A DNA stretch of 64,000 bases, taken from positions 1 to 64,000 of the IMG/VR virus record IMGVR_UViG_3300009149_000016. One strand, given 5' to 3'. Under the pieces are notes generated by a model. That model ran no database searches. It worked only from the letters and a program-made list of their open reading frames with translations, and was not told the DNA's origin. The position numbers were made by a program, and so were the translations under genes. This DNA is from a virus. This document shows, piece after piece, positions 1 to 64,000 of the stretch (position 1 is the stretch's first letter; each line of letters begins with the position of its first letter).

Positions 1-865
1 CTTCGTCGGGGCGAGAATAGGTGAGCCCTGTGTTGTTGGCATCACGCCAAACAACACAGATATTTGCGATGCCCGTTGCCAACTGCCAGGTGGTCGCGAC
101 AGGTGCGACCAACCAAGAATCTGTGGTGTTGTCCCACATGTACCGACCTGGGTTGAGTGCATCGATCTGGACAGCGTTCCCGCTTTGCCGGGGCATGCAG
201 TAGATCCCACGACGGAAGCTCGTGACCCAGCAAGCTCGGGCTTCTTCCGTGGCAGCTACCTTCGAGAAGAAGAAGTTCACAAGCCGGGTTGCCATGTCGC
301 TCGACGAATGCCAAGCCGCAAAGCCGGGGGAGTATCCACAAAGGGAGGGTTCCGTAGGGCGACCAGCGCCATGGGCACCCGCATAACACGCCCGACCCCG
401 GTAGGACCCGTAGAGCCCGTTCCATGAATTCCACCGGCTCAAAGTGAGCGACGGGTCATAGACTTCGTAAACGAGTACGGTGGCACCGTCTGTGTAGCTG
501 GCACCATCGTTCGGAACGACCGTTTGGAGCCAGGCGTCCAATTCGACCAAGCTCATCATGGCCCGCTTGCCAAGGACTCGACCATCTGACTGGGCACGCA
601 CCTCAACGAAAGCCAGCGTGTAGACCTTGGGCCAATCCGTAGTGAAAGTCCCCGTTCGAACCGCTGCGTCGAAAATGTCACCGCCCATACTCTTTGACAA
701 GAGGTACAAATTGACGGTTCGAACCTTTTTGAACATGAGGTTCGAAGCTTGACTCCACGCTTCTGTTGGCACGTCGTATGTCCAGAGCTTCTGGACGTGG
801 TCGACGTAAACCTGACCTTGAGTAGGCAAAGCGGGTTTTGTTGGGATTCCCCAGTCGAATGCCAT
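1..865 (-). CDS. Hypothetical, probably virion/tail-associated protein (runs off left edge)
   Basis: Not in the ORF track. Hand translation from ATG 865 (MAFDWGIPTKPALPTQGQVYVDH...) stays open to the window edge. Lies directly downstream of the tail-fibre-like gene. Confidence 0.6.
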   Translation of the reverse strand, partial: MAFDWGIPTKPALPTQGQVYVDHVQKLWTYDVPTEAWSQASNLMFKKVRTVNLYLLSKSMGGDIFDAAVRTGTFTTDWPKVYTLAFVEVRAQSDGRVLGKRAMMSLVELDAWLQTVVPNDGASYTDGATVLVYEVYDPSLTLSRWNSWNGLYGSYRGRACYAGAHGAGRPTEPSLCGYSPGFAAWHSSSDMATRLVNFFFSKVAATEEARACWVTSFRRGIYCMPRQSGNAVQIDALNPGRYMWDNTTDSWLVAPVATTWQLATGIANICVVWRDANNTGLTYSRPDE

Positions 866-868
866 GTT

Positions 869-1405
869 CTACACCCCTGCCCAGGCAACACCATCCCACA
901 CGAACAGCGTGAGCAGATCGGTATCATACACGAGATCACCCTGACTTGGGGTCAAAGCGAGCCGCTGCACCGTGGTCAGAACCTGGGCGCCCCCACCACT
1001 GCTTGTGAAGGGGTGGACATGGTCGGCCAGCGCGAACAGACGGCTTCCAGGGTCACCCAACCCAGCAATCTGCGTTGCGGGCCACGGACGCACCCAACGG
1101 CCAGCACCGGTTGCGGCGGGCCCAATCAAGGGCCGGATCACGTAGACGCCGTCATGCGCCGCTACGCTGAGGGGATCCCATTGGAAGTAGCCCAAACCGC
1201 TGACAGCCACGGGTTGGGCACCTTCCACATACCCAGTTGCGTCGAACTGTTGGATATCGGCGACGTTGGCGAAGATCTTGACCCCGGATTCGAGAACGAA
1301 AATCAATTCCTCAACATCACGCCGAACATCTGACTTTCGGACGTGCTGCCGGGCGATCCAAGACACCGGATACCGGGGAACTAGACGATGGGGGGGTGCT
1401 TTCAT
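869..1405 (-). CDS. Tail fibre/virion appendage-like protein
   Basis: GYFQWDP..AHDGVYVIRP..GRWVR and TTVQRLALTPSQGDLVYDTD..LFVWDGVAW resemble motifs common in phage tail-fibre modules. Start is uncertain. Confidence 0.5.
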   Translation of the reverse strand: MKAPPHRLVPRYPVSWIARQHVRKSDVRRDVEELIFVLESGVKIFANVADIQQFDATGYVEGAQPVAVSGLGYFQWDPLSVAAHDGVYVIRPLIGPAATGAGRWVRPWPATQIAGLGDPGSRLFALADHVHPFTSSGGGAQVLTTVQRLALTPSQGDLVYDTDLLTLFVWDGVAWAGV

Positions 1406-1529
1406 GTCACAAGAGAAGCACTATCAAAAGAAGGGCGATCCTGCGTGCCGAGTTGCTCGTACAGATCGAGGCCAGTGGAGACGGACGCCCGCTCGCGCCC
1501 GTCCTCTTGGCTTTGCCATTGGACTTCCA

Positions 1530-1871
1530 TCATGCCCCCGGCACACGGTGCTTGTAGAGGCCAAGGTCGAACTCGCCAAACACGCCGTCGACACTAGGTG
1601 TCTCATCAACAAGCTCGGGCCTGATAGGAGTGGCGGGGTTGGAAACGGTCCCCTCGAAAACCCACTTGGGGCTTTCTTCAGGGTGCTTGCCCTCATCCAA
1701 GGCCCGCTCGGTCGCTGCGAGCATCTTGTGCGCCGTGGTGAGGCTCAGAGTCGAGCGCTTGCTCACGTAGGTCAGGTCGACGAAATGGTCGGTGACCCGA
1801 ATGAACCGAGTCACGGTCTCATTGGGATGCTCGACTGAGGCGATTTCGGCGGTGTAGCGGGTGTTCTTCAT
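1530..1871 (-). CDS. Hypothetical protein
   Basis: 113-aa ORF preceded by a class II promoter motif. Confidence 0.7.
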   Translation of the reverse strand: MKNTRYTAEIASVEHPNETVTRFIRVTDHFVDLTYVSKRSTLSLTTAHKMLAATERALDEGKHPEESPKWVFEGTVSNPATPIRPELVDETPSVDGVFGEFDLGLYKHRVPGA

Positions 1872-1873
1872 GA

Positions 1874-1910
1874 TGTACCCACTAAGGGTCGAACTACTCC
1901 TCGATCAACC
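1874..1910 (-). promoter_or_regulatory. Class II bipartite promoter-like motif
   Basis: GGTTGATC-N15-CCTTA-GTGGGTAC-A(TCATG). Confidence 0.75.
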
Positions 1911-2316
1911 GGTCCCACACATTTTTCGGATGCTCCGGGGGAGTCGCTTTGCCAAAGATTCTGCCATGCCCATCCGGCCCTTCGAGGACCCACTTGTCAT
2001 CCATGAATCGCAAGGACCAGGTGCGCCATTCGGTCGGGATGCACGCGATGACCCTCGATTTGAATTCATGATACTCAAGAATAGCCCGTTCTTCACCCCC
2101 GGGCTCCTCGTTGTAATGGTGGTTGTAGAAGTAGGCTAGGATGGCGAGCGCAAGCTGAGCGGGCCCACTTCCACTGTAGCCACATTGGAATCCGGTAGGA
2201 CTGTGCCTTCGAAGATCAAGGCGGGGATCGACCACCCACCGAGCCCCATCCCGGTCGGCATAGACCTTCAGACCGTCGGGCTGTTGGTGCCCCAGAAAGA
2301 CGATCTCAGTTGCCAT
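1894..2316 (-). CDS. DUF6166-like protein; C-terminal tag A (NVWDRLIEE*)
   Basis: HSPTGFQCGYSGSGPAQLALAIL motif; start at MATEIV overlaps the upstream gene's end. Confidence 0.7.
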   Translation of the reverse strand: MATEIVFLGHQQPDGLKVYADRDGARWVVDPRLDLRRHSPTGFQCGYSGSGPAQLALAILAYFYNHHYNEEPGGEERAILEYHEFKSRVIACIPTEWRTWSLRFMDDKWVLEGPDGHGRIFGKATPPEHPKNVWDRLIEE

Positions 2317-2539
2317 GGGTCCGGACGGTCTGTTCGATTTCGTCGAGCCTCTTGAGGATGAGGTTGGCGACGTACATGATCGCATACCAGGTCTGTCCCG
2401 GAGCCTTTCGGCAAAGCTCGCAGCGGGGTTGGTGGCTTCCATCGGTGAGTTGAACCGGCGCGATGGCAACATCATCGGTGCCGCAAGCCTCACATCGCCC
2501 AATGATCGAATGCTCAACGATTTCAACTCGGGAAGACAT
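2306..2539 (-). CDS. Small Zn-finger-like hypothetical protein
   Basis: Two CxxC pairs; GGTGTA 9 nt before the ATG. Confidence 0.7.
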   Translation of the reverse strand: MSSRVEIVEHSIIGRCEACGTDDVAIAPVQLTDGSHQPRCELCRKAPGQTWYAIMYVANLILKRLDEIEQTVRTHGN

Positions 2540-2557
2540 GCCTCCCTCTACACCGAG

Positions 2558-2788
2558 TCACCAGAAGTAGTACAGCTTGTCCCATCGAGCCAGGCGACAG
2601 GCCTTCCGAGCGGGTTGCAAGACCGTCCACCCGTCCTTTTCCTCGACGACATCCCACTCGTAACCGCCCCCCACCAATGTCCAACCGATTGGGGTTTCCT
2701 TCCAATCAGCCTTAATGAGAAACCACCCTGAGAGGGTCGGATGCTCCCGAATCTCAGTGATCGTACCAGCGGGAAGGTCTTGCAACAT
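2558..2788 (-). CDS. Hypothetical protein
   Basis: 76-aa ORF filling the gap. Confidence 0.4.
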   Translation of the reverse strand: MLQDLPAGTITEIREHPTLSGWFLIKADWKETPIGWTLVGGGYEWDVVEEKDGWTVLQPARKACRLARWDKLYYFW

Positions 2789-2858
2789 AACACCCTACCT
2801 GAAGTACAAGTAATTCCGTCCTCTGTATAACGCGAAGCGTCATGGTGTAGGTTCAAAC

Positions 2859-3143
2859 ATGGATCCGTGTCCTTTTTGCGGACGTTCGATGTTCGACCCC
2901 ACGGAACACCACTTGGTGCCCAAGTGCCGGGGAGGAAAAGTCACCGTCCGACTCTGTCGTGATTGCCATCGTGGTATTCACGAACTGTATTCGAACAAGA
3001 CCCTCGAAACTGAGTTTGGGACGCCTGAGTTGCTCAAGGCCGACGCTCGGTTCCAGAAGATGGTCACCTACATCCGCAAGCAAGATCCGGGTGGTCGGGT
3101 CAAGTTTCGCAAGAGCAAACGGAGGTTTGGTCGCAATGGCTGA
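2859..3143 (+). CDS. HNH endonuclease
   Basis: CPFC..HHLVPKCRGG..LCRDCHRGIH; GGTGTA upstream. Confidence 0.8.
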   Translation: MDPCPFCGRSMFDPTEHHLVPKCRGGKVTVRLCRDCHRGIHELYSNKTLETEFGTPELLKADARFQKMVTYIRKQDPGGRVKFRKSKRRFGRNG

Positions 3144-3447
3144 AAAAACACTGTCAGGTCAGATAAGTAAGATGAGCGGGGTACCTCAGATCGAATCGAG
3201 AGACGCGCCGAGTTGCTATTCGAAGGCGAAGGAACTCAAAGAAGTCCTCGGAGACGACACCGTCGTCAGCCTCTATTGGTCAATCCCCAAGGCTTGCCTT
3301 GTGCTCGTGACGACAAAAGGTCGACGCATCGCGATCCCCAAGACTTCCTTTTTCCACCCGGTGGCCGAGATGATTGAAGGTCGAGCGGCCATCCGCACCT
3401 ACGTCGAGGACGTGGCAAACCTCATCCGAACCCGTCGCCCCAATTAG
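3136..3447 (+). CDS. Hypothetical protein
   Basis: ATG (MAEKTL) overlaps the end of the HNH gene. Confidence 0.6.
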   Translation: MAEKTLSGQISKMSGVPQIESRDAPSCYSKAKELKEVLGDDTVVSLYWSIPKACLVLVTTKGRRIAIPKTSFFHPVAEMIEGRAAIRTYVEDVANLIRTRRPN

Positions 3448-3464
3448 CCGGTGTAGGCAAAGGC

Positions 3465-3668
3465 ATGGATTACGAGACGCTGAAAGCCGCCTGGGACAAG
3501 CTCGAACGAGGTGACCCCCTCACGGACCTTGAGTTGAAGCATCTCAAGAAAAGCGCTGAGCAAGGTCTTGCCTACCTCGAAGCCCGGGGTGAGCGGTTCG
3601 TCCTGTTCAAGACCCGGCTCGACCTGGAGACCATCAAAGGCTACATGCGGGAACGATCGAGACGATAA
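3465..3668 (+). CDS. Hypothetical protein
   Basis: GGTGTA-N9-ATG; helical 67 aa. Confidence 0.7.
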   Translation: MDYETLKAAWDKLERGDPLTDLELKHLKKSAEQGLAYLEARGERFVLFKTRLDLETIKGYMRERSRR

Positions 3669-4084
3669 TGCTCGTCCTTCTATGTGGCAACGGCGAGCTT
3701 GACTTCCTGCCCGTGTGGCCGGAAGCCATTGGCCTTCTGAGTGGAAGGTACACAACCATCCTCGCCCGCAACCGAGCCAATGAGAAGCTCGTTCCGCACG
3801 ATGTGACGAAGGAACACGAGCTTTTCCTTCTGTGCCCAGATCCGAAGCTTGAGAGGGCTCCCTGGATCTTTCAAGTCCAAGTTAATCTCGGACCGGAGAT
3901 CGGTCGCACGTTCACTCTCGACAAGATCGTTGAAAGCTGGGTCCTTCGGGTCGACACGAGCCCCCGAACCCGGTTTTTCCTACCCGACTACCAGCCGACC
4001 ACAAACAGCATCGACCCTCCCCAGATCACGGACGTGATTGGTAGACCCAAACCCGGGACCGTGTGGGATAGGATTGGCGGCTAA
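3668..4084 (+). CDS. Hypothetical protein, tag A (GTVWDRIGG*)
   Basis: TAATG translational coupling with the upstream gene. Confidence 0.7.
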   Translation: MLVLLCGNGELDFLPVWPEAIGLLSGRYTTILARNRANEKLVPHDVTKEHELFLLCPDPKLERAPWIFQVQVNLGPEIGRTFTLDKIVESWVLRVDTSPRTRFFLPDYQPTTNSIDPPQITDVIGRPKPGTVWDRIGG

Positions 4085-4124
4085 CCTTCTTGTGAACTAG
4101 CTTTGGACGTAGGAGGTACCTCCC

Positions 4125-4556
4125 ATGGACCAAGCTATTTCGAACTTTGTTGGTTGGCACACGCTCGTATTCGCGCTCGCTTGCTGGATCTTGACCTTCC
4201 TGACTCGGAGAATCGTCGAGACGGCTGTTCCGTCTGCAAAGAAGGCTCTAGACGTCAACAAGGGCGAGACACCTTACAAGACAACCTTCGCCCGCTGGTG
4301 GAACGAAGTGCTGCTGTACGTCATCCCAGTGGCTTGGGGTGGTACCTCAGCAAGCATCGCTACTTTCTACCCATTTCCTGAGGGTATCGAGAGCTTCAGC
4401 GCTCGCCTGTTCTTTGGTGTGGTCATCGGCTTCTTTTCCGGATTCTTGTACAAGGTCCTCAAAAAGGTGATCTTGAAGAAATTCGACATCGTCAGTGAAA
4501 AGGACTTGCCCGCCGCCACCGCACCGAAACCTGCCGGATCTGACGAAACCAGCTAG
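4125..4556 (+). CDS. Membrane protein, possible holin
   Basis: About 3 hydrophobic segments, Lys-rich C-terminus, strong AGGAGG SD. Confidence 0.5.
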   Translation: MDQAISNFVGWHTLVFALACWILTFLTRRIVETAVPSAKKALDVNKGETPYKTTFARWWNEVLLYVIPVAWGGTSASIATFYPFPEGIESFSARLFFGVVIGFFSGFLYKVLKKVILKKFDIVSEKDLPAATAPKPAGSDETS

Positions 4557-5337
4557 ATCTCCAGCGATTCAGCGAGATCTTCCGGCTGCACCACCTTGCG
4601 GTGCTTCACGTAGTCCTCAAAACCACTGCCCAACTTGACGTGCGAGATCCCTTCTTTTTGAAGAGATTCAGCGTCTTCCTTGCTTAAGGGCCACGCTGTC
4701 ACGAGGATCGTTTTCAAACGAGGGGTGATCTGATCAACCTTTTTCTGCGCTTTGCGTTCTTCTGACTCAAAGTACATCCAAGGGCATTCCGGGTTACGGC
4801 ATTTCGGGTTATGCTCGTAGGGATTGAAACGGTCGGGAACATCTTTGGTGGCCCACTGTTCCCATTGCTCAGCGCCCAAGGTGTCAGCCCTACCCACTCC
4901 CCCTGAAAACCATTCCAGATAAAGGTGAAGCTGTCGAAGGATGTCACCAATCGGGATAGGCTTGATCTTCACTTCGATCAGACCCGTCAGGGCAGCTTGG
5001 ACGCTTACCACCATGGTCTCTTCCCCCCATTTCTCGGGATCCTCAGAAGCGCATGTGGAAGACGGAGGCTTGCGAACCTCCAGCTTTTCCCCAATGTTAC
5101 AAAAAACTGAACATCGAGGAAACCAATCGTAGTCTTGTACTTGCCTTCTCCCTTTGTAAGATGAGGCTCCAAGCGGGTTTTCGGTGGGGTGGTCCGCAAC
5201 CCCGACAACCCCTGCAATACCTTTTGCAACACTTCTGGTTGGCTTAGATATTGACAGGCCCAATCATGCAAGGGCTCTTTCTTGTCTGGGTCGTTGAATC
5301 CGAGCTTGGCCAACAAAGTTCGATCATGGCTATGCAT
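4553..5337 (-). CDS. PD-(D/E)XK-like nuclease split by a frameshift at ~5101-5106
   Basis: Frame 1 (MHSHDR..GFLDVQF) joins frame 2 (..LIEVK..GDILRQLHLY) at a T6 run. GGTGTA-N9 precedes ATG 5337. Confidence 0.55.
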
Positions 5338-5346
5338 GGGTTCTTT

Positions 5347-5366
5347 TACACCAACCAATCCGTGTA
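5347..5366. promoter_or_regulatory. Divergent pair of class I (GGTGTA) motifs
   Basis: TACACC at 5347-5352 serves the minus gene at 5337; CGTGTA at 5361-5366 serves the plus gene at 5377. Confidence 0.65.
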
Positions 5367-5376
5367 GAATGGCGGG

Positions 5377-6441
5377 ATGCCCGATGAGCACCCAGAGCAC
5401 CCGCTCATTCGAATTCGCGACTACCGCTTCCGACTGACCCCCGAAACCCGGGAATTCGCTTTCAATTTGCTCCCACTGTTGCGGGCCGACGCCAACGTTC
5501 GTCGCCTGCACATCACCGATTTCCTCATTGCCTATCGAGACGAAGACGAAGAATACGCAGGGATCGGCGTTCAATTCGAACCAGAGACGGACGCACCAGC
5601 CGGCGAAGACATTCGCCAGATGCTCTCAAGCCTTGAGGACCATCACCCTCTACGGCTTTCCCCAACCCAGCGTGCCCTCACCGAATCCATTCGTCGAGAG
5701 AACGCCCCGCCACGCGTCGACCACCAAACGCTCATTCAGCAAGCCATCATGGGCCAAGAGGGGCGAGCCCGGCTTGCGGCTGCGATGATGGCACCCATCC
5801 GCCAGCGGCTTGATTACCAGTCGCTCGCTCGGCAGACCTTCATGATTGAGCAAATGCCTGAAGGGGCCCTGCCGACCTACGTGCCCCCGCCTGAGCATAT
5901 GCTGCCATCGAATGATGCAAACCCCGGGGCAGATCTTCAAGCCGCCATAGGGGTCCTTCGAGATCTCGGCACGGCCCCGGTACCGGGGAGCATCCCCATC
6001 CTGGACGGAAACATCCATGTCGTTTCCGAGCCTGAGTACGTTGGCGCGTTCCCTGTTCGCACCGAGCTTACCGTCATGCCTGCCGACGAACAGCGGGAGC
6101 CACTTGGCTGGCGGATGCGAGAGACCATCGGTATCGGCATGATCAACCCCCGTGGCCTCGGACGGTTGGGAATGACTCGAAGCGGCATCGAGAGTCTGGA
6201 AGCTCCCCCGTGGCCCGAGTGGGCGGTACCAGGCATCTGGGTCGTGAACCACACCGACGGGTTCGTAGGTCGCATCACACACGTCTACCCAGGTGAAATC
6301 GTCTTGCGTTCGCCCCGGGAATTGTCTGCCAATGGAACCCCGGAGTTTCGGCATCTCCCTCGATCCGACGACTTCACCAGGGACTTCGAACCAGCCATCG
6401 ACCCCACCCTCAAACGCACCATGTGGGATCGGCTTGGTTGA
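5377..6441 (+). CDS. Protein containing major-capsid-like segments; tag A (RTMWDRLG*)
   Basis: GRARLAAAMMAPIRQRLDYQSLARQTFMIEQMPEGALPTY and EPEYVGAFPVRTELTV..IGIGMINPRGL resemble, from recall, the N- and C-terminal parts of an HK97-type MCP of large phages. Confidence 0.55.
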   Translation: MPDEHPEHPLIRIRDYRFRLTPETREFAFNLLPLLRADANVRRLHITDFLIAYRDEDEEYAGIGVQFEPETDAPAGEDIRQMLSSLEDHHPLRLSPTQRALTESIRRENAPPRVDHQTLIQQAIMGQEGRARLAAAMMAPIRQRLDYQSLARQTFMIEQMPEGALPTYVPPPEHMLPSNDANPGADLQAAIGVLRDLGTAPVPGSIPILDGNIHVVSEPEYVGAFPVRTELTVMPADEQREPLGWRMRETIGIGMINPRGLGRLGMTRSGIESLEAPPWPEWAVPGIWVVNHTDGFVGRITHVYPGEIVLRSPRELSANGTPEFRHLPRSDDFTRDFEPAIDPTLKRTMWDRLG

Positions 6442-6472
6442 TCATTTGTTCGGACATCCCTTAGAAGGGTCA
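6436..6472 (+). promoter_or_regulatory. Class II bipartite promoter-like motif
   Basis: GGTTGATC-N15-CCTTA-GAAGGGTC-ATG. Confidence 0.75.
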
Positions 6473-6696
6473 TGGACAACTTCAAGAGTCTCGTCGATCT
6501 TGTAGGCCATCGCTTTGCTGGCGGGCAAAGTACCCACCAGATTCAAAAGGCACTCGTTGAGACGCTCAAAGTCAACCCGAACGAGGCTGTGCTGATCATC
6601 CGGGCTGCGCAGATAATCAGTGACGACCGGGTGGCTTCAGAGGCCGATTCTCAGAGAGTTCCCACGGATATCTCGGCTTCCGCTCCTCCGCAGTAG
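6472..6696 (+). CDS. Hypothetical protein
   Basis: Apparently leaderless start at the class II motif. Confidence 0.65.
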   Translation: MDNFKSLVDLVGHRFAGGQSTHQIQKALVETLKVNPNEAVLIIRAAQIISDDRVASEADSQRVPTDISASAPPQ

Positions 6697-6919
6697 GCGT
6701 GTACGCCCCGCTCGACACGAGGTTGGCGCACCCCTCTTCCGAATCAAGATCGAGCTTGTCGTAGACCTTCTCGGCCCACGCTCGTTGAGGCGCCGACAGC
6801 GACGGCTTCCGGCTCATCTCCAATCTGGCAAGCATGTCGGTGAAAGCATCCCGTTCTTTACTGTCAAGATCAGCCGAAAGTAGACGGCCAAGCAACCGCT
6901 TGTCAGACATGTTCTGCAT
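6617..6919 (-). CDS. Hypothetical protein
   Basis: Start MQNMSD placed by GGTGTA-N9. Confidence 0.65.
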   Translation of the reverse strand: MQNMSDKRLLGRLLSADLDSKERDAFTDMLARLEMSRKPSLSAPQRAWAEKVYDKLDLDSEEGCANLVSSGAYTPTAEERKPRYPWELSENRPLKPPGRH

Positions 6920-6928
6920 GTCGATCCC

Positions 6929-6943
6929 TACACCATAGGTGTA
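6929..6943. promoter_or_regulatory. Back-to-back class I motifs TACACC-ATA-GGTGTA
   Basis: Each motif is 9 nt from the ATG of a divergent gene (6919 minus, 6953 plus). Confidence 0.75.
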
Positions 6944-6952
6944 ATACCAGGG

Positions 6953-7312
6953 ATGACCATGGCCGACCCATTCTGGGACCACTTCACCGTCAAATCGGTG
7001 TCCAAGGAAGAGGTGGTCATCCATTTCCACAACTCCGACATGCAAAGTCGGTGGCTCCAATGGCTCAAAAAGTACACGGGTTATCCCCAGCAATGGCTCA
7101 TGGGGGGCCTTTTGAAGCAGCGGGAGGGCAACCATGTGGGCTTCTCCAATGAAGCCGTGGGGGCCCTCAAAGATGGCGTCGCTTTGAACCCAAAGGGACT
7201 TTTGGGCGACTACTTTCGCCTAAACGAACGCTTTATCGATGTGCTTATGAAGTGCTATCTTGGCGAACATCCGCAAGGCATCCCGACCATCTGGGAACGA
7301 CTCATGGGGTAG
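6953..7312 (+). CDS. Hypothetical protein, tag A (PTIWERLMG*)
   Basis: ORF plus class I motif. Confidence 0.7.
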   Translation: MTMADPFWDHFTVKSVSKEEVVIHFHNSDMQSRWLQWLKKYTGYPQQWLMGGLLKQREGNHVGFSNEAVGALKDGVALNPKGLLGDYFRLNERFIDVLMKCYLGEHPQGIPTIWERLMG

Positions 7313-7314
7313 GT

Positions 7315-7494
7315 ATGAAGAACCGACAATTGCAGCAAGCCATCAAAGACGCTCATGAACGAGGACATGCTCTGCTCCGAATGGGGGAGATCGAGCGAGC
7401 CCATGAAGAATTCCAGATTTCCGACTGGCTTGAAGAGCTTCATGCTCGAAGAACGAGCCCTGACACAGCCAAGTCCCTATGCCCCACGGTGTAG
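7315..7494 (+). CDS. Small hypothetical protein
   Basis: MKNRQLQQ..; fills the gap. Confidence 0.55.
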   Translation: MKNRQLQQAIKDAHERGHALLRMGEIERAHEEFQISDWLEELHARRTSPDTAKSLCPTV

Positions 7495-7503
7495 AACAAG
7501 GGT

Positions 7504-7926
7504 ATGAACCAACTCGTCGCCGTCCCTTCCAAGCGGTTCCAGATCCTCAACGTCGACCAGGACATCCCCATCCGGCAGTTCGTCTCCCGACATGACTTGC
7601 CGTTCAAGCCGGGGCATGGCTTCTACGAGCACGGCAAGAAACGTGTGCTCGTGCAGGGAACGAAGGAAATCGTCCTTTGGGACAGGGGAACGAAGGAACT
7701 GTTCACGGGCAAGGAAGCGCGCCGGATGCTCGGTCTGCCCCTGACGGACCGGGACATGCACCTTAGCCCCTACAACGCGTATAGCTCTAAATACAAGGTT
7801 TTCATTCAATCCACGAGCTACAACCGCAAGCTTCTGCGTGGTACCCTGTTCCTGTACGAGATCGAAGGATGGGACAAGGAAGGCGACACGGTTTGGGAGC
7901 GGATCGTCGATATCGACTTCGTTTGA
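7504..7926 (+). CDS. Hypothetical protein, tag A (DTVWERIVDIDFV*)
   Basis: GGTGTA-N10-ATG; VFIQSTSYNRKL looks like a conserved phage motif. Confidence 0.7.
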   Translation: MNQLVAVPSKRFQILNVDQDIPIRQFVSRHDLPFKPGHGFYEHGKKRVLVQGTKEIVLWDRGTKELFTGKEARRMLGLPLTDRDMHLSPYNAYSSKYKVFIQSTSYNRKLLRGTLFLYEIEGWDKEGDTVWERIVDIDFV

Positions 7927-7942
7927 CGGTGTAGGTGAATTC

Positions 7943-8248
7943 ATGGCCGACAAGGACAAGGACAAGCTTCTCATGGGACCCCCCGTCAAGGAAGGGAGCC
8001 GGGACCATCACTGCCTCCGAACAAGGGGCTGCAATGTGGAAGCAGGCACCGTCCGACTCATCAAGGAAGGTGAGGCGATGCACGGCGAACCGATCGTCAT
8101 GTCTGGAACGGGGCCCACCTACACGATCGACCCCGAAGAGCAAGAGAGCCCCTCTGAGAGCACTTCGGGTCCGGCCAGAGTCGCGAACCCGGCCTATGAC
8201 CAAGGATGGGAGAGGCTTTGGGGTAAGCCTGTCGTGGGGCAAGCCTAA
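7943..8248 (+). CDS. Hypothetical protein
   Basis: GGTGTA-N9-ATG; ends with GWERLW. Confidence 0.65.
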   Translation: MADKDKDKLLMGPPVKEGSRDHHCLRTRGCNVEAGTVRLIKEGEAMHGEPIVMSGTGPTYTIDPEEQESPSESTSGPARVANPAYDQGWERLWGKPVVGQA

Positions 8249-8652
8249 TGTCCGTACGTTGGCGCAAAGGTGACTTTGGCCGTTATCGATTTGAGGACAA
8301 GGACAAGCCAACCTTCGAATTCCACGGCAAGGACAAGGCTGGGCAAGTCCACCTCTGGCATGGCGGCGAGGACCACATCCGTATGATCCCCATGCGAACC
8401 TTTCAGAAGGACTGTGAGCGAAGCTGGGTCATCAAAAAGCTCAAGCCCGAAAAGCCCGAATGGCTCGTCGAGGGGGCCCGGCTCAAGTGGGGTGGCACCC
8501 AAGTTGTCGTCCGACGTATCGAACTCGATTTCTTCTCGATCTTGGATGATGATGTTCTGCGATTCTACAAGATTGCGGACGCACACAAGTATTTCGTTCC
8601 TGACATAACCGCTTGGGACCTTCTCGATCGGGACTTCCTCTCGGAGGGTTGA
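8248..8652 (+). CDS. Hypothetical protein, tag A (ITAWDLLDRDF)
   Basis: Coupled start and stop with neighbours. Confidence 0.7.
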   Translation: MSVRWRKGDFGRYRFEDKDKPTFEFHGKDKAGQVHLWHGGEDHIRMIPMRTFQKDCERSWVIKKLKPEKPEWLVEGARLKWGGTQVVVRRIELDFFSILDDDVLRFYKIADAHKYFVPDITAWDLLDRDFLSEG

Positions 8653-9617
8653 TGCCGTACCACGTCGTTTGGGAACTCCAGATTCAACAGGTTCAGCCTG
8701 AATTGTTGACCCGTCTCATCACGTGTCCAGACGTGATGCAAGTCGAGAAGATCGACGAACAACACCTTCAAGTCATGCTCGTGGAAGGACGGGCTCATGC
8801 CGAGATCGAGGGTTGGGAAGATCTCATCTCCGAGCCCAGCGGATATGACGTCTGGCAGATTGAGGGGGGCTACCGGATGCGCATAGCCGATGAACAAATG
8901 CGCACGAGCGCGTTTAATCGGATTGCCTATCCAGAGTCTTCGCAAGAAGAGCTTCAAGAAATAATTGAAAGTTCAGGGCTTTTCCCGTCGCCTTCCCAGC
9001 ATAGCTCCGTTGACACGAGGATCCCGAGTGAGAACCTCGACCAACCTCTTGAGATCGGTGGTGTCGCTAGAATCGGAGGCCAAGCAATTGGAGTCATTTC
9101 AGCAATCGACACCTCTTATAGAGGGGCCGGCGTTGAACAGACAGTGAATGTTCAGCTTTTCCTTCAGAATCATCGCCGGCTCATGATGGTTCCGGTGAGC
9201 ATGATCGATGAACAGCCAAACGATGCTCACCTTCAGATCGGCGCATACATCACGCTTGCTGAAGAGGCTGCTGAAGCAACCATCGTCGCAGTGAGAGACC
9301 AATACGCTGAGGTTGCCATCCGGGACGTTCAGCCCCAACCGTCCCAGCTTTTTCAATACTGGCAGGCTCGAACACACCCTGAACCGGCTGGTGTGGGTGG
9401 GAACGTCTCCCTTTCCGGTGGCGTCGGTGCGAGCTTGGGCGGTCGAGCGACGGCAGGGGACCCCACAGCAGAAGTTCAATCCGACCTTGCAATATACGGA
9501 ATCGACTTTACAGGGGATGAGAGCAAACCCGTGGTCGCGACCGTCGATCAGGAAGTGGGAGAGCGCCTCGACCCCCCTACGATTTACGACCGAATGTTGG
9601 ACGATTCTGACGACTGA
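8652..9617 (+). CDS. Hypothetical protein, tag A (PTIYDRMLDDSDD*)
   Basis: TGATG coupling; acidic 321-aa ORF. Confidence 0.7.
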   Translation: MPYHVVWELQIQQVQPELLTRLITCPDVMQVEKIDEQHLQVMLVEGRAHAEIEGWEDLISEPSGYDVWQIEGGYRMRIADEQMRTSAFNRIAYPESSQEELQEIIESSGLFPSPSQHSSVDTRIPSENLDQPLEIGGVARIGGQAIGVISAIDTSYRGAGVEQTVNVQLFLQNHRRLMMVPVSMIDEQPNDAHLQIGAYITLAEEAAEATIVAVRDQYAEVAIRDVQPQPSQLFQYWQARTHPEPAGVGGNVSLSGGVGASLGGRATAGDPTAEVQSDLAIYGIDFTGDESKPVVATVDQEVGERLDPPTIYDRMLDDSDD

Positions 9618-9728
9618 CGGGCAAGATCAAGCGCCGCTGGCTCGGATATTTATTTTCACCAAAGCTGTTGACGGAACTCGCCCGACCCGTGTAGACTCTC
9701 TCTTGCACACCAACAGGGAGATTGTCAC

Positions 9729-10937
9729 ATGCCGTCGAAAAAGCCCGTTTTTCGTCCAAGGGATTGGAACGAACTCGATCCCCGCCCTTTCTACCGAGCG
9801 CTGCTTTGGTTCTGTCAGACTGACGAAGCCAGTCGCGTCAAATTCGCTACCATTGTAAAAGGGTACGCTGACTCCCATCCCCGGGACACAAAGTGGGCCA
9901 ATTTGCTTGCGGTTCTGCTGAACGCGCCCTACGAGTTGGATCCAGACCCCGTGAGTCGCTATTCTATCGGGGAAACCTGCATGCAAGCTGTCACTTGGGC
10001 GAGTTGGGTCAAGGAAAACTGTGATTCTGAAGTTTTGGAAGACCTTCGTCTGCGCATGGAGCTTTGGCACAACGAGACCGGCGACACAGGCTACAGTCGG
10101 CTTGCCAACGTATTCGGCTGGAAGGGACAGTGGAAGCTGTCGATGAGGAATACGGCTCGCAAGTACCGGATCGCCCAAATCCAGGCAAAGCTCAACTCCG
10201 AGGCTGCTCCCCCGCCGCCCACGGAAGTAGGCTGGACGAAGGCTGAGCTTCAGTATGCGCCGATTATCAGCCATGGGTCCATGATGCACCAGATGATGGT
10301 TGGGGTGATCCCTATGCCCCCGGCTCCCAAGACTCCTGTGAATGACGTGCTTCCTGAAGCAGGAAGCACCAAGCAACTGCGGGAAGCAGGGCTTGCTGTC
10401 AATCTTGGCGAATGCGTGCGCCCCTACTTGAATTCCTTGGGGTATGGCGACATTTTGACGGCCTTCCCCTACCCCCGGTATGTCGAAGTCCCGGAGCTAC
10501 AGGAGAACAACGTCTACCTCAACAAGCCCGGGGTTCTGTTCATCAACAGCCATGGTAAAAGCAAGTATTGCCGGGTTCAAGGTCGAACGGTCTACATCAC
10601 AGCGATCATCAATGGCGAGGGTGACTCCAAAGCGATCAATGACGGAAAAGACGACCCGGACATCCGGTCCGTACGCCGCCTTGTCTGTCCTGGTCCTGAC
10701 GGTTCTCAACAAGTACCTCCTCCTGGCAAGGAAGGGCATTGGTGGTACTGCACGAAGCCTTGTTGTTTGAAGATCACCGTGGGCTTCGGACGTGAACGCC
10801 CTCTTCCCGAAATGACCCGGTGGTATATTTTTGACCCGAAGAAAGGACTTCTTCAGGTCGTGGAGTCGGTTTTCACCAACTGGCTTACCAAGTACCTGCG
10901 CAAAACAGGTCAGACTCTCAAGCTCGTCAAATCTTGA
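9729..10937 (+). CDS. Hypothetical protein
   Basis: 402-aa ORF with GGGAG SD. Confidence 0.75.
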   Translation: MPSKKPVFRPRDWNELDPRPFYRALLWFCQTDEASRVKFATIVKGYADSHPRDTKWANLLAVLLNAPYELDPDPVSRYSIGETCMQAVTWASWVKENCDSEVLEDLRLRMELWHNETGDTGYSRLANVFGWKGQWKLSMRNTARKYRIAQIQAKLNSEAAPPPPTEVGWTKAELQYAPIISHGSMMHQMMVGVIPMPPAPKTPVNDVLPEAGSTKQLREAGLAVNLGECVRPYLNSLGYGDILTAFPYPRYVEVPELQENNVYLNKPGVLFINSHGKSKYCRVQGRTVYITAIINGEGDSKAINDGKDDPDIRSVRRLVCPGPDGSQQVPPPGKEGHWWYCTKPCCLKITVGFGRERPLPEMTRWYIFDPKKGLLQVVESVFTNWLTKYLRKTGQTLKLVKS

Positions 10938-11721
10938 TCAGCTTCGCAAGCTCGAAGTGCATCCCGTCCGGCCGGTTTGGGTAGTGCCCACCCCAGTAGA
11001 AACCAAATTCGTTGGCGAGCGGAACGAGTTTCCGAACGCTCCCCATCTCGCCAACGAGCGCCGGCTGCGTGCCCAGGTAGTTCGACGGCACATTGATGTC
11101 GAACGCCGAGCCGAATGCGTGGTTCGACAGCGTCGTGCGAGAGCCCCGGATGAACCGTGGTTCCCACGACCCCCCATAGCTCTTGATCAGGTCTGTGAGG
11201 CCCGCTGCCTCCCACGCCTTGAACAGGGCGAGAAGCTGGGGCACACCCGCCTCGTGGAACCAGACAAGGCCCGTCTTGGTCGCACCTGGCAAACCAGCGA
11301 TTGCCGGGACCTTGAGCTTGACGATGTTGTCCTTGACCCACGTGCCGTGGATCTGGATTCCTTCCGGATTCGACTTGGTCGGCTTTGGGCTATACCTGAA
11401 GGTTCCGAGCATCTTCTGACGCTGCACCAACGAGGGCGTCCTGAACGAAGGCTTCGGAGGCCAGTGGGGGCCTTTCTTGCCCAAGTCCTCTGGATCCGGC
11501 TTGACGATCTCAAAACCGTCACCGACAGCATTAGCGAAGGTGTAGTTCCCTACAACCCCGTCTGAGACGAGCCCTGATACCCGTTGGTACTTCTGGGTCG
11601 CCTTGTGGGTCTGGGGACCGAAGTCACCATCCACGACGCTCATGTACATACCGAACGAGCGAAGGAACATCTGCCAACGCTCGACATCCTTGCCCTTGAG
11701 CCCTTTACGAAGTGTTCTCAT
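10927..11721 (-). CDS. Endolysin: N-terminal peptidoglycan-binding domain plus M15-family peptidase
   Basis: LRKG..G.DV..WQ..VDGDFGPQT..YQ..GL..DGVVG; SNHAFGSAFDIN and DGMHFE Zn-peptidase motifs. Confidence 0.9.
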   Translation of the reverse strand: MRTLRKGLKGKDVERWQMFLRSFGMYMSVVDGDFGPQTHKATQKYQRVSGLVSDGVVGNYTFANAVGDGFEIVKPDPEDLGKKGPHWPPKPSFRTPSLVQRQKMLGTFRYSPKPTKSNPEGIQIHGTWVKDNIVKLKVPAIAGLPGATKTGLVWFHEAGVPQLLALFKAWEAAGLTDLIKSYGGSWEPRFIRGSRTTLSNHAFGSAFDINVPSNYLGTQPALVGEMGSVRKLVPLANEFGFYWGGHYPNRPDGMHFELAKLIKI

Positions 11722-11768
11722 GAAGGCATCATACCGGACGCAACCGGTGTTGTATCTAAAAGGTGACC

Positions 11769-12185
11769 ATGCTTGTAATTCCAGCCCGCCAAGCCGCCGA
11801 CTATGAACACCTCGCCTACTATTTCTACGATCAGTTGCGGCTTCACGCCAGCATGCTTGGGCTGGAACTACCCGCCTGGGACGATTTACCCTATGCCCAT
11901 CGCCGTGCCTACGAGCTTGCCGCCTCCGAGTACATCCCGCACCCGTGTGATGAGGATGAGCACCTAGAAGAGATAACGGAGCTTCAGACCGATCTCGACA
12001 AGGCTGCGGGCAGATCAGGTCAATTCAAGCAGATCCTCGACGATTTCATCGGTGGTGACAAGGAAATCGAAGAGGCTCAGGACGCTATCGTCAAGGCTCA
12101 GGACGCTCTTGCTCTACTCAAAGGCCGGCTCAAAGATGTTCGGACGGAGATGGAGGAAACCGAATATGATGAGGCCGATTGCTAG
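11769..12185 (+). CDS. Hypothetical coiled-coil protein
   Basis: Acidic, helical ORF. Confidence 0.65.
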   Translation: MLVIPARQAADYEHLAYYFYDQLRLHASMLGLELPAWDDLPYAHRRAYELAASEYIPHPCDEDEHLEEITELQTDLDKAAGRSGQFKQILDDFIGGDKEIEEAQDAIVKAQDALALLKGRLKDVRTEMEETEYDEADC

Positions 12186-12210
12186 CTTCTTTTGATAGAA
12201 TCTCCCCATC

Positions 12211-12732
12211 ATGGCTGACATCGTATTCAACGAGCAAATCGTTGGCACCATCGCGCTTTCAGAGCACACGAGCCCTAAGGTCGCCCAGCAAGAGAACATC
12301 CTGCGAGCGGCTCATGGCGCATTCGAGATCTTTCGGAGCCTGCCGGAAGGTACCAACCTTCAGGACTTCCTGACCGCCCTGGCTCTGTCGCTCGATCTTC
12401 CAAAGCCCGAACTGGTGCAAGCGTACTTCCGGCAAGCAGGCTTGATGCACGTCGCCGCTGGGATGGACGCCGCCGACATCTGTCCCATTTGCAGTGAGGC
12501 GGTCGAGGACCACGCAGTCTCCCGTGACTGCGCCCGCTGGCGCCTCACGACCTTGTGCACCGGTCAACCCGTCAGGTACCAGGTTGCCGAGAGCGCAAGG
12601 GCTCCCTTCGAAGCGTTGCCTGAACAACCCGACGTGCCGGTTTGGACGCCACCTGAGACGCCCGCTCCCGCCGCAACGAACTTCTACTACAGCAGTTTCG
12701 AGAATCTACCCGACTGGGCGACTACTGAGTGA
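12211..12732 (+). CDS. Hypothetical protein
   Basis: 173-aa ORF with CxxC. Confidence 0.6.
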   Translation: MADIVFNEQIVGTIALSEHTSPKVAQQENILRAAHGAFEIFRSLPEGTNLQDFLTALALSLDLPKPELVQAYFRQAGLMHVAAGMDAADICPICSEAVEDHAVSRDCARWRLTTLCTGQPVRYQVAESARAPFEALPEQPDVPVWTPPETPAPAATNFYYSSFENLPDWATTE

Positions 12733-13278
12733 CGCCAGGCGGTGCCGAAGCACCACCCTTGATGCAAGCTTGGCTTCTGAATTCATCGGAATGGTGACGA
12801 TCATCCGGTCGTCATAACTATCCCCCGCCCAGATCACGACTTCAGCGCTCGTCCACTCGACCGGCGTCTCAAAGTCCTTCGACTTCGGCCGTTCCTTGGC
12901 GTCGCAGTAGGAAAGCGTCACGTGCGGATGGAAGTCTGGGAATTTCTTGCTGTACTCGACCCCGGCCTTGTCGAACGCTTTCTTCATGGCTTCCCGGAGC
13001 TTCATCAAGTCCGGAGAGTCAACGGGGCAGATCACAGGAACCGTTTCCTCGCCCGGGAAGGTGTCCAGACCCTTGCACACGCATTTGACGGGCTTGGTAG
13101 CGCTCACCACGTCGAAAGCCGCTAGGGCAGCCTTTGACACCTCTTCCATGGGCACTTCGTCGCCCATGTAGAACATCGTGATGTGGAAGGTCGATGAGCT
13201 TTCCGGCGTGCCTGGGACCTTGATTCGGGCAAGCTGGCGAGCGATCTCATGTGGGAGTTGAATTCCGAGGAATGCCAT
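12706..13278 (-). CDS. 2H phosphoesterase (2'-5' RNA ligase/Acb1-like); tag B (LASRVVLRH)
   Basis: Two HxT motifs: FHITM and PHVTL. Confidence 0.85.
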   Translation of the reverse strand: MAFLGIQLPHEIARQLARIKVPGTPESSSTFHITMFYMGDEVPMEEVSKAALAAFDVVSATKPVKCVCKGLDTFPGEETVPVICPVDSPDLMKLREAMKKAFDKAGVEYSKKFPDFHPHVTLSYCDAKERPKSKDFETPVEWTSAEVVIWAGDSYDDRMIVTIPMNSEAKLASRVVLRHRLASLSSRPVG

Positions 13279-13570
13279 CCGCCGACTGTACCACGCTCAG
13301 ATAACGGCTCGCTACCCTTTCAGCCATCGAGGACTTCCGTCGCCACTTACCCCCGGCGAGGTTGTAGATCTTGACTGACCAACCGGTTGCGTTTGGGCTC
13401 GGCCATTGCCGGTACCCAGCACCGTTGTTCGGAGATTCGTAGGTTTTGCCGTTGCCCACGTCGAGTGTCTTGCGATCTCCCTTGGCGAGATCAGTCACTT
13501 GACTCCACAAATTGGAATTCGTGGGTTCCCAGTCATCGGAAGGGTTTGGTTCTGTCTTGAGGCCACCCAT
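13247..13570 (-). CDS. Hypothetical protein; C-terminal tag B (MAERVASRY)
   Basis: WPSPNATGW..Y..AGGKW looks like a conserved viral motif. Confidence 0.65.
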   Translation of the reverse strand: MGGLKTEPNPSDDWEPTNSNLWSQVTDLAKGDRKTLDVGNGKTYESPNNGAGYRQWPSPNATGWSVKIYNLAGGKWRRKSSMAERVASRYLSVVQSADGIPRNSTPT

Positions 13571-13593
13571 ACCTTGGGCGACCGACAAGAACC

Positions 13594-14037
13594 CTATTGG
13601 TCGTCAGGCTCGTCCTCGAAAAGGTCTTCGGTCAAGGTCTTCCGACGATCCATTTCCTTGTGGTACGCCGTGAGGGCCTTTTCCCAATCGGCTTTGATCA
13701 TGAGTCGCATGCTGAAAAAGATAGGGTAACCGTTGATCGACGTGGGGACCGCCTTGTCCATGTACTCGTAGACGATGCCCAACTCGGCTCGGTCACGCTC
13801 CGGGATGCTTTCGAGGCCACCGAGCGCCAACGGCAGGAAAATCATCGGCGCCAAGCTGGCGATCTGTTCCGGGCCACCTTTGATGTGGTCGGTCGTGAAG
13901 ACCTGACCATCGCACATCGCCATGACGAACTTGGCAAGATCCTTGCGGCCCATCGCTTCGAGGGTGGCCGGACGCAAGTCCTTCCAGGCTTCGTTGAATT
14001 CGTCGAGCGGTTCGGGGGGAGGTGGGGGATCAGACAT
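13594..14037 (-). CDS. Hypothetical protein
   Basis: GGTGTA-N10-ATG. Confidence 0.7.
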   Translation of the reverse strand: MSDPPPPPEPLDEFNEAWKDLRPATLEAMGRKDLAKFVMAMCDGQVFTTDHIKGGPEQIASLAPMIFLPLALGGLESIPERDRAELGIVYEYMDKAVPTSINGYPIFFSMRLMIKADWEKALTAYHKEMDRRKTLTEDLFEDEPDDQ

Positions 14038-14046
14038 TCACCAGCA

Positions 14047-14268
14047 CTACACCGACAGAGGGTTCCAGAACCAAAGGCCAAAGCTGGCACCACTTGTGTA
14101 CTTCACAGTCCCTCGGTCCCCGACCTTGTCCCGGTCGCCCATGGGGGCCCCCAAGCCGACGAGCCGGTAGGTGGCTCCATCATCGGCTTGGACCTTCCAG
14201 ACGTAGCCGTTGTCGGCTTCGGGCCCTTCGATGATGGTTGCGGGGCGGGGGGTCTTGACGTCAGACAT
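14047..14268 (-). CDS. Hypothetical protein
   Basis: AGGAG SD before MSDVKT. Confidence 0.65.
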   Translation of the reverse strand: MSDVKTPRPATIIEGPEADNGYVWKVQADDGATYRLVGLGAPMGDRDKVGDRGTVKYTSGASFGLWFWNPLSV

Positions 14269-14276
14269 GGTGTCTC

Positions 14277-14609
14277 CTAGTATCCGATCAGTTGCTCGAC
14301 GACCTTGTCGAGGAGCATGAGGGCTACCTGGCGGGGCTCGGTGTCGGTCGCGCCGCCAGCTTCGCACTTGCAGGCCACCGGCCACACATACTGCTCGTAG
14401 AGGCTCTCAGCGACGTGTCCGTTGAATTCGCCACGCGCTCGGAGGGTGCCCTTGCGGTTCTCGTTGGTGGCCTTGCGGCAAGCCTTGGTGAGCGCTGCGG
14501 TGAGCTTGACGGCGCTCTTGTAGGAGCCGGCCTGCTTGTAAAGCTGCCACTCGCTGCGCTTGGTGGGGACTTCGACTGAGGTGTATTCGGTGAGTTTGAG
14601 CGTCTTCAT
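14277..14609 (-). CDS. Hypothetical protein
   Basis: Apparently leaderless start at the class II motif. Confidence 0.7.
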   Translation of the reverse strand: MKTLKLTEYTSVEVPTKRSEWQLYKQAGSYKSAVKLTAALTKACRKATNENRKGTLRARGEFNGHVAESLYEQYVWPVACKCEAGGATDTEPRQVALMLLDKVVEQLIGY

Positions 14610-14645
14610 GCCCCTACTAAGGGACGGGGGCGCCCACGATCCACC
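14609..14645 (-). promoter_or_regulatory. Class II bipartite promoter-like motif
   Basis: GGTGGATC-N15-CCTTA-GTAGGGGC-ATG. Confidence 0.75.
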
Positions 14646-14667
14646 GCAATCGGTGTAGAATGTCGCC

Positions 14668-14967
14668 ATGGAGACCTTTTTGATGATCGTCGGATTTATC
14701 ATCTTGATTGTGGCTGCTTCCGCCGCCTTCGCCACGGGTCTCCATATCCGAGATCGGAGACGAGAGGATGCCGAGCGGGCTGCCAGGCGAGCCGAGTTGG
14801 AAGCGGGCGAAAAGTTGGTTCAGGAATTGGAAGCTGAAAGCGACCAGATCAACGCCACCCTCAGGCGCATTTCGATAAAGCATCACGAAAGACGGATGGC
14901 TGAAAAGGCCAAAGCCAAGGCTTCGAACCCGGGTTACACAATCTACGACCACATCAACGAGGCTTGA
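14668..14967 (+). CDS. Membrane-anchored coiled-coil protein, tag A (YTIYDHINEA*)
   Basis: N-terminal TM helix; GGTGTA-N10-ATG. Confidence 0.7.
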   Translation: METFLMIVGFIILIVAASAAFATGLHIRDRRREDAERAARRAELEAGEKLVQELEAESDQINATLRRISIKHHERRMAEKAKAKASNPGYTIYDHINEA

Positions 14968-14970
14968 ACC

Positions 14971-15477
14971 ATGGCCGAAAGTGCAGTCGAAAACCCACTC
15001 CCTCGCCTCATCCTGGTGATCACGTTCGCCCTGGTTTTCGGCACAGGGGCAATTCTCTCCCCGTACCTTGACCAAACCACTGTGTGGGTTGGCGTAGGTG
15101 GCGCGTGTGTGTGCTGGATCCTAGGCGTCCTTGGCTGGTTCTCGACCAAGGACCGTCCCGAGCACAAAGAACCGAAGCCTGAACCGAAGTGGTCCCCGGA
15201 GGCTATCAGGTGGAAAAAGCAGCGGGATGGTCTTCGAAGAAAGCTCGCTGAGATGCAAGTTGAAATAGCTGGGCTGACATCTGATCTTGAAACAACCAGA
15301 GTTGAGCGTGATTCCGAACGATATCAGCGAACTGAACAACTTCGGCTCCTGTTCGAGAAGTCTGTCTCGGAAGGCTTGACCAGCGCCAACCCAAACACGA
15401 CCTTGGGTTGGCCCCCGCCAGAGCCCCCGGCTCCCAAGCCCAAGACCATTTACGACCGCATCAATGAGGACGAATGA
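14971..15477 (+). CDS. 2-TM coiled-coil protein, tag A (KTIYDRINEDE*)
   Basis: Two hydrophobic segments, coiled coil, Pro-rich linker before the tag. Confidence 0.7.
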   Translation: MAESAVENPLPRLILVITFALVFGTGAILSPYLDQTTVWVGVGGACVCWILGVLGWFSTKDRPEHKEPKPEPKWSPEAIRWKKQRDGLRRKLAEMQVEIAGLTSDLETTRVERDSERYQRTEQLRLLFEKSVSEGLTSANPNTTLGWPPPEPPAPKPKTIYDRINEDE

Positions 15478-17198
15478 GCCCTGAAAGACAAACCAAACTG
15501 TTCGCCTCGATTTTCATCTTGGGGGTCGGCTTCACCATTCTCTTCCTTATGCAAACCCCCAAGATGCTGAAAGCTCACATCGAGGACACGTATTCGGGAG
15601 TAACCGTCAACGCCATCACCTACCGGGCTTGGTACATTCAGTTGAAACTGTCCGTCGACAAGGGGTGGGTCCGTGCCGAGCTTCCCGACGTGCGAGTCAA
15701 CATGGACAAGGAAGTGACCGTGCATGGCGGGCACATCAACATCCTCAAACTCCCGGAAGGTGGGTCGGCCAAGTCCGCTGCCCCAAGCCGCAAGATCACG
15801 GTCGATGGGGTCATGGTTCACTACAAGGGTCACGGTGCCGAAGTCACCCTCAACGGCGTCTCGACCGAGCACGCCTTCAAAACCCCGGTGACCTGGCTCG
15901 ATGGAACCGTCGAGCACGCTCATGCCAACGCCAGGATCGGACCTGGAAAGGCCGGGCCGTCCAAGAAAGACATCATCACCGCCAAGCAGGTTGTCATCTC
16001 CCCCAAGTTCGAGATCCCGGAGATGACAGACGGCAGCATCTTCCTGGACGACGTGACTTTCGAGTTGATAAAGGGTGACCCCACGCTCCAAGTCAAAAGA
16101 TGGCAGGCAGGCGGCTCGTATGGGGCCAACGGCTCCGACACTGAGATCGTCTATGATCGTGACATAAAGATGCTGTTCTTCACGTTTGGAACCATCACGG
16201 TCACGCACCCGATTATCTCCAAGCAGCCCATGAGCTTCCCCCACGGGTTCATCCTGAGCCTGCCGACCGACGACTTCGAAGCCATCAAAAGGGGCGACGT
16301 CGACATCTACATGAAGCCGGGTTGGAACGATCGGTTCGACAGCGTGGACTTCTGGTTCAACATCGCCAACATGCAGATCCGGGCTTCCAAAGCTTCGTGC
16401 CAGGACTACATCAAGGCTCTGCCCACCGAGCTTGCCCACCCTCTTGATGGTATGACGTTCGTCGGTGACCTTGAATGGTCCATGACGGTCAAGCCCGAAC
16501 CCAAGCTGAAGATGACATCGACGTGCAAAGCCATCTGCGGCGACAAGCTCAAAGCCCTCCGGAAGCCGTTCACCTATGAAGCGTACAAGGCGGATGGTGT
16601 GACACGCTTCACCCGCACGAGCGGACCGGGCTCCAAGGACTGGGTACCCATCGGCGCCGTCGGTCAATACCTCCCGATCGCTGCCATCACCCTGGAAGAT
16701 CCTGGGTTCAACTCGCATCGGGGCGTGAGCGTTGCCGCCCTGCGCAACAGCCTGATCGACAACGTCAAGAAAGGGCGGTTCGTGAGAGGTGGCTCGACCA
16801 TCCAAATGCAGCTTGCCCGCAACCTCTGGCTAAGCCGGGGCAAGACCCTTGGCCGGAAGATCCAAGAGATCTTCCTCGCGTGGGCGCTGCAATCGTGTTT
16901 GAGCCGAGAACGAATTCTCGAATTGTACCTGAACGTCGTCGAATACGCCCCGGACACGTACGGGATTGGCAATGGGACCCGCAAATGGTTCGACAAGCAT
17001 GCTGAGGCTCTTTTGCCTGTGGAGGCATTTTACCTTATCAAGCGCCTCCCTCGACCGGGCACGTACCCGCCTCCCTCTGACGCCACCATGGATCGCATCA
17101 CCAAACTCATGGGCTTGTTCGTCAAAACGGAGAAAATCCCCTCGTTCTGGGTACCCCAGGACCATTCGGATCTTGATCTGTCGGAGTGGCACCAATGA
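15474..17198 (+). CDS. Peptidoglycan glycosyltransferase (GT51, MtgA-like) with N-terminal TM
   Basis: EDPGFNSHRG, GGSTIQMQLARNL, RKIQE and RILELYLNVVEY motifs. Confidence 0.9.
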   Translation: MSPERQTKLFASIFILGVGFTILFLMQTPKMLKAHIEDTYSGVTVNAITYRAWYIQLKLSVDKGWVRAELPDVRVNMDKEVTVHGGHINILKLPEGGSAKSAAPSRKITVDGVMVHYKGHGAEVTLNGVSTEHAFKTPVTWLDGTVEHAHANARIGPGKAGPSKKDIITAKQVVISPKFEIPEMTDGSIFLDDVTFELIKGDPTLQVKRWQAGGSYGANGSDTEIVYDRDIKMLFFTFGTITVTHPIISKQPMSFPHGFILSLPTDDFEAIKRGDVDIYMKPGWNDRFDSVDFWFNIANMQIRASKASCQDYIKALPTELAHPLDGMTFVGDLEWSMTVKPEPKLKMTSTCKAICGDKLKALRKPFTYEAYKADGVTRFTRTSGPGSKDWVPIGAVGQYLPIAAITLEDPGFNSHRGVSVAALRNSLIDNVKKGRFVRGGSTIQMQLARNLWLSRGKTLGRKIQEIFLAWALQSCLSRERILELYLNVVEYAPDTYGIGNGTRKWFDKHAEALLPVEAFYLIKRLPRPGTYPPPSDATMDRITKLMGLFVKTEKIPSFWVPQDHSDLDLSEWHQ

Positions 17199-17947
17199 CT
17201 CAACGTATCGTCGCAATCAATGGAGTCGCCGGAAGCGGCAAGGATGAGGGCGCTCGCGTTCTCGTGAAGGCCCACGATTTTGTCTCGGTTGCACTGGCCG
17301 ACCCCCTCAAGCGTTTCTTGATGGATGTCTACCATTTCTCCGAGAAACAGCTTTGGGGACCGAGCGTGCTCCGAAACCAACCGGACAAGCGTTACCTGAC
17401 CTACCATTCGGCCGAGCACACGCTCATCACCAGGGGGTCGACCACCCACGTGTGGTGCACCCGGTGCCACCAAGAATTCCTGAAGGATGAATCCGTACCC
17501 AGCCCGTGCGAGGTGTTCCTGACCCCCCGGGTGGCCCTACAACAACTCGGCAACGAGTGGGGGCGGGGACTGTACAAAGACACCTGGATTGACTACACGT
17601 TGCGTGTTGCGAACACGCTGAAGCTGGGCAACTACCTCTACCAGCGGACCCGTGGGCTCGTCCCCCTGCGTGAGACCCTCAGCCTGTCCCTCCCAGCCAT
17701 CAACGTCGTGGTTCCCGACGTCCGGTACATCAACGAGTTCGAGAAGCTCAAGGCTGCGGGAGCCCTGACCATCCGGGTCAAACGACCGGGAGCGGGCTTG
17801 GGAGGCGACCTTGGGATGCACGCCAGCGAGCGCGAGCAACTCGAAATCCCCGATGACGCCTTCCACCACGTGATCCAAAACGACCAGGAAGTCAGCGTTT
17901 TGCACGCGACGATCGAAAAAGCGATCGAAAGTTTCGACTTCGGTTGA
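17195..17947 (+). CDS. Deoxynucleoside monophosphate kinase
   Basis: GVAGSGKD P-loop, LADPLK, PRVALQQLGNEWGR, PDVRYINE, HASE. Confidence 0.9.
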   Translation: MTQRIVAINGVAGSGKDEGARVLVKAHDFVSVALADPLKRFLMDVYHFSEKQLWGPSVLRNQPDKRYLTYHSAEHTLITRGSTTHVWCTRCHQEFLKDESVPSPCEVFLTPRVALQQLGNEWGRGLYKDTWIDYTLRVANTLKLGNYLYQRTRGLVPLRETLSLSLPAINVVVPDVRYINEFEKLKAAGALTIRVKRPGAGLGGDLGMHASEREQLEIPDDAFHHVIQNDQEVSVLHATIEKAIESFDFG

Positions 17948-17978
17948 TCGAGCCGCCCCCCGCACCTTATGGGGTACA
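17942..17978 (+). promoter_or_regulatory. Class II bipartite promoter-like motif
   Basis: GGTTGATC-N15-CCTTA-TGGGGTAC-ATG. Confidence 0.7.
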
Positions 17979-18280
17979 TGCAGCGAGCACGAAGCCCACC
18001 AAGACCGAACAGCCTCACCCGGCCTGTGGCAAGGCCATTAGACAGAAACCCTGCAACCCCCCGAAAGGAGACAGCGCATGAACGCACGAGGGCCACCATG
18101 AAGCCAGCCAACGGGTTCCGATACCTTCCCTTAAGGGGCCCGGGCACGAGAGAAGGGGAGACTGGTGGCAAGGGCCACCAGTTGGCGTTTAAGGGTTGAC
18201 GATGCGCAGATCAAAGGGCTACAAGGAAGCCGGCACGCTGGCCGTACCGGGCTTGGTTCAGCGGTAGACTCTTGTTCCTG
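17978..18280 (+). other. Promoter-driven structured region: candidate ncRNA or 73-aa low-complexity ORF
   Basis: Hairpins at 18021-18036 and 18161-18182 (9 bp); CC-GAAA-GG at 18061. Confidence 0.35.
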
Positions 18281-18282
18281 AG

Positions 18283-18825
18283 TCAATCATCGCCGCTGGG
18301 GCCAGCGTGTACACCAACTACTTTCGGGGCTGTCACCATTAGGCGCACGACCGCTTGTCCTATGGCTTGAAGGGCCACCAAGCGTATTTCCTCGTACACC
18401 TGAATGGAGGATGCGAACCGATCCCGCTGTTCCTGCGTGAAGCCGTTTGACGTCGCGAAGGTGCCGACCCGCTCGATCTCCTCTGGGCTCTTGACGACCT
18501 GGACGGAGCCGAGCACGCCGAGTGGCTCACCCTTCAAAAGGATTGGGATTGCGATCTCAAGCATCCCTGAAGGGCATGGGTACGACTGCACCAGATCGTC
18601 CATGGACCAATCGAAGTTCGTCTGACCTATCTGTCTGCGGGGGCAAGCAGCACAAGGACGGTGTTCGTCCTTTGAGAATGCTGTACACACTGATTGAAGG
18701 TTGTCGATTCGAGTGACGATGTTACCATCGACGTCTGCGAAGAACAGCGGGATCCCCGCAAACTCCGAAAGTTCGTCGATCACCCCCTGAAGGCCCGCTA
18801 TCGAAAACACGTCGGTGAGTTTCAT
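18283..18825 (-). CDS. Stand-alone PocR-like sensor domain protein
   Basis: LQGVIDELSEFAGIP..DVDGNIVT..C..F..C..YPCPSGMLEIAIPILLKGEPLG; GGCGG SD before MKLTDV. Confidence 0.75.
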   Translation of the reverse strand: MKLTDVFSIAGLQGVIDELSEFAGIPLFFADVDGNIVTRIDNLQSVCTAFSKDEHRPCAACPRRQIGQTNFDWSMDDLVQSYPCPSGMLEIAIPILLKGEPLGVLGSVQVVKSPEEIERVGTFATSNGFTQEQRDRFASSIQVYEEIRLVALQAIGQAVVRLMVTAPKVVGVHAGPSGDD

Positions 18826-18888
18826 AGAATTACCGCCTAACAAGTAGTTCGATGCTGGACGGGTCGACTCGGACGCAGGAGAATTATC

Positions 18889-20001
18889 ATGGTCGAAACA
18901 AGCGATATTGGTTGGGGAAAGTATGGAGGGTATGAAGGCCCCTACTTCTGGGGAAAGACTCCTTTTCGGCTCTCTGACAACCCATCGGAATCCGAGAAGT
19001 TCCTTGCGGTGATCACGGCGACTGAAGGCGGTAAGTGGGATGCGATCAACGGCTACGACCGGTGCATCAACACGGTTGGCCTGGTTCAGCACTGCGAGGC
19101 TGGGATGTACGGTGTGTCCGACCTTCTCGGCTATATCGTGTCCTGTGACGAAGGACTCTTGGACCCCCTCAAGCCGGCCATGGCGGCGTCAGACGTCACC
19201 TTCGAAACGAACGCTCGGGCTCGTTGGCGGTTTCACTTCCGGGATGCCCGGGGAGAGGTGGACCGCAAGCAAGAGCAACGGCAACTTTTCCTGCGTGACT
19301 CGACAGGGAAGCTGGGCACCTGGGACAACATCTCCAAAGAACACGCCAAGCTATGGGTCGCCTGTGAGGCTGAATTCCTTGCCCAGCCCGGTGCCATCGA
19401 AGCGCAGATGCAGTACCTTCTGCCCCGCTTCAAGAGCTACGTGTTCGGCTCGGCTCGCAAGACGATGTTCGGAGACATCCCCACCCACAACAACCTGTGG
19501 GTGGGGGCGGCTCGGGCGATCTACTTGAGCTTCTCGCTCAACTTGCCAGCCATGGCGACCCGGATGCTCGAAGAACACATCAAGCACACGCGCGACCCCC
19601 TGTTCTCCGAGGACTGGGTCATTGGACTCGCCAAGCGGCTCACCTTCGATCCTGGGATCGCGATCTACCCCCACCGGTACAACAAGATCCGCCCCGTGGC
19701 CGAGAAGCTCTATGGGGTCGATCTGCCGGACTTCTCAGAAGAACTGAAGAAGTGGCGCTCAGACTTGCTCATCGAAGCCCCGGAAACGGGCGTACCTGAC
19801 TTCCTGACCATCGACGAGATTCAGGATGAGCTTCTGGCGTGCCACTATGACTTAGGGCCCGCCAAGGCCGACGGACGCGTTGGCACCAAAACCCGTGCTG
19901 CCATCATGACGTTCCAACGGTACGCAGGACTTGAAGATGATGGGATCGTCGGGAAGAAAACGCGTCGAGCCCTCAAACAGTCCTGGGAAGCAAGAAACTA
20001 G
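18889..20001 (+). CDS. Putative muramidase-like enzyme with C-terminal peptidoglycan-binding domain
   Basis: TEGGKWDAINGYD near the N-terminus; C-terminal ADGRVGTKT..FQ..GL..DGIVG. Confidence 0.7.
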   Translation: MVETSDIGWGKYGGYEGPYFWGKTPFRLSDNPSESEKFLAVITATEGGKWDAINGYDRCINTVGLVQHCEAGMYGVSDLLGYIVSCDEGLLDPLKPAMAASDVTFETNARARWRFHFRDARGEVDRKQEQRQLFLRDSTGKLGTWDNISKEHAKLWVACEAEFLAQPGAIEAQMQYLLPRFKSYVFGSARKTMFGDIPTHNNLWVGAARAIYLSFSLNLPAMATRMLEEHIKHTRDPLFSEDWVIGLAKRLTFDPGIAIYPHRYNKIRPVAEKLYGVDLPDFSEELKKWRSDLLIEAPETGVPDFLTIDEIQDELLACHYDLGPAKADGRVGTKTRAAIMTFQRYAGLEDDGIVGKKTRRALKQSWEARN

Positions 20002-20492
20002 TTTGACTTCTTGCTGCTTTTCTTGGACTTGGAGGGCTTGACCGGCTCTTCCGGGATAGGCTCGGACTTGGAAGCCTTGGCCTTGGGCTTCTCTTCCTTG
20101 GGGGGCTCAGGGGCAGGCTCAGGTTTCGCTTCCACCTTGGGCTCGGGCTCAGGGGTGGGCGCTTCCTTGATCTCTTCTGCGGGCTCGGCCTTGCCGACCG
20201 GCTTGACCTTCGCCTCGAATTCGACGACCTTTTTGACCGGGGGCTTCTCCGTCTTGGAGAGCTTTTTGGCCGAAGGCTTGGCCTTTTTCGCCGTCGTTTT
20301 CTTGGGATCCGAAGCAAGCTGCTCCGCAAGGTCCAGAAGCCCTGCTACCGTGGTCGGGGGATCGCCACCCGCCTTTTCGGCGAGCTTTTGGGCATACTGT
20401 GCGAACTTGCCGACCTGGTAGCCACGCTGCATTGCGCGTCGCAGACGGATGATCAGATCGGGGAGGGCTTCAGGAGTAAATAGTTTCGCCAT
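19998..20492 (-). CDS. Lys/Glu/Pro-rich hypothetical protein
   Basis: GAGG SD; low-complexity C-terminus. Confidence 0.7.
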   Translation of the reverse strand: MAKLFTPEALPDLIIRLRRAMQRGYQVGKFAQYAQKLAEKAGGDPPTTVAGLLDLAEQLASDPKKTTAKKAKPSAKKLSKTEKPPVKKVVEFEAKVKPVGKAEPAEEIKEAPTPEPEPKVEAKPEPAPEPPKEEKPKAKASKSEPIPEEPVKPSKSKKSSKKSN

Positions 20493-21223
20493 GGGTTCCT
20501 CGTTGGTACCCTATACTCCGGCCATAAAATGTTCAACGCTTCCACTTCAGGTTCGGGCATGAGGGTGGGCGGCTTGAGCATTTCGATGATGTCGGTGTCC
20601 TTGAACGTGGGACGATTGCGGTCGAACCAACGAATGGCGACCCCCATCCGTTGACGGCTGTGGCTCGAACCCTTCTCGGTCGAACCACTGGCGTATACCC
20701 GCAACCATTCAAGACGACCCAGACGCCGGCAGGACAGGAAAGACGAACGAATGACCCGCATCCCGGCACGGATGCACCTTGTGCGATCAGTCACCAGTTC
20801 TTCACCGGTCCACCCCGTATGGATCTCGCTCTCGGGATCTGCCGGACGTGCCCTCCGGTTCTTCACCTCGTTCCACGGGGTGGTCTTGCCCTTGCCAACA
20901 TTCAATTGCATCAAACACCAGGATCGACCCTGGTCACCACGAGCAAGCTTGCCTTCCCCGTAGTCGACATCCCTTCTAAATCCGGATTCGTGAAGCATCA
21001 AGCTCAGGACCACGGAAACGGTCCGTGCCTGGGCGTACCTTCCACCGAACAAGGACTTCTCGCGATCAGGACCGTAGAGCACCTCAGCGATGTCCACAGC
21101 GATATCCCGGTACCTCTGTTCAGCCTCGATCTTCGTTTCTTCAGCTTCCGGAACGTATGTCTTTCGACCCGGGGGCGCTGCGGCAATCATGAAACCCATA
21201 ATCCAAGTGATCAACGTTTCCAC
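20453..21223 (-). CDS. Lytic transglycosylase/SLT-like protein
   Basis: LMLHESGF..GDQGRSWCLMQLN; GTG start after AAGGAGG. Confidence 0.6.
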   Translation of the reverse strand: METLITWIMGFMIAAAPPGRKTYVPEAEETKIEAEQRYRDIAVDIAEVLYGPDREKSLFGGRYAQARTVSVVLSLMLHESGFRRDVDYGEGKLARGDQGRSWCLMQLNVGKGKTTPWNEVKNRRARPADPESEIHTGWTGEELVTDRTRCIRAGMRVIRSSFLSCRRLGRLEWLRVYASGSTEKGSSHSRQRMGVAIRWFDRNRPTFKDTDIIEMLKPPTLMPEPEVEALNILWPEYRVPTRNPWRNYLLLKPSPI

Positions 21224-21332
21224 GAGTATTCCTCCTTTTGAAGGTGGTCTCCCCTGGACAGCGCCCGTCATAGCTCAGTTGGAACTAGGGCGCAAGTTTA
21301 CGTCAGGGAACTTCCGGTGTATGATCGGGCAC

Positions 21333-21749
21333 ATGAAGCTACACGAATTCCACACAACCTTGCTCGGTAAATGCGCAACGGATGATCAGAGCCGGTTGTA
21401 TGTGTCCGATAAAGCTTGTGATTTTCTTTCAAAGGGGACGAACGATGAGGTGCTCGCGACGGTCGTCCTCGCCATTATGAAAGCCAGAGGGAAACTGGTT
21501 TTTATTGTTCCCGAATTTCGACAGAAGCGTATCACAAAACAAATTGAAGATGCAGTACGACTCATCCTTAGTAAATTGAACGGTGAATGCCCAAAAACGG
21601 CATGGGAAGTGCAGTACCGACTCAAGAAAAGCATCCTCATTGGACACCGGACTGAATTCGAAAGAGAACCTGAAAGGTGGGTAGCCTGTGGGTTCTCAAA
21701 AGATGAGATGGGGCTCATGCCCCCCTGGCTTCAGAACCGGTTGGTGTAA
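21333..21749 (+). CDS. Hypothetical protein
   Basis: GGTGTA-N11-ATG; locally lower GC. Confidence 0.6.
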   Translation: MKLHEFHTTLLGKCATDDQSRLYVSDKACDFLSKGTNDEVLATVVLAIMKARGKLVFIVPEFRQKRITKQIEDAVRLILSKLNGECPKTAWEVQYRLKKSILIGHRTEFEREPERWVACGFSKDEMGLMPPWLQNRLV

Positions 21750-21757
21750 CACCTTGC

Positions 21758-22288
21758 ATGCCCGACGAAGACCTTGACCTTTCCTCAGACTGGGATCTAC
21801 TTCGCCCATCTGACCCGAAGCCCAAAGAGCCCAAATACTACGATCTCGATTCCATACGGGCAGACATCGAGCGCAAGGCGATCGACCATGTCCTTCTCGC
21901 GTGTGACAAGATCCCGGGTCCTTCCAAACAGAACCTTCAACTCATCGTCGAGCGCAGCGTCAAGTACGCCATGCACGAATGGACGAAGACCCTGGACGAG
22001 CAAGGTACCGAGGGGCTCATCGAATTCTTTTTGCTCGGAAGCTCGCTATCCGAAGAGGAGTTGTCCGGGTTGCTGCGGGCTATTCCGGAGACGCTACTCC
22101 ACCGGATTCTCGCCAGTTCCACTAAGAGTGCAACCGGCATTCACGCTCTGATTAGCCTCGAATGGCATCGGCGCAACGGGGCATCCGCCCTCAACTATCG
22201 TATTGATCAGCAGGGTCAAGTAGTGTTTCAAGACCCGACGCACGGGGAGATTGGTTTCTTTTTGGATGACCGATTCAAAGACGAGTGA
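21758..22288 (+). CDS. Hypothetical protein
   Basis: GGTGTA-N9-ATG; N-terminal SSDWDLLRP. Confidence 0.7.
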   Translation: MPDEDLDLSSDWDLLRPSDPKPKEPKYYDLDSIRADIERKAIDHVLLACDKIPGPSKQNLQLIVERSVKYAMHEWTKTLDEQGTEGLIEFFLLGSSLSEEELSGLLRAIPETLLHRILASSTKSATGIHALISLEWHRRNGASALNYRIDQQGQVVFQDPTHGEIGFFLDDRFKDE

Positions 22289-23084
22289 TTTCGAGGCTGA
22301 TTGGAATCTGCTTCGACCACACTCCCGAAGAACATTGTGGGATGCGTGCCACGACCAAGGACTCGTCACGATTGCTGGCCCCCGGTACATTCGCAAGCGG
22401 TTCTTCGAAGGCTTGCATGAGAGTCTGAGGGACGAGGTGGGTGGTCACAACGACGTCATCTGTCTCGCCGAGAGCGACCCCACCATCTATCTGGCGGCAA
22501 GTGACGCCGTCGAGCCCCTTCGACTGGCTTTCCGACGCTGGGACAACATCAACCCGGTGCCCACAATAGCTCACAACGTCTATGGACATCCCGCTGACAG
22601 CGACTACCTGCCCTGCAAGCTCGCCGAGAAATGGGGTGAGCGCTATCAAGGCACAAGTCATGACTTTTTCCTCACGTCAATCATCGACTCGTGGCTCAAA
22701 AGTCAGTTTGACAGCGACCAGCGAAACTCCCTGCAACAGTTGGGTATGTATGATGAATTCCGGGAAACGCCCGTCTTTGACCGGTTCGACTCGACGTTCC
22801 GCTATGCTCAGAGCATCGGCATTCTCAATCGGGTCGTGATCGCGTACGACTGTCTAAGCGTTGCCATCAACCGGGGTACCAACCTCCCGATTGACTTGCC
22901 CGACGTCCTTCGCAAGCTTTCGAAGGCTCCGTGGGCGACGGTTTTCGTGGGGTGGGCCCCTCACCGAGGCTACGAGACGGTCCCTTGGGAGGACATCCGG
23001 GTCGATTTGCAGAACACCACCTACCGGGTCGACCATGAGAACGCTGATCTCATGGAAATCACGAGGGGTGACAGCCCGGTGTAG
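22266..23084 (+). CDS. Hypothetical protein
   Basis: N-terminal EADWNLLRP, similar to the upstream gene. Confidence 0.65.
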   Translation: MTDSKTSDFEADWNLLRPHSRRTLWDACHDQGLVTIAGPRYIRKRFFEGLHESLRDEVGGHNDVICLAESDPTIYLAASDAVEPLRLAFRRWDNINPVPTIAHNVYGHPADSDYLPCKLAEKWGERYQGTSHDFFLTSIIDSWLKSQFDSDQRNSLQQLGMYDEFRETPVFDRFDSTFRYAQSIGILNRVVIAYDCLSVAINRGTNLPIDLPDVLRKLSKAPWATVFVGWAPHRGYETVPWEDIRVDLQNTTYRVDHENADLMEITRGDSPV

Positions 23085-23092
23085 GACAAGGC

Positions 23093-23635
23093 ATGTCTGA
23101 CCTTGACATCGAATTTGACATCGAAAAGTTGGAGGGTCCTATCTCCGACGTCGATGACAACGACTTCGACAAACCCAGCCCTAGTCCTCCCGCTGGTGCT
23201 CGCAAAGACCTTGTTTGCGGCGACTGTGGTGCCCCTATGGAGCTTCGGCCGTCCAAGTACGGCTACTTCTATGGCTGCATCAAGTGGCCGGACTGTGGTG
23301 GCACCCACGGCGCCCACAAGGATGGGAGCCCCCGTGGCATCCCCGCCAACAAGGCGACCCGACGGGGCCGGATGGCGGCGCATGGTGCGTTCGATCTGCT
23401 CTGGAAGCCCAAGAGCGACGCTCAAGAGCCGATGATGTCCCGTAAGGAAGCCTACCAGTGGATGGCTCTTGCCATGCAGATGGCGCCGGACGACGCTCAC
23501 ATCGGCCGATTCACGCTGGAACAATGCGAGAAGCTCGTCGAACTGGTTCAGGAAGCGTACCCCGGGCTATTCAGCCAATGGGAGCGCTTGACGACCGACC
23601 ACGACTTCATGGATGATGGCGTGTTCGAAGATTAG
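23093..23635 (+). CDS. Zinc-ribbon (topoisomerase C4/DUF3268-like) protein, tag A (SQWERL plus acidic tail)
   Basis: CGDCGAPMELR..YGYFYGCIKWPDC; AHIGRF. Confidence 0.75.
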   Translation: MSDLDIEFDIEKLEGPISDVDDNDFDKPSPSPPAGARKDLVCGDCGAPMELRPSKYGYFYGCIKWPDCGGTHGAHKDGSPRGIPANKATRRGRMAAHGAFDLLWKPKSDAQEPMMSRKEAYQWMALAMQMAPDDAHIGRFTLEQCEKLVELVQEAYPGLFSQWERLTTDHDFMDDGVFED

Positions 23636-23643
23636 AGGACTCG

Positions 23644-23820
23644 ATGCTCACCCTCTTGATCGCGATGTTCACAGGTGCCATTGGTGGCTACATCCTTGGT
23701 CACCACGCCGGGTGGACGACCGCTACCGACTTCTGGGAGAACGACGTCAAGCACTGGCGGGAGATGCACACCCGAGCCGACAAGCACATCACCTACCTGA
23801 CTCAGAAGTGGTATGGGTGA
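23644..23820 (+). CDS. Small membrane protein (58 aa)
   Basis: Hand-translated MLTLLIAMFTGAIGGYILG..; GAGG SD. Confidence 0.55.
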   Translation: MLTLLIAMFTGAIGGYILGHHAGWTTATDFWENDVKHWREMHTRADKHITYLTQKWYG

Positions 23821-23898
23821 CCCATCCGAAGCGGGGTTGTGGCATCGGGTCATGCTGGACCCGGTGGACGATTCTGTTTATGCTTGGTCTTTGTAGCG

Positions 23899-24420
23899 AT
23901 GCCTGAAATCTTCAGAACACGAGACGTTGTGGTTTTCGTCAAGGGCGACACGTTCCCAGTGAAGCTCAACAACGCGCTTCTGCAAAGCGGGTGGGCCGGG
24001 GGCCAACTCGTCATGTGGGACGATGCCACAGACGATGACTTCCAAGTCCAATACTCCGATGGGCGCTTCGGAGGATTCCTTCTGTGGGGATCCGATGAGG
24101 ACAGCGACCAATACGTGTCCATGGTCGGCCAGCAAATCAAGTATGGTTACGCCGTCATGGCAATGGGCGGGTGGTCCATTTCGACCCGAACCTACGAGAA
24201 ATACACGTACGCCTCCCGAATCGCCGGCCCCTTGGTCCCCATCAACTACGTCGAAGGCGACTTCCTACGGATCAGCCTCCGGGGCTTGTTCACGGTCGAG
24301 GACGAGTGGACCTTGTCAGGTGACCCACGGGCCCCTGACCACTTCTGGGCTGGCGTCGTCATGCACGCACCCGATCTCGCCAAGAACAAGGACTACCTTG
24401 GCGTCCAGGCCAACCTCTAG
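23899..24420 (+). CDS. Hypothetical, possibly virion structural protein
   Basis: Beta-rich 173-aa ORF lacking class I/II motifs. Confidence 0.6.
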   Translation: MPEIFRTRDVVVFVKGDTFPVKLNNALLQSGWAGGQLVMWDDATDDDFQVQYSDGRFGGFLLWGSDEDSDQYVSMVGQQIKYGYAVMAMGGWSISTRTYEKYTYASRIAGPLVPINYVEGDFLRISLRGLFTVEDEWTLSGDPRAPDHFWAGVVMHAPDLAKNKDYLGVQANL

Positions 24421-24953
24421 CCCTGCTTGACGTGGGTCGCGTGGAAGATGATCGCCTTGGCGAAGTCTTCAGCGCTGAAGTCGCCCTTCGTCCCGCCTTC
24501 CATCTGAAGGAAGTTGCGAGCCATCGTCACGGGGTCCATCGGAGACTCTTCCGTGCCCGGTTCGGGGTTGATGCTCACGATCTCCCAGTCGGAGTCTTCG
24601 AACGTGGCTTCGTTGCCCTCATCGAGCACGTCCTTACGGTACAGCACGATGTTGCAGGAGCCCGCCACGCACTTGCCAGGGCCATCGCTCACAACCTGAA
24701 GGAAGGGCGCTTCACCCTCACGACGGGGGGCAAACTTCGCTCGCAACGGGGTCTTGTCCGTCACGGGCATGATGCTCGAACGGAAGCGCTCCGGGGGAAC
24801 GGGCACGAGACACACGCCATCCCGATACCCGGGCTTGGCCTCGTGATAGTGCTTGGTCACGAGAGCTTCAAGCTCTTCGAACGTGCCCTCGAAGTAACCA
24901 TACTCGGACTCGGCGGTGTGTCGGTGTGCGAAGCTGTTGGTTTTGATCTTCAT
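24417..24953 (-). CDS. DUF3228-like protein
   Basis: PGYRDGV..RREGE..IVLY..WEIVSIN..PMDPVTMARN. Confidence 0.7.
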   Translation of the reverse strand: MKIKTNSFAHRHTAESEYGYFEGTFEELEALVTKHYHEAKPGYRDGVCLVPVPPERFRSSIMPVTDKTPLRAKFAPRREGEAPFLQVVSDGPGKCVAGSCNIVLYRKDVLDEGNEATFEDSDWEIVSINPEPGTEESPMDPVTMARNFLQMEGGTKGDFSAEDFAKAIIFHATHVKQG

Positions 24954-24955
24954 CG

Positions 24956-24992
24956 TGATCCCTCTAAGGTGTGTCGGCGTGTTCAATCCACC
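24956..24992 (-). promoter_or_regulatory. Class II bipartite promoter-like motif
   Basis: GGTGGATT-N15-CCTTA-GAGGGATC-A(CGATG). Confidence 0.75.
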
Positions 24993-25021
24993 AGACGCCC
25001 CACCTTTCGAAGATCTGACAC

Positions 25022-25267
25022 CTACTGGCTCGAAGGTGGCTCTGAACCTCGACAGACAGCCTTGAGCCGCTGCGACATCTTCTTGAGCTTGGCCGTCACG
25101 TCCTCAATAACCTGATCCAAAGGACCGGCGCTCGACTCCACGAGAATCGCTCCCCCTACTTGGATCGAGCACACCCACCAATCTTCGCGATCCGGGATTC
25201 CCCTAAAGCGAACTTCGGCTGCCGGCGTCACGGTTCGGGCGGCTTTCATTAGGCGGGAAACGTCCAT
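25022..25267 (-). CDS. Hypothetical protein
   Basis: 81-aa ORF. Confidence 0.6.
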   Translation of the reverse strand: MDVSRLMKAARTVTPAAEVRFRGIPDREDWWVCSIQVGGAILVESSAGPLDQVIEDVTAKLKKMSQRLKAVCRGSEPPSSQ

Positions 25268-25362
25268 TCTGACTATGCCGTCATATCAGATGTTTGTCAG
25301 CATGACGCACAGTGTCAAACAAAAAGTTGATAATGACGCGCCTTGCCGGTGTAGTTCCCACC

Positions 25363-26277
25363 ATGACTACACACCTCGTCCCCACCGGAACCGTCAACCT
25401 CAAAACCGCCCTCGAAAACGCTGGGCTCGGCTTCACCGTCGAGAAGGCTCCCTTGTTTCGCAAGGATGCCGAAGGCAACCTGATCGAGACCAAGTCGTGC
25501 GCGACAGTGCGGATGGACACGGGTGAACAACTCGGCACCGTGGGCAAGGGCTACCATGTCCTTCAGAATGCCGAAGCGATGGCGTTCTTCCAGGACTGGC
25601 TCGAAGGCGGGCATGCGAAGCTCGAAACGCTTGGTTCCCTGCGAAGCGGCAAGCGTGTGTGGATCCAGGCCCGCCTCAACGAATCCGACCCCATCGAAGT
25701 GGTACCCGGCGATGCTGTCAACCTTTTCGTCTTGCTCGCCAACAGCCACGACGGGTCCATGGCCGTTTCGACCGGCTTCGTGGGCAACCGGGTCGTGTGC
25801 GAGAACACGCTCATGATGGCGATTCAGACGGGCAAGCTCCTGAAGGTGCGCCACACGGTCAACGCCGTCCAAGCTCTCGACAAGATCAAGGACGTCATCA
25901 ACCTGGCGAACCGGGAATTCGTCGCGACCGCTGAGCAGTGGAAGGAACTGTCTCGCCGGGGAGTCACCGAGTCGAGCCTTCGCAGGTACGTCCGGCGCGT
26001 GTTCAACCCCATCGTGGTCGACGGTGAGGAGAAGGATTCCGAAAAGGGCGGCGAGCGCGTGGCCGACAACGTCATCAAGCTCTACGAGGAAAACAAGTAC
26101 GGTACCAAGCTGGGAGGGGCCAACGGGACGGCTTGGGGCGCCTACAACGCCGTCAACTCGTACCTCAACCACGAGCGTGGCCGCTCCAACGACACGCGTC
26201 AGGAGTCGCTCTGGTTCGGTCAGGGCGCCAAGCTCGACCGTCGAGCCCTCAAGGTCGCCCAACAGATGTTTGGTTGA
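25363..26277 (+). CDS. DUF932 family protein
   Basis: LGTVGKGYHVLQN, NSHDGS, RVVCENTL, GTAWGAYNAV; start placed by GGTGTA-N9. Confidence 0.9.
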   Translation: MTTHLVPTGTVNLKTALENAGLGFTVEKAPLFRKDAEGNLIETKSCATVRMDTGEQLGTVGKGYHVLQNAEAMAFFQDWLEGGHAKLETLGSLRSGKRVWIQARLNESDPIEVVPGDAVNLFVLLANSHDGSMAVSTGFVGNRVVCENTLMMAIQTGKLLKVRHTVNAVQALDKIKDVINLANREFVATAEQWKELSRRGVTESSLRRYVRRVFNPIVVDGEEKDSEKGGERVADNVIKLYEENKYGTKLGGANGTAWGAYNAVNSYLNHERGRSNDTRQESLWFGQGAKLDRRALKVAQQMFG

Positions 26278-26630
26278 TGCTCCCCAACGTTGCAACCGGC
26301 AAGAGCGAAGTCTACGTCAATGACAAGGACTTCGCTCGTTGGGAGAAGGGCGAACAGCCCGTTCGCATCATCTACCACAACCTCGACGTTACTCGAAGCT
26401 TCAACGAGCTTTACTCGGTCCACAACGAGTTTTACCCGCCTGAGCTTCGCAATCTCGCAGCCTACCGTCTCGACGTCCTCCACGGCGAGCCCAAGCAGAT
26501 CGAAGTCGGGCTCAAACTTACGGTTTTCGGGAATTCCTACCGGGTGACCGAGATCAAAGATTCACCTGAACCCGACTACTCCGTTGCCTACCTTGTCCCC
26601 TGGACCACTTGGGACCTAATCCTCGATTAG
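26277..26630 (+). CDS. Hypothetical protein, tag A (WTTWDLILD*)
   Basis: TGATG coupling. Confidence 0.65.
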   Translation: MLPNVATGKSEVYVNDKDFARWEKGEQPVRIIYHNLDVTRSFNELYSVHNEFYPPELRNLAAYRLDVLHGEPKQIEVGLKLTVFGNSYRVTEIKDSPEPDYSVAYLVPWTTWDLILD

Positions 26631-26667
26631 TTGCCCAACATTCCATGGGTAGGGTAACATACTCCGC

Positions 26668-26841
26668 ATGGAAACCATCGAGGCAAGACCCGAGCCCGAA
26701 CGCACCTTGTTCACCTTCCGGCTCGAAATTGAGGCTCCCAAGGAAGCTTGCCTCCTCGATCTCACCCGAGTCATCGCCGCCATCTCCGGTGTAATACCCC
26801 CTAAATGGAAAATCCAGATCAAAAGCCCCCGCCGTGGATAG
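26668..26841 (+). CDS. Small hypothetical protein (57 aa)
   Basis: Hand-translated METIEARPEP..; fills the gap. Confidence 0.4.
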   Translation: METIEARPEPERTLFTFRLEIEAPKEACLLDLTRVIAAISGVIPPKWKIQIKSPRRG

Positions 26842-27065
26842 ACGTTCAGGGCCCTGATTCTGACGGGGCCTACGACATCGAAGTTGATTTGTCCGAGGAA
26901 GAATTCAAGCGGTGGCAAGCTATCGCCGACGCTCCCACCAATTGGCAAGCCTTCAAAGCCGCCAAAATCAAGGTTCGAGAGTACCCGGAATTCCTATGGT
27001 CGACCCTCGACTACCTTTGGTTCAATTATGTGCGTCATTGGTGGCGCAGAAGGACGTTCAGATGA
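26805..27065 (+). CDS. Hypothetical protein
   Basis: GGTGTA-N11-ATG. Confidence 0.6.
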   Translation: MENPDQKPPPWIDVQGPDSDGAYDIEVDLSEEEFKRWQAIADAPTNWQAFKAAKIKVREYPEFLWSTLDYLWFNYVRHWWRRRTFR

Positions 27066-27250
27066 CAGATAAGACCGCTCTCAAGTGGCTCGGACGGGTC
27101 AACTTTTACCTCTGCCAGTGGTTCTTCTTTCGGATCACACGCAAGTACGATGACGATGACAACTTCATAGGGTGGGGCATCCTTTGGGGCATCGTTCCAA
27201 CGACTGGCTGGACCAACAACTACCGGTACGTCCCGGGGTTCAGGCGATGA
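27062..27250 (+). CDS. Small hypothetical protein
   Basis: ATGA overlaps on both sides. Confidence 0.6.
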   Translation: MTDKTALKWLGRVNFYLCQWFFFRITRKYDDDDNFIGWGILWGIVPTTGWTNNYRYVPGFRR

Positions 27251-27543
27251 CGTTTTCCCCAGCAAAAGCTTGGGCAATGTATGAAATCGTCCACGCGCCC
27301 ATCCTTTGGAACAAGAATGACAAGGGCTGCGACTTTGGAGATGTGGTCACGATCAACGACCCCCTCAGTCGGGGTGACGACATCATCGTCATCGGTCTCA
27401 ACGGCGTGCGTGCCTTCATGAAGGTTGACGGCGACATGGAAGCTTCGAACGAGACCTTCACCGCAAAGCTTGGAATCGACCGGGGCCACTTCATCTGCGA
27501 GAAGATCGCACGCAAAGAGCAACTGGTGTTGAATGAGGAATGA
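27247..27543 (+). CDS. Hypothetical protein
   Basis: ATGA overlap. Confidence 0.6.
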   Translation: MTFSPAKAWAMYEIVHAPILWNKNDKGCDFGDVVTINDPLSRGDDIIVIGLNGVRAFMKVDGDMEASNETFTAKLGIDRGHFICEKIARKEQLVLNEE

Positions 27544-27797
27544 GCATTCACAGAGTTGAATTGAAGGTCACCTTCTATGCGGACGCCGTAACGGCCGACG
27601 ATGTGGAAGAGGACGTACGGACCCAGCGCTTCGATTGGTCCAACGAGCTTCGGCATGCGGACGTCAACGTGACGGAGGTGACCGAAGTCGCTCAGATTGA
27701 CAAGGATTGGAAGGAATGCTTGCCCTACTCCAGGTACCAGAACCCTGCCAATCTCACCTGTGAGCAAATGTTCCATGCGGGACGGGTATTGAAGTGA
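27540..27797 (+). CDS. Hypothetical protein
   Basis: ATGA overlap. Confidence 0.6.
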   Translation: MSIHRVELKVTFYADAVTADDVEEDVRTQRFDWSNELRHADVNVTEVTEVAQIDKDWKECLPYSRYQNPANLTCEQMFHAGRVLK

Positions 27798-27867
27798 GGC
27801 TCGCGCCTTAGAGGGTCCATGAAGTACGAAGGCTATCATCCCGACCACACCCTCCCGGAAGCCCAAA

Positions 27868-28557
27868 ATGGCAAGCCTCAGTGACGTCGAGACCTACATC
27901 CTAGATCACCAACCTGGCACCATCGTGGGCGTTGACGAAGCGGGCCGGGGGCCGTGCGCTGGCGTGCTCGTGGCTGCCGCCGCAGCGGTACCAACCCAAG
28001 GCTGGGAGCCTCACAAGCTCGTCCGAGACTCCAAAAAGCTCAAGCCCCACCAAATGAAGGTCGTCCACGACCACTATGCTGGCGATGACCGGATCGTCAT
28101 CGGGGTTGGGATCGCCACATCGTCCGTCATCGACAAGGTCGGGATCGACAAGGCTCAGGCTTGGGCTCAGGGGGAAGCAATCCGCCGAACCTTCGATCGG
28201 CTCGCCTACAAGCCGTTTGTTGTCGTGGACGGAATCACGCCTCCCGACATCGACTCGACCGCCACCGAGTTTATCATGCTCGTGCCCAAGGCCGACCTTC
28301 TCATCCCGGCAGTGAGCCTCGCCAGCATCTTCGCCAAGTACATACAGCTACAGCGGATGGATGAGCTTCACGAGCGCTTCCCGGTGTATGGTTTCAATGA
28401 GCACCATGGCTACCCCACGAAGCAGCACAAGCAAGCCCTCGCCACACATGGTCCATGCATTGCTCACCGCCGAAGCTACCGCCCCGTTCGGGAAGTGTTG
28501 TCTCGTGAGCAGCGTTTGCCTACCCTGGCAGATCTGGGGTTAGAGGATGCCGACTAA
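27868..28557 (+). CDS. rnhB: Ribonuclease HII
   Basis: GVDEAGRGP, RDSKKL, VVDG, KAD, ASIFAK, HGYPT..H, HRRSY. Confidence 0.95.
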   Translation: MASLSDVETYILDHQPGTIVGVDEAGRGPCAGVLVAAAAAVPTQGWEPHKLVRDSKKLKPHQMKVVHDHYAGDDRIVIGVGIATSSVIDKVGIDKAQAWAQGEAIRRTFDRLAYKPFVVVDGITPPDIDSTATEFIMLVPKADLLIPAVSLASIFAKYIQLQRMDELHERFPVYGFNEHHGYPTKQHKQALATHGPCIAHRRSYRPVREVLSREQRLPTLADLGLEDAD

Positions 28558-29032
28558 AGACGACCTTGTTGCTGCCTTCCGGGAGCTAGACAGTATTCCT
28601 CTCCCCTCCCGGCACAATGAAACAGCCGAAGAGGATGAAAACGGCGTGGTCACCCTCCGAGACAGGGAAGGTGTCCCCACCATGATGATGGGCCGTCACG
28701 ACTTCGACGAATTTCGCAACTGGCATCAAGATGGTCCCCCTCAAATGCTCGTGCCAAACTACAGCCAAATGGAAATGCGGATCGCTGCGCACTACGGCAT
28801 GTTCCCTAGACCAGCGCTGCCCAAGCCGCTGCCCACGTTCTATCGAGGGCTTACGAGCTTGATTGCCCTTCGCTATGGCTACGGGCCGCTCGAAGTCGAA
28901 GAATCTACCGCCGACATCCATGAGGCAACCATGGGGGCACTTTATCCCCACCCGCTCACGGCCAGAGCCGGACGCCGCCAATCCATGGCAGCGAACTTCG
29001 CCATGATCTACGGTGGGCGCATCCCCCGATGA
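28547..29032 (+). CDS. Degenerate family A DNA polymerase-like fragment
   Basis: NYSQMEMRIAAH (motif A-like), DIHEAT, RRQSMAANFAMIYGG (motif B-like). Confidence 0.6.
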   Translation: MPTKDDLVAAFRELDSIPLPSRHNETAEEDENGVVTLRDREGVPTMMMGRHDFDEFRNWHQDGPPQMLVPNYSQMEMRIAAHYGMFPRPALPKPLPTFYRGLTSLIALRYGYGPLEVEESTADIHEATMGALYPHPLTARAGRRQSMAANFAMIYGGRIPR

Positions 29033-29844
29033 CTCGTAAAGTCTGGTTGAGTCTGGATTGGGATTTTTTCTGTCGAGAAGAGCCCGAATGGGACTGGGGA
29101 CACTCCGAAGACGGCAACATCTACCAAACGATTGCTTGGAACATCCGAGCCACCACAGCGCTCGCCCGGGGGATTGATCTACGCAAAGAGACAAGCCTTC
29201 AGCATTCCAAGCCCGCCCCGGCGCGCTTCTGGCGATCCCTAGAGCGGCTTGGGTTCAACTTTGATCGCGTTCTTGGACTGGGGATCGCTGATTCTCACCG
29301 GCATGCCTACCGATTCTTCAAGGAATTGCCTGACGCACAGGCCACACAGATCGTCCACATCGATGCTCACCACGACCTGTTCTATTCGGTCCCGAGCCTC
29401 AAACACAGCGATGAGAACGATGACCCCCGGTGCGATGACTGGCATCTTCTCACCTTGCTTCGTGGTAAACTACGGTCTCTCGTGGTCTATCCTCAGTGGA
29501 AGGGCCTGTGCGAATGGGAGGATTTGTTGGAAACCATCACCAGCGTTGACACCCAAAGCTCTTGGGCAACCGCCAGAATGCTTCAAAAGATAGTCGACAC
29601 TTGTGTTTGGGGCGACCCGCACGTCCCTGCCGTAGCTGGCGAGGTTGAGGGAATCTTCATTTGCCGAAGTGGCGCTTGGGTACCCCCCTGGCACGACCTT
29701 GCTTTCAACCGATTCGTTCAGGCTGCCGAAGACATTGCCGGGGAGGATTCGGTCGTGTACGGTGAGGATCCTCGCATTCGTAGACCCTTCAACTGGCGAA
29801 GCGTTCAGCATTTCGCAGATAAAATGCGGCAGGAGTTGGGATGA
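29029..29844 (+). CDS. Arginase/UPF0489-like metallohydrolase
   Basis: LSLDWDFF, DSH, HIDAHHD, ICRS.W.PP. Confidence 0.6.
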   Translation: MTRKVWLSLDWDFFCREEPEWDWGHSEDGNIYQTIAWNIRATTALARGIDLRKETSLQHSKPAPARFWRSLERLGFNFDRVLGLGIADSHRHAYRFFKELPDAQATQIVHIDAHHDLFYSVPSLKHSDENDDPRCDDWHLLTLLRGKLRSLVVYPQWKGLCEWEDLLETITSVDTQSSWATARMLQKIVDTCVWGDPHVPAVAGEVEGIFICRSGAWVPPWHDLAFNRFVQAAEDIAGEDSVVYGEDPRIRRPFNWRSVQHFADKMRQELG

Positions 29845-30635
29845 CCGCACGGCCTTTCATCCGGTGGGTTGGAGGAAAAGCACACCTGGCTGTGGACATC
29901 GGAGCGCAAATCCGTTGTCGGAGGATCAGGACGTATTACGAGCCCTTCGTGGGTGGGGGAGCAATGTTCTTCCACCTCATGCAGCAACGCACCATTCAAC
30001 TGGCAGTCCTTGGGGACTCCAGCCGGGAACTCATCACCCTGTACCGGGTCGTACGAGACTTCCCCGCCGACCTGATCATTGCCCTTCGCCGGTTGAAGGA
30101 AGAGTACAAGACCGACCCTGAAGATGTCTACTACCGGTGGCGAGCGAACATTCCAGACGGGCCCATCAACCAGGCGGCTCGCACCATCGCCCTGAACAAG
30201 ACGTGTTTCAATGGCCTGTACCGCCTCAACCGGCTTGGCAAGTTCAACGTCTCGCACGGTCGATTCAAGAATCCCAAGATCGTCGACGAAGAAAACATCC
30301 TCACAAGCTCCGAGCTTCTCCGGTCCGGAACCCGGCTCGTGCATGCGGATTTCGCTCAGACTGTAAGGAACGCCGGGGATGGAGACGTCGTTTACCTCGA
30401 CCCGCCTTTCGTCTCGGATTGGCAGCAATTCTCCAACGGTGATTTCTACCGTCTGGACGTATGCTTTCGGGAATTGGTCAAGCGAGGGGCGATCGTCATC
30501 CTTACGACCAACACCCACGACATCACCCGGCGCCTGTTCGCTGAGTGGAACATCCTCGAAGTCGATTCCCGCCAGAGCCTCAAAGCCGGCCAAGAACCAA
30601 CCAAAGAACTCATCATCGTGGGGTACCCCGAATGA
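29841..30635 (+). CDS. dam: DNA adenine methyltransferase (Dam/D12 class)
   Basis: RWVGGK, YYEPFVGGGA, NKTCFNGLYRLN..G.FNV, YLDPPF. Confidence 0.9.
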   Translation: MTARPFIRWVGGKAHLAVDIGAQIRCRRIRTYYEPFVGGGAMFFHLMQQRTIQLAVLGDSSRELITLYRVVRDFPADLIIALRRLKEEYKTDPEDVYYRWRANIPDGPINQAARTIALNKTCFNGLYRLNRLGKFNVSHGRFKNPKIVDEENILTSSELLRSGTRLVHADFAQTVRNAGDGDVVYLDPPFVSDWQQFSNGDFYRLDVCFRELVKRGAIVILTTNTHDITRRLFAEWNILEVDSRQSLKAGQEPTKELIIVGYPE

Positions 30636-30853
30636 AGATTCACCAGATTAAGCAATCCATGCTCGACGGGCTGATAGGGTTTGACGCCTTCGAAGCCAAA
30701 CGCCAGGTCGAAGAGCTTGGGCTCATCGGCTACATCGTCTCGGCCAACCAGCCCATCACCCTGGACGCCAAGCCGAACACGGTTGTGCTGTGGACGAACA
30801 AGGGTATGGTCTCACTCGCCACGGCAGGGGACCCCCTTCAAATCGTGCCGTGA
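30632..30853 (+). CDS. Hypothetical protein
   Basis: ATGA overlap. Confidence 0.55.
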   Translation: MKIHQIKQSMLDGLIGFDAFEAKRQVEELGLIGYIVSANQPITLDAKPNTVVLWTNKGMVSLATAGDPLQIVP

Positions 30854-31146
30854 GCGATAAGTGGAGCCAGCGCTTTGAAGCCTCTCGGCGTCGGCTAGCG
30901 CTCAAAGAGCGCGCCATCGCTCACATGGGGGGCAAGTGCCGCATCTGCGGGTATGCTCGGTGCCCCGCCGCTCTCGACTTTCACCACATCGAAGACACGG
31001 ACAAGGAATTCTCGATCTCGTCCAAGATGTCGTGGGTGAAGATCAAGCCCGAACTTGCCAAATGCGTGATGGTCTGCGCCAACTGCCACCGGGAGATACA
31101 TGCCGGATGGCACCCAGAGTGGCTACCTGACGACGGGCGAAGCTAG
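30850..31146 (+). CDS. HNH endonuclease
   Basis: GGKCRICGY..ALDFHH..KC.MVCANCHREIH. Confidence 0.85.
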   Translation: MSDKWSQRFEASRRRLALKERAIAHMGGKCRICGYARCPAALDFHHIEDTDKEFSISSKMSWVKIKPELAKCVMVCANCHREIHAGWHPEWLPDDGRS

Positions 31147-32672
31147 AGCCGCCTCAGATCGTAGACAACGAACTCTCGGTCAGAGAGCTTGACGGGTGAC
31201 TTCTGAATCAAGGATCTGCCCGCCGAAAGAGGAACGATCTTGGCGTCTCGCAAAACGACATCCCGATCCCAATAGACTTCCTCCACATGCGCCCCCTTGG
31301 GCACCGTGGGGGTTCGGAACACGATGGCGACGATTGGGTCGGAACCCTTGTTCTTGCTTCTCGTGTGAGTAAACTGAACACCCGGCAAGTAGGTGCCGAA
31401 GATGGTGCTCACGGCATAAACCTCATCGGGGCCAAACTTTTGGTAGGGGGGCTTCATAAGCAACTTGCCCGCCTCCATGACCTGATTTGCCCGAGAGAGC
31501 GTCGTGAAGTGTATGAACCGATCCAGCTTCAGCGGCGCTAGATAGATCCCGTCCTTCACATAGGTGAGGGGGGCTTTTGAGGTGTCTTCCTCCGGTTGGA
31601 AGTCGTGGCCGCACCTCTCGCATTCAGCCCCGTCAGAATCAAGGTAGATTTCCTTCGACCCGCACTGGGGGCAAATCAGCTTTGCTACCAAAACCCGGGC
31701 TAGTCGAACCCCTGGCAGCACCCCACGAAGCCACTGCATGGCCCGCTCAGGAAGGCTTCGGGGCCCATAAGCCACAAGATAGCCAATGGCTTCAGGAAAC
31801 GCTTCCTCTGGGGATGTCTTGCCGTACAGGCTGATACCCTCACCAAGCTGTGCCCAGGCTCGTGCTGCCTCCGTGTGTAATTTCTTCTCGTAAATCCAAT
31901 GGCCCATCTCGTGTGCCAAGATGTGAACAGCCTGGGGGACGGAAGCCCGCAAGAACTTAGGGACGCTGATCTGGATCCGCCCCCGGTGAAGCCTGCCGAT
32001 CCAATTGCCCGCCGCTCTGTCAAACCGAAGCTCGAACGGCAGTTGCCACTGAAGCATCCGGGGAAACGCACGACTGACCGCTCGCCGGTACTTACGCAAG
32101 ATCACTTCGATCTTGCCATAGGCTTTGGCATCGGCTTTCGGGTCAAACCCAACGAGCAGCGTATTGAAGCCCTCAATTTCCCTTCGAACAGGCTCCGAGG
32201 TGGGCTCCTCGAAACGTTCTTCCCACGCAAGACCATCTTCAAGTACACTCAGGGCGTCAACCCCCGCCGTCTGAAGATCGTTGACCCAATCATCCACTTG
32301 GTCTTCGAAAGCAGCGAATTCTTCCTCTTCGTCCGAGTCCTCTGCGTACTCACCACCCCAAAGCGCTGGCTCTTGGATGGGCAACTCCAAAAGCTGGAAG
32401 ATCTCCGTTCCGGCAGAAAGGAGCATGTCGCGCATGTCGCCAAGCTCTTCATCCCCTTGGTAACGCTCTTGGAGAGACTTGGCTGTCGCTTTGAAGCGGG
32501 CGAGCAAGCGATCTCGAAAGACGTCCAGAGCGTCCTTGATCTGCATGGCTTGCTCGTAGTCTTTGGCCCCCTGCACGAGCCGCACGAGTCGTGACAGATC
32601 GCCAAGCCAATCCTCGGAAGCTGTTTGGACCCACCGTTGGGCCACCCGAAGCGCCATTTGCCGATCCGACAT
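31143..32672 (-). CDS. Multidomain protein: tag B, zincin metallopeptidase, Zn ribbon, C-terminal enzyme-like domain
   Basis: N-terminal MALRVAQRW; HEMGH..YGKTSPEEAFPE; CPQC..CERC; FIHFT. Confidence 0.7.
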   Translation of the reverse strand: MSDRQMALRVAQRWVQTASEDWLGDLSRLVRLVQGAKDYEQAMQIKDALDVFRDRLLARFKATAKSLQERYQGDEELGDMRDMLLSAGTEIFQLLELPIQEPALWGGEYAEDSDEEEEFAAFEDQVDDWVNDLQTAGVDALSVLEDGLAWEERFEEPTSEPVRREIEGFNTLLVGFDPKADAKAYGKIEVILRKYRRAVSRAFPRMLQWQLPFELRFDRAAGNWIGRLHRGRIQISVPKFLRASVPQAVHILAHEMGHWIYEKKLHTEAARAWAQLGEGISLYGKTSPEEAFPEAIGYLVAYGPRSLPERAMQWLRGVLPGVRLARVLVAKLICPQCGSKEIYLDSDGAECERCGHDFQPEEDTSKAPLTYVKDGIYLAPLKLDRFIHFTTLSRANQVMEAGKLLMKPPYQKFGPDEVYAVSTIFGTYLPGVQFTHTRSKNKGSDPIVAIVFRTPTVPKGAHVEEVYWDRDVVLRDAKIVPLSAGRSLIQKSPVKLSDREFVVYDLRRL

Positions 32673-32673
32673 C

Positions 32674-33690
32674 CTACTTGACCTTGCCGCCCTGCATGAA
32701 GTCCTCTTCCAGCCCGGGCACAAGGTACTGACTCCGAAGCGTGGAAGGCTCGTGGCCGACTGCCCCGGCTGTCTCCTCAAGCGCCTTGGCGAACTCGTCC
32801 TTCAGTTTCTTCTCACGCTTCTTTGGGTCGCTGGGCAGCGTGCCCTTGCGGTTGGCCTTGAGGCGCTCTCGCATCTCTCGGTTCGCATGGAACCCTCGCA
32901 AGTCCTTGGCTGTGACGCCGAATTCCTTCAGGTAGGCGTTGATATCCCCTGCCACCACATCACCGAACAGTTCCTCTGACTCGGCGCCGTCGTAGGCCGA
33001 CTTGAGCGCCTTGACGAGCTTGCTGTCCGTGACGGTCTTGTGTTGCTCGACGCCGGACTTGCCGATGTACTTGACCGTCGCACTGCCACCACTGAACGTG
33101 ACGTGCTTCTTTCGCCATTCCGAAACACCGAAGTGTCCGTCTTTGGCTGAACCCGGGTTGCCAATGCGCTCGAAGGTCGCGTCGATGAGCCCAACGATCA
33201 AAGCCGCTTTGGAAGTGCTGAGATCCTTGTTGACCTTCGACCGAAGCTTGCCGATGGCCTTTTCGAGCTTGGCGAGCCGCTCGGCCTTCTTTCGGTTGCG
33301 GTCGGCTACCTGACGATCGCTGTACTCGTAGACGGTCATTTCATCGCCGTCTTGCGTCTTGACCTTCTTTTTGTTCTGGTAACGCGCTGCGACACGCTCG
33401 GCCATGGAGGCTGAGAACGGAACCCGGTCGTAAGAGTCCTCGAAGTCTTCGCAGGTCTCTTGGGCTTTTTCCCTCAACCGCTCTAGCTTACGCTTTTCCT
33501 TGGTCGCCCGTTCTTGCTCCCTGTACCAAGCGGTCTCGTACTGGTCCTGCTTTTTATCGCAGTCCTTTTCGAGCTTTGCCTTCTCCCGCTGGTCTTTCTC
33601 CCACTCTCGAATCGCCTTGGAGAGTTCATTGAAGGCGTTGTCCTGAAGCCATTCCTCGCTCTCACCCGGATGCTCTTCCAGGTACTCCAT
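32674..33690 (-). CDS. DNA topoisomerase IB-like protein, preceded by tag B (MAERVAARY)
   Basis: ERIGN, YIGKSG, TAKDLR, VGH..STLRSQY catalytic motifs; in frame with the upstream ORF across a single TAG. Confidence 0.85.
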   Translation of the reverse strand: MEYLEEHPGESEEWLQDNAFNELSKAIREWEKDQREKAKLEKDCDKKQDQYETAWYREQERATKEKRKLERLREKAQETCEDFEDSYDRVPFSASMAERVAARYQNKKKVKTQDGDEMTVYEYSDRQVADRNRKKAERLAKLEKAIGKLRSKVNKDLSTSKAALIVGLIDATFERIGNPGSAKDGHFGVSEWRKKHVTFSGGSATVKYIGKSGVEQHKTVTDSKLVKALKSAYDGAESEELFGDVVAGDINAYLKEFGVTAKDLRGFHANREMRERLKANRKGTLPSDPKKREKKLKDEFAKALEETAGAVGHEPSTLRSQYLVPGLEEDFMQGGKVK

Positions 33691-33744
33691 GAACTGTTCG
33701 GCCCGCTGATCGGGAGTGCCCTTGAACTTGTTCTTGAGCTTGTT

Positions 33745-34752
33745 CTAAGCGTGGGTGTACTCAGGCGGGATGTTGTTCAGCGCCCGCTCGTCATTTTCCT
33801 TCCGGCGCTGCCAACCAAGCTGCTGAGGGGACAGTTTGGCTTGGAAGCGAGACGCCACACGTTCGGCCATGATGTCGCTGAGAATGCGGTCTGACATTGC
33901 TTTGCTCCGATCTCGAACCTCTGCGAGCATCTTGGGGTCGGCATTGCGACCAATCTCTTCCAATTCCTCCCGAGTTGTAATCCGGGCGATCTTGGAGGCA
34001 AACTTTTGCAAGTCCTTGAAAGTCATGAAGCGTGCGGGGCCGGCTGCCTCGTGTTCCTCGACCTTGTTGCTCACCTCGTTGGGGGGTGAGGCCAAACACC
34101 AGTTCCAAAACTCAGGGGTGTCGCAGAACTTGCACGAGGTACCGGCTTCCTGCCAATCCTTCGAACCCGGCGCATAGCCCCAACTGAGGCCGAAGCGCCA
34201 AGCAAGGGTGTTGAGGCACCGCTCACAAGACCGGGCGGAAGCGATGATTGCATCCCCAAAGGGCAGCATGGGGGGCTTGCCGGCACGCTCAGTGGCTGTT
34301 TGAAACTCGTGGGGGGTAGGACGCACCATAGCGAGCACAAGGTCAGGAGAGTAGCCTGAGTGCCCCGTCATGACGTTGTCGAAACCGTGCGCTTCCCACT
34401 TCGTAGGCCACGGGGTGCCAATATCATGAAGCTGCGAACCCCCACACTCGACGCACTTGCGGCCTTCGAGGTGATCTTCCCACCCGTAGGTTGGAAGCAC
34501 CTTGGTATGGGGGCATCCTTCGACGACGCTGGGAAGAATCCGCTTCCTGACGTTCTCGGTCAACGTCATGGGGTCTTGGCTGATATAATAGGGGAAGGAA
34601 TCGGGAGGCTTGTCCTCCCAGGTGTCGACCTTGCCAGGGTCCCCATCACCCGGAATCCACTGCTCCCCTTCCTGATTCTCGTACCACATGGTCGGGAAAG
34701 GCGGTCGGATCGCGATCAAATATCGTGTGGCAATGCGCAGAGCGAGCGACAT
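33745..34752 (-). CDS. Cys-rich hypothetical protein with two tag B copies
   Basis: MSLALRIATRY at the N-terminus and internal MAERVASRF. Confidence 0.7.
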   Translation of the reverse strand: MSLALRIATRYLIAIRPPFPTMWYENQEGEQWIPGDGDPGKVDTWEDKPPDSFPYYISQDPMTLTENVRKRILPSVVEGCPHTKVLPTYGWEDHLEGRKCVECGGSQLHDIGTPWPTKWEAHGFDNVMTGHSGYSPDLVLAMVRPTPHEFQTATERAGKPPMLPFGDAIIASARSCERCLNTLAWRFGLSWGYAPGSKDWQEAGTSCKFCDTPEFWNWCLASPPNEVSNKVEEHEAAGPARFMTFKDLQKFASKIARITTREELEEIGRNADPKMLAEVRDRSKAMSDRILSDIMAERVASRFQAKLSPQQLGWQRRKENDERALNNIPPEYTHA

Positions 34753-34755
34753 TGT

Positions 34756-35157
34756 TCAGCCCGCCTTGATTCGATCTCGAATGATCTGGCGTACGTCGAT
34801 CGGCTGAATCTCGATTTCGGTGGCGAGGCGCAAGTACCACCCGGTCTGCTTTTCGAAGGTGTCGATGAGTGAGTCGGCGTAGATCCCCCGATACTCTTTG
34901 ACTTTCTTGAGCCCCCGGGCCGACCCGTTGAAGAACGTCATATCGTAGGTGTCGTCCCCACGAAGCTCGACTTCACAGATGTTGCCCTTGCTCCGCTGCT
35001 TGTTGGGCCACTTGAACATGACACTTTTGCCGGTCTTTTTGATGACCGACGCGCCAAGCATGGCGAACATGCGTCCACCACCCATTTGCTCCAAGATGGT
35101 TCGGGCAACGTCCGCTTGTTTCAGGTAGCGCTCTGCGACTCGTTCGACGATCGACAT
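34756..35157 (-). CDS. Hypothetical phage protein; N-terminal tag B (IVERVAERY)
   Basis: TILEQMGGGRMFAMLGA..DDTYDM.F resembles a widespread phage domain. Confidence 0.75.
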   Translation of the reverse strand: MSIVERVAERYLKQADVARTILEQMGGGRMFAMLGASVIKKTGKSVMFKWPNKQRSKGNICEVELRGDDTYDMTFFNGSARGLKKVKEYRGIYADSLIDTFEKQTGWYLRLATEIEIQPIDVRQIIRDRIKAG

Positions 35158-35189
35158 GCCTAGCCAACCTTAGAAAAAGAACATCGATT

Positions 35190-35226
35190 GGTGGATTGGA
35201 ACCAGCCTGCCGCCTTAGAAGGGGCA
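35190..35226 (+). promoter_or_regulatory. Class II bipartite promoter-like motif
   Basis: GGTGGATT-N15-CCTTA-GAAGGGGC-A; no adjacent ATG. Confidence 0.7.
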
Positions 35227-35306
35227 CAACAACGCGACTCAACGTCCCGAGTGCTAAAACGAAAGCCCGGGACGTTGCCGTTTAAGGGCTCGGTGTAGAG
35301 GTTATC

Positions 35307-35528
35307 ATGGGTGTTCGAATACTCGAAGGTACGAAAATCAACGACGGACCGAATGCAGGAACCGGCGCCGTGCTGTATTGCTCGACGTCTGGCATCGCCA
35401 TGGCCCCCATGTTCACCGACGGCGTGGAAGCTCAGCGGTTCCTCGACTGGTTCAAGGATGACCCCCGTACCAATGACCATCGCACCTACCAGGAATGGCA
35501 GCGCTGGGTTCGGGAAGGGAAACCTTGA
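35307..35528 (+). CDS. Hypothetical protein
   Basis: GGTGTA-N9-ATG. Confidence 0.7.
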   Translation: MGVRILEGTKINDGPNAGTGAVLYCSTSGIAMAPMFTDGVEAQRFLDWFKDDPRTNDHRTYQEWQRWVREGKP

Positions 35529-35618
35529 CTGACGCGCCCCCGCCACACCATACTGGTCATGCCGATGGGGGATGACCATCGTGCCTAACTGCCCAAGAGG
35601 GCACGAAAGGATACCCCC

Positions 35619-35936
35619 ATGGTCAATATCACAATTGGACGTTTCGAAGATGATCCCGAAGCTCAGGGAGTCGTTCGCCCTGAAGACGGCCGGTGGCAAC
35701 TCGTCATCGACAAGGACGGCTACCCCCACCTGTACATCCAAGTCAACATTGAGCATGAGGGAAGCAAGGGCAAAGGTTTGCTCTGCATCGACGACATGCT
35801 TCATGGGAAGATGTCCATTCGGGATCTCATGGATGGTGGCGAAGCATTCGGGATCCCCACCCCCGAAGACGAAGCGGCGGCGTACCAAGAATTCTTGGAC
35901 GACCGAAAGGCCAATCCGATTCCTTGCCCTCGATAG
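35619..35936 (+). CDS. Hypothetical protein
   Basis: AAGGA SD. Confidence 0.7.
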   Translation: MVNITIGRFEDDPEAQGVVRPEDGRWQLVIDKDGYPHLYIQVNIEHEGSKGKGLLCIDDMLHGKMSIRDLMDGGEAFGIPTPEDEAAAYQEFLDDRKANPIPCPR

Positions 35937-35953
35937 TCGGTGTAAAGCCCCTC

Positions 35954-36289
35954 ATGGGAAAGAAGGACTTCGAACAGATCAAAAAAGATGGCGGTTACCA
36001 CCCTCGTCTCGGCGACAAGATCCTTGAGGACAAGACCAAGATCGAATGCCTATGGCCGGACGGCTCCATCACGAGGCACAAGTGCCGGGTCGTGTCCGTG
36101 ACCGTTCACGTCGACCACCTGGGACGGTACCCGGGCGACGGCTGGACTTCGAAAGAGAATCGAGATCGAGCCTACATCACCATCGAGCACAACGGGTTGA
36201 AGCTTGACGTTCCCCTCACCGACGAAGGGATCAAGTGCCGGCGAGCCCCTAAGAAGTCCGAAGCCTCCACCCAGTGGGAAAGACTCTAG
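35954..36289 (+). CDS. Hypothetical protein, tag A (STQWERL*)
   Basis: GGTGTA-N9-ATG. Confidence 0.7.
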   Translation: MGKKDFEQIKKDGGYHPRLGDKILEDKTKIECLWPDGSITRHKCRVVSVTVHVDHLGRYPGDGWTSKENRDRAYITIEHNGLKLDVPLTDEGIKCRRAPKKSEASTQWERL

Positions 36290-37245
36290 TCCTTGGGCAA
36301 AACCCAGCCACCCTCGAACATGTCGAGGATCTCAATGAACATGTCATAGGGGTTCTTCCCCTCGTGGTTCACGAGGGTGTTGAAGCCTGCCGCCGCCGTG
36401 TGACCCCCACCCCCGGGAAACATCTTGGCGAGCGCCTTACAGTCGAAACCCGTGTGGCTCCGTGTCGAGTAGATGATCTTGCGCTCACCACCCTCGACGA
36501 ACATGTTGAAGCCCACGACCAAATCGGCATCCTTGTCGATAAGCTCGGCGGCATCGCTCGACGAACGCGTTCCTTCAAACAAGACAACCTTCGTGCCCTT
36601 CTCGCTCTTGGTGCGCCACGCCTCCCGCACCTTGCGAAGGATGCTCTCGTTCCAATCATCGTCGATGAATGCTGGAAGCGTTCCATTGAGAAGGTCGATT
36701 GCCTCGGCCAGGTCGATCGACATCCAAAAGTCCCGGGGCAAACGCATGAGAGTTTGCGCCTGCTTTTTTGCCAAAAACCAATCCGGTGATTTCGTCTGCC
36801 AGGTGTCCCGGATCCCTGCAAGCTCAGCGAACCGGCTCACCTCTTGCTCGCCGACCATTTTGCCCAGACGCTTGATTCGATAGACTGACGGTTGCCAGAT
36901 GTGACGGAAAGCCAGCACGGCCCCGCTCACCCCTGGCTCTTCTTTCTCGTCGGCGTAGACCCCCCGCTCACCGAACGCCGCAACCACGTCTTTGGCACCC
37001 TTGTGGTGGTCGAGACAGAACGCGCCACCGTCGATGAATTCCTGGTACCGGCTGTGGTGGGGGGAGAAATCGACGAACGTCAGACCCTCCTGCACCACCA
37101 TATTTTCGTGCTCTGGTGTGTTGTACTGCATGAATTCGATTGGGACGCTCGGCAACGCGTCTCGCACGATCATGGCAGAGGCAATACCGTCAGGGCAGTT
37201 GGCGTGAGAAACGACCTTGGTGATCTTCTCAACTGGGATTGTCAT
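36286..37245 (-). CDS. DHH/DHHA1 phosphoesterase
   Basis: HANCPDG, VDFS, LDHH, YSTRS, GGGHTAAAG. Confidence 0.9.
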   Translation of the reverse strand: MTIPVEKITKVVSHANCPDGIASAMIVRDALPSVPIEFMQYNTPEHENMVVQEGLTFVDFSPHHSRYQEFIDGGAFCLDHHKGAKDVVAAFGERGVYADEKEEPGVSGAVLAFRHIWQPSVYRIKRLGKMVGEQEVSRFAELAGIRDTWQTKSPDWFLAKKQAQTLMRLPRDFWMSIDLAEAIDLLNGTLPAFIDDDWNESILRKVREAWRTKSEKGTKVVLFEGTRSSSDAAELIDKDADLVVGFNMFVEGGERKIIYSTRSHTGFDCKALAKMFPGGGGHTAAAGFNTLVNHEGKNPYDMFIEILDMFEGGWVLPKD

Positions 37246-37895
37246 GACAGCTTCGCTTTCTTGGCCCTGATCGCGTCGAACAGGACATTCCGAAGGGTTG
37301 TTGACGTGACCTTGTTTCGAATCTCGGCGCTCGCTGTGTACCACTCGTTGAGCGCTACCAGGGTGTCGAGCCCCTCCAACTCGCCGAGAAGCTGCTTTTG
37401 GGCGTCATACTCGACTGTGTTGAACTCTGTCTGCTTGAATTCTTCCGCCGACTTGCTTGAAGCGGCTTCCGGCACGTCGCTCAGCTTGTTGGTCACCTCG
37501 GTGACTTGGCCGGCGACTTCGAGTGCCTTCTCAAGCGTGCCCCGGCCCCGCATGACAGCAGCCGGATCCCCAGCGAAGATCGCATCGACCGTGAACTTGA
37601 GCGCGTCGAATGCCGCCATGAAGGCGTTGAACTGCGCCTGGCTCTTCATGTGGGGCAAGCCCATCTTGAGAGCATCCATCATGGCATCGTTGCCCACGCC
37701 GCCAACCGGCCCCACAGTCTCCGGACCTGGTTCCTCGATGACTTCCGCAAAAGCTTTACGGGCGAACTTTTCAGCGTCGCCCCCCTGTGCGATGAGGCTC
37801 TTTGCGACGTCCTTGGTAGCGGACTTCCAAGCCTCCTCTCCATGGGTCGCTTTGATCTGGTCGAGTTGCTTTTGGAGTTGGTCGAAATGGCTCAT
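37242..37895 (-). CDS. Hypothetical helical protein
   Basis: ORF with ATGA overlap. Confidence 0.7.
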   Translation of the reverse strand: MSHFDQLQKQLDQIKATHGEEAWKSATKDVAKSLIAQGGDAEKFARKAFAEVIEEPGPETVGPVGGVGNDAMMDALKMGLPHMKSQAQFNAFMAAFDALKFTVDAIFAGDPAAVMRGRGTLEKALEVAGQVTEVTNKLSDVPEAASSKSAEEFKQTEFNTVEYDAQKQLLGELEGLDTLVALNEWYTASAEIRNKVTSTTLRNVLFDAIRAKKAKLS

Positions 37896-37960
37896 GTCCG
37901 GTCCTCAAGACGCTCCCAGATCGTCGGTTGCGTCCGCTGTCGTTGGATTGACCCCGCACT

Positions 37961-38236
37961 TCATTTCTTTCCCATCAAAACATCGAACATCTTGGCCGAA
38001 TTCTTTTCGGAAGTTGCGGCCCCCATCTCTCGCAAGCCAGTCTGGAAGAGACCTTGAAGTAGCCGGGCCCCTTGCTCCCGGTCCTTCGTGATCGCCCCCC
38101 AACAGCCCTTGCAGAAGGAAAGCCGTTCTCTATTTACACCACTGGCACGAAGATACACGCGCTCTTGTGGAGTGAGATCCAAAAACTCGAAGCCCTCATC
38201 CGGCTTCTCTTTGGTGCAAAGGTCACAAATTGCCAA
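37961..38236 (-). CDS. Small Zn-finger protein
   Basis: CDLC..CKGC; GGAGG SD. Confidence 0.65.
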   Translation of the reverse strand: MAICDLCTKEKPDEGFEFLDLTPQERVYLRASGVNRERLSFCKGCWGAITKDREQGARLLQGLFQTGLREMGAATSEKNSAKMFDVLMGKK

Positions 38237-38861
38237 AATGAGCCTCCGTGAACTGCTTGAGCATAAGACCCATCAAATCGAGAAGCTGCAAGTCCCCCTC
38301 CTCAATCTTCGACCCGAGCAAGACCGCTTGCCCAAGAGGTAGGTGAACGTAGGGCATGGAATGCCGCCATAGAAGCTCACGTTCCAAGGCATAGAAGGTT
38401 TTCAGGACAGGGGCGGATGGGAGGATCTCGACAGAGGCGTCAAACCTGTGCGGGTGGCAAAGCGTTGGGTCATCAATCGAGGACATCATCCGGCAGCGCA
38501 AGGGTCGCCCCTTGTACGCAGAACACTTGTTGTCCCGAAGCAGGGGGCATGGGACAGCGCTCAAGAGCCAAACCTTGTAGTCGAGCCCATTCACCTTGTT
38601 GGACGCCTCCTGAAGGCGGTTCCGGAGCGTTGACGTCCATAGCCGCTCTTTCTTCAGATGCCGGTACAGCAAGATCCCTTCGAAGAAGCTGATAAGCACC
38701 GGGTGGTGACAGCAGTGGTCACAACCCTTTCGGCACGTGATCGGGCGGCGCATCTTGGTCAGAAGCGCTTTGCTTTGCTGCAACCACCGCCCCTCAATCT
38801 CGATCCGGGTCGCCTTGACGTCTGCAACCGCCTGTCGGAATTCAGGGGTCGTCATCGTCAT
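38223..38861 (-). CDS. YkgJ/FliB-like cysteine-cluster protein
   Basis: CRKGCDHCC..CPLL..CSAY..RPLRCR. Confidence 0.85.
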   Translation of the reverse strand: MTMTTPEFRQAVADVKATRIEIEGRWLQQSKALLTKMRRPITCRKGCDHCCHHPVLISFFEGILLYRHLKKERLWTSTLRNRLQEASNKVNGLDYKVWLLSAVPCPLLRDNKCSAYKGRPLRCRMMSSIDDPTLCHPHRFDASVEILPSAPVLKTFYALERELLWRHSMPYVHLPLGQAVLLGSKIEEGDLQLLDLMGLMLKQFTEAHFGNL

Positions 38862-39327
38862 CCTCTAGGATGTGATCAAACGCCGTGAGGGGCGCCCGGG
38901 GAACCTCTTCCGCCCGCTGCGCCCGCTCGGCCATCGTCCCAAAGCTACGAGGAATGGCAACCCGGACGCCGGGGGAGCCAGGGCGGTAGGTGATGATCAG
39001 AGCGTCCCCGTACCGAAGGGCCAAGTCCGGATGCACGTACAAGGGGCCACCCCGGGAATCGATGTCCGGCGTCACCCACTGCATGAACCGGGTGAGGTTC
39101 TCAAGTCCCTGCCGCACGCCCTGAATGCTGCCACGTCCAATAGGGACGGTCAGGAAGGGCCACTCTTCGGGCGGGTTCCAAAGGGTCGTCCACTCAGCAT
39201 CATCGTCGGCGACATCATAGGAGCGGCCGGTCTCATCGGCGCATCGTCCCATCTTGATTGCGCGATTGAAAGCGATGACCTGACGCCGAAGCCCCGCCGA
39301 ATTCACGATGATGTCGCCAATCCTCAT
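38842..39327 (-). CDS. Hypothetical protein, tag A (LTAFDHILEDDDDDP*)
   Basis: Overlapping ORF chain. Confidence 0.7.
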   Translation of the reverse strand: MRIGDIIVNSAGLRRQVIAFNRAIKMGRCADETGRSYDVADDDAEWTTLWNPPEEWPFLTVPIGRGSIQGVRQGLENLTRFMQWVTPDIDSRGGPLYVHPDLALRYGDALIITYRPGSPGVRVAIPRSFGTMAERAQRAEEVPRAPLTAFDHILEDDDDDP

Positions 39328-39653
39328 CGGAACACCTCACCACCATTGAAGCCGTCCAGGTACAGTTGGACGAGCCCCTTGAGGACTTCCGGGGAAACGG
39401 TGTTTTCGTAGGGGAGCGTTGCGTTCTCGACGGCCTTCGAAAGGGCTTGCGGTACGATCTGTGTCAGAGGTGGCTTGCCGTGTCGCTCGACCAGGGCTTG
39501 CCAGTCTTCCCGGGCGTCTCGTTCGAAGCCTTCTGCTAACCAAAGAAGATTCGTCCAAACATCGTCGGGATGCCGTACATTCATCTTCTCACAGACAAAC
39601 CGTTGCAGGTTCGTCCGGATGAGCCGGCGTGCCGCTTGCTGAATTTCGTCCAT
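39324..39653 (-). CDS. Hypothetical protein
   Basis: AAGGA SD. Confidence 0.65.
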   Translation of the reverse strand: MDEIQQAARRLIRTNLQRFVCEKMNVRHPDDVWTNLLWLAEGFERDAREDWQALVERHGKPPLTQIVPQALSKAVENATLPYENTVSPEVLKGLVQLYLDGFNGGEVFR

Positions 39654-39683
39654 AGTGTTGTCCTTACCTAGAACAACACCAAG

Positions 39684-40349
39684 TCATGGGGTCTGGTTGA
39701 TCTCTTCGTTGAGGGAGTCCAGCAGCGCATCATCCTTGGACTTGCCCGGCTCGGCCTTGGTGGGCTCGGCGACAGTCTCGGCCTTGCCGTTCGTCTTGAA
39801 GTAGTAGCCCCGCTTGCCGGCGTGCTTGAACTCCGGGCACTTCGACAGCAGATGGTAGACGTACGTCTGCGGGTTCTTCGACTTCGGCATCAACTTGCGT
39901 TCTTCAAGCTGCTTCATGATGTCTTGAACGCTGATCGGATCAGCAGTGACGATCAGGTTGAGCGACTTGCGAAGCGTCGGGCCCGCACGCTTGCCCTTGG
40001 GCTTGGGGCCTGGCTTACCCTTGGTGGTCTTGGCCTTGGGAGCCGCCTTCGCCTTGGGAGCCGCCTTCGCCTTGGGGCCGGGCTTGCTCTTCGTGAGCGG
40101 CTTGGGGGCCTTGCTGCTCTTGGTCTCGTCCGTCTTGATGGTACCCTCGGAGACAGGCTCGACGGGGGGCGCCTCGACAACCGGGGTCTCGCCGGGGGTC
40201 TCATCGGTCGGGAAGATGTCGTTGAACTTCGCGAGCCGCTCGGCGTCGGCGTTGGCCGTGCGCATCAACTCGGCAAGTGCCGCTTGGCTTTTCTTGGCCT
40301 CAGCTTGGAGTTGTGCTCGGAACTTTTTGATACTGATCTGATCGTTCAT
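39684..40349 (-). CDS. Histone-like/winged-helix DNA-binding protein
   Basis: AKAAPK repeats followed by a wHTH-like segment; GAGGAG SD. Confidence 0.6.
   Translation of the reverse strand: MNDQISIKKFRAQLQAEAKKSQAALAELMRTANADAERLAKFNDIFPTDETPGETPVVEAPPVEPVSEGTIKTDETKSSKAPKPLTKSKPGPKAKAAPKAKAAPKAKTTKGKPGPKPKGKRAGPTLRKSLNLIVTADPISVQDIMKQLEERKLMPKSKNPQTYVYHLLSKCPEFKHAGKRGYYFKTNGKAETVAEPTKAEPGKSKDDALLDSLNEEINQTP
40033..40076 (+). repeat. 18-bp tandem repeat (~2.4 copies) encoding KAAPKA
   Basis: GCCTTGGGAGCCGCCTTC x2 plus a partial copy. Confidence 0.85.
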
Positions 40350-40366
40350 GGGGATCTCCTCTGATT

Positions 40367-40585
40367 TCAGCGGGCAGGAAATTCCCGCTCGATGTCAGCA
40401 TCGGTTACGATGCTGAGGGACCGTAGATGCGCTTCTGATCGGTCATTCGCCAGTGCATGCTGCAATCCCGGCAATCGCCGGTCTTTGCGGCTCTTGGCCG
40501 TCGCAATCACCTTGCGCATCAACTTCGTCCACTCCTCCGGTCGGCTCGGAAGCCTCGACTTCTTTTTGTTGTACACCCGGGGCAT
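40367..40585 (-). CDS. Small basic hypothetical protein
   Basis: MPRVYNKKK.. ORF. Confidence 0.5.
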   Translation of the reverse strand: MPRVYNKKKSRLPSRPEEWTKLMRKVIATAKSRKDRRLPGLQHALANDRSEAHLRSLSIVTDADIEREFPAR

Positions 40586-40892
40586 GGGTTCGATCGTACT
40601 CAGTTTCGAATCGTTTGACAAGTTCAGGAATTTGCATTTGTCTATCTGGACAAATGTCCATGAGTGCCCGAGTGAAAGCAAACCGTAACCTGGCGAGCTT
40701 TTGTTCGTGCTCGGCCTGATCCTGAATCAGCATCGCCACGGCTGTCGAAATCTCATCCAAAGCCGGACCGAGTTGCTCCAAGGTTTTCAGTTCCCCGATT
40801 GCCTTTATGGTTGCGGCGAGATCAGGGGCTTTCTGACTCAGATTCGAAAGCCCTTTTTTTGCCTTTCGGCGGCGGTTTCGTGCTTGGCTCAT
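40443..40892 (-). CDS. Hypothetical protein
   Basis: ATGA overlap upstream; 3' end overlaps the next gene. Confidence 0.55.
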   Translation of the reverse strand: MSQARNRRRKAKKGLSNLSQKAPDLAATIKAIGELKTLEQLGPALDEISTAVAMLIQDQAEHEQKLARLRFAFTRALMDICPDRQMQIPELVKRFETEYDRTHAPGVQQKEVEASEPTGGVDEVDAQGDCDGQEPQRPAIAGIAACTGE

Positions 40893-41260
40893 TGTGCAAA
40901 TGGGGGTCGGCCCTTGAAAACCGTGTAGAACGGAATTGAGCCGGGGTCAGTGTTGGCTTTGTGCTGCATCTCGTCACTGGCATTGCCCGTGGGGAGGCGA
41001 GGCACGTTGTGGGCAAGCTCCAAGAGACGAGCATCGGTCGTGACCCGCTTGAGATCGTTGCGGGCAACCTCATCTCGACTCAGGATCTCGCAGACTTGCC
41101 ATTCGTTCAGGGTGTCCAGAAGGCAAACTTGGCCGTCCATCCAAACGTTGTTTTCCTTGTCCCCATCGCAGAGGCTAGCGGGAGGGCCAGCGTTGCAGGG
41201 GTCCTGGGCGCCGCAAGGATTCTGGTCGTCATCGCATGGGTTGCTCATCGTCCGCTCCAT
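40889..41260 (-). CDS. Cys-rich hypothetical protein
   Basis: ORF in chain. Confidence 0.6.
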   Translation of the reverse strand: MERTMSNPCDDDQNPCGAQDPCNAGPPASLCDGDKENNVWMDGQVCLLDTLNEWQVCEILSRDEVARNDLKRVTTDARLLELAHNVPRLPTGNASDEMQHKANTDPGSIPFYTVFKGRPPFAQ

Positions 41261-41484
41261 TTCTCCCCGGTCAACCGGAATATGTAGACTGTAACATGCC
41301 CTTCAAAGCACGTCTGCGTGATCCGACTGAACAGATAAGGCCTGCGCCGCCTCAATTCAACAGAAGCTCGGACTTCAGCACTACATTTGGGACACTTGGG
41401 ATCAGGTATGACGGGTTCGGAAGAATCGATCGCAGAAAGGATCTCATCGTCGGTCAGATCGGGAGAGTCTTCACGCTCGTCCAT
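41245..41484 (-). CDS. Small Zn-ribbon protein
   Basis: CPKC..C..GH. Confidence 0.6.
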   Translation of the reverse strand: MDEREDSPDLTDDEILSAIDSSEPVIPDPKCPKCSAEVRASVELRRRRPYLFSRITQTCFEGHVTVYIFRLTGEKWSGR

Positions 41485-42334
41485 GGTTCAAAAGGGGAAG
41501 CCTCTTGGTGGTGTCCCGTTTGAGGGGCGAAAGGCTTTCATCGGCACTGTAGCAGTATTGGCAGCCATACGTACAGGCTTCGTTGATCGTGAAGGGCTCG
41601 ACGCAGATGGCGCATCCGCACCCTTCCTTGACGGGCTCCGTCACGGGGGCGAACATGCTGCCATCCTCGCACACGCCGTGGGTGACGTACGTCGTGAGCC
41701 CATTATGTTGGGTCGGACCCGGCAAGGGGGTCGATTCCTCTCGGCAGACCTGCATCACGATGCCGTAGCGCTTGGCAATGGCCGACAGCCGGATCATGAG
41801 CTTGGCTCGTTGCTCCGGGGACCGCTTCTCAGGCATGCGGTCATTCTCCTGCAAGAACGACACGTACACCTTGTTGACGTGCCATTCGAGCCCCTGGGCG
41901 ATCTGTTCGAACCGAGCAACCACTTGCTCATCCGGGATCATGGGTATCGGGCTGAACCGCCACACGACCCGGTCAGGACCGAGAGCGTCCGCAAGCTGGC
42001 GGGTGTGAAAGAGCACCTCCGACAGCGGGGGTACCTTCCACTCAACCTCGTGCCACCCCGTGATCGTCACATGCGCCCGCATGGAGTACCGCTGGCGGTT
42101 GAGCTTGGCCCACTTCGCAAGAGGCTCCGGGTTCTTGGTCCAGAACACGAGCCCGAGTACATCGGCGGGTTGAAGGCTCCAACGATAGGGGAAGGCACTG
42201 CGAGGATCGAAAGCCACCATGTAGCCCTGATCGATTTGTTGCTCGAACCATGCCCACTTGTCCCCCGCACAGATGTCGGTCCACCGGCTCAGACTGTAGG
42301 GTAGGTTCTCCGCTCTGCCCGTCTTCATCTCCAT
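41471..42334 (-). CDS. DUF1848 family (radical-SAM-like) protein
   Basis: SLSRWTDI, VFWTKNP, VVWRFSPI, GCGC, CTYGCQYCY; start placed by GGTGTA-N10. Confidence 0.85.
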   Translation of the reverse strand: MEMKTGRAENLPYSLSRWTDICAGDKWAWFEQQIDQGYMVAFDPRSAFPYRWSLQPADVLGLVFWTKNPEPLAKWAKLNRQRYSMRAHVTITGWHEVEWKVPPLSEVLFHTRQLADALGPDRVVWRFSPIPMIPDEQVVARFEQIAQGLEWHVNKVYVSFLQENDRMPEKRSPEQRAKLMIRLSAIAKRYGIVMQVCREESTPLPGPTQHNGLTTYVTHGVCEDGSMFAPVTEPVKEGCGCAICVEPFTINEACTYGCQYCYSADESLSPLKRDTTKRLPLLNHGRA

Positions 42335-42863
42335 GCCCATCGTCTACACCGGCAAGACGGTTCCATATGGTTGGGGCAAAGGGGACCGGTTCCTCACGCT
42401 CAATCTTCGAAAGCTTCATGAAAGCCCGCAGTCCATCGTAGACTTCCAGGTCGTTTTCAACAGCACGTCCGTTGACGAAAATGTCGCCATTCGACTTGAG
42501 CATGATCTGGGCAGGCTCTGGTACCGGCCCACCCATCGGATCGTAATCCATCCCCGCCGTAAAAGTGAGGTTGCCCCCATTGGCATACGCTGGGTCAGCG
42601 ATGGTGCGATGTTCAAGCTCGGCGTCGACGACTTGGATGCTCGACCCTCTGTCGTCGGCCGAATCCAAGAAAATGTTGACTTCCGTTGGCTCAGAATCTG
42701 CTATCCACGTAGAGGAATTCGTAAACGGGGAGGCGGGATGCTCGGCTGGGACTTGCGCCGCTTCACGCTGGCGGATCTCGGCTTCCGTCTCCTCAGGATT
42801 CCAGAATGAGGAAAGCATTTCCCTCTCATCAACGTGGTGTAGATCAGAAGGGTCGTCAGGCAT
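42042..42863 (-). CDS. Acidic hypothetical protein, tag A (PTIWNRL); 3' part overlaps the next gene
   Basis: GGTGTA-N10-ATG. Confidence 0.6.
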   Translation of the reverse strand: MPDDPSDLHHVDEREMLSSFWNPEETEAEIRQREAAQVPAEHPASPFTNSSTWIADSEPTEVNIFLDSADDRGSSIQVVDAELEHRTIADPAYANGGNLTFTAGMDYDPMGGPVPEPAQIMLKSNGDIFVNGRAVENDLEVYDGLRAFMKLSKIEREEPVPFAPTIWNRLAGVDDGHGDEDGQSGEPTLQSEPVDRHLCGGQVGMVRATNRSGLHGGFRSSQCLPLSLEPSTRRCTRARVLDQEPGASCEVGQAQPPAVLHAGACDDHGVARG

Positions 42864-42884
42864 TGTGAGATTCTACACCAAGTT

Positions 42885-42921
42885 GGTTGATCGAGGCCAC
42901 CCCAGCACCTTAGAAGGGGCA
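42885..42921 (+). promoter_or_regulatory. Class II bipartite promoter-like motif
   Basis: GGTTGATC-N15-CCTTA-GAAGGGGC-A, then a short leader with GGAG SD. Confidence 0.75.
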
Positions 42922-42943
42922 CACACCAACCCCGGAGACTGAC

Positions 42944-43456
42944 ATGGGCTTTTTCTCGTACAATTGCAAATGCTGCGGACACTCACTCATCTCCCAGTCG
43001 GCTTCCTGCGCTGTGACTGCATGGATGGTCGAAGCCGTTGCGATTGAAGCGAATGGCTCCGTGCTCGTGGGCGAGTATGACGGCTACGGACGCATTGGCG
43101 ACCATGAGATCGACGCCTACGGTGAAGGCCCCGTGGCCTATCACAAGGAGTGCTGGGACCACGCAGGACGCCCTACGAACGACCTGACGCCCAGTGAGCA
43201 CGCAGGCGACCAAGGGTTCTTCTTCAACGACGGCGACCACGACATGGCGCCCCCCTCCTGCGAGGATCCCGAGACTTACATCACCGAGAAGCGGATCGAG
43301 CGCACCACGCGCCGCCAAGCCGCCGAGCTTTGCCAGGTGAACAACTGGTTCGAAGAAGCCTGGTACGCCCTCTGCAAGTATCCCGAGGACGAGCCCACCT
43401 GGCTTGAGGACGAGCACAAGCGTGCGGTCAGGCGCTCGGAGTACGGAGACATATGA
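42944..43456 (+). CDS. Hypothetical phage protein
   Basis: MGFFSYNC..GEYDGYG..DQGFF. Confidence 0.75.
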   Translation: MGFFSYNCKCCGHSLISQSASCAVTAWMVEAVAIEANGSVLVGEYDGYGRIGDHEIDAYGEGPVAYHKECWDHAGRPTNDLTPSEHAGDQGFFFNDGDHDMAPPSCEDPETYITEKRIERTTRRQAAELCQVNNWFEEAWYALCKYPEDEPTWLEDEHKRAVRRSEYGDI

Positions 43457-43815
43457 GCAAGCCCCTCCCCGCCAAGTGGTACGACAAGGCCCCCCGCCTC
43501 GCAACCATTGCCAAGTGGATCAACGCGAACACAACCCTACACGCATGGATCGAGGAAGGATTCTGCGACACGGACCGCAAGTACAAGGGGTCTCGAATCC
43601 GGTTCCCGGGCAAGGGTCGAACCGGCAATCACCTGTTTGTGACCACCGAAAGGGTTTCCCGCCATGCGATGACCCGGGCGGAATTCTACAAGTTCGAAGT
43701 CATCTCCCACAACGCCGCCGAAACCTACCGGTCCAATGACGAAGTGGTCACGAGCCTCGACCACTACTTGAAAAAGAACCCGAAGCGGTTGATTGCGACC
43801 AAGCCCACGCCTTAG
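43453..43815 (+). CDS. Hypothetical protein
   Basis: ATGA overlap. Confidence 0.7.
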   Translation: MSKPLPAKWYDKAPRLATIAKWINANTTLHAWIEEGFCDTDRKYKGSRIRFPGKGRTGNHLFVTTERVSRHAMTRAEFYKFEVISHNAAETYRSNDEVVTSLDHYLKKNPKRLIATKPTP

Positions 43816-43823
43816 AAGGGGCA
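43787..43823 (+). promoter_or_regulatory. Class II bipartite promoter-like motif
   Basis: GGTTGATT-N15-CCTTA-GAAGGGGC-A(CAATG). Confidence 0.75.
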
Positions 43824-43825
43824 CA

Positions 43826-44206
43826 ATGAGAGCCATCAACAAAAAAGCCGCCGCCATCCTCTCCTCAATCGTCGAAGGCATGGAGCCCGGCACCAGCAAG
43901 AAGATTGACAACACGGGCGGCACGTTCATGCCCCTGTCCGTCGAGCGCCTCACCGAGGACCGATACTCGATGGCGCACTACTTCACGCAGAATGGTGACT
44001 TGTGCGCCGACCCGGACATGGAGTTCTGGCGTGGACCCGATGGCAAGTTCTACCCCATCGCCATCCAACAGATCTACGGCTACCAGGTCGCGATGACCTT
44101 CGGAGCCGATGACAAGCCTTCCGGCACGTACCCCCGTGCCCAGCGCGAGCAAGCGGTCTTCGCCGCTCAGTGGCTCGACAACATCAAGAGTCAACAGGGG
44201 CTCTGA
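43826..44206 (+). CDS. DUF6908/DUF1249-like protein
   Basis: FMPLSVE..SMAHYFTQNGDLCADPDMEF..WLDNIKSQ. Confidence 0.7.
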   Translation: MRAINKKAAAILSSIVEGMEPGTSKKIDNTGGTFMPLSVERLTEDRYSMAHYFTQNGDLCADPDMEFWRGPDGKFYPIAIQQIYGYQVAMTFGADDKPSGTYPRAQREQAVFAAQWLDNIKSQQGL

Positions 44207-44209
44207 GAG

Positions 44210-45439
44210 CTACTTGTCGGTCTTCTTACGGGGCTCGTGCCGCCAGGCCGAGCCCTCTACTTTGTCAGCAAGACTTGCACAGAACGCGCCGGGGTCGTCG
44301 ATCTTGCCTTCCATCTTTTTGATGCAGGCGGTGACCTTGTGCTTGTTGTCGCCCGTGAGCTTGCCCCAGAACTTTTTGACGCTCTCATCCGTCCAGCCCT
44401 TCGGCAGCTTGTTCCACTTGCCAGCCTCTACGGTCACCAAGTCGCTTCCGAACACCAGGGAGGCCCGAACGCACCGGATGCTGTTGGAAGCCATCTTCTC
44501 GGCGCACTTGGGGCAGATCTCGGCCATCATCTTCTGATCGACCCAGAAGTCCGACAACGGCTGCGAACCGATGTGCTCGGCTGCGACCCGAAGGGTCATG
44601 TCGGAAGCGGTCTTGTTTTCTTTTCTGAGGTGGTCAAACAGTGCGCCCATGGCGTATTTCTCCCGTGGGGCAATTTCATTCCACATCTCGTCAACGACGT
44701 CTTTGATTGCCCAATCGATCTCTTGCGGCTGGTTTTCGACGTCAAGCCCCTGGTCCGTCAGGTACTTCCAGACCTTGTCGTAGGAGAATTCGCTCCCCCG
44801 GCCTGTCAACTTCGCCATGATGTGGCTGATCGCCTGGCGCTCCGGGGTCCAAAGGTCAGACATCGACGGGTCTACTTTGAAGTCGAACGGAAAGACCCCT
44901 CGACGAACGTTGTCGATGGCTCGTTCCAGGTCGCGCCGGATGAATTTGTCGAAGTAGTAGCGAACCTGAACCTCGATCTCCCGGGTCCAATCGTCCTTGT
45001 TCTCTTCAATGGAATCTTGGAGGCTTTTGAGAACCTTGTCTGCAAGCTTGCGCATGAAGCGCTCAATCCGGCGAAACGTCTTGTTGTCAACCCGGTTGAT
45101 CTGTCCCTTGCGGTCAAGCTGGACAATCTTGGCTGACATCTGGTTCGCTCGGCCGTAGACCTTTTCGTTGCCGTCGGTCGCACGCCACATGGCGACCATC
45201 TTGCGTTCCGTGTCGTAAACCCAAAGGTACTTCCACTTGTTGCCGGAAGGGAGCTTGATCAACCGTGCGCCGCCAGGTACCTCTTCCTCATCCCCTAAGG
45301 CATCCATGAGGGGACCAGCATCGGTCGAGAGGTTATAGGTCTCACCATCGATCTTGACGGTGGGCACACCCGGCTTGCGTTGCAGCGGGATCACATCACC
45401 AGAAAAGCGTTGAACGATTCTTTGTACCAAGGGATCCAT
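44210..45439 (-). CDS. Multidomain hypothetical protein with tag B variants
   Basis: N-terminal LVQRIVQRF; internal MTLRVAAEH. Confidence 0.7.
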   Translation of the reverse strand: MDPLVQRIVQRFSGDVIPLQRKPGVPTVKIDGETYNLSTDAGPLMDALGDEEEVPGGARLIKLPSGNKWKYLWVYDTERKMVAMWRATDGNEKVYGRANQMSAKIVQLDRKGQINRVDNKTFRRIERFMRKLADKVLKSLQDSIEENKDDWTREIEVQVRYYFDKFIRRDLERAIDNVRRGVFPFDFKVDPSMSDLWTPERQAISHIMAKLTGRGSEFSYDKVWKYLTDQGLDVENQPQEIDWAIKDVVDEMWNEIAPREKYAMGALFDHLRKENKTASDMTLRVAAEHIGSQPLSDFWVDQKMMAEICPKCAEKMASNSIRCVRASLVFGSDLVTVEAGKWNKLPKGWTDESVKKFWGKLTGDNKHKVTACIKKMEGKIDDPGAFCASLADKVEGSAWRHEPRKKTDK

Positions 45440-45464
45440 CACCCCTTGTTGAACCATCAAAAGT

Positions 45465-45860
45465 CTAGTTGTCGATGAGTTGGGCAAGCTCAGCGTAGGT
45501 TTCCGAAAGGGTACGAAAACACTTCGCCATCTTCGCGTGCTTTTGCTGTGACGGGGCGGGTGTCCCGGGCCTCGAAAAGTGCTCTTTGATTCGGTTGGTG
45601 TCCTCGGTGCACATGCAGAAGCTCTCGATTTGGTCCCAAAGCGTCAAGCCCGAGCCTGTTTGCATGGTGCGCTCTAGAATTCCAAGGGTGACGGCAACAT
45701 CTCGCACCCGACGCCGCCGTTCTTTTGTTGAAAGCCGTTGAGCCCCTAAAATCCGGTCGTATTCGTTCCGACGGATGGGCCGTCCAAGGATACTTCCGAG
45801 CTTGAGCATGATTTCCATACCAAGCTTCCGGTAGTTGTAGTGCTGTTGTTTCGTCGGCAT
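45465..45860 (-). CDS. Hypothetical protein
   Basis: GGTGTA-N9-ATG. Confidence 0.65.
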   Translation of the reverse strand: MPTKQQHYNYRKLGMEIMLKLGSILGRPIRRNEYDRILGAQRLSTKERRRRVRDVAVTLGILERTMQTGSGLTLWDQIESFCMCTEDTNRIKEHFSRPGTPAPSQQKHAKMAKCFRTLSETYAELAQLIDN

Positions 45861-45868
45861 GGGAAGAC

Positions 45869-46306
45869 CTACACCATCCGGCCGTCTTTCGGGTACCACA
45901 GGCGAGGCATGAGACGACGCAAGGTCAGGATGGTCGAATCACGAGCAGTTCCGTTGAGAGTGAACCGGGATGGGCGTCGCGCATTTCTAACCACCGCATG
46001 GGGTTGGTTCATCCGCTCCGTGTAGTCGAGCCACGCCTCCCACGCTTGCTGGGGCGTGAAGTGTGACGGCACGTTGAACTCGATTCCCCGTTTCGAAAGC
46101 CACACTTCCCAGTTCGGACGCTCCCAGACCCAGTAGCGGCGATGCCCCAAGACAAGGCACTGGGTTTGACGCCCGAGCCAATGCCTGTGGGCATCTACGA
46201 GCCGCCCTCCCTCATCAGAAAGGGCAAACGAGAATCTCAGGTAGTCTTTAGCGAATTCAGGCCCGAACAGGTCTGATTGACTCACGATGTTGAGGATGGG
46301 GACCAT
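45869..46306 (-). CDS. Hypothetical protein
   Basis: ORF in chain. Confidence 0.55.
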   Translation of the reverse strand: MVPILNIVSQSDLFGPEFAKDYLRFSFALSDEGGRLVDAHRHWLGRQTQCLVLGHRRYWVWERPNWEVWLSKRGIEFNVPSHFTPQQAWEAWLDYTERMNQPHAVVRNARRPSRFTLNGTARDSTILTLRRLMPRLWYPKDGRMV

Positions 46307-46307
46307 G

Positions 46308-47171
46308 TTACTGAGCTTGTAGTTTCGCTTGGAAGTATTTCTTGAACAGCTTTGCTGTCGTCGAACCAATGGCTTTTCGAGCCTCCTTGCTATCGACGAT
46401 CTCCCCTGCACCCTCGCGCAAGACATCCTCCGTCATCGCTTGGATGACTTCTTTGGTCCGTTCCATCCCGATGTCGCCCTCGATCTTGTCCAGGACATGC
46501 TCAAGGCGAGTCGGAGTCACCCACTCATCGGCGATGGCTTGCGCTTCCTCCAACACCTTGAGCTTTTCCGGGTCGACTACCTGGCGAGGCGTATTGGTCT
46601 CCCGCTCCTCATCTCGCTTGTGCTTCGAAAGGACACGCTCCCCCCGGTGGTCTCGGTATTCCGTCAACGGACGAAGCACGACACCTTCACGGGGTTGAGG
46701 TTCTTCAATCCCATTGCGAACCGCTTGAACACTCGGCGCATCCCGCTGCTTGTCGATCTCTTCCACGGTGGCCGCAATCCGCTCATAGTGGACGAATTCC
46801 AAGCTAAGTTTGGTCGCAACATTATGGGCGTTTTCGACGGACAGCCACGTGTCATCGATCTTGACCTCAAAGGCAGCGAACTTCAGATCCTTGCCGTATC
46901 TCCAGGTCTGCTTTTGCTGACTCCCACCATACGCTTCGCCGTAGACAACCACGGTCGGATGACCCAGCGCCTCGAAGGCTTTCACAAGCGCAGCCTCATC
47001 GAACAGCGACCGAAAGCGTTCCGCCTTCGCGCCGCCCGACGAGAATTGCAACTTGCCATCCCGCCATTGGATGCTGGTTGACGTCCCATGGAGCTTTTCC
47101 AAGGCAAAGCATTCCTTGAAGGCTAGGATTCCCTGGTTCTTATAGAGGTTCTCGATGTGTCGGTAGCCCAT
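46308..47171 (-). CDS. RNA ligase, Rnl2 family
   Basis: EKLHGTS (I), YGE (III), FAAFEV (IIIa), EGVVLRP (IV), KHK (V). Confidence 0.85.
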   Translation of the reverse strand: MGYRHIENLYKNQGILAFKECFALEKLHGTSTSIQWRDGKLQFSSGGAKAERFRSLFDEAALVKAFEALGHPTVVVYGEAYGGSQQKQTWRYGKDLKFAAFEVKIDDTWLSVENAHNVATKLSLEFVHYERIAATVEEIDKQRDAPSVQAVRNGIEEPQPREGVVLRPLTEYRDHRGERVLSKHKRDEERETNTPRQVVDPEKLKVLEEAQAIADEWVTPTRLEHVLDKIEGDIGMERTKEVIQAMTEDVLREGAGEIVDSKEARKAIGSTTAKLFKKYFQAKLQAQ

Positions 47172-47177
47172 TTGATC

Positions 47178-47363
47178 TCATCTTTCGTTGCAGAAAGGAA
47201 TCTTCTTCCGCTCCATCTCGGCCTTGGCCTGGCAAGAGATACACCAGGCCACTTCAGGCCAGTTGGCTCGGCTTTTTTGACAGGTGGTGCCCTGCATCAT
47301 GCAAGGCTTCTTTCCAAGCTCTAGAAGCTTCGCATAGGGCAGGGCTTCGAGGGGGCGTTTCAT
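47178..47363 (-). CDS. Small Cys-rich protein
   Basis: ATGA overlap with clpX. Confidence 0.5.
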   Translation of the reverse strand: MKRPLEALPYAKLLELGKKPCMMQGTTCQKSRANWPEVAWCISCQAKAEMERKKIPFCNER

Positions 47364-48622
47364 CCCTTGGCCTGCTTTTTCTCCTCTTGCTGGATCGCTT
47401 CATCGATCCGGGCTTCGGCCCCCTCGACCACCAACTCAGTAACGTGGATCGCCTTCATGTCGGGGTCAGAGGGCGCGTCGAACATGTAGGGCTCCAAGAT
47501 AGCCTCAACGATCCCTCGGAGCGCTCTTGCCCCCGTGGGCTTCTCGCAAGCCTTGCGAGCGATGGCATGCAGGGCATCATCGTCGAACGAAAGGGCAACC
47601 TCATCGATCGTGAACAGCGCTTCGAACTGCTTGACCAGGGCGTTCTTGGGTTCGGTCAGGATACGCACCATCTCATCCTCGGTCAGGGGAAGCGTGCTGG
47701 TGATCACCGGCAGCCGGCCGAGAAGCTCAGGGATCAGACCAAAGTCGAGGATATCATCCTCGGTAATGTTGCCGTAAACCTCATCGGCCTTGATCCTGTT
47801 GGGCTGCCCCCCGCCGAATCCGAGCCGGGCGCCCTTGTTCCGGCGCTCGCCCACGACTTCCTCGATCCCGGCGAACGATCCCGAACAGATGAACAGGATG
47901 TTGGTTGTGTCGATCATGTCGGAAGTACCCATCCCGATCTTCGAACCCATCCCACGAGGCACGGGCACAACCCCACCCTCGACAAGCTTCAGAAGGGCTT
48001 GCTGGACGCCTTCACCGGACACATCTCGGTACCCCGTCGCTCCCCGCCCGCTCTTGCGGGTGAGCTTGTCGATCTCGTCCACGAAGATGACGCCCCACTC
48101 GGCGCGCTCGATATCCCCATCGGCGTCCTGAATGAGCCCCTGAAGCATCGTCTCGACGTCATCACCGACGTAGCCAGCTTGCGTCATGCGCGTCGCATCC
48201 GACACGTAGAAGGGCAGCTTGAGCATACGTGCCACCGACCGAGCGATGTGGGTCTTGCCGGTACCCGACGGGCCCATGAGCAAGATGTTGGACTTGTCGA
48301 TTTCGATATCGCCCGCAATCCCGTCCTTGACTACGCCACGTCGTTTGAAGTGGTTGTAGACCGCAATGGCAATCGCTCGCTTGGCACGGTCTTGGCCGAT
48401 CACATGCTCGCTGAGGATCTTGAAGATCTCACGGGGCTTGAGAAGGATGTCATCCCCGCCCTGTTCCGCAGCTTCCTTGTTGCGGTTGGTGATCGCCTTG
48501 ACGGCAGAATCAATGCAGCGGTTGCAAATGAAGGGTCCTTCGTCACCACCCGAGATGATGTGCTTCACCTCGTTGGAAGGGCGACCGCAGAAGGAGCAGA
48601 CTTGACGCTTGGCTCTGGGCAT
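47360..48622 (-). CDS. clpX: ATP-dependent Clp protease ATPase subunit ClpX
   Basis: CSFCG ZBD, KSNILLMGPSGTGKT, AGYVGDDVE, FVDEIDK, RDVSGEGVQQALLK, LGF loop, TGARALR. Confidence 0.95.
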   Translation of the reverse strand: MPRAKRQVCSFCGRPSNEVKHIISGGDEGPFICNRCIDSAVKAITNRNKEAAEQGGDDILLKPREIFKILSEHVIGQDRAKRAIAIAVYNHFKRRGVVKDGIAGDIEIDKSNILLMGPSGTGKTHIARSVARMLKLPFYVSDATRMTQAGYVGDDVETMLQGLIQDADGDIERAEWGVIFVDEIDKLTRKSGRGATGYRDVSGEGVQQALLKLVEGGVVPVPRGMGSKIGMGTSDMIDTTNILFICSGSFAGIEEVVGERRNKGARLGFGGGQPNRIKADEVYGNITEDDILDFGLIPELLGRLPVITSTLPLTEDEMVRILTEPKNALVKQFEALFTIDEVALSFDDDALHAIARKACEKPTGARALRGIVEAILEPYMFDAPSDPDMKAIHVTELVVEGAEARIDEAIQQEEKKQAKG

Positions 48623-48658
48623 GCCTCAATCTACACCGGCACGGAGCCGGGAGCGAGG

Positions 48659-49393
48659 CTAGATCTCACCCATCACGAAGCAAGGCTCACTCCACTTGAG
48701 ACCTTCACATTCGACCAATCCGTGCGGATGAATCACGCACACGCCACCTTCCCCGAAATTGTTGGGAAGCTCTTTGCCATATCGGTTGGCAACGACCAAC
48801 ACACACTTATTGTCCTTGGCGAATTCCATCCATGTAACGGCAGGAAAACCCCCATCGCCCCAGTTGGCACTCATCGCCACGATATCCGCATCCCCGGGAT
48901 CGTAGAAGTAAGACCCTTTCTCGGTGGCCTTGTCTCGAATGTCCCGACAGATCAACAACCCCATCTTCAGCATCCGCTTGCCGTCAAGGATATGGATCAC
49001 GGGAGGATTGTCGAAACCAGGATCAGCCCAAAGAAAGTCGTTCCCCCACCGGTTGATCTTGTTGTAGCTCTGGTAGTAGCCCCCCGGCGTCACCAGCACT
49101 TGGCTATTGAACAGATGATCGTCGACATGGGAGACCATTCCCCACACGATATCCACGTTATATCGCCGAGCGACTTCCATCATGACCTTGAGCGTTGGCC
49201 CAGTGCTGATGTTCTCGGAGAGCTTCCAGGCGTCTTCCTTGTTCATGATGGAATAGCCCGTCGTGCAAAGCTCTGGTAGCACCACTAGCCTCGCGCCCGC
49301 TTTGGCAGCATCGACCACCAGCCGGGCTGCTTGTAGCAGGTTGACCTCTTTTTTTCCAAAGACGGGCTGAAACTGAACGGCTGCAACCTTCAT
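48659..49393 (-). CDS. Carbon-nitrogen hydrolase (nitrilase family)
   Basis: E-K-C triad: LPELC, YNK, LICRD. Confidence 0.9.
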   Translation of the reverse strand: MKVAAVQFQPVFGKKEVNLLQAARLVVDAAKAGARLVVLPELCTTGYSIMNKEDAWKLSENISTGPTLKVMMEVARRYNVDIVWGMVSHVDDHLFNSQVLVTPGGYYQSYNKINRWGNDFLWADPGFDNPPVIHILDGKRMLKMGLLICRDIRDKATEKGSYFYDPGDADIVAMSANWGDGGFPAVTWMEFAKDNKCVLVVANRYGKELPNNFGEGGVCVIHPHGLVECEGLKWSEPCFVMGEI

Positions 49394-50733
49394 GCGTCTA
49401 CCACCAATTCCTCGAACAAAGCTGCTTGGGACGGGGGAAGCTCGCCCAAACAGTAAAAAGCGAACATTTCGGCAAAGTTCTCATCTGGGCTTGTCTTGGC
49501 GTACGGGGTGATGAACCCCTTGAAATCGTTCTTGAGCATCCTTGGGTCGATGCCCTTGAGTCTCAGGTACCCGAACAGGTTGATCTCCGCTGTATCAATA
49601 GAGAAGCTGCGGCGGGTGATGATGTCGATGAGCATCTTCTTTTCCCGCTCTTGCTCTGGCGTGAGAACCCCTTTGAACAGATCGGGAGCCTGCTTTTCCG
49701 CAGAACGAAGCACCTGAGCTTCAAGCTCTTTCTTGTCCTTGTCCGTCAGGACTTTCCGAAGATGAACCTTGTCTTTCTTCATGTACGTGACTTCGTACGT
49801 CTCGCCCTTATCCGTGATGGTGTCACCACGTTCGGGACGATAACCAAGGAAGTCGCTCTGATACCCATCCTCGGCGGCATTGTAGAGGATCTTGGGCACA
49901 CGCTTGTTTTTCAAGAACTTGTTTTCGTACCGATGACCAAGCTCATGAATGATGGTGCGCACGGAGCTTCCCGCCGCAATTTTCTTGTCAGCACGAACGA
50001 AGAATTCATCCGACCCGTAAACGTAGAACGCAAGTACGTTCCCTTTGTCGATCGACTGGCTGATATGAACCTCGCCGTAGCAGACCTTGCCAAGCCCAGC
50101 GGTTGTGATCTCCGATGCAGCCTCTTTGACTGCCTTAGCGCAGATGTCCATCACACCATCGGGGAAGCCACCCATGTTGATGAGGGTGAAGGGTCCGGCC
50201 TTGACCTTCACGGGGTCGTCGGCATCACCCACCGCAATCTCACGACCCTTGCTCAGCGCTTCTTCCAGCGTACTGAAATGCGCCCGAAGGGTATCGAGGT
50301 ACTTGAGATAGTACGTCAGGTAAGCATCGGTGCGCTCCAAGTCCTTCCTTGGGAGGCGGGGGCGGCGGTTGGTTTTCTTCGTCGCCCAAAACTTGACGAG
50401 CTTCTCGACCTTCTTACGCAGCGTTGCTGACAGGCTGTAGGTCTGGAGGATCGCCATCGAGATCCCCCACATCTGGTTGAACCGCTGATTGAAGCCGACC
50501 ACCTCGGACATGATTGTGAACATGTCCCGACCGAAATCGGGTTTTGCCACGTCCTTGCCACGAGCCAAGTCCTTTTTGTACTGCGAAAGGATGGCTTGGA
50601 ACCGCTCGGCGTCCTTCTCAGCGTTGTCGTAAAGGTCGAACTTGCGCCGAAGCTCTTTGAGAAGTGCTTTCGGATCCTCGACGACCGCTGCCTCCAAGTA
50701 CCGGGTGGCGACTCGCTCAGCATGAACGCTCAT
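49390..50733 (-). CDS. Zincin-like metallopeptidase; N-terminal tag B (HAERVATRY)
   Basis: IHELGH and distal YAKTSPDENFAE. Confidence 0.7.
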   Translation of the reverse strand: MSVHAERVATRYLEAAVVEDPKALLKELRRKFDLYDNAEKDAERFQAILSQYKKDLARGKDVAKPDFGRDMFTIMSEVVGFNQRFNQMWGISMAILQTYSLSATLRKKVEKLVKFWATKKTNRRPRLPRKDLERTDAYLTYYLKYLDTLRAHFSTLEEALSKGREIAVGDADDPVKVKAGPFTLINMGGFPDGVMDICAKAVKEAASEITTAGLGKVCYGEVHISQSIDKGNVLAFYVYGSDEFFVRADKKIAAGSSVRTIIHELGHRYENKFLKNKRVPKILYNAAEDGYQSDFLGYRPERGDTITDKGETYEVTYMKKDKVHLRKVLTDKDKKELEAQVLRSAEKQAPDLFKGVLTPEQEREKKMLIDIITRRSFSIDTAEINLFGYLRLKGIDPRMLKNDFKGFITPYAKTSPDENFAEMFAFYCLGELPPSQAALFEELVVDA

Positions 50734-51938
50734 GCCAACCACCGGTTGGCAACTCGGAGGGCCACACGATCCGCCCCGGACTGAACGAGCCTCGTGAGCC
50801 GGTCTTGAAGCTCTCGTGGCTTGACGAAGGGGTCGTCCAGGATCAGATCCCGGGCCATGTCCACAGCTTTGCTAATGGCGGCTCCCTTGATGCCCGTATC
50901 CTGAATGAGCCGTCGGGTATCAATCGGCGGCTTCAAAAGCTTGTTGTAGACATCTTCCAAGTCGTCATAGCCGAGCTTGCTCTCAATCCGGCGAAGCATC
51001 CGGAGATGTTCAGGACGGAGCTTGTCCAACCCTACCGGAATCTCGAAACCGGCGAGCGTCAAAAGCAGATCGATGTTCTTGACTCGTTGTCCCACGGCTC
51101 GACGCAAACGGCTTGCCGGAAACATCGAAAGCACAGGATCGAGAAGTCCGAGCCCCTTCATGATGGTGAGCGCCTTTTTAGCGCCGGGCAGCTTCAGGAT
51201 CTTGTCGAAGAAAAGCTCGTCGATCGCCTCGTACGAAACCCTTTTGATTTCCTTGGCTTTGCTCTTGATCGCCCGCCGAGTCGCCGGGTCCAATTCGAAA
51301 CCGTATTTCACAGCAAAACGAATCGCCCGAAGCATCCGGGTCGGGTCGTCATCGAAGGTCTCGTTGGGGTCAAGAGGCGTCTTGACGATCTTGTCCTGCA
51401 AGTCCTTGAGCCCAAGCCCGGTCAAGTCGAGGATGGCTTTCTTGTCGGGACCTTGAGCCACATCGAGAAGCCGCCACACGAGCGCGTTGAACGTGAAGTC
51501 CCGGCGAAGCATGTCTTCGAGGATTGTTCCGGGCTCGACCTTCGAAGGCTTGTGACTCCCCTTTTCCTCTCCCTTGCCCTTTTCGTACTTCTCTTTGCGA
51601 GAAGTCACGATCTCGATCTTCTGTCCTTTGAGGTTGACCCCGTCGAATTCAACGTCCACGGGGACAGGTCCAATGTGCACGACGCCGTATTGGTCGGCCT
51701 TGACGTTGGGTACCTGAAGGGCATCGGCAACCGCTTCGGCGAGCGTGACGGCATTCTTGCCGTTTTTCGGCTCGACCACCACGTCGACATCTTTGAAGTC
51801 GAACCCCAAAGCGAAGTCCCGGGGGGCCCCGCCCACGATGTAACTGTGACTGGCCATACCAAGCCGTTTGGCGGTGGCTGACAGCAGTTTGACCAAGGCG
51901 TTGGCCTGTTGGGGGGTGGCGTCGGCAAGTCGGAACAT
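50730..51938 (-). CDS. cca: CCA-adding enzyme/poly(A) polymerase family nucleotidyltransferase; C-terminal tag B (VALRVANRWLA*)
   Basis: VGGAPRD, DVDV, DMLRRDFTFNAL, DDPTRMLRAIRF. Confidence 0.9.
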   Translation of the reverse strand: MFRLADATPQQANALVKLLSATAKRLGMASHSYIVGGAPRDFALGFDFKDVDVVVEPKNGKNAVTLAEAVADALQVPNVKADQYGVVHIGPVPVDVEFDGVNLKGQKIEIVTSRKEKYEKGKGEEKGSHKPSKVEPGTILEDMLRRDFTFNALVWRLLDVAQGPDKKAILDLTGLGLKDLQDKIVKTPLDPNETFDDDPTRMLRAIRFAVKYGFELDPATRRAIKSKAKEIKRVSYEAIDELFFDKILKLPGAKKALTIMKGLGLLDPVLSMFPASRLRRAVGQRVKNIDLLLTLAGFEIPVGLDKLRPEHLRMLRRIESKLGYDDLEDVYNKLLKPPIDTRRLIQDTGIKGAAISKAVDMARDLILDDPFVKPRELQDRLTRLVQSGADRVALRVANRWLA

Positions 51939-51971
51939 TTCAACCTCAGTCTGCCCGCCTCATAGGAAAAT

Positions 51972-52008
51972 TGTTGATCGTGAACAACCCTACACCTTAG
52001 AGGGTGCA
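51972..52008 (+). promoter_or_regulatory. Class II bipartite promoter-like motif
   Basis: TGTTGATC-N15-CCTTA-GAGGGTGC-ATG. Confidence 0.75.
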
Positions 52009-52325
52009 TGAAGACTCTCGAAGCCCCCTCAGCCGTCACCGTCAACGCAGTCGCCCGCAAGTGGGCCAAGGCGCGTCCCGAGAGCGCTCAGCGCATCAAG
52101 CGGGCGGTCGCCCTGGTCGCCACCGTCGAGCGCACCGGCTCCCACACGTTCGCCGTCGAAGGCTCGGACGGTCGCAGCTACCAGGTGTGGGTCAACTGGC
52201 AGAAGCACACGAGCACATGCACATGCCCTGACTCGATGGGTCGGGGAGCCAAGTGCAAGCACCGCTGGGCTGCGGCGCTCGTCATCGCCGGCCGGTCAAC
52301 CGACCGCAAGGCTGCCCAAGCCTAG
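52008..52325 (+). CDS. SWIM zinc-finger protein
   Basis: CTCPD..CKHRWA. Confidence 0.85.
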   Translation: MKTLEAPSAVTVNAVARKWAKARPESAQRIKRAVALVATVERTGSHTFAVEGSDGRSYQVWVNWQKHTSTCTCPDSMGRGAKCKHRWAAALVIAGRSTDRKAAQA

Positions 52326-52753
52326 ACGGTCGCTTGGGGTGCCTGGGACTTGCGCTTGAGGAACTGGCGCTCCCAATGCTTGCTCCGGGTTCCCAAGTAC
52401 AGGACCCGGTCGTTCGGACACGGCGTGACGATCACGTTTGTCATCGGCACCCGCCCAACCTTTTTCCCACACTGAAGCTTGTAGCCGGTCCCATTGGTCC
52501 AAACGGCGCCCCGCCCGCTCGTGAGCAGTTCGCTCGCAAGGTCCATCGCGTGCGTCCGGTCAATCCGAAACCGAATGAACGTGAGAGCGCCGATGTTGAG
52601 CGGGCCGTTCGCTTCGAGGAAATCAAACTTGATCTGGGCTTTCGCTGCGGTTCGCAAGACTGCTTCTGCGACGTCTTGGACCGATTCGAGGGATTGTTGT
52701 TCGACAGCGAAGTACGTCGCCGGGGTGTTCGAAGGAAAGAAGTGGTGCATCAT
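52322..52753 (-). CDS. Hypothetical protein
   Basis: ATGA overlap. Confidence 0.6.
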   Translation of the reverse strand: MMHHFFPSNTPATYFAVEQQSLESVQDVAEAVLRTAAKAQIKFDFLEANGPLNIGALTFIRFRIDRTHAMDLASELLTSGRGAVWTNGTGYKLQCGKKVGRVPMTNVIVTPCPNDRVLYLGTRSKHWERQFLKRKSQAPQATV

Positions 52754-53538
52754 GTTCGTACGTAGTAGCGGTGGAGAAGGTCAGGGTCGTCGGGGTTGTG
52801 GCTCTCGGATTCGAGAGTGAATGCTTCCATGGGCAGGCGAGGCATCGGGGTGATGTCACCCATTGAGAGAACCACAAGATCTGGCACGATTGTCAGATCC
52901 AATGCGTCGACGAATGGCAGCGCCGCCTCATAGACCATCGCACCACCCGCTACCCACCTTGGTCGTCCAGCAAAGTACATTCTCGAAAGTTCGAACGCAA
53001 GCTCGATTTCGTTGACTGCCCGCACGCCCGTGTCTTGAAACGGACCTGGGTTGCTCGTGAGCACGATGATCTCACGCCCCTTGAGCTTTTTCCGTCCAAG
53101 CGACTCGTAGGTCTTGCGCCCCATGATGAGCACACCGCCCATCGTCCGCTGTTTGAATCGGCGCATGTCGGCCTTACGATGCCACGGGATGCCTCCGTCG
53201 GCTCCGATGACACCTTGGGGGTTGATGGCGGCGATAAGCGTCGTCTTGACCTGTTTCTCTTCCACTATGCGCTCCCAGATGGTTGGGCGACCGGCGAGGG
53301 GCCCCCAAATCTCCAAAGCTTCCTCTTGGGTGGCCTCTCGCTCTGGGATCTTGTCCAAATCCATGATCTGCTCAGGCTTGTAGACATGCCCCCGGTCGAC
53401 GAAGTAGCTCTTGTGGTCGGAAGGCATCTCTCCGGGCTTGAGGAAACGCCCCATGTTGAGCACGAGAAGCAGAAATCCATCCGTCGTTCGATGCCATTTG
53501 ACGATCTGCTTCGTTGCCAGGATGTAGGTGCGGCCCAT
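52750..53538 (-). CDS. folA: Dihydrofolate reductase fused to an N-terminal ~95-aa tag-A-bearing domain
   Basis: IAA..GVIG..GGIPW..ADMRRFK..T..LIMGRKTYESL..L.GR..VAGGAMVY. Confidence 0.9.
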   Translation of the reverse strand: MGRTYILATKQIVKWHRTTDGFLLLVLNMGRFLKPGEMPSDHKSYFVDRGHVYKPEQIMDLDKIPEREATQEEALEIWGPLAGRPTIWERIVEEKQVKTTLIAAINPQGVIGADGGIPWHRKADMRRFKQRTMGGVLIMGRKTYESLGRKKLKGREIIVLTSNPGPFQDTGVRAVNEIELAFELSRMYFAGRPRWVAGGAMVYEAALPFVDALDLTIVPDLVVLSMGDITPMPRLPMEAFTLESESHNPDDPDLLHRYYVRT

Positions 53539-53795
53539 CAAAACACTCCAAGGTGAACACAGGGGGTCTCATTGACCGGAGAAGTCCACCCCAAGATCAG
53601 ACATAGAGGACAAGGGATGTGCTCAAACTCGATACCATGCACCTTTTCCACCCGCAAGATCGCCTGAAGGTACCTCTTGGACATCGGAAAGTGATGCCTT
53701 CGAAGATACCTCCAGCCTGTCACGTACCACAGGATACAGCACGGGTGGATATCCGAGCGCAGCCCGTTGACCATGTGCTCAAAGGTGTCACTCAC
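53538..53795 (-). CDS. Hypothetical protein
   Basis: Overlaps both neighbours. Confidence 0.55.
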   Translation of the reverse strand: MSDTFEHMVNGLRSDIHPCCILWYVTGWRYLRRHHFPMSKRYLQAILRVEKVHGIEFEHIPCPLCLILGWTSPVNETPCVHLGVF

Positions 53796-54907
53796 ACGGC
53801 GACCTTGAACTTGATGTTTTCCCGGGGCATGTAGTTCTCGATCCGGAACAGCTTCATGATCTGCTCCGTCGTCACCGAAGGATCCAAAAGGGCCTCAACG
53901 TCTTCGAGCGTCCGAATGGAATCGTCAATGAAAAGATTGGGGGGCGAGTCAATGTCCCGCTCAAGCTGTTCTTCGAGCCCGGGTACGTGGTCGTACTCGG
54001 CTTGGGTACCGTCGGCTTTCTTCGTGTAGATGTGGGTATCCACGAGCGTGTGGCCGAAGATCCCAGCTTCCATGTCGGCAAACCGAGCCATGAGCGAACA
54101 CAGAAGGGCGTAGCTTGCGAGGTTGTACGGCACCCCCAACGCCACATCGCATGAGCGCTGGGTCAAGTGCAGGCAAAGCCGTCGGGGGTCGTCATAGGCC
54201 GGACCATCCTTGAAAGGTTCACTCTTGTGAATCTTGTTCAAGATTTGTTTGCACTTGGGACACCAAGCTTGCCCCCGATCAAGCACAGCAATTCCGGTTC
54301 GGGTTTGCGAACCACGAGGTGCGCCGCAGACAGGATCAAATCCGTCGTTGTGCCCATAGTGGAACACCTTGTCCACGCCCTGGTTCTGGACGTTGAAGAT
54401 GAACATGCAGTGGCAGGGGGCCCAATAGGTCTTGAGGGTCGGGGGCGTTTGCACGATGTGAGGCTGCCAGGCGCTTACCACGAGATCCCGCCGCATCGGG
54501 TTGGTCTGAAGCTGCCCCATCACCCACTTGATTTGGTCGTTCCATTCGGTGACCGGCCCATCGTAGCCGAGCCCCGTCTCATCCATACGGTAGCCGGGGG
54601 TCTCGAACCGGCGCCAGGCGGGCCCATAGGCGGCGTTGACCTTCCCGTCGTCCCGGTACCAGGGTCGCCAGAACTTGATCCCATGCCGCTCAAGGAAGTC
54701 TTGCCCGTTGGTACCCGACAGGAACCACAGAAGCTCGATCACAATGTTCTTCCACTGGATTTCCTTCGTGGTCAGAAGCGGGAAGCCATCCCTCAGATCG
54801 TGCTCGTAGTAGTACCCAAACGTTGACAAGGTGTCTACGCCAGTTCGGTTTTCCTTGCGAACGCCGTGCTTGAGCACATGGCGCACGAGATCATGATATT
54901 GTCTCAT
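53792..54907 (-). CDS. thyA: Thymidylate synthase with an insertion
   Basis: NRTGVDT, FPLLTTK, ELLWFLSG, APCH, QRSCDVALGVPYN, DTHIY. Confidence 0.95.
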   Translation of the reverse strand: MRQYHDLVRHVLKHGVRKENRTGVDTLSTFGYYYEHDLRDGFPLLTTKEIQWKNIVIELLWFLSGTNGQDFLERHGIKFWRPWYRDDGKVNAAYGPAWRRFETPGYRMDETGLGYDGPVTEWNDQIKWVMGQLQTNPMRRDLVVSAWQPHIVQTPPTLKTYWAPCHCMFIFNVQNQGVDKVFHYGHNDGFDPVCGAPRGSQTRTGIAVLDRGQAWCPKCKQILNKIHKSEPFKDGPAYDDPRRLCLHLTQRSCDVALGVPYNLASYALLCSLMARFADMEAGIFGHTLVDTHIYTKKADGTQAEYDHVPGLEEQLERDIDSPPNLFIDDSIRTLEDVEALLDPSVTTEQIMKLFRIENYMPRENIKFKVAV

Positions 54908-55133
54908 TTTCCACTTTCACGGGGAGGGGGTAGTGAATGAAGTCGAAGGTGGCGCAGGTTCCGCAGCTTCGGCACTTGTAGACGTAGATTCCATCCCGAA
55001 TGGCCTTGAACACCGGATCCACGTTGAGAAACTCACCACATTTGCAGCGGGTCACGAAGCCTTGGTCGGCAAGTAGCTTCTGTTCCAGCCGTTTCCGAAG
55101 ATAGGCGTGGTACCAGTCAACCAAGAACTTCAT
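54891..55133 (-). CDS. Small Zn-ribbon protein
   Basis: CKCG..CRSCG. Confidence 0.6.
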   Translation of the reverse strand: MKFLVDWYHAYLRKRLEQKLLADQGFVTRCKCGEFLNVDPVFKAIRDGIYVYKCRSCGTCATFDFIHYPLPVKVENETIS

Positions 55134-55408
55134 AGCCTCTCCCAGATGGTTGGGCGCTTCTGGTCCCACCCCAGTTCGGCCTCACGCACCCTGGAAGCGT
55201 GCACGAAGGCTTCCAGGGCGTCGTAGAAGTCCGTCGTGTGCAAGGTTATGCGCTCGTTGGAGCACAAGAGTCCATCCTTGACTCGCAGGGTGACCACCGG
55301 AACCTTTTCCCTCCGGTCGATCTTGAGATAAACCACATCACCTACGGCAAAAACGGTGACGTCATCCTCATCGGAGTTGGCTTCCGGGCCGATAACAACG
55401 GTCCTCAT
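55130..55408 (-). CDS. Hypothetical protein, tag A (RPTIWERL*)
   Basis: ATGA overlaps. Confidence 0.7.
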   Translation of the reverse strand: MRTVVIGPEANSDEDDVTVFAVGDVVYLKIDRREKVPVVTLRVKDGLLCSNERITLHTTDFYDALEAFVHASRVREAELGWDQKRPTIWERL

Positions 55409-55974
55409 TGGTACCTTCGTCCGGTCCAGGCGGCGACGTGGTTGTAGACGTCACCCCAGTTGTACGCCCGGGTCAAATGCTCGTCCTCTTGGTTGTATGT
55501 CGTGTCCCAGAGGATTCCCTCACCGTTCGGGTGCGCTGCGAGCCACTTCTGAACGTTTTCCGGCTTGTCATCGATCAGGATGTCGCCGTCGACGACTTCC
55601 TTATAGCCCGTCTGGACGATCTTCCTCGGGTCGAAGCCGAACTTGCCAGCGAGCCAGAAGCTTCGCTCATAGGCCCACGTAGGGCTCGTGTGGAACGGTG
55701 TGGTGACCGGAACCACCTCCCCGAACGTCTGAAGCCGCTTGACGGCTTCGGGAGCCTCTGGGAAGGGCTCGATCCCCGCACAGAACCCTGGCTGGTTCAT
55801 GGCGAACCGCAAGTGCTCGTGGTGCTCAGATGGGATGAGCTTCTGGATGTCCCAATCGACAACCTGCTCCGGGCGCAAGGTGATGCCCATGTGCTGCTTG
55901 ATCAGCTTGAGAACGGCTCCCGTGAAGTCCCCGACGACTCCATCAACGTCCAGCAAGATTCGTGGCTTTGGCAT
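55405..55974 (-). CDS. 5'(3')-deoxyribonucleotidase (NT5C, HAD)
   Basis: LLDVDGVV..LIDDKPEN. Confidence 0.9.
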   Translation of the reverse strand: MPKPRILLDVDGVVGDFTGAVLKLIKQHMGITLRPEQVVDWDIQKLIPSEHHEHLRFAMNQPGFCAGIEPFPEAPEAVKRLQTFGEVVPVTTPFHTSPTWAYERSFWLAGKFGFDPRKIVQTGYKEVVDGDILIDDKPENVQKWLAAHPNGEGILWDTTYNQEDEHLTRAYNWGDVYNHVAAWTGRRYQ

Positions 55975-56292
55975 TTACTTCCTCTTGAAATGGATCTGGC
56001 TTCGAGCAAGAGCTTCTACCAGCCCAGGCGGGTCCGCATCTTCCCCCGCATCCTCGAACACGTCAAGATCGTTGGCAGCCCGCAAAAGGTGACTGTACTG
56101 GTCACCCCCCGTCTTCCATTCAGCGATGACGCCATGCATCGCACGGCTCACCTCTTGAAATTCAGAATCCGAACGGCACCGACGAAACATAAGGGTGAAA
56201 GTCTCGGCTTGCTCAGCGGTAAGCTCGCCAATCTTTCGGAACCCCTCAACGATGGTTTGGAACTTCTGCTTTTGTCGACGCTTGTTCGTCAC
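55975..56292 (-). CDS. Hypothetical protein
   Basis: ORF in chain. Confidence 0.6.
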   Translation of the reverse strand: MTNKRRQKQKFQTIVEGFRKIGELTAEQAETFTLMFRRCRSDSEFQEVSRAMHGVIAEWKTGGDQYSHLLRAANDLDVFEDAGEDADPPGLVEALARSQIHFKRK

Positions 56293-56301
56293 CCAGAAGT
56301 G

Positions 56302-56523
56302 CTACACCAGCTTGTAACCCAGAGCGCACCCAGATCCCTGCCCACCGACCTTGGTCAGTCGACCCTCTTTGACCAACTCGTTGAGAAGCGCTTCGGCTTG
56401 CTCAAGGGACACGCGACCCTTGTAGCTTGAGACTACAGTCCCGACCAGCAAAGGACGGTACCGCTGTTTCTTTGCCAGGGTGAGCGCGAACTCTTTCACT
56501 CGAAGTTCTTCAGCTTCGTCCAT
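56302..56523 (-). CDS. Small winged-helix-like protein
   Basis: AEALLNELVKEGRL. Confidence 0.55.
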   Translation of the reverse strand: MDEAEELRVKEFALTLAKKQRYRPLLVGTVVSSYKGRVSLEQAEALLNELVKEGRLTKVGGQGSGCALGYKLV

Positions 56524-56791
56524 GCTCGATCCGTATGGGGGGAAGCTCGGGCATTTCGGAATCAAGCCCGAATGCTTTCATTTGGTCTTCGACCGGCGCC
56601 ACCGCTTCCAACTCGTCAAGTTGGTCTACACTCTTGATCGTGGCGCCCTTTTCTTCCAGCCGGGCCGTCAAGCCTTCGATGTCATCTGTGATCACCGAAA
56701 ATACGTTCGTGCCGGAATCAAGGACAATCTCCTCAGCCTCATCGATGATGAGATCCCGACAGAACGCTTGGACAGAATAGTGACCCATCAC
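56510..56791 (-). CDS. Acidic hypothetical protein
   Basis: ORF in chain. Confidence 0.6.
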   Translation of the reverse strand: MMGHYSVQAFCRDLIIDEAEEIVLDSGTNVFSVITDDIEGLTARLEEKGATIKSVDQLDELEAVAPVEDQMKAFGLDSEMPELPPIRIEHGRS

Positions 56792-57009
56792 GAAGCGAGG
56801 AACGAGGGTTGCCCACCCAAGACCAGTTCCCGGTAGGCTTCCGTGAGGACGCCGCTCGGCTTGAGGTTGCCCTCGTACGCCAAAGCGGTTGAAGTGCCCC
56901 CACCCTCCGTTGCCCAGCGAGCCGAGTAGTTCGGATCTGAGTAGGATTGGTTTTTACCGATCGGAGCGTTCCAATCGGGAAGAGTCGGAAGTGGATCGCC
57001 GGCTGCCAT
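56788..57009 (-). CDS. Hypothetical protein
   Basis: AGGAG SD. Confidence 0.6.
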   Translation of the reverse strand: MAAGDPLPTLPDWNAPIGKNQSYSDPNYSARWATEGGGTSTALAYEGNLKPSGVLTEAYRELVLGGQPSFLAS

Positions 57010-57020
57010 GATTAGATCTC

Positions 57021-57386
57021 CTATTCAGCGAGAACGCCAGCTTCGACCGTACCCGGTCGAGCCCATAGGATGGTACCACTCGGCCACTCCGTGATGGTAG
57101 TCGCTTCTGCCAAAATGGTGTTCCTATCCGAAACTGCCCCGGCGCCCTCGCCCTCCAACCGGACAGCGAACCAAGCGATCTCCCCAATAACTGAGCTATC
57201 ACCGGGGATGAGCGCTTCGATGGTCGTGTCGTCCCAGCTTTCAGGGATTACCTCAAAAGCTCCTGCATTCTCGCAGTAGAAAACCAAGACGCTATCACCC
57301 TGAGAGGCGCCGAAACCTGAACCCTGAAGGGTTACCGTCGCGTCTTGTTCCCAGGTGGTTGTGGTACCTTCAATTGACGGGGGCAT
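57021..57386 (-). CDS. IPT/TIG (Ig-like) domain protein, probably virion surface
   Basis: VTLQGSGFGASQG..SWDDTTIEALIP. Confidence 0.7.
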   Translation of the reverse strand: MPPSIEGTTTTWEQDATVTLQGSGFGASQGDSVLVFYCENAGAFEVIPESWDDTTIEALIPGDSSVIGEIAWFAVRLEGEGAGAVSDRNTILAEATTITEWPSGTILWARPGTVEAGVLAE

Positions 57387-57410
57387 ACCCTTTGCCCCTT
57401 CATAAGACGA

Positions 57411-58571
57411 CTAGCGGACCACCTCAGCAAGGTGGGAATCCTCGATCTTTGGTACCTCGAAGACCCGAAGCTCTTCCGTCCACAGATGCACCGTCAAATC
57501 AACGTGGGCTTGGATGCGCCACTTGTCGTGAAGCTCGACGCTCGTCAGTTCCTTGAATTCAGTGAGAACGGATCCAGCCGGGTTCATAATCCCGACGACA
57601 ACGGGCGCGCTGTCGACGGACCGACAGGCCAAGCGAAGCCGTTGCATTGCCAAAGCCACCGAGGGAGGGGCCAACCACATCCGGCAATTCATTTCCTTGA
57701 ATTCGTCCATCGTGGCCGATTCCAAAAGCTGGGACCCCTCGCACATCTGCGTGATGGCGTGGGCCACGTCGTTCATCAAACCTCGGTACAGAGCCGAGAG
57801 CACCTGGTTTTTCCGGTTGAAGTGAACGTTCGTGGTCGACGGGTCCTGAATGGGGATCGTCACCAGCGGGGAAGCGTGAACGAGCCGCTTGGTCCCATGC
57901 GCTGGTACCTTATCGGAAAAGGTCATGAGCCCATGAAGATGGGCGGCGGGTCCGCTTTCCGTCAGAAGGTTTTCCAGGAAAGTTTCTCGGATCTCCTCTG
58001 CCATGGTCTTTCGGCCATTGCGGGTAGCGATCCGAAGGCGCCGGTCACCGGTCTGCACGAGAAAGTCAGTCTGGGCGCCTTTCTTGGCAAGGGTCGCCTG
58101 GTTCGCCAACTCCCGCCCCTTCTCGTGGAAGTCGTGGATGACCTGGGCTTCGATCTCAGGATGCACCCGGGGAAGGGGCGTCACCATGTTGCCCGACTCA
58201 CGAGGGACTGTGGCTGGCGTGTAGATGGCTTCCGGCGTGACCTTGCGAATCAAACGGCCGGTCTCCGTGTTGACCATGTAGATCGAACCGTCCCCACCGT
58301 CGACGACCTGTTCGTATTCGTCGGCGATGTACTGGGCAGATGCCATGGCAACCGAGAAGTCGTGACCACCCCACTTGGCGCTCAGGCGCACAGCGAGGTT
58401 GTCAGCGAGCCACGTGTTGTCCCGCTTTTCTTCGGTAAATTGGGTGAATAGAGCGGTTAGCTCTGGGTCTCGCTGGATCTCCCCCCGGGCTGCCATCAAG
58501 GCATCGGAGGGAGGCTCAGCGGTTGATAAGACGACCACATCGGTCGCCTTTTTGGTGATGTCAGTCGTCAT
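57411..58571 (-). CDS. Hypothetical protein
   Basis: 386-aa ORF overlapping the AAA stop; start uncertain. Confidence 0.7.
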   Translation of the reverse strand: MTTDITKKATDVVVLSTAEPPSDALMAARGEIQRDPELTALFTQFTEEKRDNTWLADNLAVRLSAKWGGHDFSVAMASAQYIADEYEQVVDGGDGSIYMVNTETGRLIRKVTPEAIYTPATVPRESGNMVTPLPRVHPEIEAQVIHDFHEKGRELANQATLAKKGAQTDFLVQTGDRRLRIATRNGRKTMAEEIRETFLENLLTESGPAAHLHGLMTFSDKVPAHGTKRLVHASPLVTIPIQDPSTTNVHFNRKNQVLSALYRGLMNDVAHAITQMCEGSQLLESATMDEFKEMNCRMWLAPPSVALAMQRLRLACRSVDSAPVVVGIMNPAGSVLTEFKELTSVELHDKWRIQAHVDLTVHLWTEELRVFEVPKIEDSHLAEVVR

Positions 58572-60135
58572 CGTTGGTGATGAGTCGAAGGCTTTCGCTC
58601 TTGCCATCACTGGCGAACCGAGCACGAATGCCTTCCTTGGCGTCAGGGTCATACCCAACCCACTCGATAAGCTCTTGAACCTCGTCGACCATGGTCCGAT
58701 GGATCCGGGGCTTGCTCTCCAACTCGATCTTCAGGATGTCCTGATCGAGCTTGGGCTTCTCCTGCGAAAACGATTCGACCATGGCAGCGTAGATCGCTTG
58801 CTCAATCTCACGCCCGACCATCCGTTGAGACGATTCCGCCAGCATTGCCAGGTTGTAGTCCTCCGGGTCAGCGTTGACCTTTTTCAGGTGGATCTTGAGG
58901 ATCTCGATGCGTTCCTCCTCGTTGGGCATGTCGAAGAAGAATCGCTCATCCATGCGGTTGACGAACTCGGCGGGCATGCTCGTCAAGCTGTTTGCCGTCA
59001 TCGCCAAGCACACGGGTGCTTTCGTCTCCTGAAGCCAGGTCGACAGGATGCCGATGGTCCGGCTCGTGGTACCTGCATCCGACTGTGCCGACGACGCGTT
59101 GCCCGACAAGGACTTGTCAGCTTCGTCGAGCCACACGATGCACGGGGCGACCGATTCGATCAGGCGGCATGCCCGATAGACGTTGGCTTCCGACTCGCCC
59201 ACGCCGCTCGACCGCAGCTTGCCCATCTCCATCTGGACGACCGGCAGTTGCCACGCCGCTCCCATCGCCTTGACGCTCAGGGACTTGCCGCACCCCCACA
59301 CGCCCACAGCGAGCACTCCCTTGGGCGGCTTGAGCCCGTACTCCTGCCCCTTCTCGCTCCACGTCGCCTTCTGCTTGCGGGTCCACTGCTTGAACCGCTG
59401 GACCCCGCCCACGACGTCGAAGTTGAATTCGTCCGTGTCCACGTAGGTGAGCAGATCCGTCTTGGCAAGCTGCCGGCGCCGGAATTCGGCGACATAGGAC
59501 GGGTCGATTCGCTTCGGGTCCTTCTTGTCCTTCTTGGTCTTGATGACGCTCTGCGCAATCGCCGCTCGCACCTCGAAGCTCGTAAGCCCAGCGAACACCT
59601 TGGAAGCGTTGGGCAGCGGGGGGCGCTTCAGGAATCCGCACGTTTCCGTGACGATTTCCTCGATCTCGGGATCCGTGAGCCCGTGGTCATGCACTACCTC
59701 GAAGTAGCGCGAAAGCTTCTCAGGGATCATCAACCGGGGCCCGACGAAGATCAGGATCTTGACGGTCCGGATGTTGTTGTGCAACTGGTGCACGATGTTG
59801 AGGATTCGCCGCTGCGTGTGCTCGTCCCGCAACCACCGCTCAGGGTCCGTGATGATGTAGAAGTTCTGCTCCTCACGAGGGTCATCCCGGTAGATCTTGA
59901 TCAGAGCGTCGTGGATCGAACCACACTCACGGTTCTCAGCGTGGGCTCTGGTGGACCAATCCTTCGTCAGGGCTTCGATGGGTTGCAGCCCCATGGCAGC
60001 GTTGAACACCCACGTTCGCTTGACTTGCTTGCTCAAGACCTGTTGGAATCGCAGCAGGAAGCGGTCCTCTTCGTCAGTGACGAAAAAGATGCACTTGGCG
60101 AGACTGCGGAGAAAAAAGGCTAGTTCCGAATTCAT
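58561..60135 (-). CDS. AAA+ ATPase (Ycf46-like)
   Basis: Degenerate N-terminal AAA; PKGVLAVGVWGCGKS, WLDEADK, MTAN, RMDERFF; GGTGTA-N9 before MNSE. Confidence 0.9.
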   Translation of the reverse strand: MNSELAFFLRSLAKCIFFVTDEEDRFLLRFQQVLSKQVKRTWVFNAAMGLQPIEALTKDWSTRAHAENRECGSIHDALIKIYRDDPREEQNFYIITDPERWLRDEHTQRRILNIVHQLHNNIRTVKILIFVGPRLMIPEKLSRYFEVVHDHGLTDPEIEEIVTETCGFLKRPPLPNASKVFAGLTSFEVRAAIAQSVIKTKKDKKDPKRIDPSYVAEFRRRQLAKTDLLTYVDTDEFNFDVVGGVQRFKQWTRKQKATWSEKGQEYGLKPPKGVLAVGVWGCGKSLSVKAMGAAWQLPVVQMEMGKLRSSGVGESEANVYRACRLIESVAPCIVWLDEADKSLSGNASSAQSDAGTTSRTIGILSTWLQETKAPVCLAMTANSLTSMPAEFVNRMDERFFFDMPNEEERIEILKIHLKKVNADPEDYNLAMLAESSQRMVGREIEQAIYAAMVESFSQEKPKLDQDILKIELESKPRIHRTMVDEVQELIEWVGYDPDAKEGIRARFASDGKSESLRLITNDDD

Positions 60136-60177
60136 GTTGTCCTCTACACCGAGTGTTCCGACCCCTGAAATGCGACA

Positions 60178-60204
60178 GCCCGTCACCAGTTGAGGGTGAC
60201 GGGC
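60178..60204 (-). terminator. 10-bp perfect hairpin, possible terminator or stabiliser
   Basis: GCCCGTCACC-N7-GGTGACGGGC; weak U-tract. Confidence 0.4.
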
Positions 60205-60244
60205 CGCAGACGGCGCACGTGTGACGTGTTCAGCCGGTGTTGTG

Positions 60245-60571
60245 TCAGCCGATGGCGTACATGAGGACGACGTTGTCGCCTTCCTGGCTCACCGACTCGA
60301 TCGTGCCGCCCTGCTTGAAAACCTCTTCCTTGTACTTGGCGAGGTTGTAGTAGCAGCGCAACTTGCTGAAGGTCGTCTGGTTGTTACCGTAGTCCGTGTC
60401 GCCCGTGATGGTGCCGTCGCGAAGGTTGATCGTCGCGTCACGCAGCCCGTTGCCGCCCGTGATGCGCAGCGTGTCGCCGCTCTCGGAGAACGAAAGGCCC
60501 GCTTCCTTCAGGGCTTCCTTCGCCAAGCGCTTGTCGGTCATGTCAATCTTGGTAGTTACTCGATGGCTCAT
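60245..60571 (-). CDS. DUF1257 (Ycf35-like) protein
   Basis: MSH..TKIDMTD..ALKEAG pattern; adjacent to the AAA gene. Confidence 0.65.
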   Translation of the reverse strand: MSHRVTTKIDMTDKRLAKEALKEAGLSFSESGDTLRITGGNGLRDATINLRDGTITGDTDYGNNQTTFSKLRCYYNLAKYKEEVFKQGGTIESVSQEGDNVVLMYAIG

Positions 60572-60609
60572 GGTATTCTCCTACACCGTGTGCGCCGCTA
60601 GAAGCGGAT

Positions 60610-60780
60610 CTAGTTCTGGATTTCCTCGACCCGGTCACACTCGGGGCCGGTCTGTTCATCGTTGATCTGGTGGCCCACGGCGGTCGTGATCTTCAAGACT
60701 TCGGAGCAATTCTGCCCGCTGCGTTCCTGAACTTCCGTGATAACTTTGTTCGTAGGGGTGAACGTGACCTTGACTCGCAT
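60610..60780 (-). CDS. DUF2997-like small protein (56 aa)
   Basis: Hand-translated MRVKVTFTPTNKVITEVQERSGQNCSEV..; GGGAG SD; gene order fits. Confidence 0.6.
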   Translation of the reverse strand: MRVKVTFTPTNKVITEVQERSGQNCSEVLKITTAVGHQINDEQTGPECDRVEEIQN

Positions 60781-60814
60781 TGTACTAGCTCCCTGGCTTG
60801 TTGCCTCATTCGGT

Positions 60815-61378
60815 TCACTTGGGGTCTACACCAGGACTGCCCAATCTTACCTGGGCTCCCGACGGAATCACAACCTCATTTGTCGGTGCCGGCTTCTTTT
60901 TGGGCTCCCAAGGATCCGTTTGCGCTGGTTTTGTAGGGGCTCCCGCTAAAACACGCCCCTGATTCATAATAGGTTGAAATTGATCCGGTGGTGGCGCCGG
61001 GTCAGTAGGGTCCATGGCATCGTCCAGAGGTAACTCCACAAGTGGCTCACGCTGCGTGTCAGGTGGCGCTTCCTCGTCCTCTTCACCCTCTTGTAGGGGG
61101 TCGATCCATTGCGCCCCTAACTCGGGCATACGCTCCTCAGGAGCGGGGGCCCCGACGAAACGCTTGGCTTTGATACCTTGGTACCGTTCGTCGAGAGGGT
61201 CCATGCGGGGAACGTCAAGAAACAGGCGGCTTTCCCAGGTTTGGGTTCGCTTGTCGAACAGGCTCTTGCCCGCCATGCTCCGATGACATTCCGTTTGAAC
61301 GCAGAATGCGCACCACGTCGCCTGGAAGTCTACCAGGGGCTCGCCTTGAGCATTGCATTCGCCTAGAAAGTCCCGCAT
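60815..61378 (-). CDS. Hypothetical protein
   Basis: Cys-containing N-terminus, Pro-rich C-terminus. Confidence 0.7.
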   Translation of the reverse strand: MRDFLGECNAQGEPLVDFQATWCAFCVQTECHRSMAGKSLFDKRTQTWESRLFLDVPRMDPLDERYQGIKAKRFVGAPAPEERMPELGAQWIDPLQEGEEDEEAPPDTQREPLVELPLDDAMDPTDPAPPPDQFQPIMNQGRVLAGAPTKPAQTDPWEPKKKPAPTNEVVIPSGAQVRLGSPGVDPK

Positions 61379-61394
61379 CCCCGTAACCTAGCGC

Positions 61395-64000
61395 TTAATT
61401 GTCGTCGAGCAAGCCTGGTACCCCGGTCCCCAGATTTTGCTCTCGAATGGATTGACCGAACACCTCTGCGTCGATCTTGAGGCCAATACCACGAAAGTCC
61501 GGCCCAATCAACGTGTTGCCAGCGATGTCGACCAGGTGCAGCACACTGACCGGGTTTGTCTCCGGGAACCGAGCCTTCATGGCTGCCAAGCACACGCTCT
61601 GAACCGAGACTTCGTCCAGCTTGTTGATCTTGAAGATCGCCACCTTGGGCGGCTCTTTGCGCTTGGGGAAGCTCGCCGATGGCTTCGGTGGCTCGGCTTG
61701 AGTCTCGCTGGCGCCGTGGTCGAACTTCAGGGTGAGCCAATCAGGGCTCTTGGCGTAGACCTTATCCCCCTGCCTGAAGTGGGAATCCTTGATCTCTTGC
61801 CCATCCTCATAGGCTTCGCCGTACTTCATCTGACGCCAGTCGTAAGTCGCTGCCCAGGACCGACCGAGAAGCGGTTCAACGATGAGCGGTACCTCCCACC
61901 CAACCATTCGACTGTACTCTTCCATGTAGAATTCGATGACTTCCATGATCTCTTGAGCCATGTCGTCCCGAATCTCAAACACGATTTCATCGTGGACGTT
62001 CAAGAGGATGCGTGCGCAGTCGAGACCGTTCTTGAGCCAGCCCCGCTTGTAGAATTCCCGGTGCAGCAAGATGAACGACACCTTGAGAACGTCGGCGCCC
62101 GTGTTCTTGTTGATCGCCCCCTCACACTCAAAGCGATGACCTTCATCCTGAACGGATAGAGTGAAGGTTGGACCCTCCTGAGAAAGGGTGCGGGTTTCCT
62201 TGACCCGTTGGTACCCATAGACCGGCTGGGTAATCGTCCAACCCATTGTGTCGAGCATGTGCTGAAAGGTGATGAGCGTCACGGTGCCACCCGACCGCAT
62301 GCGCAAGTAGAGATTGTAGAGAGACTCGTTGGGGAAAGCAGACCGCTTTTCCTCTGGGTAGACTTCAAGCAACTCATCGATCAGGAAAGAAGGCGCGTAC
62401 AGATCGACCATCTTCGGAAGCCGGGCCGATGTGTGCTCTACAGCAGACCGGAACATCCGCTGATTGATGTCCAAGCGGTAACTCACCTGTCCTTTGTAGG
62501 TGTATGGGCCATAAAGTGTGGAATCCACCCCTAATGTACGCAGCAAGAGCTTCACATCACGCAACAACTCTTTCTGGCAGAGGTGGATGCTGTAAGGGTC
62601 ACCATTCGTGGTGCGATGCCCATCTGAAGACATCAACCCCAACACAAACTGTTGTCGGTTGACCAACAACCCGGAGAAAATCCGAGACGAAAGTCGCTTG
62701 GTGTGAGCAGTAGCGGCGGGAATTCCCAACTCGTCAAGCCACCGAACCAAATCCACACTGTGAACACTCACGATGTATCGGGTGGAAACCTTTTCGTGTG
62801 GTTGGTGTGTGGCTTCACGAATGGTTGGGTTGAGCCCCCATCGCCGCCAGAAGCCCACACATTGATCCATTTTGGCCGTTTCATGAGCACCGAAGATGTA
62901 GTGGAGCCCATCGTCCCCCTTCCAACCATCCCCGAAGTAGTAACCCAACCAGAACCACAGGTCACCTTCATTGTCGGGAGGCATCACAGGCGTGTGCGTT
63001 GAGCGCTCGCCAGACACAAGAGGGGGGAGTGGAAGCTCAGGGAATGTGACTGGTTTGGGGATCGATGTTGCTACCATATCCCCAACACACAAATCCGAGA
63101 AATCTTTCCAGATATACCCGTGTTCCGAAAAGACAAGCACCTTGTGACGAGTATCGCAAGGGATGAGGGTTCCATCTGCAAGCTCGATCTCGGCGTATTG
63201 CCATGGGCCCATATCGCGAAGTTGGAAAGATGCCCAATTGGTCCCCGTCCAAACCCGGCAATCCTTCTGCCTGGAAAGCTCGGCAATCGTCAGGTATCCA
63301 TGATCTGTTAGGATGCGAGCCGAAGGCTGGAGACAACCTTGAATCGGATAGTTCGTCGAGTACCGCTCACATGCAGCCCGCAGCTTGTTGGCGTCCTCTT
63401 TGTTGAGGAAACGCCCCATGCTGTCCTTCGTGCCTTCTTTGCAAGCGGCATCCGGGATGGAGATCCAGCGGCCCGAAGCCGTTTTGACTCCGAGGTTGGT
63501 CTTGACGTAGGCGTGCTGCCCCTTGACCCATGTGGCGAACTTGCTGACTTTCTTGTCGAAGTTTTGCTTACGACGTCGGGCTTCCTGCTTGTTGCAACCC
63601 GTGGCCCGCATGATGGCTGCCGGCCCGCCACCGTAGACGAGCGCGAAGTTGGCAGCCTTGCCCATCTTGCGCTTGTCTGTGTCGTCCCTTGTGATGTGCG
63701 CCCCGAAGAACGCTTGAGCCGTGATTGTGTGAAGGTCACCCGTGCCGTGGATGAATTCCTTAAGCCAAACGGGTTCCTGACTCAAGTTGGTGACAATTCG
63801 AAGCTCTTGGCCTGCATAGTCGCTCTTGACTATCGTGTAGCCGGGCCGGGAGATGAACAGCCGACGCAGGCTGTGGGCGACCTTGGGACGCTTCGGGTCC
63901 TTGCGGGCAGGGATCCCGTGGATGGGAATGCTGGTACCCCCATGGTCAGACTTACCAGCGGGAGCCGAGAAACGCCCCGTCGTGGTCCCCGTCTGCTTGA
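61395..64000 (-). CDS. polA: Family A DNA polymerase (5' part outside the window), intein-containing
   Basis: TTTGRFS, DYAGQELR (A), RKMGKAANFALVYG (B), NYPIQG|TGAD, NVHDEIV (C). Confidence 0.95.
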   Translation of the reverse strand, partial: KQTGTTTGRFSAPAGKSDHGGTSIPIHGIPARKDPKRPKVAHSLRRLFISRPGYTIVKSDYAGQELRIVTNLSQEPVWLKEFIHGTGDLHTITAQAFFGAHITRDDTDKRKMGKAANFALVYGGGPAAIMRATGCNKQEARRRKQNFDKKVSKFATWVKGQHAYVKTNLGVKTASGRWISIPDAACKEGTKDSMGRFLNKEDANKLRAACERYSTNYPIQGCLQPSARILTDHGYLTIAELSRQKDCRVWTGTNWASFQLRDMGPWQYAEIELADGTLIPCDTRHKVLVFSEHGYIWKDFSDLCVGDMVATSIPKPVTFPELPLPPLVSGERSTHTPVMPPDNEGDLWFWLGYYFGDGWKGDDGLHYIFGAHETAKMDQCVGFWRRWGLNPTIREATHQPHEKVSTRYIVSVHSVDLVRWLDELGIPAATAHTKRLSSRIFSGLLVNRQQFVLGLMSSDGHRTTNGDPYSIHLCQKELLRDVKLLLRTLGVDSTLYGPYTYKGQVSYRLDINQRMFRSAVEHTSARLPKMVDLYAPSFLIDELLEVYPEEKRSAFPNESLYNLYLRMRSGGTVTLITFQHMLDTMGWTITQPVYGYQRVKETRTLSQEGPTFTLSVQDEGHRFECEGAINKNTGADVLKVSFILLHREFYKRGWLKNGLDCARILLNVHDEIVFEIRDDMAQEIMEVIEFYMEEYSRMVGWEVPLIVEPLLGRSWAATYDWRQMKYGEAYEDGQEIKDSHFRQGDKVYAKSPDWLTLKFDHGASETQAEPPKPSASFPKRKEPPKVAIFKINKLDEVSVQSVCLAAMKARFPETNPVSVLHLVDIAGNTLIGPDFRGIGLKIDAEVFGQSIREQNLGTGVPGLLDDN
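62103..63335 (-). mobile_element. Intein (411 aa) with LAGLIDADG homing endonuclease
   Basis: Starts CLQPS after NYPIQG; CDTRHK block B; LGYYFGDG and LGLMSSDG; ends GAINKN|T. Confidence 0.92.

Follow-up and report, generated by a model that had tools for sequence, protein, structure and literature searches.

A shared C-terminal tag on unrelated phage proteins

Unrelated proteins of a huge phage carry at their C-termini a portable short linear motif, here called Tag A, which is kept at the protein level and appended to its carriers, and which recurs in lineage-specific variants in related huge phages. The window, that is, the whole stretch of DNA analyzed, comprises 64,000 nucleotides of a contig (G000) that represents about 23% of a huge phage genome, with the remaining 77% or so lying outside the contig. 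Tag A has three parts: a flexible linker rich in Pro and Lys, a core of the form [ST]-x-[WYF]-[DE]-[RH]-[LIM], and 0–16 residues after the core, mostly acidic. The pooled consensus is P-T-[AVI]-W-[ED]-R-[LI]-L-x-D. As the initial annotation had proposed, the tag is preceded by a Pro/Lys linker, Pro being about 2.9-fold enriched in the 12 preceding residues. The net charge downstream of the tag was −1.7 to −2.2, and several copies are without the acidic tail (for example, PTIWERL and TMWDRLG, both ending at the stop codon).

For the motif statistics, the gene set consisted of the 127 called genes plus the gene at 14668. The strict motif, [TS]-x-[WYF]-[DE]-[RHL]-[LIM], was present in the last 25 aa of 13 of these 128 proteins, against approximately 0.1–0.2 expected. 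Residue shuffles gave a mean of 0.08 (maximum 2 in 2000) and random internal 25-aa windows gave 0.17, while the first 25 aa yielded one occurrence and the reversed motif none. The rate in tails was about 33-fold the internal rate. When 3-residue patterns enriched in the last 16 aa were sought without bias, W.RL, T.W.R, and WER came out on top, and the Tag A motif was the top tail match in both G000 and the related phage G003. Among the copies, Arg is encoded by all six of its codons, Leu by four, and Thr by three, in agreement with the claim that conservation is at the protein level. Also as claimed, the carriers are unrelated: once the last 25 aa were removed, no pairwise similarity between them was detected by BLAST.

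About one in eight of the proteins encoded on the fragment carries Tag A, and the carriers are small, mostly orphan, and non-structural. All 14 tails quoted in the initial annotation were found in the sequence at the genes named there (ends are given below up to the stop codon). A DUF6166 protein (1894..2526, minus strand) has the core NVWDRL at 1906–1923, followed by IEE. The orphans on the plus strand are proteins of 138 aa (3668..4084; TVWDRI at 4058–4075, end TVWDRIGG), 354 aa (5377..6441; TMWDRL at 6418–6435, end TMWDRLG), 119 aa (6953..7312; TIWERL at 7286–7303, end PTIWERLMG), 140 aa (7504..7926; TVWERI at 7888–7905, then VDIDFV; tail TVWERIVDIDFV), 134 aa (8248..8652; TAWDLL at 8608–8625; tail TAWDLLDRDFLSEG), 321 aa (8652..9617; TIYDRM at 9579–9596, then LDDSDD; tail PTIYDRMLDDSDD), 117 aa (26277..26630; TTWDLI at 26604–26621, end TTWDLILD), and 111 aa (35954..36289; TQWERL at 36269–36286, directly before the stop). 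Both soluble and membrane-anchored proteins are among the carriers, as had been noticed. The 99-aa protein at 14668..14967 (plus strand; TIYDHI at 14938–14955, end TIYDHINEA), in whose place the gene caller favored an overlapping minus-strand ORF, has one N-terminal transmembrane helix (maximum KD19 2.74), and the 168-aa protein at 14971..15477 (plus strand; TIYDRI at 15445–15462, end TIYDRINEDE) is membrane-anchored, its middle resembling a coiled coil and its linker being rich in Pro. The DUF3268/Topo-I-type zinc-ribbon protein (23093..23635, plus strand) has SQWERL at 23573–23590, followed by an acidic, Phe-containing tail (SQWERLTTDHDF and further residues). On the minus strand are a 161-aa protein (38842..39327; TAFDHI at 38869–38886, then LEDDDDDP; tail TAFDHILEDDDDDP) and a 92-aa orphan (55130..55408; TIWERL at 55133–55150, end PTIWERL). 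One copy is additional to those quoted earlier: the TGA stop of a 91-aa zinc-ribbon-like gene (37961–38236) is followed by 22 in-frame sense codons carrying PTIWERLEDRT (gene plus extension 37892..38236, minus strand; tag at 37907–37924). At its end, the extension overlaps the following gene by ATGA, and the TGA was present again in a second assembly of the source run. Tagged genes are confined to 1.9–55 kb, the non-structural part of the genome, and all 27 genes between 61 and 107 kb are untagged.

The two internal and two weak copies described initially were also found. The ORF at 42042..42863 (minus strand) contains TIWNRL (in PTIWNRL) at 42354–42371 and remains open for 109 further codons, spanning the start of the DUF1848 gene; no indel was present there in the second assembly. 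At 52750..53538 (minus strand), a 95-aa N-terminal module that ends in TIWERI (PTIWERI; 53266–53283) is fused to DHFR. In the related phage G002, a tagged 179-aa gene (ending in RTRFERITDDET) and DHFR are separate neighboring genes, and this counterpart of the "internal" copy speaks for the portability of Tag A. A free C-terminus is not needed, since G003 has copies at internal and N-proximal positions. Of the weak copies, RNase HII ends in the variant PTLADLG, then LEDAD (28519..28539, plus strand), and in G001 RNase HII and Dam both terminate in TSLFDLAMSGELDD. The other, QGWERL at 8201–8218 in the gene 7943..8248 (plus strand), is present but is a doubtful member, because its orthologues share the family-specific conserved end GW[DE]R.F..VGQA.

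Tag A in related huge phages and in orthologues of the carriers

Among the related huge phages, G003, which is complete at 437 kb, has 29–35 tails, of which 29 are strict (1.06 expected). Tails of an F-form were enriched in G020 (68 vs. 2 in the control), G018 (42 vs. 0), and G012 (22 vs. 5), whereas G001 has a TAWxRLM variant, so that the form of the tag is unlike between sister phages. About 20 degenerate tails were found in G013. No such tails were found in a 485-kb relative, and W01 had none in 619; about 10 tails of W01, helicases included, have the form S-[IV]-L-D-[LM]-F.

The tag was kept in orthologues at 24%–48% identity. For example, the G003 orthologue of the 7504 protein (48% identity) ends in PTAWDLLDEDLFGE, and the family of the 38842 protein is the only one tagged in G000, G001, G002, and G003, and, by its tail sequence, in G013. 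For the 5377 protein, a 42%-identical homologue (P0002) ends in TLWDRLG and another (P0003) in SWWEDLG plus further residues, while shorter homologues in G001, G003, and W01 have neither the C-terminal extension nor the tag. The tag had been regarded as appended rather than intrinsic to each domain, and this holds in that it is located outside the Pfam matches of its carriers (DUF6166, DUF3268, and DHFR) and is absent from all 119 other, distant DUF6166 homologues; in one DUF3268 subfamily, however, it is part of a conserved C-terminal element, with the end [FY]Pxxx-T-x-W-[DE]-R-L-..-DDxF. Tag A has been acquired, lost, and fused irrespective of the protein bodies to which it is attached, and it is retained by selection across related huge phages.

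A probable docking label and its candidate readers

Tag A is probably a docking or address label, by which one common partner would grip all the carriers. The N-capped helix and the degron suggested in the initial annotation are hypothetical. Among possible readers, we would place the phage's own ClpX first and a divergent phage DnaN-type clamp second. ClpX is proposed tentatively, as a possible rather than a probable partner. The ClpX encoded at 47360..48622 (minus strand) is full-length, having a C4 zinc-binding domain at its N-terminus as well as an LGF pore-2 loop, and the tag might dock on that domain in an SspB-like tethering or delivery. The carriers would then be adaptors, each delivering a different target to ClpX, or, alternatively, timed substrates handed over to it; as no phage ClpP was found, the host ClpP would serve. 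ClpX is encoded in all eight tag-positive genomes, and no W- or F-form tags were found in the five genomes that have neither ClpX nor the AAA+ protein described below (G021, G023, G024, G025, and W01). Such tags are also missing from G005 and G019, where the AAA+ protein and the clamp but not ClpX were found, although these genomes are just 62%–68% complete and ClpX may be missing from the contigs only. ClpX is 52%–64% identical across lineages, and the tag core is likewise conserved. Against ClpX, about 20 other genes in one syntenic module share its pattern of presence and absence, and the phyletic comparison of ClpX with the tag is confounded by phylogeny. In a census by DNA pattern, 13 ClpX-positive relatives had neither the W- nor the F-form, though they may carry other variants. 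To our knowledge, the E. coli XB peptide has no resemblance to Tag A, and a docking tag is explicable without ClpX or ClpP. The internal and N-proximal copies of G003 likewise count against this reading.

It is somewhat unlikely that the tag is read by another phage-encoded receptor, such as the N-domain of a Ycf46/Cdc48-like AAA+ protein, a 217-aa helical family, or the product of a gene on the 77% outside the contig. Classical AAA N-domains read short cofactor motifs, and the candidate here, a Ycf46/Cdc48-D2-like AAA+ protein (58561..60135, minus strand), has an uncharacterized 230-aa N-domain and is, at 55%–67% identity, the best conserved of the 20 or so genes that share the phyletic pattern of the tag; the 217-aa family has a confidently predicted all-helical fold with no match in the PDB. 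None of these candidates is specifically linked to the tag, however, and G005 and G019 have the AAA+ protein without W- or F-form tags. Docking on the sliding clamp, and hence on clamp-loaded, replicating phage DNA, would be analogous to the C-terminal clamp-binding epitopes of T4 gp43, gp55, and gp33, and seems unlikely. The layout does match, as the T4 epitopes are short, hydrophobic/acidic, C-terminal, and interchangeable, with divergent linkers (PMC2988020). The ends of gp43 (SLDFLFG) and gp55 (SLDFLYEAND) are of this kind, and at five of six positions the W01 tails have residues of the same class as Tag A. Relatives encode a 405–432-aa protein that, by its profile, has no PDB matches other than beta clamps (1vpk, E 4e-6). 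Its G012 copy matches the N- and C-terminal beta-clamp domains of Pfam collinearly, though below threshold, and a gamma/tau-like clamp-loader gene lies 3–5 kb away. This clamp-like protein is found in 22 of the 28 clade genomes, and DNA enzymes (RNase HII, Dam in G001, and the DUF3268 zinc-ribbon protein) are among the carriers. The bacterial beta-clamp-binding motif is QL[SD]LF. The SNF2 and DnaB orthologues of W01, G000, and G001 retain a D-L-[FLV]-type end and never Tag A, so that this lineage seems to use another motif for its clamp. Moreover, no tag is present on PolA, primase, or the helicases of G000, and even where the clamps of two lineages are just 28%–36% identical, the core of the tag is conserved. 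It would also be unusual for a clamp to have 30–70 mostly orphan clients, membrane proteins among them. The clamp gene is absent from the G000 fragment, and G005 and G019 have a clamp without W- or F-form tags.

A conserved host machine could also be the target if the tail imitates a motif of the host, such as an acidic end with a final Phe like that of the SSB tip. Many of the tails of G013 and of the DUF3268 subfamily do end in acidic residues plus L/P-F, and a core conserved across diverged phages is what a conserved host target predicts, but the terminal Phe element is missing from most G000 tails, and both the differences between sister phages and the absence from W01 fit a co-evolving phage partner better, which makes such mimicry improbable. 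Quite improbable, too, is a virion-loading signal comparable with encapsulin cargo-loading peptides or the T4 capsid-targeting sequence, by which carriers would bind the capsid interior, scaffold, or portal and be packaged and injected. Jumbo phages package many proteins, and small orphan carriers with a flexible linker and a short C-terminal peptide would suit cargo; membrane-anchored carriers and enzymes such as DHFR do not fit, none of the tagged genes is outside the non-structural part of the genome, and capsid-related genes are shared with the tag-free W01. Finally, the recurrence could have no function and reflect chance or undetected paralogy, or a sequence acting at the nucleotide level, such as a ribosome-binding site or promoter, could be yielding this peptide on translation; TGG-GAG holds the Shine-Dalgarno-like GGGAG, and several tags directly precede the next gene. 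This is effectively refuted by the roughly 100-fold enrichment, the varied codons together with the Y and F variants, the highly variable distance to the next start, the remaining reading frames being at background only, the non-paralogous carriers, and the conservation in orthologues and across genomes, including the G003 tails.

Comparison with known systems

No paper describing the Tag A motif or its scale was found in the literature. In form only, Tag A resembles the aromatic-x-x-aliphatic two-pocket motifs of eukaryotes, such as the W-acidic kinesin-light-chain motifs and the Atg8/LC3-interacting regions, in its [WYF]-x-x-[LIM] core, flanking acidic residues, and upstream Ser/Thr; the readers of those motifs are TPR domains and ubiquitin-like folds, none of which was identified here. 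In T7, the family-A DNA polymerase has basic patches to which the acidic C-terminal tails of gp2.5 and gp4 bind (PMC12339929). Disordered acidic tails, some with an aromatic end, are likewise found here in a phage with a family-A polymerase, but the defining element is the T-x-W-[DE]-R-L core.

The view that no motif of this kind had been described nevertheless goes too far in principle. The class is known, as unrelated proteins dock on one hub through C-terminal hydrophobic/acidic epitopes on flexible linkers in the case of T4 gp43, gp55, and gp33 on gp45 (PMC2988020, PMC7892883), and SspB docks on ClpX by such an epitope (PMC9963277). With the T4 system, Tag A shares the short epitope, the divergent unstructured linker, and the unrelated carriers, and a divergent DnaN-like clamp, along with its loader, is encoded by relatives of this phage. 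It differs in the number of clients (three in T4 vs. 15–70 here), in the untagged polymerase and helicases, in the conserved Arg and Thr of its core, and in the separate D-L-F type tail kept by the replisome helicases. Relative to E. coli SspB, whose tethering to ClpX is established (PMC9963277) while docking is here proposed, there are dozens of unrelated carriers instead of one adaptor family, and no ClpP of the phage's own. As in SspB, where the XB peptide binds the zinc-binding domain of ClpX, a folded body is joined by a long flexible linker to a short C-terminal tethering peptide that need not be the very last residues, and the phage encodes a full-length ClpX with that domain.

Gene content of the contig

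The window represents the initial 64 kb of a viral contig of 107,136 bp (GC 0.57), here called G000, which was recovered from a subsurface metagenome (public runs) and corresponds to ~23% of a genome according to the CheckV estimate. Using our own gene caller, 127 genes were called on it. The region 1-61 kb is occupied by small genes and enzymes, including ClpX, a Ycf46/Cdc48-like AAA+ protein, topoisomerase IB, RNA ligase, a CCA-type nucleotidyltransferase, ThyA, DHFR, NT5C, Dam, RNase HII, DUF932, a dNMP kinase, and several cell-wall enzymes. The family-A DNA polymerase, primase, DnaB, and SNF2 helicase are encoded at 61-70 kb, and the remainder of the contig consists of genes for very large proteins. 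TAG is the stop codon in 46 of the 127 called genes. A 147-aa orphan at 13594-14037 (-) has the C-terminus ..TLTEDLFEDEPDDQ, which is acidic and contains a D-L-F element, resembling the ends of SSBs or of clamp clients. No Pfam or PHROGs match was obtained for most of the proteins carrying Tag A (the carriers) or for 20 neighboring proteins.

Tag A is enriched at C-termini and constrained as a peptide

The core of Tag A, [TS]-x-[WYF]-[DE]-[RHL][LIM], was found within the last 25 residues of 13 of the 128 proteins, against a mean of 0.08 after residue shuffling (maximum of 2 in 2000), which bears out the C-terminal enrichment proposed in the initial annotation; every tail quoted there was also found in the sequence. 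Random internal windows of 25 residues gave 0.17 matches, N-termini gave one, and the reversed motif none, so that the density in tails was ~33 times that of internal sequence, while non-coding frames contained Tag A at background level only. An unbiased search for three-residue patterns in the last 16 residues placed W.RL, T.W.R, and WER on top. Across the copies, Arg is encoded by all six of its codons, Leu by four, and Thr by three; therefore the constraint acts on the peptide, as had been suggested, and for the same reason a ribosome-binding or promoter element was dropped as an explanation. Once the tails were removed, the carriers showed no similarity to each other, in agreement with their description as unrelated proteins.

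The pooled logo of 41 tails reads [PK]-P-T-[AVI]-W-[ED]-R-[LI]-L-[ED]-D, and the core is followed by 0-16 residues. Pro is enriched ~2.9-fold in the 12 residues preceding the tag, the net charge after the core is about -2, and a few carriers are membrane-anchored. Scanning IMG/VR with the pattern PTIWER[LF] returned only single matches at chance level, one of them an out-of-frame ORF recurring in 15 near-identical contigs.

Tag A behaves as an appended module

In the DUF6166, DUF3268, and DHFR carriers, Tag A lies outside the Pfam match. The expectation that distant homologues would lack the tail held for DUF6166, where none of 119 other members was tagged, but not for the whole of DUF3268, as a zinc-ribbon subfamily found in many metagenomes keeps the tag and ends in [FY]Pxxx-T-x-W-[DE]-R-L-..-DDxF. 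Judged from these sequences, Tag A is an old, conserved element of this subfamily. Alignment of DUF3268 against IMG/VR retrieved mostly untagged homologues, and against metagenomes only short contigs with no further tags. Orthologous carriers retain Tag A despite the divergence of their bodies. Homologues of the protein encoded at 5377 end in TLWDRLG (42% identity) and SWWEDLG.. (33%), and TVWERIVDIDFV, at the end of the 7504 protein, matches PTAWDLLDEDLFGE at the end of its G003 orthologue (48% identity). The 161-aa family to which the 38842 gene belongs, whose structure model was poor (pLDDT 58), carries the tag in each of the four related genomes compared.

The DHFR gene at 52750-53538 (-) has a 95-aa N-terminal module that ends in Tag A. 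At 31733-32771 of the related genome G002, the tagged gene (179 aa) and the DHFR gene (169 aa) are distinct, overlapping neighbors; therefore the G000 form is a gene fusion. An extra copy of the tag, with the end PTIWERLEDRT, was found at 37892-38236 (-), beyond an in-frame TGA (37961-37963). The gene closed by this TGA (37961-38236) encodes a zinc-ribbon-like protein of 91 aa, and the next 22 sense codons, which contain no start codon, encode a perfect tag and close in an ATGA overlap with the following gene. The TGA recurs in a second assembly of the source run, and the G001 orthologue is untagged. Either the stop codon is read through, so that the protein is made with and without the tag, or a nonsense mutation has arisen recently. 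Recoding of TAG or TGA as the origin of the tags was dropped, because only a single copy lies behind a stop. In the ORF at 42042-42863 (-), the frame stays open for 109 codons after PTIWNRL and an acidic run, running past the beginning of the DUF1848 gene (41471-42340), which is in a different frame; no indel was found here in the second assembly, and the ORF may have lost its stop codon or be part of a frameshift-linked pair. RNase HII of G000 ends in PTLADLGLEDAD, and in G001 (65737-67362) RNase HII and the adjoining Dam methyltransferase have an identical 14-residue tail, TSLFDLAMSGELDD.

Lineage-specific forms in a clade of huge phages

A search for related loci with the 5377 protein found none. 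Relatives were reached through DUF3268 (G001, IMG/VR, 363 kb), through the AAA+ protein (G002, 110 kb, and G003, 437,331 bp, with terminal repeats and 100% complete), and through the polymerase (W01, LR745208.1, 485 kb). These four and G013 were taken whole and their genes called. Strict tails were present in 12 of 127 proteins in G000 (0.21 expected) and in 29 of 601 in G003 (1.06 expected; ~35 with a looser pattern), while W01 had none in 619. G001 had two, together with about eight tails of the variant T-A-W-x-R-L-M-x-D-D-E-Y, and the tails of G013, ~20 in number, were degenerate (Ar-[DE]-[RHK]-L-[LM]-acidic, in many cases with a D-L-F end).

At least 80 clade members were identified in IMG/VR with a 212-aa marker protein, and the forms of the tag were counted by DNA pattern in 28 large genomes. 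The W-form was enriched only in G000 (9 versus 0 in the control) and G003 (27 versus 3), and the F-form, [TS]-R-F-[DE]-R, in G020 (68 versus 2), G018 (42 versus 0), and G012 (22 versus 5). From the counts in the relatives and this census, the tag class therefore belongs to the huge-phage clade, being uniform inside a genome and differing between lineages. Tagged genes, nearly all of them orphans, make up ~12% of the genes on the G000 contig and 5-11% in complete relatives.

A separate motif, Tag B ([AV]-x-R-[VI]-A-x-R-[YFW]), is found at the end of the CCA enzyme (..RVALRVANRWLA) and also ends the topoisomerase IB homologues of G001 and W01; unlike Tag A, it is thus present in W01. G001 also has 53 tRNA genes (ARAGORN), at 21351-21503 and 269-285 kb, one with the anticodon CUA (a TAG suppressor).

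Candidate partners of Tag A

Phyletic profiling identified one syntenic module that the tag-bearing genomes contain and W01 lacks. Its members are ClpX, the AAA+ cassette, a nitrilase-like gene, DUF1848, a 217-aa family, a CxxCxxCC protein, the 161-aa family, and others. Structures of ClpX align (E 1e-104) with the product of the ORF at 47360-48622 (-), which is full length and has the CxxC...CxxC signature of the C4 zinc-binding N-domain. ClpX was detected in 21 of the 28 clade genomes, including all eight tag-positive ones, and the AAA+ protein (58561-60135 (-) in G000) in 23. Both ATPases are missing in G021, G023, G024, G025, and W01, which are free of tags of the W- and F-forms; G005 and G019, both only 62-68% complete, have the AAA+ protein and a clamp, with ClpX undetected and no tags of either form. 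Complex prediction with the dimeric N-domain of ClpX, the N-domain of the AAA protein, and the last 38 aa of the 55130 protein gave no answer (score 0.05; mark, 0.32) and speaks neither for nor against binding.

Among the readings considered, we ranked first, tentatively, that Tag A is a tether or delivery tag directed to ClpX. As in proteins with SspB-type tails, a short C-terminal peptide is joined to a folded body by a flexible linker: the linker is Pro-rich, 0-16 residues separate the tag from the C-terminus, the bodies are unrelated, and a cognate ClpX, equipped with the zinc-binding N-domain, is encoded. It differs from ssrA-like degrons, whose signal is the very C-terminus itself, non-polar and with its carboxylate free, because a variable stretch of 0-16 mostly acidic residues follows its core and internal copies exist. 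No ClpP family was detected in G000 or G001, both of which are fragments. Some jumbo phages are known to encode ClpX (PMC7824862).

A serious rival is a clamp "toolbelt," in which Tag A would dock the carriers on a divergent DnaN-type sliding clamp of the phage. Such a clamp, of 405-432 aa, is encoded by 22 of the 28 genomes (for example, G003 326871-328118, G012 104343-105599, G001 244952-246244, and G013 11905-13119). It was missed at standard Pfam thresholds, but the PDB entries matched by its profile are all beta clamps (1vpk, E 4e-6), and in the G012 copy the Pfam N- and C-terminal beta-clamp domains are both matched, collinearly and below threshold. In most clade members it adjoins a gamma/tau-like loader, whose gene lies 3-5 kb away; a search of the G000 fragment found no clamp. 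W01 has a weak DnaN-like ORF (457141-458049) and clamp-loader genes and is without ClpX, the Ycf46-like AAA, and Tag A. About 10 of its proteins, including its helicases, with DnaB-primase and SNF2 homologues among them (e.g., 281945-283492, 291388-296667, and 392525-396214), end in S-[IV]-L-D-[LM]-F, which resembles the bacterial beta-clamp-binding motif. Read from sequence, T4 gp43 ends in SLDFLFG and gp55 in SLDFLYEAND, and in T4 such ends dock unrelated proteins on gp45 via divergent linkers (PMC2988020). The clamp and loader of the relatives, the W01 tails, and the T4 ends therefore make this rival a serious one. However, the SNF2 and DnaB orthologues of W01, G000, and G001 keep an end of the D-L-[FLV] type and never have Tag A, and the replisome proteins of G000 (PolA, primase, DnaB, and SNF2) are without it. 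Moreover, the Tag A core is conserved between lineages whose clamps are only 28-36% identical, and its consensus, P-T-x-W-[ED]-R-[LI]-L, does not match the clamp motifs QL[SD]LF and S-L-D-F-L-[FY], to which only the class pattern is similar. Tag A thus departs from clamp motifs in both its sequence and its clients. Some tails in G013, the DUF3268 subfamily, and the 7504 family, in which Tag A is joined by a terminal acidic D-L-F, might address two partners.

Several other functions were set aside. A membrane-targeting helix is contradicted by the acidic tail, and a PDZ-type carboxylate ligand by the varying distance of Tag A from the end; a secretion or sorting signal was dropped because the carriers are cytoplasmic and the matching machinery is absent. 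For a motif of the pT-x-x-D type bound by FHA domains, no encoded FHA reader (PF00498) was found in G000 or G001, which, both being fragments, is weak evidence against it.

A broader proposal, which we consider improbable, is that of a proteome-wide addressing system, in which 5-20% of the clade's genes would be fast-evolving orphan modules, each with one lineage-specific C-terminal tag, plugging into a single phage-encoded machine. At its boldest, this proposal would make the modules an interchangeable adaptor library tethering different host targets to the phage ClpX, where they would be unfolded or destroyed; the phage would thus possess a natural "targeted-degradation" toolkit with which to take over its host.

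Two members of the syntenic module showed further features. In G012 (280076-282361), G014 (215750-218071), and G020 (277143-279434), ClpX matches in two pieces (residues ~8-123 and 118-407) located ~1 kb apart within a single open frame of 777-795 aa, which suggests a putative inserted element, either an intein or an extra domain. The 217-aa family, at 37242-37895 (-) in the window, has 64 homologues, many on contigs of 300-570 kb, and a nearly invariant C-terminus, ..LRNxLFDAIRxKK... Its model is confidently all-helical (pLDDT 88.6), with no significant match in the PDB; a search of the ESM Atlas with the 217-aa protein returned nothing.

Comparison with known docking peptides

Eukaryotic cell biology relies centrally on short docking peptides through which many proteins are connected to a single hub; in phages, to our knowledge, such peptides have been described for only a few clients (those of the T4 clamp and T7 polymerase). 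The interest of Tag A lies in its scale and in its presumed reader, which is directly findable. If one reader handles all the carriers, dozens of "dark matter" phage proteins would acquire their first functional property at once, Tag A would offer a simple handle on their common partner, and the way in which huge phages organize or time their accessory proteome would be revealed. Being short and portable, with co-evolving lineage-specific versions, the tag could also serve as an orthogonal docking or degradation tag. No description of Tag A was found in the literature searched, including a survey of jumbo phages (PMC7824862). By analogy, Tag A is in form a short-linear-motif/hub system, like SspB-ClpX, the clamp epitopes of T4, and the acidic tails of T7, which provide a comparison system (PMC12339929).

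Follow-up and report, generated by a model that had tools for sequence, protein, structure and literature searches.

The cargo-loading peptides of encapsulins and the C-terminal tail of the HK97 prohead protease are short terminal peptides that dock cargo inside an HK97-fold shell. They are found only at termini, and the shell site that binds them is known. The C-terminal XB tail of SspB is a ClpX-binding peptide. In phage T4, the capsid-targeting sequence (CTS) is a short peptide common to Alt and to unrelated internal proteins of the anti-defence type. It suffices to target foreign proteins to the scaffolding core of the prohead, it occurs at the N-terminus only, and it is removed by gp21 (PMC3012670). 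Polyvalent proteins were predicted by Iyer, Burroughs, Anand, de Souza, and Aravind in 2017 to be packaged in the capsid and delivered with the DNA (PMC5512222). A term search of that paper returned no mention of a shared peptide between modules or at termini.

Here, we describe tag B, a peptide motif of about 10–13 residues with two invariant arginines and the consensus hydrophobic-[A/S]-x-R-V-A-x-R-[Y/F/W]-L-x-x-A. The window, that is, the whole stretch of 64,000 nucleotides that was analysed, comes from a 107-kb contig that represents part of the genome of an uncultivated huge phage, a relative of Bacillus phage G. Nine unrelated accessory enzymes encoded on the contig share tag B, at an end or at a domain boundary. 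In the 130 predicted proteins (33,823 aa) used for counting, the core R-[VI]-[AV]-x-R-[YFW] has 10 matches, versus a mean of 0.19 and a maximum of 2 in 2000 per-protein shuffles. The nine-residue form is seen 9 times versus 0.01 expected, and the reversed motif has no match among the same proteins. The motif thus stands well above background frequency, at which an earlier note on this DNA would have given it up, and all of the instances listed in that note were recovered at their places on the minus strand. The codons for Arg, Val, and Ala differ between the copies. Selection therefore acts on the peptide, and a repeat at the DNA level, considered as a source of the motif, is ruled out by the same differences. 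Our literature searches found no paper that describes the motif.

Tag B resembles the T4 CTS in being a short peptide on unrelated proteins, outside folded domains. Unlike the CTS, it has an unrelated sequence and is found at the N-terminus, at the C-terminus, or between domains. Packaging by the CTS is established, and a similar role of tag B is proposed from sequence and gene neighbourhood. The comparison with the encapsulin and HK97 protease peptides is similar, in that the shell has the HK97 fold there and in the major capsid protein (MCP) of this clade, and the peptide sequences differ.

Every copy of tag B belongs to a minus-strand gene, and all are located from 12.7 to 51 kb of the window, mostly within 17 residues of a protein terminus and outside the Pfam domains of their carriers. 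Five copies begin at residues 3–7. For example, the 509-aa product of gene 31143-32672, whose tag occupies residues 6–14 (32631..32657), combines an HExxH zincin motif with a Zn ribbon and a further domain at the C-terminus. Residues 3–11 form the tag both in a Cys-rich 335-aa protein (gene 33745-34752; 34720..34746, PSSM 29.8) and in a 133-aa protein with the mobile phrog_9437 domain (gene 34756-35157; 35125..35151). A second HExxH protein, a zincin-like metallopeptidase with a weak Pfam match to Peptidase_Mx1, is N-terminally tagged at 50698..50724 (gene 49390-50733); a zincin-like module is thus present in two tagged genes. This tag is kept in the orthologue from one relative (contig G003) and absent from that of another (G001). 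The fifth N-terminal copy, residues 4–12 of gene 44210-45439, is weak (45404..45430, PSSM 18.4), as is a second copy in that gene (44573-44599), and the G003 orthologue has a different N-terminus.

Three copies lie near a C-terminus. The CCA-adding/poly(A) polymerase-family enzyme (gene 50730-51938; 50739..50765) carries tag B at residues 392–400 of 402, 2 residues before the stop, and its Pfam domains stop at residue 271. In the 2H phosphoesterase (gene 12706-13278; 12742..12768, PSSM 20.0) the copy is 5 residues from the end and has His at the aromatic position, which makes it the third weak instance besides those of gene 44210. The Pfam domain 2_5_RNA_ligase2 spans residues 10–152 of this protein, so the tag is outside the domain, and a tag variant is retained at the corresponding position of the G001 orthologue. 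The third such carrier is a 107-aa protein of no known family (gene 13247-13570; 13301..13327), with the tag 17 residues from its end. Two copies are internal. One is directly before the topoisomerase IB module (residues 96–104 of gene 32674-33690; 33379..33405), in which Pfam Topoisom_I covers residues 130–317, and the other is the second tag of gene 33745, 32 residues from the C-terminus (33844..33870, PSSM 30.4). These positions agree with the termini and domain boundaries of the earlier note, and the carriers (zincins, 2H, CCA/nucleotidyltransferase, Topo IB) are effector-like enzymes, as it had held. Its separation of tag B from another motif, tag A, also stands: the two sets of proteins are disjoint, and the plus strand carries 11 of 12 tag A genes and none of the tag B genes. 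A core-only match on the minus strand at 41954..41980 was not counted as a tag; it lies in the middle of a DUF1848 domain (residues 16–264), lacks the flanking consensus, falls under the PSSM threshold, and is probably due to chance.

Among topoisomerase IB homologues, tag B is present on 103 of 119, most of which begin with it, and 28 of the 103 have two or three tags. In an AlphaFold2 model of the Topo IB protein, tag B forms a short helix with pLDDT 51–73, versus more than 90 for the core. We take the tag to be an amphipathic helix, and its low confidence in this model, beside a well-predicted core, points to flexibility. In the phrog_9437 domain, the conserved part begins at residues 13–17, and the phiM12 homologue of the gene 34756 protein begins downstream of the tag position. 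Only 5 of 150 representatives of this family carry the tag (145 have none), and it is on the N side of the domain here and on the C side in other phages, where proteins with this domain reach 2427 aa. In G001, Topo IB is fused to the counterpart of the gene 31143 protein, which follows it, with a tag variant at the junction. Since tag B is found outside domains, on either side of them, and at points of fusion and fission, it is a portable peptide; the varied codons mark it as a signal at the protein level.

The distribution of the motif is wide. Contigs of three relatives (G001–G003) have 4–10 tags each, and a 485-kb record (LR745208.1) is also tag-bearing. Tag B is widespread in an abundant, phage-G-like uncultivated clade, in hundreds of related phages; public data hold over 2000 homologues of the MCP of this clade. 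The only cultured relatives found, Tunturi_5, which infects an acidobacterium, and phage G, both lack it. Pfam and PHROGs have no family for most of the tagged proteins of the relatives. A megablast of 22 kb against a phage collection gave no match, and no tRNA genes were found in the window.

In the relatives, tagged genes are found near the genes for the virus head. The order in G003 is TerL, portal, a group of five genes of which four are tagged, prohead protease, scaffold-like protein, decoration protein, and MCP. Around 58 distinct portal loci, 61 tags are on the strand of the portal and 2 on the other. Particular positions recur: at about 12 loci a tagged Topo IB precedes the portal by about 3 kb, at about 20 a tagged small protein lies 5–6 kb upstream, and at 8 a protein of 1000–1300 aa, tagged near residue 70, directly follows the portal. 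In neighbourhoods of the replicative helicase, there is 1 tag versus 6.7 expected at portal density (p = 0.009), the density at portals being about 8 times as high. The genome-wide density in G000–G003 is 0.3–0.9 per 10 kb, close to the average of 0.53 per 10 kb around portals, and thus the enrichment is drawn chiefly from the lower density in replication and tail regions, together with the particular syntenic positions. The region of this contig from 61 to 107 kb, with its replication genes and giant tail-like proteins, has zero copies, and none of these tail-like proteins is tagged. The MCP, portal, protease, scaffold, and replication genes examined are likewise all without a tag.

The head module is absent from this contig, and the tagged genes of the window form three clusters, none of them beside a portal or MCP gene. 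Of the 9 tagged proteins, 5 have a homologue no farther than 10 kb from the portal of a relative, versus 9 of 121 untagged proteins of the contig (p = 7e-4). For example, residues 16–81 of the gene 13247 protein have homologues at most 2.2 kb from the portal in two relatives, and homologues of gene 44210 are 9.2 kb from it in two relatives. The C-terminal domain of the gene 31143 protein is also found close to the portal of four relatives. In L125 and L133 it shares the portal's strand and follows the portal by 2.6–4.9 kb, whereas in the remaining two it is upstream and encoded on the other strand. The earlier note had read tag B as a capsid-packaging signal and had asked for its association with structural modules. 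That association is borne out by the concentration near head genes, above all portals, in relatives and not by the arrangement in the window itself.

Tag B probably serves as an address label by which enzymes are loaded into the virus head. Within the clade, accessory enzymes bear the tag at one end or the other or between their modules, and these carriers are of the polyvalent type, such as Topo IB, zincins, 2H, HAD, the CCA enzyme, and many unknown domains. In the mechanism we propose, the tag would dock its carriers on one shared component of the procapsid during assembly, and the docked enzymes would be packaged along with the DNA and enter the next host. We infer docking in the head and delivery, and give a portable helical docking tag that loads such enzymes into the procapsid about an even chance of being correct. 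In favour of head loading, the T4 CTS is a precedent for one targeting peptide on diverse internal proteins, and the cargo repertoire matches that of polyvalent proteins, for which packaging in the capsid is predicted (PMC5512222). The likeness includes a zincin-like peptidase hub, a nucleotidyltransferase, and nucleic-acid enzymes, and it extends to strings of several domains whose genes adjoin those for portal and terminase, which are seen in the relatives and not in this window (PMC5512222). Unlike polyvalent proteins, many modules here are separate genes, each with its own tag.

If head loading is correct, the injected arsenal of hundreds of uncultivated huge phages, including topoisomerase IB, tRNA-repair-type enzymes, and peptidases, could be listed by reading their sequences alone. 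Cargo could then be addressed from either end or from within a polyprotein, unlike with the T4 and encapsulin signals, and foreign proteins could be packed into large capsids by a compact handle. A broader proposal is more tentative and, in our estimate, rather less than evenly likely: that one position-independent peptide code loads anti-defence and takeover enzymes, in a set that varies, into the capsid for co-injection, next to an orthogonal C-terminal tag A code that marks a different class of plus-strand, probably early proteins. In that case the tag would be a programmable handle for cargo loading.

The tag could instead be a processing or junction element of polyproteins, recognized either by the zincin-like peptidases encoded alongside or by the prohead protease, with no role in loading; terminal tags would then be remnants of polyproteins that were cut or split. 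Its position at module boundaries, where fusion and fission occur, would suit such a role, as would two tagged proteins that are HExxH zincins, the hub domain predicted to process polyvalent proteins (PMC5512222). Ala is found 2–5 residues past the aromatic residue in 21 of 31 instances from four genomes, versus 29% expected (p = 7e-6), in line with the downstream Ala of the earlier note, although a continuing helix would be expected to be rich in Ala as well. The G003 protease, moreover, has about 160 C-terminal residues that are missing from the protease of the tagless Tunturi_5. However, many tags are at the extreme N-terminus (residue 3 onwards) of single-domain proteins, where there is nothing to remove. 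The C-terminal tag of the CCA enzyme and the N-terminal tag of the zincin are back to back, which indicates one tag per module rather than a shared linker site. In addition, the tag of more than 100 Topo IB homologues runs into a Lys-rich, conserved basic N-terminal stretch with no Ala site, so removal of the tag cannot be general; at least on Topo IB it is kept, unlike the T4 CTS. We consider the processing role by itself unlikely, and it is compatible with loading, since the T4 signal does both. The cleavable polyproteins of the earlier note are accordingly upheld in one part, by the multi-module tagged proteins of G003 and G001, and not in the other, general tag removal. Relatives join several unrelated effector domains in one polypeptide, as in a 1248-aa polyprotein of G003 (2H, tag, Topo IB, tag, coiled coil, tag), which is one of the four tagged genes between portal and protease, and in the portal-adjacent proteins of 1000–1300 aa, whereas most modules of the window are encoded separately. 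The prohead protease may conceivably trim carriers after the Ala that follows the tag.

Docking on another hub of the infected cell (phage DNA or RNA, a replication or transcription factory, or a membrane site), with no role in the virion, is quite improbable in our judgement. Many carriers do act on nucleic acids (Topo IB, CCA enzyme, 2H, HAD), two invariant Arg and an aromatic residue could touch nucleic acid, the Topo IB tag leads into a Lys-rich stretch, and the tagged genes of the window are outside any head module. Against this, replication-gene neighbourhoods are nearly tag-free and replication proteins have no tag, tags in relatives cluster beside portal, protease, and MCP genes, and zincins and many domains unrelated to nucleic acids are tagged too. 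Very doubtful is a tether to a ClpX-type AAA+ unfoldase of phage or host, by which the tag would serve, like the XB tail, as an adaptor-like handle or as a degron that times enzyme life. Both peptides are short, basic-hydrophobic, and on a flexible end, and the XB tail is presumably similar to the A-L-R-V portion of the tag. A ClpX that has the matching C4 zinc-finger domain is encoded in the window (47360-48622), just downstream of the tagged CCA-zincin-nitrilase operon, and in one relative a ClpX with 60% identity lies 1.7 kb past the portal, adjoining a tagged gene. Co-occurrence with ClpX nevertheless does not extend to most tag-bearing relatives: no ClpX homologue was found in the tag-bearing G001, G002, G003, or LR745208.1, and only 1 of 58 portal loci has one. 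The tag is also modelled as a helix, while we take the XB peptide to be strand-binding, and enrichment near portals is left without explanation. If the tag has a reader other than a head component, a ten-residue code across a large clade would still point to an unrecognised hub protein.

With respect to a reader within the head, as loading would require, the clade MCP is of the HK97 fold (a relative of PDB 6WKK). Complex prediction of the G001 MCP (36-row alignment) with the first 45 residues of its cognate N-tagged 129-aa protein gave ipSAE values of 0.00 and 0.00; run without controls, these count neither way. The scaffold-like proteins of the clade are not carriers, and they have a different conserved C-terminal motif of their own; thus tag B is no simple copy of the coat-binding end of the scaffold. 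A protein family that co-occurs with tag-bearing genomes, g23899, has 2–4 tandem paralogues just before the portal. Its model matches external capsid cement or decoration proteins, which makes it an unlikely internal reader. A tag-like stretch in the MCP (a conserved run around residues 183–189) was considered as mimicry and dropped as a probable coincidence. As to a promoter class for the tagged operons, GGTGTAG precedes genes of all kinds, and the element CCC(T)TCTAAGG is about 62 nt upstream of two tagged operons, yet also occurs elsewhere.

Tag B, a short peptide found on effector-like enzymes, is strongly over-represented. Among 130 predicted proteins its core, R-[VI]-[AV]-x-R-[YFW], was observed 10 times against 0.19 expected, and the nine-residue form 9 times against 0.01 expected, while the reversed motif had no match in the same proteins. 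All instances listed in the earlier note are present. Individual copies encode the conserved Arg, Val, and Ala by different codons, and thus it is the peptide that is conserved. Every copy lies in a minus-strand gene between 12.7 and 51 kb. Five begin at residues 3–7, three lie 2–17 residues from the C-terminus, and two are internal. In a profile of 31 instances, drawn from four genomes, the consensus is hydrophobic-[A/S]-x-R-V-A-x-R-[Y/F/W]-L-x-x-A, in which the invariance of both Arg is by construction, the instances having been chosen on the R…R core. The hydrophobic spacing (1, 2, 5, 6, 9, 10) would fit an amphipathic helix with both Arg on one flank. The copies of gene 44210 (44210–45439) and of the 2H phosphoesterase (12706–13278) are weak, and a match within DUF1848 is probably due to chance.

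Tag B is a portable add-on. It lies outside the Pfam domains of the 2H phosphoesterase, the CCA enzyme (50730–51938), and Topo IB (32674–33690). The 133-aa product of gene 34756 (34756–35157) is made of a mobile domain, phrog_9437, which has 2572 relatives and occurs in proteins of up to 2427 aa; its conserved part starts at residues 13–17, immediately past the tag, and the phiM12 homologue begins immediately past the tag position. Only 5 of 150 representatives of this family carry tag B: it is on the N side of the domain in gene 34756 and its closest homologue, directly on the C side in three others, and, in the fifth, about 85 residues downstream. Tag B sites are also points of gene fusion and fission. 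In the relative G001, Topo IB is joined to the counterpart of gene 31143 (31143–32672) with a tag variant at the joint; a 1248-aa polyprotein of G003 reads 2H, tag, Topo IB, tag, coiled coil, tag; and in LR745208.1 a HAD phosphatase is joined to Topo IB via a diverged tag. In an AlphaFold2 model of tag B with Topo IB (58-row alignment, mean pLDDT 91), the tag is a short helix (pLDDT 51–73) running into a beta-hairpin, and the Topo IB core is above 90. In the window, genes 33745–34752 and 32674–33690 are in the same frame, with only TAG and 18 sense codons between them (33691–33747); because the corresponding modules are fused in relatives, read-through or a recent split is possible.

The window is the opening 64 kb of a virus contig of 107,136 bp (58% G+C), which is a fragment: its first gene is truncated, a terminal repeat is absent, and circular closure would join the first gene into the next. 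Towards its far end come replication genes in a block (DNA polymerase, primase, and helicases of DnaB-like and SNF2-like type) and giant tail-like proteins. Of the large proteins searched, none was recognised as an MCP, a portal, or a terminase, and the rest of the contig shows no evident gene for any of these. Its nearest relatives comprise three IMG/VR contigs, G001 (322 kb, syntenic), G002 (149 kb), and G003 (167 kb), each with 4–10 strong tags, and the huge-phage record LR745208.1. Their MCP (293–298 aa) has matches in phrog_2522 and in the capsid protein of Bacillus phage G (PDB 6WKK, E = 2e-59), and more than 2000 homologues in public data, the best 120 at 81–89% identity. At least one tag B is present in 103 of 119 Topo IB homologues, and two or three in 28, at N-terminal, C-terminal, and internal positions; many of these homologues are on contigs of 100–570 kb. 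Tag B is missing from the two cultured relatives, Tunturiibacter phage Tunturi_5, whose MCP is 50% identical, and phage G, at 38%. Peptides for capsid targeting or cargo loading common to several proteins are already known as a kind; for the sequence of tag B, its use at either end or between modules, and how widely an uncultivated clade carries it, no paper was found in the literature searched.

In the relatives, the tag is found among head genes. The head genes of G003 run from the large terminase and the portal, through a 142-aa protein tagged at its C-terminus, a HAD phosphatase that ends in a tag variant, the three-tag polyprotein, a 235-aa protein that lacks the tag, and a 187-aa protein tagged internally, to the prohead protease, an acidic scaffold-like protein, decoration protein, and MCP. 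In LR745208.1, the Topo IB and MCP genes share a strand and are 7 kb apart. Of 80 portal loci analysed, each with flanks of 10 kb, 58 are distinct, and the distinct loci hold 61 tags on the portal's strand versus 2 on the other. Several positions recur: on a small protein 5–6 kb upstream of the portal (about 20 loci), on Topo IB some 3 kb upstream (about 12 loci), and near residue 70, sometimes with a second inside, of a 1000–1300-aa protein directly after the portal (at least 8 loci). Seven distinct helicase neighbourhoods hold 1 weak tag versus 6.7 expected at portal density (p = 0.009). Homologues within 10 kb of a relative's portal exist for 5 of 9 tagged versus 9 of 121 untagged contig proteins (p = 7e-4). 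Since tags near portals average 0.53 per 10 kb, which falls inside the genome-wide range of contigs G000–G003, the signal is a contrast with replication and tail regions together with conserved syntenic positions, and there is no sharp peak.

The best-supported reading is that tag B is a procapsid-docking helix, which would tie enzymes of the polyvalent type to some shared component inside the procapsid. The capsid-targeting sequence of T4 is an analogue of such docking (PMC3012670), and the reading agrees with the prediction that phage polyvalent proteins are packaged in the capsid (PMC5512222). About 160 C-terminal residues of the G003 prohead protease are absent from the Tunturi_5 protease, and this extension is no more than a lead to a candidate reader of the tag. 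Cleavage after the downstream Ala, which the earlier note raised, is compatible with the Ala enrichment but could not apply to every tagged protein, since Topo IB retains the tag joined to a conserved basic stretch.

A processing or junction signal is judged unlikely, as is a hub outside the virion. A tether for ClpX is very improbable: the window ClpX (47360–48622, minus strand), with a C4 zinc finger, adjoins a tagged operon, and a 529-kb relative has a 60%-identical ClpX directly after its portal (about 1.7 kb; locus L088), but no ClpX was found in G001–G003 or LR745208.1.

Other head proteins were noted. Gene 23899–24420 (plus strand) encodes a 173-aa protein with a predicted capsid cement/decoration fold; its AlphaFold2 model (pLDDT 88) matches cement proteins of TW1, BB1, and HFTV1 as well as the base of the phi29 head fibre. 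In 41 of 58 relatives, homologues stand immediately before the portal gene as 2–4 tandem paralogues, and none is present in Tunturi_5 or phage G, which lack the tag. Scaffold-like proteins, acidic or Q-rich, lie between the protease and decoration genes (G003 96260–97840; G001 80501–81883; G002 66700–68010) and have in common a conserved C-terminal motif distinct from tag B, L-W-E/K-S-A-P-D-V-S-K/T-V-F, probably a coat-binding end; that of G003 additionally contains four acidic helical repeats in tandem. In G001, the ORF of the prohead protease (L059:7631–10567) has 978 aa versus 469 aa in G003, and contains a large insert whose PHROG matches, to segments of ribonucleotide reductase and DNA polymerase, point to an intein. 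The adjoining ORF (943 aa) has LAGLIDADG and methyltransferase matches.

A second ending, tag A, closes 12 predicted proteins between 3668 and 39327 (for example genes 5377–6441, 7504–7926, and 14971–15477) with T-x-[WYF]-[DE]-[RHL]-[LIM], in many cases with an acidic tail after it. Of the 12 genes, eleven are on the plus strand, and the two tagged sets are disjoint, as the earlier note had stated, and almost wholly on opposite strands. The 354-aa product of gene 5377–6441 (plus strand), with a tag A ending, is partially similar to the clade major head protein (phrog_2522, E = 9e-20); residues 102–173 are 37–48% identical to relatives' MCPs. The product has additional segments at both termini and may be a paralogue of the MCP and not the working capsid protein.

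Two sequence elements recur. GGTGTAG begins 15–16 nt ahead of many start codons, on either strand and in every gene class (for example at 7488, 35292, 48637, 60150, and 60587); from this placement it resembles a translation-initiation or near-leaderless promoter element more closely than a class-specific promoter. Near-identical copies of CCC(T)TCTAAGG stand on the minus strand at 35219, 42914, 43816, and 52001. Each of the two main tagged operons, with starts at 35157 and 51938, has one about 62 nt upstream, the remaining two lie elsewhere, and the reverse complement of the element precedes three other genes.
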